Assembly (NCBI GenBank): GCA_043228905.1
Contig: JBHGNT010000418.1
Coordinates: 1-26,946 of the forward strand
Length of the DNA stretch: 26,946 nt
Reading direction: 5' to 3'
Source: Azolla caroliniana
Lineage: Eukaryota; Plantae; Polypodiophyta
Part shown: positions 1-26,946 of the stretch, one piece after another
How positions within the stretch are numbered: the first letter of the stretch is position 1
Layout: the number at the start of each line of letters is the position of its first letter
The notes under the pieces: model-generated
Databases searched by the model: none
Seen by the model: only the letters and a program-made list of their open reading frames with translations
Told to the model about the DNA's origin: nothing
Made by a program: the position numbers and the translations under genes

Positions 1-451
1 TTATGGGCGTCACTTTTAGCTTCCTCGAAGCTTTCTGGCTCCCCCTCATCAATCAACAGCACATGCTCTGCATCCGGAAATCTCCGGGGGGCCCTTCTCT
101 CTCTGAGAGGATATCTCCGTCTTTGGCTTTCGCCAACCGGCTCCACTATTTGTTCTTCATTTGAATCCGATTCGGGATCTTGGCCGGTTCCGATTTCACC
201 TATTCCTTTTTCTTTGGCCTGTCTTGTCTCCTTACCGTCACAAGCCGGTTCATCGAGTGCTAACCGGTCTCTTGCCGGTTGGGTCTGCTCATCATAGAAT
301 CGATCCTTACCGGTCGACTCGGAGTTCATTATCTTCTTCTCCGACTCCCAGTCAGCGAGCGTCTTGTCCTCAATGAAAATAATATCTCGACTTCGGAATA
401 CCTTCTTGTCGGCCTGGTCCCACACTCGGTAGCTGAACTCATCGTCACCGT
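1..451 (-). pseudogene. C-terminal part of the copia integrase region (SH3-like segment and linker)
   Basis: Removing 452-3985 plus one CCGT copy restores CIFLGYGDDEFSYRVWDQADKKVFRSRDIIF in frame. Confidence 0.88.
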
Positions 452-1178
452 TGTCGTGCCTTTCGGCGCCAGATCGTTGCGTGAGTCGGGTGGGAACCGC
501 TGGGGTTTTGGACTAGGAAGAGGAGAGTTTTAAGGCTAATAAGAATATAAATATGTTGTAAGAAAGAGTTATAGCAAACTCGTGAATTCCACGAGTGTAT
601 TGTATTAGATTAATCAATATGAATATAAGAATATAAACTTCGGTTGAAAGAGAATGATATAGAATTCTCGTGAATCCCACGAGTATAGTTTATTAATTGG
701 TGTTTTAGGAAATATATCCAATTTCCCAAATATTTTTCACACACAATTACATTGTGCTTCCCATCCTTATGTAGTGATGAGGAAGTCTTAGTAATCCATG
801 CTTTTTCTCTAACTATAGACCCCATGCTTTTCCTATAGATAGACTATATGCTTTATCTAAAGTGATCATGCTTTTTCTAACTTGTGCGTTTTTTATCATG
901 CACGCTAGATGTGTATGTGTAGCTTTTTCTTTTGTTATGCGTTTTTCTAATGTTTATCCTAGCGTGAATTTACCTTTCTATGTGGGACATCTATGCTTTA
1001 ACACTAATGAAATGCTAGTGTAATGGTAAGACATTACATTATTAACATGGAGGTGCAAGGTTCGAATCTTGCCCTATGCATGTTCCATTTATTTTGCTAT
1101 TTTCTTCTATTTCTTCATTTTTTATTGAATCTAATACTATATACGTTTTTCACGTAGTGTACAAAATACACTACGACA
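452..1178 (-). repeat. 3' LTR of the gag-only element (727 bp)
   Basis: TGTCGT/ACGACA termini, block homology to 3238-3985, adjacent to the PPT. Confidence 0.9.
1016..1069 (+). promoter_or_regulatory. tRNA-like Pol III internal promoter (A box and B box), antisense to the element
   Basis: TAGTGTAATGG at 1016-1026 and GGTTCGAATCT at 1059-1069; box starts 43 nt apart. Confidence 0.6.
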
Positions 1179-1190
1179 CTCACCCCCTCC
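1179..1190 (-). other. Polypurine tract
   Basis: GGAGGGGGTGAG immediately before the 3' LTR; overlaps the ORF stop codon. Confidence 0.8.
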
Positions 1191-3198
1191 AAACCCGCAC
1201 ATCCTCCGGTATGTGCCGAAGTTGTTGGTGTTTGTTAGTCTCCTCCGTCCGGTCTCTACCCGATTGGTTTCGTTGCCGGCTCGTAGTACCCTCGACTTCT
1301 CTTGTTATGTTGACTTTGTCTCTCCATTTGGAGCACATCCATTCTTTCCACCCGAACCATTGTCGACATCCGATCCACCATAGTCTTCGTTCGCTTTTTG
1401 CATGGCCCGCTTGGTCCTTGTCATCCACGGTAGTATCTTTTCTTGCCCTCTTTCTTTTCTTCATCAATCTCGACTTCTTTTCGGATTTTCGGTTTAGTCG
1501 GATTAGCTTACTTCCGATTCGGTCTCGTCGGATCGTCTTTCGTTTAGTTCGGCTTCCTTTCCGATTTGTATTCGGTCGATCCGGACTCGGTTGATCGGTT
1601 TTTACCGATTCAGTGCTCTTTCGGGTCGGTTTCTTTTCTTTTCTTTTCGTCCGGATTTGCTTTCTTTTCTTCGTTTTCACCTGCCTTGTCCGGTTCGACT
1701 TTCGGCACTTCTTTCCGTTGTTCGCCACGTAGGTCCTCCGATATGTGCTCGTTGTTCGGTCCTCGTGTGGTTGTAATGCATGCTTCTTTTCTCGCCGTAG
1801 CGCGTGCTTCTTTATTCGCCATAACACGCGTTTCTTTATTCGCCGTAGAGCGTGCTCTGTATTACGCGCTTCTCCCGTCGTAGACCCGACCTCCGCATTG
1901 TCGCACTTTCTTTTAGATTGGAATTTCGGATGGATCATTTTCCATCCGAACCGACTTCCGACTTTACCTTCCTCGCCGCCATCTCCCGTCTCTCCGGTCT
2001 CACGTTGGTTCTCGGACACAACCGCCGAAGTCTCTAGATATTGTTGGCATGAATCCTCGGTATTACCTTCTTTCGTAGTTTCACCCTTAGCATTCTTCTC
2101 GGCTATCTCTTCATCGTATTCGTCGGCTTCGACATTCGTTTTCTCTCCGCCACCTTCCGTCTCTTCGGTCTCACGTTGCCTTTCGATCGCAACCGCCGGA
2201 GTCTCTGGAATCAGTGGTGGGGAAGTCTCGATATGGCAATCCGCCATTGATTCGTCCATAGCCACCTCCGATTCGATTTCGTCTTTTGTGGCTACCTCCT
2301 TAATCACATCCGCTTCACACTCTTTATCTGCATCAATTATGCAAACATCTATTATGCTTACCCCTTTTTGACCCGATGTCTCGGGCACTTGTATCCCGAA
2401 ATTTCCTTCTATACTTGAATTATCGGCCTTATCCTTCGCCATCGTTCTTTCACAAGACAAGAGGGTAGCTTGTTTTACACCCTCTTCCGTCGCACCATCA
2501 TGTTGTATTTCGGCCTTCATATCGGCTCCATCGTTTGTCTTCAATCGACCATCCTTCATCGGCCATGTTGTTGACAAGATTCTCATCTTCCTCTCATCAT
2601 GTCTCCGGCATACCCTTTGGACTTCGGCCCAATCTTCGGTAAGACCATTCGCACCGTCATCGTCTTCGAGTTCAATCCCGATGTCCTTCCTTTCTTTCCG
2701 ATCAATCGATCTTACGAACATTAGGACTTTGTCCTCTCCCACCAATCGTTGTTCTCGCTCCGAGAGTCGAGCAAAACGATGCTCGAACTCTAGGAACGCT
2801 TGCGTTGCACTTCGGTGAGTCTTCTCCGACGCCACCCATTCGTCGAATTCTCGTCGATCTCGTCCCGTCCATCTCTCATAGTCATATGCCTCCCGTAAAG
2901 CTTCTTCAAAGGACTCCCATGTCGAGTTTTGTTGTTGTATCTTGTGGATTCTCTCTTGTAGTTCGTCCGAGGCCACCCGACTAAAGGATATCACTTGCAA
3001 TCCTTCCGGTATCCGATATTGCATCATCTCCGCCTTATATTCACGTAGGTAGCGTGACACACCCTTACCGTTGAATTCCCCGTTTCGTCGCAGAAGCCGC
3101 TCTACTGCCGCCTTCATCTCCGACATCGCACATTGTTCTTGTTGCATCCGCTCAAACATTATCATCATCATGTTCATCGCCTCTTGTTGATTCTCCAT
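1180..3198 (-). CDS. gag: Gag-like protein (672 aa from first ATG) with an acidic middle and a K/R-rich tail
   Basis: Uninterrupted ORF filling the space from PBS to PPT. The N-terminal ~210 aa look helical and capsid-like (FNGKGVSRYLREY...TWESFEEALREAY). The gag call rests on position and remembered resemblance. The GTG start at 3219 in the ORF track lies inside the PBS. Confidence 0.7.
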   Translation of the reverse strand: MENQQEAMNMMMIMFERMQQEQCAMSEMKAAVERLLRRNGEFNGKGVSRYLREYKAEMMQYRIPEGLQVISFSRVASDELQERIHKIQQQNSTWESFEEALREAYDYERWTGRDRREFDEWVASEKTHRSATQAFLEFEHRFARLSEREQRLVGEDKVLMFVRSIDRKERKDIGIELEDDDGANGLTEDWAEVQRVCRRHDERKMRILSTTWPMKDGRLKTNDGADMKAEIQHDGATEEGVKQATLLSCERTMAKDKADNSSIEGNFGIQVPETSGQKGVSIIDVCIIDADKECEADVIKEVATKDEIESEVAMDESMADCHIETSPPLIPETPAVAIERQRETEETEGGGEKTNVEADEYDEEIAEKNAKGETTKEGNTEDSCQQYLETSAVVSENQRETGETGDGGEEGKVGSRFGWKMIHPKFQSKRKCDNAEVGSTTGEARNTEHALRRIKKRVLWRIKKHALRREKKHALQPHEDRTTSTYRRTYVANNGKKCRKSNRTRQVKTKKRKQIRTKRKEKKPTRKSTESVKTDQPSPDRPNTNRKGSRTKRKTIRRDRIGSKLIRLNRKSEKKSRLMKKRKRARKDTTVDDKDQAGHAKSERRLWWIGCRQWFGWKEWMCSKWRDKVNITREVEGTTSRQRNQSGRDRTEETNKHQQLRHIPEDVRVWRG

Positions 3199-3214
3199 CT
3201 CCTTGCCACCCGTC

Positions 3215-3232
3215 TTCACGTCGGGTTCACCA
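3215..3232 (-). other. Primer-binding site, tRNA-Trp
   Basis: TGGTGAACCCGACGTGAA, 5 nt inside the LTR; complementary to the plant cytosolic tRNA-Trp 3' end (TTCACGTCGGGTTCA-CCA, from memory). Confidence 0.85.
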
Positions 3233-3237
3233 ACTTG

Positions 3238-3985
3238 TGTCGTGCCTTTCGGCTCCGGATCGTTGCGTGAGTCGGGTGGGAACCACCGGGGTTTTGGACT
3301 AGGAGGAGGAAGAATTTGAGACTATTATAATTATGAGTAGATTATTAGAAACTTGTGAATCCCACAAGTATAATGTATTTTATTGATTAATATTTATGTA
3401 AGAATATGTATTTAGATTGATAGAGAAAGATATAGAAATCTCGTGAATCCCACGAGTATAGTTTGTTAATTGGTGTTTTAGGAAATATATCCAATTTCCC
3501 AAATATTTCACACACTATTACATTGTGCTCCCCATCCTTATGTAGTGATGGGAGAGACTAAGCATAGCTACATGCTTTTTTTCTAATATGTTCATGCACA
3601 CTAAATGTGCATGTGATGCTTTTCTAATCCTTGCTTTTATTTGCTAAATATAGTGCTCATGCACGCTAGATGTGCACGAGTCACTTTTTAGTTGCTTGCG
3701 TTTTTTTTCTATAAAATATTCACACACTCTAAAAATGCACGATTTACCTTTTAATAAAGGTAGGCGCAAATAAAGCACTTATAGTTATTAAATCTATTTA
3801 TAGAACACTAAAGATAAGGTAGCATAATGGTAAAGTTGAGGTTTGGCTATGTGGAGGTACAGGGTTCGAATCCTGCCCTATGCACGTGATAAATATCTTG
3901 ATATATTATTTTATTTATTTATATGTAATTAAATCAGTTATATTATTTTTACTTTTTCACGTAGTGTACGAAATACACTACGACA
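3238..3985 (-). repeat. 5' LTR of the gag-only element (748 bp)
   Basis: Same termini as 452-1178; followed on the minus strand by the PBS. Confidence 0.9.
3820..3873 (+). promoter_or_regulatory. tRNA-like A box and B box, antisense to the element
   Basis: TAGCATAATGG at 3820-3830 and GGTTCGAATCC at 3863-3873; 43 nt spacing. Confidence 0.65.
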
Positions 3986-5404
3986 CCGTAACCGAGGAAT
4001 ATGCATGGCCGGGTCTTTGGATCCAACTTTCCTCTCCGGTCCTTAGCAACATGCACGTACGCGAGACACCCGAATACCTTCAGATGCCGGTAGGACACTT
4101 CCTTACCGGTCCAGACTCTCTACGGTGTGTCTCCATCCAAGGGCACTGAGGGTGATTTGTTTATCACATACGTCGCTGTCGATAGCGCCTCAACCCAAAA
4201 TGTCTTGGGTAATTTTGCATGCGCCAGCATACTCTGGACCCTTTCCATTATGGTCTGGTTCATCCTCTCGGCCAACCCATTTAGTTCCGATGTCTTCGGC
4301 ACGGTAAATTCGAGCGGGATTCCCTTCGAGCTACAGTACTCCTCAAACTGCCCCCGATATTCACCTCCATTATTTGCTCAAACCGCCTTCAGCTTTCGGC
4401 CGGTTTCTCTTTCCACTCTTGCGTGGAGCTCTTTGAAGACGGATAACACCTGATCTTTCGTCTTCAACAGTGTGGCCCACAGCTTCCGGCTATGGTCATG
4501 TATGAATGTCACGAAGTACTGCGATCCGGCATGTGACTTCGTGTCCACTTGACATACATCAGTATGCACCAACTCTAGTGGTGCATTACATCTCATTGGT
4601 GGCCTGGATCGGAAGGAGGTCCGGTTTTGTTTACCGGCCAGACAATCAATGCACTTCTCCAAGTGCACGTTCTTCACTGGAATGAGGTTGTCGTCTGCAA
4701 GCCTCTTCATCCCCTTCTCGCTCATGTGACATAACCTCTTGTGCCACAGCTCACCGGCAGTGTCGGAAGCCATGTTCACTTCTTCCGGGCATAAACGGGC
4801 ATTCATCAGGTAGAACGTGTTTACCATCCAGGCCCGAGCCACAATCAGGCTCCCTTTGCTGAACTTCATAACACCGTTCTGGATGCTACCCGTGTAGCCT
4901 TCATTATCTAGCCGACCGGTTGATATCGGGTTCAGACGAACCTCTGGAACTTGTTAGACATCCTTCAGCAACAGCTTGCATCCGGTTGGTGTTGTCAACC
5001 ATACGTCTCCTATGCCGACAATTCGGCATGTACCTTCATTCCCCATCCAGACACAGCCGTGATCACCGGTTGAGTAGGATGAGAAGCATTTCCGGTCCGG
5101 GGTAAGGTGGAACGACGCTCCGGAGTCGACCACCCAGGTCATCTCGTCGCCGGCAAGGTTTAGCTCACTCTTGTCGGTGATGAGCATCAACTCTTCTTCA
5201 CTTGCCGCGATTGCCGTCGTTCCCTTCTGGTCCACTCCCCTCCGGTCTTTACCAGTCTGGTCCGGTGTCCGCTTTGAATCGGTACCATCGATTTCCTTGT
5301 CTTTTCGGAAGTGCCGACAGTTCTTCTGGAAGTGTCCCGGCTTGCCACAATAGAAGCAAGTAGGCCTTCCCCTTGACTTTGACCGTGTCCCCGACTTTTC
5401 CCGG
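3986..5404 (-). pseudogene. Copia zinc knuckle, protease and integrase (stops and frameshifts)
   Basis: ORF pieces 4954-5404, 4378-4869 and 4120-4302 (NGLAERMNQTIMERVQSML, FWVEALSTATYVINKSPS). Confidence 0.92.
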
Positions 5405-6261
5405 TGTCGTGAAGAATTTCGGCCAGAGGCGGAAACCGGGAAATATTGGCTACATCGACGGGGTGCAACATGTACAGTCACCCTTGTACATTTAGTGTGA
5501 ATAGTAGGAGTCAAGTTGGGACAGAGAATCCCATGTAAGTCGGGATTTATCCCACATTGTAGCGCATCTCCCTCCTTGTTCTATAAAAGGAAGGGAGCGC
5601 CTCTTGTGAGAGGGTTGCCCATTTTTGAGTCGTAAGAGTATACCATTTTGTGCTTCGTTTCTAGGGTTAGTGACATTCTTTCCTTTTTTTTTCTTCTGCC
5701 CCTTCTCCTTCTCGAGAACTCAAGCGGCAGCTATGGCGGGAAAGCTATTAGGTTAACTCTTCTTCTTCTGTGAGTAGCCGGCTCGCGGCCAGGGTTGTAT
5801 CTCTCCTTGTTGTAGGTTGCTTCTGCTCAGCCACCTGTGCAAGACCCCGCTCGGCGCGATGAGCCCGAAAGCTCCCCGACAACGGCTTGGCGGCAGACTG
5901 CCGTTGCGACCTAGTCTACCTTAGTTCGAGTCGGAGTAGGAGTTGTAACTCACTCTTGTAATCATATATATATATATACAGGGTTGTGCATATTTGTGTC
6001 TCTATCGGTGTCGGGTGCTTTCCCTTCCCAGTGTTTCCTGTACATAGAGGTGTGGGTTGTGTCGGTGTTGCGCACGTGTTCTCTCCCTCTCTTCCTCTCT
6101 CGCGTTTGGTAGCCACCGGTATGCGTCCAGAATCGCTCCGCTTCGCACCACCACCAGTGTAGCCGGGATTGGAGAGAAGTCGGCTTCCTACGCTCCGTCC
6201 TCCCTAGTCCAAGACCCCCGTGGTCCCGCCCTTCTATACGCACGCGCGTAACATCGCGACA
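5405..6261 (+). mobile_element. Solo LTR (857 bp) with 4-bp TSD CCGG
   Basis: TGTCGTGA...TCGCGACA ends; CCGG at 5401-5404 and 6262-6265; excision restores gag SPQNREKSGTRSKSR in frame; TATAAAA near 5582. Confidence 0.88.
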
Positions 6262-6913
6262 CCGGTTTTGGGGACTACGGTTCCTTTGTCTTCCGCATTC
6301 CGATTCGGTAAGGAGCGCTTTGGAGTTGGAGCTCGTATCCTTATCTTTCCGATGCGCCTCCTCATCTAGCAAGCTCAACTTCACTCGTGCTAGGGATAAC
6401 CGTTTCCCTTCAGGCCCGGCGTTGCCCAAAGTGACAACCAACGTCTCCCAGCTATCTGGGAGGGAACTGAGCAGGAGTAGTGCTAGTACCTCATCGGCGA
6501 GAGGTACTTCCAATGATGTTGCCTGGTGGATCAGCCCCTGGAAGGCATTCATGTGCTCTGCCATGCTGGAGCCATCTTGGTACCGAAGTCTTACTAGCTT
6601 CCGAAATACCGAAACTTGATTAACAACATTTTTGTTTTTGAAACATAATGCCGATCTTCTCCCAGAGCTCATGAGCCTTGCTCTCTTCATTGAAGTTGTT
6701 GTATAGACTCATGTCGATGAAGCACCGTATGAACGTCGTTGTCTTCATGTGCATCACCTCCCATATCGTGGCGTCGATTTTGTCTGGTCTCTTGTCCCCG
6801 AACTGAACCAACAACCAAAGATCTTTAACCATGAGCATGTCCCTCATCTTTGACTTCCACACCGAATAGTTAGAGCCGGTGAGCTTGAACATGCCTCCCA
6901 ACGAATCGTCCAT
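6262..6913 (-). pseudogene. gag: Copia gag, frameshifted near 6640
   Basis: MFKLTGSNYSVWKSKMRDML...; LALLLLSSLPDSWETLVVTL is typical of copia gag. Confidence 0.9.
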
Positions 6914-6929
6914 TTTTATGTGTCGTTTC

Positions 6930-6941
6930 GCTCTGATACCA
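6930..6941 (-). other. Primer-binding site, tRNA-iMet
   Basis: TGGTATCAGAGC, 3 nt inside the LTR. Confidence 0.92.
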
Positions 6942-6944
6942 CTT

Positions 6945-7625
6945 TGACAATAACTACGTGCTCTCTAAACACAACGCTCGGCCACAACCGAGTCTAGGAT
7001 CAAACACAGAAAACGGGTAAGGTACGCACGACACAATGAAGAGAAGAGTACACATGATGTTAACGTGGAAAACCCAAACGTGGGAAAAACCACAGCAGCC
7101 CACAGACTGCAAACTTTCACTATATCACAATGTACAATAGTAAAGCACCGAGGCAACGACCTCGAGCTTGCTATGTTCCTCACAGGTGGCGGTTACAATA
7201 GAGGCAACGACCTCTTCCTCTCTCTCTCTCTCTCTCTCTGTACATAATTACGCACAGAGTCTTGCACCAACAAGAATGAATACAATACTCTCTACACTAA
7301 GTTTTCCCTAAGTCATATTTATATTAATATGACTTTTCGGCTATTTACAAATATAGCCCCAATGGACTCTCAGAAACATATTTACGAATATGTCCCTTCA
7401 TCCGGTGAGCACTCCTCACCGGGCCTGCATCATTCGGCTCTTGCCAAGCACTCGTGATCTGGTTCTCACCGGGCCTTCACCATCCGGCTCTTGCCGGGTC
7501 CTTGTCATCCGGTTCTCACCGGGTCTTCTGTTGCTGGGTACTCCACATCCAGATTCAGCCTCAGCCGAGTTGCTCATCAACATTGTTCTTCTCACTTCCC
7601 ATCCGGAGGGACCTGTTTCCTAACA
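6945..7625 (-). repeat. 5' LTR of the Tnt1/Tork-like copia
   Basis: TGTTAGG...TGTCA on the minus strand; the outer end coincides with the abrupt start of host RT homology at 7626. The partner LTR is outside the window. Confidence 0.75.
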
Positions 7626-10009
7626 GAGGTATGTCGACTGAAGAAGTCCCTCTACGGACTAAAGCAAGCCCCGCGCGCGTGGAACGCGAAGATCACGCAA
7701 CGCCTCCGTTGGATGGGGTTTGCGACATCCAAACCAAACTCCTCATTGTTCTACCGGCAAGGTCGACATGGACCAGTTAGTATTTTACTTTATGTTGATG
7801 ATTTAGTCATTGCTAGCACCGACCTAGATGAAATTGGTCGTGTAAAGTCCAAGCTCGCAGTATCATTCGACATGAAGGACCCAGGGGACCTTCATTACTT
7901 CCTAGGAGATCGAAGTGATCCGCATCCCCGAAGGCATAGTGATCAGCCAACGACATTACGTGCTGAGTATGCTCTTCAAATTCGGGATGACACACTGTAA
8001 GTCCATCTCAACTCCTTTGTATAAAAATGACAAGCTTTGCCGAGATTCGGGAAAGGTGTGCGACCCGACACAGTTCTGACAGATTCTCAAAAGCCTAATT
8101 TATTTGACGATCACTCGACCGGATCTCAGTTACCCGGTAGGACTGATCAGTCAATTTATGTCGCAACCCACGACCGAACACCGTCAATGCGTGCAAAGGA
8201 TATTGCGCTATGTCCGTGGCACTAAGGATAGGGCGCTACTATATCTGACCGGTATTGTCGGAAAGGTCGTCGGCTACTCGGATGCAGATTGGGCCAGAAA
8301 CGCTGACGATTGTAGATCCACATCTGGGCTCGCTTTTTTGCTTGGTGTGAAAATGTTTTTAGAATCTAAGCCATTGAACATTAGAAGAATATAAAGTATG
8401 GATAATTCACATTTGGAGGCTAAGAACACAAACCAAGGCCTTAGGAAGAAGTCAAAAGTAAAAGTAAGAGACCAAGAGAAAAGTAAAAAGAGAAAAAGCG
8501 GACCATAAAAAACAGTAAAAATGAAATGGTCATAACTCCTTCGTTTTTCACCCAAATATTATTTTTAAATATAGGTTAGAAATCTTGTAAAGAGAGCTAT
8601 CTATATCTTTTTAAATCCCTAAATTTGGATATCTGATGAGGGAGATATGATGATTAGAAGGTCGTTGGGTCTTAGCTAAAAATAGGGGATAAAAAGCTTC
8701 TAAAATTAGTGTGAACGAGGAAGAAGAAGAAAATTATAAAAGAGGAAGGAACTAATAGGGAGAGGATCCTAATAGAGGAGAGGGAGTCTTAGGAAGAGAA
8801 ATCTTAGTGAAAGAGGAAGAGTCTTAATTGTGGTTTTTGAGTGATTGGTAGTAAGAAGGTCTTTGGTTTCTTAGTTGAATGTGGAGTTTATCTCCTTTGT
8901 ATTGTCTTGATGTTGGAATATCATAACAATATTATCTCTTTCTCATCTTCTTTATCTTTTTTTCTTAATTTCTTGAGTCTCTCTTGATCTATATAATATA
9001 TTATGAGTCACAACTCCATCTAACCGGTTTGGTCAAGCCCTCATATAGTGTAAGATTATCCTTTGTCTTAAACACCTCATCACTTGGGAGCGCCGCATTC
9101 GCTTGGAGCAGCAAGAAGCAGCCGAGAATTGCACTGTTGAGCACGGAGGTTGAGTATCGAGGAGCCGCTATCGCAACATGCGAAGCCATTTGGCTCAAGA
9201 GGCAACTCAAGGATCTATAGGTGGAGGTGTTCGATCCGACGACGATCTACTACGACAACCGGAACAACATCCAACTTGCGAAGAACACCGTCTTCCACGC
9301 CCGGACCAAGCACATTGAGCTGCACTACCATTTTGTCTGCGAGCGTTTCCTCTCCGGTGAAGTCGAACTAGTATATGTTATACGGATCGGCAGATTGCCG
9401 ACATCTTCACCAAGCGCCTTAGTCTCGACAAGTTGCGACAATTTGCGGGTGCGCTTGGTTTCCAACACCTTGATGTGCCGAAATTGAGGAGGAGAAATGA
9501 CCAGGAAAGGGAGCAAAAAAGGAGCAGAAGTGACCGCGAAGCCGAGTCAGATGAAGAATTCGATTTTGTGTCGATTGAAGACACCGAAGGCGGAAACAGG
9601 GGCAACAACTGAAGGGAAGAGCCGGAGTCAACTGAACAAGGGGGAGATGAAGCCAAGAAGGCCAAGAAGGATAAGACCAAGACATGGTCAGATGTGGTTA
9701 AGGGCCTGAAGACCGAAAACGAATTGGAGACAACCAATTCGAACAAAAGCGGAAATGAGTAAGAGGCAACCGATTTGGTTCAAATGTTCGATTCAGGGAT
9801 GCCGAATCAACTAAAGGCCAAGAGAAAGAAAGGGCAGCGAGAGCAGCAAGGGAGTTGGGAAAGGTCGCATGAGCAGACAAGGCGACCGAAAGGGTCAAGG
9901 CACGTGGAATCGAACAGGTCGAGGAGCGCGACTGAGACGTGAAGCCAGGAGAAGCCCGAGCGAAGAACTGGAAGAGCAAGTGGAACCTCAAGTTGAGCTT
10001 GAGGGGGAA
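7626..10009 (+). pseudogene. pol: Copia reverse transcriptase and RNase H, with a charged 3' extension
   Basis: CRLKKSLYGLKQAPRAW, LLYVDDL, TRPDLSYPVGLISQFM, GYSDADWA, WSSKKQ, FHARTKHIE; split by the solo LTR at 8346-9082; PPT GAGGGGGAA at 10001-10009. Confidence 0.93.
8346..9082 (+). mobile_element. Solo LTR (737 bp) with 5-bp TSD CTTGG
   Basis: TG...CA ends; CTTGG at 8341-8345 and 9083-9087; excision joins STSGLAFLLG to SAAFAWSSKKQ; TATAAAA near 8735. Confidence 0.88.
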
Positions 10010-10280
10010 TGTTGAGATACAAGCTGAACATTGGGTGTGTAAACCAATGCGTAGACTGGGTGCGTAACTAAAGGCTGTATCGGTGCGTAAACCAAGAGGC
10101 CATTGGATAGATATTTGGCGGAGGAATATATTTTGGGAGTTAGTGTAGGGACTCATTGATGAGCATTGAAGTATGAGTCAGTACTTCTGTCAATCCGTAT
10201 GGAATTCTATAAAAGTGCTTGTACGCACTCTTGAATTAAGTGATAGTGCACTTCGATATGCTTTGTGCGTGCGTTCAACA
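10010..10280 (+). repeat. 3' LTR (271 bp) of the plus-strand copia
   Basis: Follows the PPT; TGTTGA...TCAACA; the RNase H of the host element is cut at 10281. Confidence 0.85.
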
Positions 10281-12774
10281 TTGTGTTCTAAGCCAGATAA
10301 ATATTGCTCATGTTATCGTAGTAGAGGGGAGTTCGATCCTTGATGGGAACACCTAGATCCCTCAAAATCCTCTTGAGCCATATGGCTTCATGCAGTGATG
10401 ATTGTGCCCCTGTATTAGGCCTCCGTACTCAAAAGAGCGACGATCGGCTGCTTCTTGCTACTCCAAGATATTGCTCTGCTACCGAGTGAGAAGACAAATC
10501 CAGAGGTCGATAGACGATCGGCTTTGTAGCCGGCCCAATCGGCATCCGTGTACTCTTCGAGTCGAATTGGTGTGGCCATTTGTAGAGAATGGTGTAATCC
10601 ATTGTTCCACTCATGTATTGTAATACTTGCTTAGCGCAATCGAAATGGATATCTCGTGGAGTTTGCATGAATTGGCTAAGGAGACCGACTGGATAGCTAA
10701 GGTCGGGTTGTGTGATCGTGAGATAGATGAGGCTCCCAATTAGTTGTCGATATTGAGTCGGCTCACACTCTTCTCTGCTGGAGTTGGCATCTAATTTGAG
10801 GTTTCGATCAAGAGGGGTTGCCGCGTATTTACACTCAGTCATCCTGAAATTGTATAACAAGTTGAGGATGTAGTGTCGTTGGCAGATCATAATGCCAGTC
10901 AGAATCCGAATTACTTTGATCCCAAGGAAGTAATGGAGCTCTTTCAATTCTGTCATCTCAAATTTTCCGGGGAGGAAGGACTTGACCTTGTTGATGTCAA
11001 CTAGACTTTCACCTCCCATGACCAGATCATCTACTTATAGGATGATGACAATCACGTTTCTTGAGTCATTTCGTACGTAGAGGGAGTTGTCAGATTTCGA
11101 CATTTGGAAGCCGATTTCATGAAGATACATTGTGATCTTCGAATGACAAGCACGTGGTGCTTGTTTAAGCCCGTAGAGTGGCTTCTTGAGTCAGCACACG
11201 ACTTTCGGATGAGTACGCGATTTGAAGCCAAGTGGTTGCACCATGTACACCTCTTCTTCTAATTCGCCTTGAAGAAAGACATTCTTTACGTACATCTAAT
11301 GGAGGTGCCACCCTTTCGCCGCTACGAGTGCAATTATGGTCCACACTGTCGTCATCTTTGCCACCGGGGCAAATGTCTCTTCGTAGTCAAATCCATGCAT
11401 CTGTGCATACCCTTTCGCTATGACTCAGGCTTTGTAGCAGTTGACGGAGTTGTAAGCATTATACTTCACTTTGTAGATCCATCTTCAGTGAATCGCCTTC
11501 TTGTGTGCAGTGAAGAAGGGACGAGATCCCAAGTCTCGTTTTTGGAGAGTGCTTACATCTCCTCATTCATTGCTTTGATCCATCGTAGCTTCAGAAAAGG
11601 AGGTCCGGCTCCCATACTATCGCCACCTGCATCATAAAAGCGTAATGGTACGCCATATACTCATCGTAGCCAAATCGGCGTATGGGGTTCTTTTCACAGG
11701 TGGGTCAGCGGAGCTTCTTGTTTGCGGATACTAAGGCTTTCTTCACTCTATTTGTTCGGATTTCGAGGCCATTGAACTCACTATCGAGGGAGTGAGTTGA
11801 CTTGATTTTGATCTGATCTTGGTATTCCGGCATTTTGGCCTTCCCTTTGTCTAGCTTCACACTCAACCGAGATATGCTTTGATCGCTCGGAGTCTCATGT
11901 GGCCCACTAAGCCTTGTCGTAATTGGGCTTTTTTCAAACATGTGTTCGAGTCTATCTCCATCTTCTACATCTTGTTCTGCGAGTTCTGGGTCGTGCGGGA
12001 TCAAACTCAAAGTTGTCTCTAGTGCGTACCATGATGCGGGCTCGTCGAAAACAACGTCTCGACTTACTCGAGCTTTTGCTCTAGTGAGTATCCTACGAGG
12101 ATACATTTCTCCGACTTCGGGTCAAGCTTTTGTCGTTTCTCATTGAGGATGTGCACGTATGCAATGGAGCCGAATATCCGAACATGTGATAGATCCGGCT
12201 TCTTCCCAAAAAACTTCTCATGCAGAGTAGGTTTGTGCACACCCGATGTCGTACACCGATTCATGAGATAGACGGTTGTGTTGGTGGCTTTTGCCTAGTC
12301 GAGTTAAGCATGTGCTTCTCGTTAAGCATACCCTGTGCTACTTCAAGGATGTGCCGATTCTTTTGTTCGGCTACTCCGTTCTGTTGTGGCGTATGTCGAC
12401 ATGAGAAATCTCGCCGAGTTCCTTCTTTCAGTAGAAAAGCCGAAAATTCGTCAGGGAAGTACTCCTTTCCTCTATCCGACCGAAGACATCGTACATGTCG
12501 GGCCATGGCTTTCTTGAATTCATTCTTAAATTTCTGGAAGTGTCCGAACACTTTGCGCTTTTGACGAATGGGGTAGATCCAAGTGTGTCTGGAGAAGTCG
12601 TCGATGAAGGCCACGTAGTATCGACATCCGCCGAATGTAGCCATTTGAGCCGGTCCCCATACATCGGAATGAATTATGTCGAGTACGCCTATGCTCATGT
12701 TCCTCTCCTTCAGAAACGGGTGCCGATGTTTCTTGCCGAATTTGCATGCTGCACATACGCCTTCAATCTCTTTC

Positions 12775-12775
12775 T

Positions 12776-12819
<44 letters not shown>

Positions 12820-13841
12820 GGAGGGAAACATTGTATGTAGAGTAAAATGGATTACAAGAGTAGGCAATAGAGTGCTACAAAATGGCGTTTAACCAATTTA
12901 AGTTTGGGATGATTGATAGATCCCTATTTATAAGTAATAGAGAACACTCTAGAATATTCTAGGTCATCCTAGAATGTAGAGTAATCTAGAAGGTTCTAGT
13001 GTATAGAACACTCTAGAATATTCTAGGTTATTCTAGACTGTAGAGTAATATTGAATATTCCTATGATATTAGAGTATATATTCTAAAACCTATACATATA
13101 AGAATATCAATACAATGGTTAAGGATTTGACATGTGTACAACAAGATCGTGGGGTCAAATCCTTTCGAAGCATGATGTGATCGTGAATGTCATCACTATT
13201 CCCCTTCTTCGACAACACATCTCACGAGTCGTAGGGTTTGTATAAGGACCATGTTTATGAGGATATTAGCGATGAAATGCAGTGACCATTTTCGCAACAT
13301 TGGAAAGATTTGCGGCAGGTTCTCAAGTTCGATAATTGGGGGTATACAGCTTGTTGCACACGATTTTAGAATCGAGAATGGTACCAAACCTCAAATTCGG
13401 GTCCATCCAAGAAGTCAACAGGTGGTGGGGGTGTTGTAAGAAGGAGTGGAATTGAACTTGTAGTATAAAGTTTCAAAAGGGATACATGAAATACCGGATG
13501 AAGACGCATGTGCGGAGGGAGGCCAAGACGAAATGCAACATCACTTATCTGACCAATGATCATGTAAGGACAAAACGTTGGTAATCCAATTTACTACAAG
13601 GCCAAGTGGTTTTGATGTTGTGTTGGAGAAGCCATACATGATCCCCAACGCGGAACTGTTTTGAGGAATCTAGGCGACAAGCCTCTTGTGTGTAACTTGA
13701 GCATCATGCAAATTGTGTAGAATATTCCTATGATATTAGATTATATCTTCTAAAAACTATACATATAGGAATATTAATACAATGGCTAAGGATTTGACAT
13801 GTGTACAACAAGGTCATGGGTTCAAATCCTTTATCATGACA
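12775..13841 (-). mobile_element. Internally deleted Tcn1-like chromovirus (1067 bp), TSD CTTTC
   Basis: CTTTC at 12770-12774 and 13842-13846; ~120 bp of 5' LTR fused to the integrase C-terminus and chromodomain remnant ([21 protein letters not shown]); PPT 13196-13210; 3' LTR 12775-13195. Confidence 0.85.
12778..12826. repeat. (AG)n microsatellite in the LTR U5
   Basis: Seen directly. Confidence 0.9.
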
Positions 13842-15123
13842 CTTTCTCTTTGAATGTCGGAATCGGCTTTCGTGCCCTTTGCGAACATGGCTGATTTCAT
13901 CTCGTGCGAGTCGAGAATAAACATTCAACCCTCTTTCTCAATGAAGCAACTGTCTTGATTAAATCGAACTTGCATCCATTGCTCAACAATTTGGTCGACG
14001 AAGACCAAAATCTTCATAATGGTAAGTACATGCAAGACATTCTTAATATAAGTTGAGTTAACTTCTTTGTCGAATGGGACATTGCCAATGTGCCGAATCG
14101 GATGCGTAGTGTCATCTCCGGTTTCGACATAGTCGGGTCGGTCCGGCTCTCGAAGTTCTCGGAACCATTCTTGATGAGACGTCATATGGTTTAACAACGA
14201 ACCATATGTCTTCCGGATGATGCGCTATTCGAAGTAGAAGCCGACATAGAATTTTCTTTATGTCTCATCACGAACATTCCGCCACTATCATCATAGTCAA
14301 AGTTGGTGGCGTAATCAGTGAGTTGTTGGCTAGTGGAAGCCGACTCGCGCATTTTCTTATGGCACTCTTCTTCGTGGTGACCGATTTTTCCGCAATATCT
14401 GCATTCAACTAAGTTTTGTTGGCTCAGACCGGAATGGAAGCTCCCCCTTCTTCCGAAGGTTCCTCGATGGCTTCCGTCTTGATGCCGAAATTGGGAGTTG
14501 TTTTCATAGGTCGGACCTTGTCCGCCTCATCCTTGGCCAAATCGGCCTCTTCTTGCATGGTCGCGTCCTCTTTCTCCGTCCAGGTGTGAGTAAAGCATGT
14601 GGCCTTCCGAGACGTTGCTCCTTTTTCAAACATGGTTTTCTTCGACCAACAACATGGATTGAAGATCAAAGAAGGAGGGCGAATTCTCCCGTGCTAGTAC
14701 AACGGTCCTCATTGTGCCAAACCGTGGTGCAAGGCCGTTGAGGCATATTTGCACCATGTAATCATCGTCCACATTGATGCTTGTCAAGCGAAGTGCATCA
14801 CCAAGCTCCTTGATCTTCAAGGTGTAGCTTGTGATAGACATATCCCTTTGTTGGATGTTGTTCAACTCTTGACGGGCTTGAAGCTTTCTCGCGGTTGTGA
14901 TGTAGCTCCAATAGGCTTGGCCGACAAGGTATTGATGCATCTTGTATTCCCAAGATGCAAAGTTGTTTCGATCCAACCTCTCCCTAGGGAGAGCACTCCC
15001 CATTTGAGTACTTATTGTCGATGAAGCTTTCTTTCTTCTTTGACTTCTCTCTCGAACACAAGCTATGTAGTCGCACTATGATAGAACACAACACACAGAT
15101 GGGCTAGATCGAGCTACCAAACC

Positions 15124-15135
15124 GCTCTGATACCA
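15124..15135 (-). other. Primer-binding site, tRNA-iMet
   Basis: TGGTATCAGAGC abutting the LTR end CTTTACA. Confidence 0.9.
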
Positions 15136-15363
15136 TGTAAAGAATCGGGTATGATTCTTGGGCAGCAGAAGAGATGTGTGTTATGTGTTGTGCGGAGCCC
15201 ACGCCACTAGGCGGCGGCCTTACCCCCTAGTTCTCGATCGACATATGCAATCTTCGTACTATTTGGCTTGGGATAGAGCTCAAAATGAGACTCCCATCGG
15301 CCTAGCCACATGCAAATTGCTTCTTTGGTTTTTTCCTTTTTTTGTCCCGTAAATGGCTTTACG
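15136..15363 (-). repeat. Probable short 5' LTR of the minus-strand copia
   Basis: TGTAAAG at 15136 and an imperfect inverted end CTTTACG at 15357-15363. The outer boundary is uncertain. Confidence 0.55.
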
Positions 15364-15429
15364 ACAAATGATGGTTCACCCTCATGCTCATTCGGTCTAT
15401 TAGTATCACATTATAAACTAATGACACAT

Positions 15430-16086
15430 TGTCGTGAAGAAAACCGGCCATAGGCGGAATCGGACAAAAGGCGCATGAACCGGCTCTTACACGGATGAAC
15501 ACGTGAATTGATATTTTGATATTGATTCATAAACGGATCGGCTGATGTAAATACTAAGTAGTACACATTTATTAGGGGATTGTGTCTATCTCTGTCAGAA
15601 GGGACAGGGAATAGAATGATTTGACTAGGGAAAAAGGGCACCCCCCTTTTGGGAACTATTTAAGGAGAGGAGAGAAGGAAGAAAGATATCGCGCGTTGGC
15701 GAGGACGAAGTGCTGTTGCAGAACCGAGTGCCGAGCTCTCTCTCTCCTCCAATCGTCGTTCTCTGCGAGCGTCGGGAGTTCGTTGCCTCTGCTTCGTGGA
15801 CAGCCTGTGTGCTTCTAGCAGAGTCTCTCTCTCCCCTTTTCCCCCTTTGTTTCTTCGAGTCGCGTGGCTGCCGTCGGTGTGTGTGAGTAGGACCCCGTGT
15901 CGGGTCCATTACCGGGTTGCCGGTTGTAACTGTTCGAGTTGTAAGCTATTGACTATAATAATCGGATTCCTGTTTTCTTGCTCTTAATCTTTTTCTGTGT
16001 ACTTGCATCTCTCTCTCTCTCTCTCACTCTCTCACTCTCTCACTCTCTGTGTACTTACCTACACGCGAACGCGAAACTTCGCAACA
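15430..16086 (+). mobile_element. Solo LTR (657 bp) related to 5405-6261; 4-bp TSD ACAT/ACGT
   Basis: Start TGTCGTGAAGAA..CGGCCA.AGGCGGAA and end ...ACGCGAAACTTCGCAACA resemble both ends of 5405-6261. The flanks differ by one CpG-type transition. Confidence 0.8.
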
Positions 16087-16269
16087 ACGTGCCCCAAGAG
16101 CACTATAAGATTGCCAAAGTTTGGACATCTAATGCGCGGTTGAATTAAGGAAATTTTGTATTTGTATCAAATATGACTCAATGGGGATTGGCCTAAGAGG
16201 ATTTCCTTGAATTCCTTCCGCTTGAGCAGATGACATCGGGTCATTATTATGAGCCATTCAATGATAAGT

Positions 16270-16600
16270 TTTGGCAAAGAAATAGGATAAAGTCAAACAA
16301 ATAGTCATAACATTATGTCATGACGTAAACATATCATGGCCAAACAATAATCAATATCATGATGCAACGTCAATACCCCTCTAGACGTATAAGATGAGGT
16401 TCAAGATCAGGTTACTATTGTAACACAAAGGTGTTTTAAAAACCATGGGGGTGACAAATGAATGTCTTTCCCTTATCTCTATATCGATTTTTTAATGGGG
16501 CTCCCTGAGGCTCAACCATGTATGTTTGCGTCATGAATAGTTTAAACATGGGAAAATGTTAACAATAAACTACGTCTTTGTGCCCACGCATGTGGTTTCG
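16270..16600 (+). pseudogene. Possible very old gypsy integrase remnant
   Basis: Fragments KQIVITLCHD and YIDFLMGLPEG..YVCVMNSL in different frames resemble the integrase Zn domain and core start. Confidence 0.3.
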
Positions 16601-16785
16601 GCTCTTTAAGTCCTATTACGAGGACCCAGAAGTGCACTTAGACCTAAAGTCTAAACATGTATTATAGGCATATGTATCAACAATGTTATATGGTCTTGGT
16701 AATATTTGAACTCGAGACCTTGAGAAGAAATGCATTAAACACTTGAGTGGCGTTGTGTCGTACCTGGTGCTGTCATGATATGGCA

Positions 16786-16840
16786 AGACTCGAACCCATG
16801 ACCTTAGGTTATATGGGTCGAGCTCTTGACCATTAGATCA
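16786..16840 (-). promoter_or_regulatory. tRNA-like A box and B box, antisense (copy at 22004-22058)
   Basis: TGATCTAATGG and GGTTCGAGTCT on the minus strand, 44 nt spacing, with AAGGTC in the variable-loop position. Confidence 0.6.
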
Positions 16841-16916
16841 TCTATTGTAATATGTAGGATATTATTTTCATTTACATTTTATTATAGGAAATTAGTGTAT
16901 ATTCCAGATTTCTCTG

Positions 16917-16934
16917 GAACATTCTAGAAGCTTC
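16917..16934. promoter_or_regulatory. Heat-shock element, four units
   Basis: GAAcaTTCtaGAAgcTTC, 20 bp upstream of the TATA box. Confidence 0.7.
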
Positions 16935-17209
16935 AGGATTACTCCTGAAAACACTATAAAAGAGGGCACTAGGCATTATATTGAACCAAATTGGTTCAAC
17001 GCCAGTGTTAAGCCTTTTTAGCCACCATTGTATATTCTCTTCATATAATACATATCTTTCTTATCATCATTCTCTCTCTCTCCCGATCTCTCTCTTTCTC
17101 TCCGTCTCGCTCACTTCTTCCTTCTCTCGAAGAAGTTCCACACCTCTCATAGTACTAATCCTTCGTTTAGTACTAATTCCTTCTCTGTCTCAGTACTGTT
17201 CTTGACAGT

Positions 17210-17221
17210 TTGAACCAATTT
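17210..17221 (+). other. Self-priming PBS (non-tRNA)
   Basis: TTGAACCAATTT is complementary to 16988-16999, about 30 nt downstream of the TATA box; there is no TGG-type tRNA PBS. Confidence 0.8.
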
Positions 17222-17282
17222 CTTCCTACCTTCTGTCTCTCTCATTTCCTACTAATCTTTTATTCCTCTTTTCTTTCATCCC

Positions 17283-18434
17283 ATGGCCACTGTTAGCGCT
17301 GAAGAATATCAATATGTTTTCTCGGAATTTCAATGCTTGAAGGAGAAGTTCCATGCTTTGGAACAAGAAAACCAACGGTTGCTGGGGGATCTTCAGCAAA
17401 TCTCCTTAGAAAAGCAGCAAACGCAACAACAGCATGGGGAACTTGCATTATGCGTGCAACAACTCGAAGCAACCATCGTAGCGATGCAACAACAAGGGCC
17501 CGGAACACAAGGGATTCATAAAGAACCCAAGATGGGTCTTCCCACGAAGTTCGATGGAACGCGATCGCAGTTTAGAGGGTTCCTTAACCAGGTACGATTA
17601 GTTATTCAAATGCATCCTTTCCGATATCCCACCGATGCATCACGAGTGGGTTTAGTAGGCACTTTGTTAAGTGGCTCAGCGTTGTCATGGTTCGCTCCAC
17701 TATTAGAAAAGGAATCTCCGTTACTCAACAATTTTGAAGAGTTTCTAGGTGAGTTTAAAGCATGTTTCGGAGATACTGACATCACCAGGACCGCAATCAA
17801 CAAAATCCGGCGATTAAGCCAAGGTGACCATCCAGCCTCCGCATACGCTGCAGATTTTCGCCTACTCGCCGCCGATATCCCTGGGGATGATCAAGCGTTG
17901 ATGGACAAATTCCGTTATGGTTTACGCAACGACCTCAAGGATTTACTCTTGACCTTCCCCGAAGAGCCAAAGTCCTTAACAGAAGCAATTAGTCGCGCGG
18001 TGAGATGTGACAACCATCTCTTTGAGCGACGTTCGGAACGACAGCTACAGATGCCGAGGGCAAGATCAGAGCCCACCTACGCCTCAGTGGTAGCAAGACC
18101 TTTTCCGAGGGAGTCATATAATGCGCCTCCAGCGAATACTCCGACTCCGATGGAGATTGACACTACACGTCGTCGAGGGCCATTATTTGAAGAAGAAAAG
18201 CAGCGACACCGTACAAATCGACTATGTCTTTATTGCGGTGGGCCAGGACATATCACAATAAATTGCCCCCATAGGCCAAGAAGACAGGTAAACCAAATAG
18301 TCGCTAGTTCTAATTGTACTAAACCCGAGCCTATTTCAGTAGGGATATCTGATAGTCCTAATAGTACTAATATCCCAGATCTAGCAAACAAATTTGATAT
18401 CCTTAGTCAGTTAGAAGAAGAGTTAAACGACTAA
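17283..18434 (+). CDS. gag: Gag (383 aa), PEG10/Ty3-like capsid with CCHC knuckle
   Basis: LPTKFDGTRSQFRGFLNQ, PTPMEID, CLYCGGPGHITINC; the ORF is intact. Confidence 0.95.
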   Translation: MATVSAEEYQYVFSEFQCLKEKFHALEQENQRLLGDLQQISLEKQQTQQQHGELALCVQQLEATIVAMQQQGPGTQGIHKEPKMGLPTKFDGTRSQFRGFLNQVRLVIQMHPFRYPTDASRVGLVGTLLSGSALSWFAPLLEKESPLLNNFEEFLGEFKACFGDTDITRTAINKIRRLSQGDHPASAYAADFRLLAADIPGDDQALMDKFRYGLRNDLKDLLLTFPEEPKSLTEAISRAVRCDNHLFERRSERQLQMPRARSEPTYASVVARPFPRESYNAPPANTPTPMEIDTTRRRGPLFEEEKQRHRTNRLCLYCGGPGHITINCPHRPRRQVNQIVASSNCTKPEPISVGISDSPNSTNIPDLANKFDILSQLEEELND

Positions 18435-18474
18435 GTCCAGCCAAAATAGGAGCCGTTTGGTTGGACAGCCCTAG
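18422..18474 (+). promoter_or_regulatory. -1 ribosomal frameshift signal
   Basis: G TTA AAC, a 6-nt spacer, and an 11-bp stem (18435-18445 with 18456-18466); pol lies in the -1 frame and is open across the site. Confidence 0.8.
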
Positions 18475-21400
18475 ATCTGTGCAACCCATTAGTGGTTCCA
18501 TTCCCTCTAAGCAAGTTAGTGATGTGTTCGTAGCGCAAGTAATAGTTAGTACTAAAAGTACCCCTCCAGTACATGTCCTAGCACTCCTAGATTCCGGAGC
18601 TAACTCTTGCTTTATGGATAAGAAATTTGCTCAAGCTCATAAGATATCCCTAAGAAAACTCCAGTGTTTAGCCTCTGTAATAGTCATTGATGGACGTCCC
18701 ATTGCTTCCGGAAATATCATAGAAGAGTCAGAGCCCATTAATATTGTCTTAGATAACTTAGCATGTGTAGTATCATTTAATATTATTAGTATCCCAGAAC
18801 ATCCTATAGTTTTAGGATTACCGTGGTTCGAGTTACATAACCCAGACATAGATTGGAGAACAAGAGAAATCCAGTGTCGACAAACCCAAGGGTCAACTCA
18901 GAAGATGGCAACCATTTCGCTACGTCAGTTGCGTAAAGAAGGGCGCAAGGAGGAAATGTTCCTCTTTGCAATATCAGTAAACCCCTCCAGCACCACTAAA
19001 GAAGAATCCACCATTCAACTTCCCGAGAAGTATCGTCATTACGCCGATGTGTTCGATAAAGTACAAGCCAACACACTTCCTGATCATCGACCGTACGATT
19101 GCCCCATCTATTTACAACCGGGAAAAGAGCCGCCATGGGGACCGATCTACAATTTGTCACCAACCGAGCTAGAAGTCCTTCGGGCCTATATAGAGGAGAA
19201 TTTGGAAAATGGTTTCATTCGGCATTCGAAATCTCTAGCCGGCGCGCCCATTTTCTTCGTCAAGAAAAAGGATGGATCACTTCGTCTCGTTGTAGATTAC
19301 CGTGGCTTGAATAAGGTTACAATCAAGAATAGGTATGCTCTTCCCCTTATCTCAAGTCTTTTAGAACGGATCAATGGTGCCAGGTTCTTCACGAAGATCG
19401 ACTTACGGGGAGCATATAACCTCGTACGGATCCGACTAGGAGACGAATGGAAGACCGCGTTTCGCACCAGATATGGGCACTTCGAGTATACGGTCATGCG
19501 GTTCGGCCTCACTAATGCGTCGGCAGTCTTCCAACACATGGCTAATGATATATTCCGAGATCTATTGGATGATTGTTTGATCATCTATTTGGATGATCTA
19601 CTGGTTTATTCAAAGACCCAAGAAGAACATGATTCTCATGTACTATTAGTACTAAAACGACTTCGAGAACATGGTCTGTATGCAAAGCTGGAAAAATTTA
19701 GTTTTGGGTGCAACCAAGTGGAATTTCTCGGTTACATCATTTCGTCAGAAGGCATCTCCATGGACCCAGCTAAGGTCAAAACGGTGGTAGAATGGCAGAC
19801 TCCGCGTTCGGTGCGGGATGTGCAATGCTTCTTAGGGTTTGCCAATTTTTACCAGAAGTTCATACAAGATTACTCAAAGATCGTTCTACCTCTCACACAA
19901 CTTACCAGGAAGGGACAATCGTTCATCTGGTCTGAAGAAACGGACATGGCTTTCAAGAGTCTTAAAAAAGCATTTACATCGGCTCCAATTCTAGCTCATG
20001 TCGATCCGGAAAAACCATTCATTATCGAAGTTGACGCATCGGATTTTGCATTGGGGAGAATTCTGTCACAACAGGGGAATGATGAGAAGCTACATCCTGT
20101 GGCTTTTCACTCACGCAAGTTTGACGCCGCCGAAATCAACTACGAAATTCATGATAAGGAGCTATTGGTAATAGTGGATTCTTTTATGCAATGGAGGCAT
20201 TTTCTGGAGGGATCCTCACATCCAGTCACCGTATTTAGTGACCACAAGAATCTTGCCTACTTTCAGGATGCTCGTGTGTTGAATCGACGTCAAGCTCGGT
20301 GGGCCCACTTCCTCACGCGTTTCGACTTCAAAATTACATATCGTCCGGGGAGGCACCAAGGGAAGGTAGATGCATTATCACGGCGTTCGTATCTAGCACC
20401 CCGTCCTGGAGAGCCAGCTTTCGATAACAAAAAACAAGTCATCTTGGGACCGGCATGACTACAAGCAACACAGATCTTTGACATGCCTATGGATTCCCGC
20501 GTTATCGATACCATACGTGAAAACTTGAAGACAGATGCGTTCGCCCAAGCTATACTAGCACAAATTGATCCCTCTCGAGCGTCGTGTTCACAGTCGCAAC
20601 CACCAGGTACGGACTATCGGCAATTCAAATACCATGATGGATTACTCTTCTTTAAAGAACTTTTGCATGTTCCTAATGGTTCTTGCCGCCTTCGAGCAAT
20701 ACAAAACTGCCATGACACATATATAGCTGGGCATTTTGGTAGTACTAAAACATTACATTTAGTACAACGAACATTCTGGTGGCCCTGTATGCGACAATTT
20801 GTCGAGGATTTTGTTCGGACTTGTGATACATGTTGCAGAACAAAAATGCCAAGGCATCATCCATATGGTTTATTAGAACCATTACCAATTCCAATGAAGC
20901 CGTGGCAATCCATTGCTCTAGACTTCATCACAGATCTTCCAGTCTCTAAGGGGTCGATCGATATACGAAGATGGCTCATTTCTTGCCATGTACTAAGGAG
21001 ATCTCCAGTGAAGACACTGCCGAAATTGTCATGCGTGAAGTATGTCGGCATCATGGACTTCCCGATAGTATCATCAGCGACCGTGGACCCCAGTTCGTGT
21101 CAAAATTCTAGAAGCACCTTTTTAACATGCTCAAGGTTACTTGTAACCTCTCCTCCGGCTACCACCCACAAACCGACGACCAAGCTGAACGAACAAATCA
21201 AACGCTGGAGCAGTATCTGCGGTGCTTTCTCAGTTATCATCAAGATGACTGGGCAGATATTCTCCACTTCGCCGAATTTGCCTATAACAACTCTATCCAC
21301 GCATCCACTAAAGTTACGCCATTTTATGCTTATACGGGATGTCACCCCCGGTGGAGTGTACTTGAAACCCCAGAGGTGTCCCCAAATCCGTGCGCGGAGG

Positions 21401-21996
21401 ATCGTTTGGAGCAGTTACGCAAGATACAAGCGGATTTATCTACTCATCTCCAACAAGCTCAACAAACACACAAGGTCTACGCGGATCGTCATCGACTTCC
21501 ATCCAGTTTTAATATTGGAGATCGGGTGTGGCTGCTACGACGACACATCAAGACTACTCGTCCATGTGAGAAGTTAGATTATCGGTGATTAGGTCCTTTC
21601 CGTATTATTGGACAGATTAATGATGTCGCTTTTCGTCTCGATCTACCTCCTCAACTTCGGATACATCCGGTGTTTCATAGTTCTCTCCTCGAACCCTACC
21701 ACGAGAGCACCATCCCAGGACGTCTTATCCAACCTCCACCCCCGATCGAGCTTGAAGATGGGCTGGAGTACGAGGTTGCCGTCATCCTTGATTCCAAGAT
21801 TGTTCGCAACAAGCTCTACTATCTAGTCGATTGGCTAGGCTATAGCCCCATCGAACGTACTTGGGAACCGATCGAGAATGTGACCAATGCTCGTGCTCTT
21901 CTTGAAGACTTCCATCGTCAATATCCACACAAACTAGGTCCTCAATCCAAGATGACTCGTGACACTCGTCATTTTAAAGGGGGGATAGTGTCATAA
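18428..21996 (+). pseudogene. pol: Pol: protease, RT, RNase H, integrase, chromodomain; disrupted
   Basis: [59 protein letters not shown]. Stops at 20456, ~21109 and 21586, and a frameshifting deletion near 20953. Confidence 0.95.
21976..21988 (+). other. Polypurine tract
   Basis: AAAGGGGGGATAG before the 3' LTR. Confidence 0.9.
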
Positions 21997-22425
21997 TATG
22001 GCAAGACTCGAACCCATGACCTTAGGTTATATGGGTCGAGCTCTTGACCATTAGATCATCTATTGTAATACGTAGGATATTATTTTCATTTACATTTTAT
22101 TACAGGAAATTAGTGTATATTCCAGATTTCTCTGGAACATTCTAGAAGCTTCAAGATTACTCCTGAAAACACTATAAAAGAGGGCACTAGGCATTATATT
22201 GAACCAAATTGGTTCAACGCCAGTCTTAAGCCTTTTTAGCCACCATTGTATATTCTCTTCATATAATACATATCTTTCTTATCATCACACTCTCTCTCTC
22301 CCGATCTCTCTCTTTCTCTCCGTCTCGCTCACTTCTTCCTTCTCTCGAAGAAGTTCCACACCTCTCATAGTACTAATCCTTCGTTTAGTACTAATTCCTT
22401 CTCTGTCTCAGTACTGTTCCTGACA
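21989..22425 (+). repeat. 3' LTR
   Basis: Near-identical to 16771-17207. Confidence 0.97.
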
Positions 22426-22705
22426 GGTGCTAGCGCACTCATTACAAGAGTTGACCCACCACAATGTCAGAGTCTCGACGTAGTTGATTCCGTCTCAAAT
22501 GAAGGTAGCTAGGCCTCATATTCATAGCCAGACCTAAGGCCCCCAAGCAAGTTCACACTTGGCCTAATTGGTTGTCTCAATCCTGAGGATTAAAAGCAAT
22601 CCTTCCCTTCTTTACACTCTCGTTTAACCCTCACACTTTATCCACGTGTATAGAATACTACGGTAAATTCTCACCGCGGGATATTATATGGTCATGCCCG
22701 TAACA

Positions 22706-23320
22706 TCCACTACTCGTCGGCTCATCATCCGACTAGTTACATTTCGACTCAGTGGCTCATTCAACCCGTTCAACCGAAATGAGATCAGAATCTTGTCTAA
22801 AGTACCGAACTCTTCTTCGTCTTACTCTGCCTAGATTATGTCAGGCTCAGTGGCCTCATCCTCAAGAGTCAGATGGTCGGAGTTATCAGACTCGGAGTCG
22901 GTAAGCAGTACCATGATGCCAACTCATCGAAATCAACATCTTGGCTCACTCGAACTTTTTTTGTCCGGCGGTTCTAACACTTATACCCCTTCTATTCATG
23001 TGAGTAATTGACCAGTATGCATTTCTCCGACTTTGGCTCCAACTTCCTCCTCTTCTCATCGAGCACATGCACATAGGCAATGTTGTCGAATATACTCAGG
23101 TGTCGTAAATTCGGCTGCTGACACCTTCTAACCAATCCGATTTTGGATGTAGACGGTCGTCCGAACTGCATCGGCCCAGTAGAACTTGGGATGCTCTTCT
23201 CCTCCAACATTGCCCATGTCGCTTCTACAACCGATTGATTTTTCCTCTCGGCTACGCTGTTTTGCTTCGGCATATATCTGTAGGTAAATTCTCTCCGAAT
23301 TCCCTTCTGATGCAAATGAT
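22706..23320 (-). pseudogene. Copia integrase fragment
   Basis: PKQNSVAERKNQSVVEA, FYWADAVRTTVYIQNR, RRKLEPKSEKCILV. Confidence 0.85.
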
Positions 23321-23583
23321 TGTTGAATTGAAGCTACTAGAATACACACAGAGAGCGGTAGAGGCAGAGAGAGTGGCAGAGGTAGAGAGAGAAGAACAAT
23401 AAACCTTCTTTCAAAAATATCACTCTTTGTACATACAATGTGCTTAGTGAGCTTCATGTCAAACGATGTTGCTAGTTAGGACTTCACACGACCGATTTCC
23501 TCTGGGTCGGCGCCGACGATGACTAAATCATCAACATAAAGTAAAAGACTTATCGGCCCATTGCGACCTTGTCGGATGAAAAG
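23321..23583 (-). mobile_element. Copia RT fragment fused to the 3' part of an LTR
   Basis: LFIRQGRNGPISLLLYVDDLVIVGAD..IGRVKS (23452-23583) closely matches 7750-7880; a CT-rich segment ends TTCAACA at 23321. Confidence 0.7.
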
Positions 23584-24725
23584 TGTGTTTACTCTGGGTA
23601 GGACATAGCCACAAACACAGGGGGTGTCCATTCCGAACACTTCACCAAAGGTTGGTTAAGGGAATGATGTTATCCAGCACGGATTCGATTCCAATCCAGG
23701 TATTCTGCGGATACTCTCCGGATGATTAATCACAACCGATTAATGAAAACACGTTGTCGTGTGGTTTTTCACACACAATATGAAAACTAGTATAATAATT
23801 ATTTAAGATTAGCTGAATGTATTCATATAGATAGGTGTCTTCAAGAGTTTCATAGCGTATTTTACTACGCATGAAACGGATAAACAAGTATCAAGCTATG
23901 TGAGTGTGAAGTTTGAAGAAGAAGAAAGAAAAGACAAAACTGTGAGATATCCCACATAGATAGGACAACATTGGAACCCATGATATGTAAGGGAAACCAA
24001 AACATATTCATTTTATCAATGTGTGGAACACAGAATGTTCAAGGTGACTTGGGCTACATTGTGTGGTGTGCACGCTTTGGGCATATGCGCGTATGCACGA
24101 CCATGATTACGCTTCGGGCATATGCGCGTATGTGCGTATGCACGGTCGTGTTAACGCTTCGGGCGTATGCACGTATGTGAATGTGCATGGCCACGTGGAC
24201 GTCTTCGGATGTACGTGCATGTGCAAGTTTCGGGCATATGCATGCACAGTCGCGTGGACGTTTCGGACGAGCACGCGGATGCGTACATGGTGCGGTCAGG
24301 ACGCGCGCAAGCGTGGATGCGTACATTGCAGCGCAGTCGGGACTTTTGCGTGCGGACGCGTCTACGGTTTGGTTGCGACACACGTACGGATTGCGCACGG
24401 GCTAAACTTTATGGATGATTGGGTCATTTGGATGCGCGCGAATGCGTACACGGTGCGGTCAGGACGCGCGCAAGCGTGGATGCGTACATTGCAGCGCGGT
24501 TGAGACTTTTGCGTGCGAACGCTTCTACGGTTTGGTTGCGACACACGTACGGATTGTGCACGGGCTAAACTTTATGGATGATTGGGTCATTTGGATGCAT
24601 ACATTACAGCGCGGTCGGGACTTTTGCGTGCGGACGCGTCTACGGTTTGGTTGCGACACACGTACGGATTGCACATGGGCTAAACTTTATGGATGATTGG
24701 GTCATTTGGCCGAATTATACGGACA
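23584..24725. repeat. Probable ~1.1-kb LTR-like segment containing tandem arrays
   Basis: TGT...ACA-bounded non-coding block between two unrelated pol fragments; no TSD. Confidence 0.4.
24279..24709. repeat. Tandem array: a 115-bp core in three copies (periods 163 and 115 bp)
   Basis: GCTAAACTTTATGGATGATTGGGTCATTTGG starts at 24401, 24564 and 24679. Confidence 0.92.
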
Positions 24726-25717
24726 ATCGCATGCAACCAAAAGCCAAGTCATCCACCATAGGCCATATGGGTTGCTCCAACCACTTCCCATTCCCAACCG
24801 GCCTTGGGCATCAATTTCCATGGATTTCATCACTGACTTGCCTCTTGTCCACGGATATGACACGATGCTCGTCATGGTAGATTGTTTTACAAAGATGGCT
24901 CATTTTGCCCCTTGCGCAAAGACTATTTCAGCAGAAGCAACAACCGATCTATTTTTAAAGAATGTGGTGCAGCTTCATGGGTCCCCGGATGATGTCACCT
25001 CAGATCACGGACCCCAATTTTTCTCTCGTTTTTGGTAGCAGCTCCTTCAAACATTGGGCACAATAGTGAATTTGTCTTCGTCCTATCATCCTCAAACCGA
25101 TGGACAAACAGAGTGGGTGAACCAAATTCTTGAGCAATACCTTCGATGCTCACTTATCTACCAACAAGATGATTGGGTTGACCTCCTACCCTTGGCAGAG
25201 TGCACATATAATAATACGTTACATGGTTCAACTGGGGTCACCCCATTTTTCGCCAACTATGGTTTCCATCCTCGCTTCAGTATTTCCATCCCTGGCAACT
25301 CTGTCAACCCGTCAGTGAAAGGACGTGCTCTTATTTTAGCCGACATTCATCAAGACCTCTCCCTCGTACTCATCCTTGCAAGGGACCGGTATAAAGTGCA
25401 AGTTGATTGACATCATTCTGCTACACCCGCCTTTGCAGTTGGTGATCCAGTTTAGCTCTTACGTCGCCATGTCGATACTTACTTGACCTTGTGGAAAGTT
25501 GGATTACAAGAATTTGGGGCCTTTCCGCATCATTGAGTGTGTCCATCCCGTCACTTTCCGGTTGGAACTTCCTCCACATTTCCGGATTCATAATGTCTTC
25601 CATGCCTCTCTTCTCAAACCTTATCATCCATCCACTATTATTGGAAGACACTCTCCACCTCCACCTCCACCTCCAATTGAGCTTTCCACAAGTGAGGAGT
25701 ATGAGGTGGACAAGATT
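24726..25717 (+). pseudogene. Chromovirus integrase through the start of the chromodomain, degenerate
   Basis: [65 protein letters not shown]. Confidence 0.92.
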
Positions 25718-25785
25718 CTGAAGTTGTCGTCGATGCCAACGAGAATCCAAAATCTTGTCCACCTCATACTCCTCACCTGTGGAAA
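25683..25785. repeat. Inverted repeat, 35-bp arms with 1 mismatch and a 33-bp spacer
   Basis: 25683-25717 versus the reverse complement of 25751-25785. Confidence 0.92.
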
Positions 25786-25820
25786 TGGGGAGGCATCTTC
25801 GAAGATGAAGGTGAACAAAT

Positions 25821-26219
25821 TGTTAAGGACAAGTAGACGAGGCTCAATACTAAGAGAGTGAGAGAGAGATCATAGACAAGATAATAAGAAAGAGAGAGAG
25901 AAAGTAGTCAAGAGAACAAGAACTGAATTATGATTCCGTAACTGGTGTTGTTCACCTTGACTAAGGCCAAGGTGAACCCCTGTATTTACACATGTTTATG
26001 GGCTCCAAATGTAGCTCATTTTCATGCACAAGCTTCTAGAATGTTCTAGCTTTTGGAGCTTTCTAGAAGCTTCTAAAATCCTACATGTAGAATAGATAAT
26101 CTACAATAATCTAGTAAGGTAACATGATTATGTATTGGATGTATTGGTTAAAATATATCAATTAAATACAATAGGTGAAGATTTCGAATCATGACATGAT
26201 TGTTGTCATGTCCATGACA
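25821..26219 (-). repeat. 5' LTR of another Tcn1-like family, with self-priming site at 25808-25818
   Basis: TGTCATG...CTTAACA on the minus strand; HSE-like repeats, CT-rich U5, and 11-nt complementarity between 25808-25818 and 25948-25958. Confidence 0.75.
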
Positions 26220-26460
26220 ATATGAGCATTGAAGTACTTGTCAGTCCTTTTAAGGACTTGTATAAAAAGTGTTCTGTAGGACATTTGTATGTACAGAATG
26301 TTATTGTTTTGAATTGAGTTTAAGCTATTCTGCTCTCTCTATCTCTCCCGTGAACTGTGTATTCTAAGCTTCCATTAAACCTATGTTTATTCTCTATTGC
26401 TATCCGATGTAACCGGTTTTGTCAAAGCTTTCCGCATATTAATTTTCACATCCTTGAACA
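26220..26460 (+). repeat. Partial copia-type LTR resembling 10010-10280
   Basis: Shares ATGAGCATTGAAGTA followed by a TATAAAA..GTG segment with 10159-10220. The end point is uncertain. Confidence 0.45.
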
Positions 26461-26946
26461 TTGAGTGTTGATGCCCACTTTCAAATGTATTACGTGAAAA
26501 TGTTATATTTTGGTCTCACTAGTGATATTTGACCTTTGAGAACAATAATAAAATTTCTCTATCTCTATCTCTCTCTTTTATGGTGAAAACACATACATAT
26601 AATGATAAATGTCAGTGAAAAATACTACAATGCTACAACAACAAAGTGATGTTACCGTTATTGAGGTAATGGGACATGTTGAATCGCTAATAGACAAGAT
26701 GAACACTCCACAGAGGAAAGAATTCTGACTTGCTCTAATAAATAAAAATGTCACTGTAGTACTCCCTTCAACTTTCATGGATATCCTATCATGCCTACCA
26801 TCAAATATAAAGTCATTACGCATATCCCAATTATAACACAATCTCCAAAATCTCAAAAAAAGGAAAATGATCTATATCTTTGATTTTGGGTTGATTTGTG
26901 AGAATTGTGCAAACACCCATTGTCTTGGCAACAAATAACACTGTGA

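What the first reader, a model, noticed from the sequence alone, without database searches (positions are those of the whole stretch)
1016..26191. Antisense tRNA-like A-box/B-box module near the U3 end of LTRs from two different gypsy groups
Seen: A/B-box pairs with tRNA-like spacing (43-44 nt start to start), always antisense to the element and near the U3 outer end. They occur at 1016/1059 and 3820/3863 (tRNA-Trp-primed element), 16840/16796 and its 3' LTR copy, 13775/13819, 13108/13152 and a degenerate 26137/26181 (three chromovirus LTR families). The sequence between the boxes varies freely, while the spacing and a (G/A)AGGT variable-loop-like motif mostly persist. Established: A/B boxes recruit TFIIIC, tDNAs can act as chromatin barriers, and Cassandra elements carry a 5S-derived Pol III module in their LTRs. 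Inference: these LTRs may carry a tRNA-mimic Pol III promoter or TFIIIC insulator, either shielding the LTR in heterochromatin or making antisense RNA. I do not recall a description of this for these lineages, but have not searched the literature.
Basis: partly seen in the sequence, partly recalled or inferred. Interest (0 to 1): 0.85.

Follow-up and report, generated by a model that had tools for sequence, protein, structure and literature searches.

The report
Backward tRNA-type promoter in moss retrotransposons
Two unrelated groups of jumping genes, likely from a moss, keep the two promoter boxes of a tRNA gene, facing outward, at the outer edge of their end-repeats while the rest of the tRNA shape has decayed; this likely draws in RNA polymerase III factors and would shield the element's own promoter from silencing, which has not been tested.

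Summary
All seven A/B-box pairs are at the stated places (26137 is decayed and 1 nt off). The window has 6 pairs against a shuffle mean of 0.6. They lie antisense in U3 of three self-primed Tcn1-type chromoviruses and one Phygy-type element, so the host is likely a moss. In related chromoviruses the module is in 14 of 15 scored loci of the nearest clade, 3 of 7 of a neighbouring clade and 0 of 41 others. Across 16 representatives the boxes, a 42-45 spacing and AGGT at tRNA positions 44-47 persist, while the distance to the LTR end varies and the cloverleaf pairs no better than controls. Best reading: a selected tRNA-derived type 2 Pol III promoter read as DNA, likely acting as a boundary for the LTR (0.45). 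Binding, transcription and barrier activity are untested, and one conservation contrast (boxes against upstream U3) was not significant. Nearest published system: Helenus TRIMs, which are non-autonomous and sense-oriented in the LTRs seen. Ten literature searches found no report for these lineages. This scan earlier noted tRNA-type boxes in LTRs of likely fungal genomes.

The parts
452..3985 (-). Phygy-type non-chromovirus gypsy element, non-autonomous (gag-like ORF 1180-3321, no RT), inserted in a copia integrase; 4-bp target duplication CCGT (NCGN)
   Evidence: LTR pair, PBS, PPT; flanks; no Pfam hit on the ORF; Phygy = 4-bp NCGN TSD 100%, tRNA-Trp PBS 81%
3238..3985 (-). Phygy 5' LTR
   Evidence: 81% identical to the 3' LTR over 686 aligned columns
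452..1178 (-). Phygy 3' LTR, preceded by a polypurine tract at 1183-1190
3216..3232 (-). Primer-binding site, 17 nt, read as tRNA-Trp (isotype recalled; fits Phygy)
3813..3884 (+). tRNA-length module in the Phygy 5' LTR: A box 3820, AGGTA 3855-3859, B box 3863-3873
   Evidence: aligns to all 71 positions of Rfam RF00005 at 14.2 bits, below the cut-off, acceptor stem broken
1009..1080 (+). Module in the Phygy 3' LTR: A box 1016, AGGTG 1051-1055, B box 1059-1069
   Evidence: differs from the 5' copy at 12 of 18 inter-box positions but 1 of 18 box positions
16771..22425 (+). Tcn1-type chromovirus A: gag, protease-RT-RNaseH, interrupted integrase, chromodomain; 5-bp target duplication GGTGC; LTRs 16771-17207 and 21989-22425, 98% identical
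16786..16840 (-). Module in the 5' LTR of A: A box from 16840, AGGTC 16804-16800, B box 16796-16786
22004..22058 (-). Module in the 3' LTR of A, pointing into the polypurine tract and integrase end
16917..16999 (+). Pol II side of LTR A: heat-shock-element-like repeat 16917-16934, TATA 16955-16960, self-priming target 16988-16999
   Evidence: motif names recalled
17209..17220 (+). Self-priming site of A: 12 nt complementary to 16988-16999; no tRNA primer
   Evidence: self-priming predicted for Tcn1
12775..13841 (-). Deleted chromovirus B in a copia element, target duplication CTTTC; truncated 5' LTR from 13841, integrase end, 3' LTR from about 13195
   Evidence: integrase end groups with clade I
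13775..13829 (+). Module in the 5' LTR of B (A box 13775, B box 13819)
13108..13162 (+). Module in the 3' LTR of B (A box 13108, B box 13152)
25821..26219 (-). Chromovirus C 5' LTR followed by an 11-nt self-priming site
   Evidence: 78% identical to the LTR of L042
26136..26191 (+). Decayed module in LTR C (A box 26136, B box 26181)
   Evidence: clearer copy in L042

Best explanation
The module is a remnant, likely tRNA- or SINE-derived, that keeps both boxes of a type 2 RNA polymerase III promoter at the outer U3 edge, facing away from the element; it likely binds TFIIIC and TFIIIB and would act as a boundary that keeps flanking heterochromatin off the LTR's own Pol II promoter. Shown: position, orientation, tRNA geometry, conservation of the boxes across families, loss of the cloverleaf, and a Pol II promoter about 115 nt further in. 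Inferred from yeast and human work: TFIIIC binds the B box and the A box places TFIIIB on the A+T-rich stretch between the module and the Pol II promoter. Inferred and untested: the complex keeps that stretch open and blocks silencing from the flank, which would matter to chromoviruses that are thought to target heterochromatin. Also inferred: the outward orientation keeps Pol III from running through the Pol II promoter. I put about 0.7 on a working Pol III-type promoter and 0.45 on the boundary role.
For: Clade pattern: 14 of 15, 3 of 7 and 0 of 41 scored loci; on the sense strand 3 of 70 LTRs reach 4 mismatches and none does better. In 16 representatives: T8 16/16, A14 14/16, the GG 12/16 and 15/16, G53-T54-T55 16/16 each, C56 14, A58 15, C61 14, AGGT 16/14/16/16; mean top-base share 0.84 in the B box against 0.49 in the anticodon arm (boxes against arm p=3e-5). 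An unanchored MAFFT alignment gives the same invariants. Ten sister pairs: 33 of 180 box positions differ against 63 of 180 inter-box (p=5e-4). Spacing stays 42-45 while the B box sits 11-48 nt from the LTR start in scored Tcn1 loci and 109-112 nt in Phygy, so it is not part of the integrase end. Cloverleaf pairing 51.6% against 49.3% shuffled (62 of 500 as high); RNAalifold finds 0 pairs. In contigs of four runs each, the listed variants fall at free A-box positions or between the boxes and none in the B box; most copies of family A have the canonical G10 that the window copy lacks. Module-bearing loci include pol frames of 1,044-1,282 aa. In fission yeast a tDNA barrier needs the A box as well as TFIIIC (PMC2040200 passages).
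Against: No binding, transcript or chromatin data. Boxes are not significantly more conserved than the aligned 40 nt upstream in sister pairs (33/180 against 94/392, p=0.16). G10 is kept in only 7 of 16. Yeast TFIIIC accepts 32-93 bp between boxes, so the narrow spacing and the near-invariant AGGT are not explained. The fission-yeast barrier is orientation-independent, so the fixed orientation needs an added assumption. The passages read in a plant barrier review give only yeast and animal examples for TFIIIC. The 16 representatives are related and were anchored on the boxes, so the p-values are not independent tests; searches show only 40 of 71 and 40 of 74 variant rows. Clade II has members without the module, and 20 of 83 loci could not be scored.
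Confidence: 0.45

Rival explanations
1. The promoter works, but its product matters: Pol III makes an outward RNA, antisense to the polypurine tract and integrase end from the 3' LTR or into the flank from the 5' LTR, that tunes the element or its neighbours.
For: Both boxes are kept; sites that bind TFIIIC without Pol III are described as B-box sites. Orientation is fixed in all copies. The Phygy copies have T-runs 22 and 35 nt after the B box.
Against: No conserved terminator: T4 within 60 nt in 9 of 16, T5 in 1 of 16. The sequence that would be transcribed between and after the boxes is not conserved and has no common fold.
Confidence: 0.2
2. The module acts in the genomic RNA: its sense strand is complementary to tRNA D, variable and T loops and pairs with a host tRNA to help strand transfer or dimerisation, as proposed for the tRNA-like sequence in HIV-1 U3-R and (recalled) the split primer site of Ty3.
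For: Antisense orientation next to the polypurine tract is what this predicts. It would explain the narrow spacing and AGGT. Precedent seen only as a review sentence and a reference title (PMC6468702); the primary paper was not held and the Ty3 search gave 0 papers.
Against: The Tcn1 elements self-prime and have no tRNA primer. The two LTRs of the Trp-primed element differ inside the A box and across the inter-box. Positions 10-13 vary between families and position 12 within family A. Invariant sites are G and T positions where G-U wobble would allow change, while C56, A58 and C61 vary a little. The module matches the primer's own 3' end, read from the PBS, at only 7 of 14 positions (by eye).
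Confidence: 0.15
3. A passenger: an old tRNA or SINE insertion inherited by one moss lineage of elements, looking conserved only because it lies near the LTR end.
For: Individual copies decay (26136, L035, L023, L065). Boxes against upstream U3 not significant. A trace of the D stem remains (pair 11-24 kept in 15 of 16).
Against: Neutral decay would not spare the boxes while replacing the arm between them (12 of 18 against 1 of 18 within one Phygy element). The offset from the LTR end varies. The same arrangement stands in two gypsy lineages whose LTRs share no other similarity.
Confidence: 0.1
4. The bound TFIIIC or TFIIIB serves targeting: it positions the element or its cDNA in the nucleus, or makes the LTR a landing pad for Pol III-seeking elements.
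For: Two earlier notes report such landing pads in likely gut-fungus LTRs (not checked here). TRE5-A targets TFIIIC/TFIIIB (search listing).
Against: No insertion upstream of any module in the window; the break at about 13720 joins U3 to the element's own integrase. No cluster of loose ends upstream of the A box among the rows shown (24 of 249 and 24 of 358). A landing pad gives the carrier no clear benefit.
Confidence: 0.1

Closest known systems
Helenus (TRIMp3; Kojima 2024, PMC10886601; parts 1-5 of 6 of the text, figure legends and one supplement passage read)
   Same: tRNA-derived sequence inside LTRs, conserved around boxes A and B, not a functional tRNA; one family in a non-seed plant (Selaginella).
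   Different: Helenus are TRIMs of 311-1,263 bp without proteins, thought to use the promoter for their own genomic RNA; the 3 whole LTRs seen carry it in sense. Here it is antisense, at the outer U3 edge, in protein-coding chromoviruses with their own Pol II promoter. The paper argues that autonomous partners must use Pol II, and notes without detail that other Repbase LTRs hold tRNA-like parts.
Cassandra and Ajax (5S-derived Pol III module in TRIM LTRs; as described in PMC10886601)
   Same: Small-RNA-gene promoter kept in both LTRs.
   Different: Type 1 (5S) promoter that drives the element's transcript, in non-autonomous elements.
tDNA heterochromatin barrier at fission-yeast centromere 1 (PMC2040200, passages) and ETC sites (PMC12409998, passages)
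   Same: A and B boxes recruit TFIIIC and Pol III and stop heterochromatin spread; the proposed way of working here.
   Different: Host chromosomal genes or fixed sites, not carried by a mobile element; orientation-independent; not shown in plants in the passages read.
tRNA-Lys3-like sequence in HIV-1 U3-R (title and one review sentence, PMC6468702) and the split primer site of Ty3 (recalled)
   Same: tRNA-related sequence near the 3' end of an LTR element's RNA.
   Different: There it pairs with the primer tRNA. Three of the four elements here belong to a self-priming group, and variation follows the promoter consensus.
Tcn1 chromoviruses and Phygy elements (Neumann 2019, PMC6317226, passages and two supplement rows; Novikova 2010, PMC2864245, passages)
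   Same: The carriers fit these groups by structure.
   Different: The passages read mention no Pol III boxes in their LTRs; 'polymerase III' does not occur in PMC2864245.

Membership tests
Type 2 Pol III promoter | A box and B box at a usable spacing | tested here: met
   spacing as in an intron-less tRNA; G10 in only 7 of 16
Type 2 Pol III promoter | TFIIIC/TFIIIB occupancy and Pol III initiation | not testable with these tools
   no ChIP data; only contigs could be laid
tRNA gene | Cloverleaf with four paired stems and a stable anticodon | tested here: not met
tRNA-derived SINE insertion | tRNA head plus body, tail and own target duplication | tested here: inconclusive
   head only; T-rich stretch after the Phygy copies; no shared body seen; no host SINE library to compare
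Helenus / TRIMp3 | tRNA-derived sequence with conserved A/B boxes in the LTR | tested here: met
Helenus / TRIMp3 | Short TRIM with no coding capacity | tested here: not met
   element A is 5.6 kb with gag-pol; relatives have pol frames above 1,000 aa; the Phygy element is 3.5 kb with an ORF
Helenus / TRIMp3 | Promoter oriented to make the genomic RNA | tested here: not met
   antisense in all copies; sense in the 3 whole Helenus LTRs seen
Cassandra / Ajax | 5S rRNA-derived A-IE-C promoter | tested here: not met
   no 5S hit in Rfam; boxes are of tRNA type
Tcn1 chromovirus (carriers A, B, C) | Gypsy domain order with a chromodomain and self-priming instead of a tRNA PBS | tested here: met
   for A; self-priming site for C; B only by its integrase end; cage residues Y, W, Y present by eye
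Tcn1 chromovirus (carriers A, B, C) | RT/integrase phylogeny with named Tcn1 references | not tested
   no named references were obtained; the tree has unnamed loci only
Phygy (carrier 452-3985) | 4-bp NCGN target duplication and tRNA-Trp PBS | tested here: met
Phygy (carrier 452-3985) | RT-based placement | not testable with these tools
   this copy has no RT; no linked locus found
tDNA-type chromatin barrier | Blocks heterochromatin spread in a reporter assay | not testable with these tools
   needs experiment

The most novel reading that the evidence does not exclude
Autonomous moss retrotransposons of two separate gypsy lineages each carry their own Pol III boundary element, a stripped tRNA promoter facing outward at the LTR edge, that lets heterochromatin-targeting elements stay active. 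It would be the first TFIIIC barrier in plants that my searches could point to, and a mobile one, present in many copies and possibly passed between lineages.
Probability: 0.35. Interest if true: 0.85.

Novelty: new variant of a known kind. Interest (0 to 1): 0.66.

Why it matters
Chromoviruses are thought to insert into silent chromatin, and how they stay expressible there is open. A selected, outward-facing Pol III promoter in U3 gives a specific, mutable candidate. Chromatin barriers in plants are poorly defined, and this offers a natural high-copy test of whether TFIIIC sites act as barriers in a plant. It also extends Pol III modules in LTRs from tiny non-autonomous TRIMs to protein-coding elements, in an orientation that cannot serve to make the genomic RNA.

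Tried and rejected
No host genome is held, so no genome-wide count. tRNA gene: rejected. Folded tRNA mimic: rejected for acceptor, anticodon and outer T stems; a weak D-stem signal remains (Watson-Crick 32 against 22.8, p=0.004; not significant for the whole structure). mis-anchored five rows (L006, L009, L022, L023, L009b); one search replaces it, and L023, L009b, L038 and L065 were left out of that alignment. Seven other stretches of the window taken as likely copia or other LTRs have no pair better than 4 mismatches. Pairing of the U3 module with the element's 5' region: longest perfect complements 7 and 8 nt. Search for a plant tRNA-Trp gene to test the pairing rival: 0 matches; 6 matches to the PBS, none a tRNA. 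Phygy relatives with DNA: none; 30 unnamed protein relatives. Expression: no RNA holder listed; the two runs guessed as RNA are contigs, one probably DNA, so they say nothing either way. A conserved upstream TATA position was not seen; the region is simply A+T-rich. Paper searches: (36, 52 and 63 returned 0). Most subscription papers are not in the library; only one passage of the Helenus supplement and two rows of the Neumann supplements were seen, and bioRxiv supplements are closed.
Full report
Setting. The window is a nest of LTR retrotransposons with no host gene seen. No genome is held. Four elements carry the module. One is a 3.5-kb element at 452-3985 (minus) with a 4-bp CCGT target duplication and a 17-nt primer site read as tRNA-Trp. 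These two features define the moss Phygy group in Neumann 2019 (4-bp NCGN in 100%, tRNA-Trp in 81%). Three are chromoviruses: A (16771-22425, LTRs 98% identical, gag-pol-chromodomain), B (12775-13841, internally deleted) and C (LTR 25821-26219). A and C have 12- and 11-nt self-priming sites, as predicted for the Tcn1 group of mosses and club-mosses. The host is therefore likely a moss. This is inferred; no named relative was obtained.

Observation. Six of seven sites match the recalled A+B consensus with 0-3 mismatches at spacing 43-44. The window holds 6 such pairs against 0.575 in shuffles (0 of 200 reach 6). The seventh (26136/26181) is decayed but homologous to a clearer copy in L042. All are antisense to the element. 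None is a tRNA gene. The best case, 3813-3884, aligns over the whole Rfam tRNA model at 14.2 bits against a cut-off of 29; L037 and 16765-16865 give no tRNA hit.

Relatives. A scan with the integrase-chromodomain end gave 83 loci (80 kept of 525 confirmed, 3), chosen without regard to the motif. An LTR start with at least 100 nt was found in 63; 20 could not be scored. I called a locus positive if at most 3% of 200 shuffles of its first 150 nt gave as good an antisense pair. On an integrase tree (85 of 86 rows; L037 too short and assigned by LTR and protein identity), positives were 14 of 15 in the clade holding A and B (support 0.97), 3 of 7 in a neighbouring clade (one, L038, doubtful at spacing 48) and 0 of 41 elsewhere. 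L011, unscored because its LTR start was missed, also has the module, and so does a second LTR in L014. On the sense strand only 3 of 70 LTRs reach 4 mismatches. Several carriers have pol frames above 1,000 aa, so the module is not confined to non-autonomous copies.

What is conserved. In 16 representatives numbered as tRNA: T8 16, A14 14, the D-loop GG 12 and 15, A44-G45-G46-T47 16/14/16/16, G53-T54-T55 16 each, C56 14, A58 15, C61 14; G10 only 7. Mean top-base share is 0.84 in the B box, 0.91 at 44-48, 0.69 over the A box, 0.49 in the anticodon arm, 0.52 upstream and 0.51 downstream. MAFFT without anchors gives the same invariants. Spacing is 42-45 (46 in L022), while the B box lies 11-48 nt from the LTR start in scored Tcn1 loci and 109-112 nt in Phygy. 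In ten sister pairs box positions differ in 33 of 180 and inter-box positions in 63 of 180 (p=5e-4), but the aligned upstream 40 nt differ in 94 of 392, which is not significantly more than the boxes (p=0.16). The rows are related and were anchored on the boxes, so these p-values overstate independence. Contigs from four public runs each were laid on the Phygy U3 and on LTR A. The variants shown (40 of 71 and 40 of 74 rows) fall between the boxes, in flanks or at A-box positions 10-13; none is in the B box or at 44-47. Most family A copies have G10 where the window copy has A.

What is not conserved. The cloverleaf pairs in 51.6% of cells against 49.3% shuffled (62 of 500 as high). Acceptor and anticodon stems are near 41%, and RNAalifold predicts no pair. 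Only D pair 11-24 stands out (15 of 16). No anticodon is kept (rows). A T4 run follows within 60 nt in 9 of 16 and T5 in 1 of 16.

Mechanism. Conservation of the promoter-critical bases with loss of the fold fits a site read as DNA. TFIIIC binds the B box tightly, and the A box helps place TFIIIB and the start site (PMC12409998 passages). In LTR A this would put TFIIIB on the A+T-rich stretch just inside the module, with a heat-shock-element-like repeat, a TATA box and the Pol II start further in: two promoters back to back, the Pol III one on the side of the flank. In fission yeast a tDNA with intact A box and TATA blocks heterochromatin (PMC2040200 passages). I therefore favour a boundary role (0.45). 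Unexplained under it: the narrow spacing (yeast TFIIIC accepts 32-93 bp), the near-invariant AGGT and the fixed orientation. Rivals: a functional outward RNA (0.2), pairing of the genomic RNA with a host tRNA as proposed for HIV-1 U3-R (0.15), a passenger (0.1), and targeting or a landing pad (0.1). No expression evidence could be obtained either way.

Comparison. Helenus TRIMs carry tRNA-derived A/B boxes in LTRs (PMC10886601) but are short and non-coding, and sense-oriented in the three whole LTRs seen. This module fails two of three Helenus features, so it is not filed there. Ten searches found no report for Tcn1 or Phygy LTRs; the library lacks most subscription papers, and Kojima notes other, undescribed Repbase LTRs with tRNA-like parts. 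Single passages of PMC3286476 (tRNA copies at a PBS) and bioRxiv 10.64898/2026.03.01.708851 (cites Helenus) were read and describe other things. Earlier notes of this scan describe tRNA-type boxes in LTRs of likely fungal genomes; none matched this sequence, and I did not check them.

Verdict. A real, lineage-wide and probably selected feature; a new variant of Pol III-promoter-bearing LTRs; function inferred. Interest 0.66.

Noticed in passing
window 16917-16934; LTR C nt 147 and 174; L001, L003, L004, L005, L037, L042: Heat-shock-element-like repeats (motif recalled) lie in U3 between the module and the TATA box in 5 of 11 clade I loci and 1 of 7 clade II loci with enough sequence, against 2 of 35 others. 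These elements may be heat-inducible.
   Followed up: partly
window 452-3985 and 12775-13841: Both insertions have matching target duplications but unlike LTRs (81% identity with a replaced inter-box; 92% with different outer ends). This suggests intermolecular strand transfer, conversion or recombination between subfamilies rather than age alone.
   Followed up: partly
loose end at 16843 (run X14); loose end at 3818 (runs X1, X2): A relative of chromovirus family A shows an A-box stretch like that of the Phygy 5' LTR, and a Phygy variant shows one like chromovirus B (1-2 contigs each). This is a weak hint of exchange or convergence between the lineages.
   Followed up: no
window 25683-25785: A 38-bp inverted repeat formed where two opposed chromodomain fragments join; it explains the sub-threshold miRNA hits.
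   Followed up: partly
window 3953-3985: The outer 33 nt of the Phygy LTR are shared by many contigs whose U3 then differs; whether those families carry a module is unknown.
   Followed up: no
window 24048-24711: G+C-rich tandem repeats with units of about 45 and 163 nt, next to a chromovirus integrase fragment.
   Followed up: no
L014:143-197: A further LTR with an antisense module whose A box is the most tRNA-like seen.
   Followed up: partly
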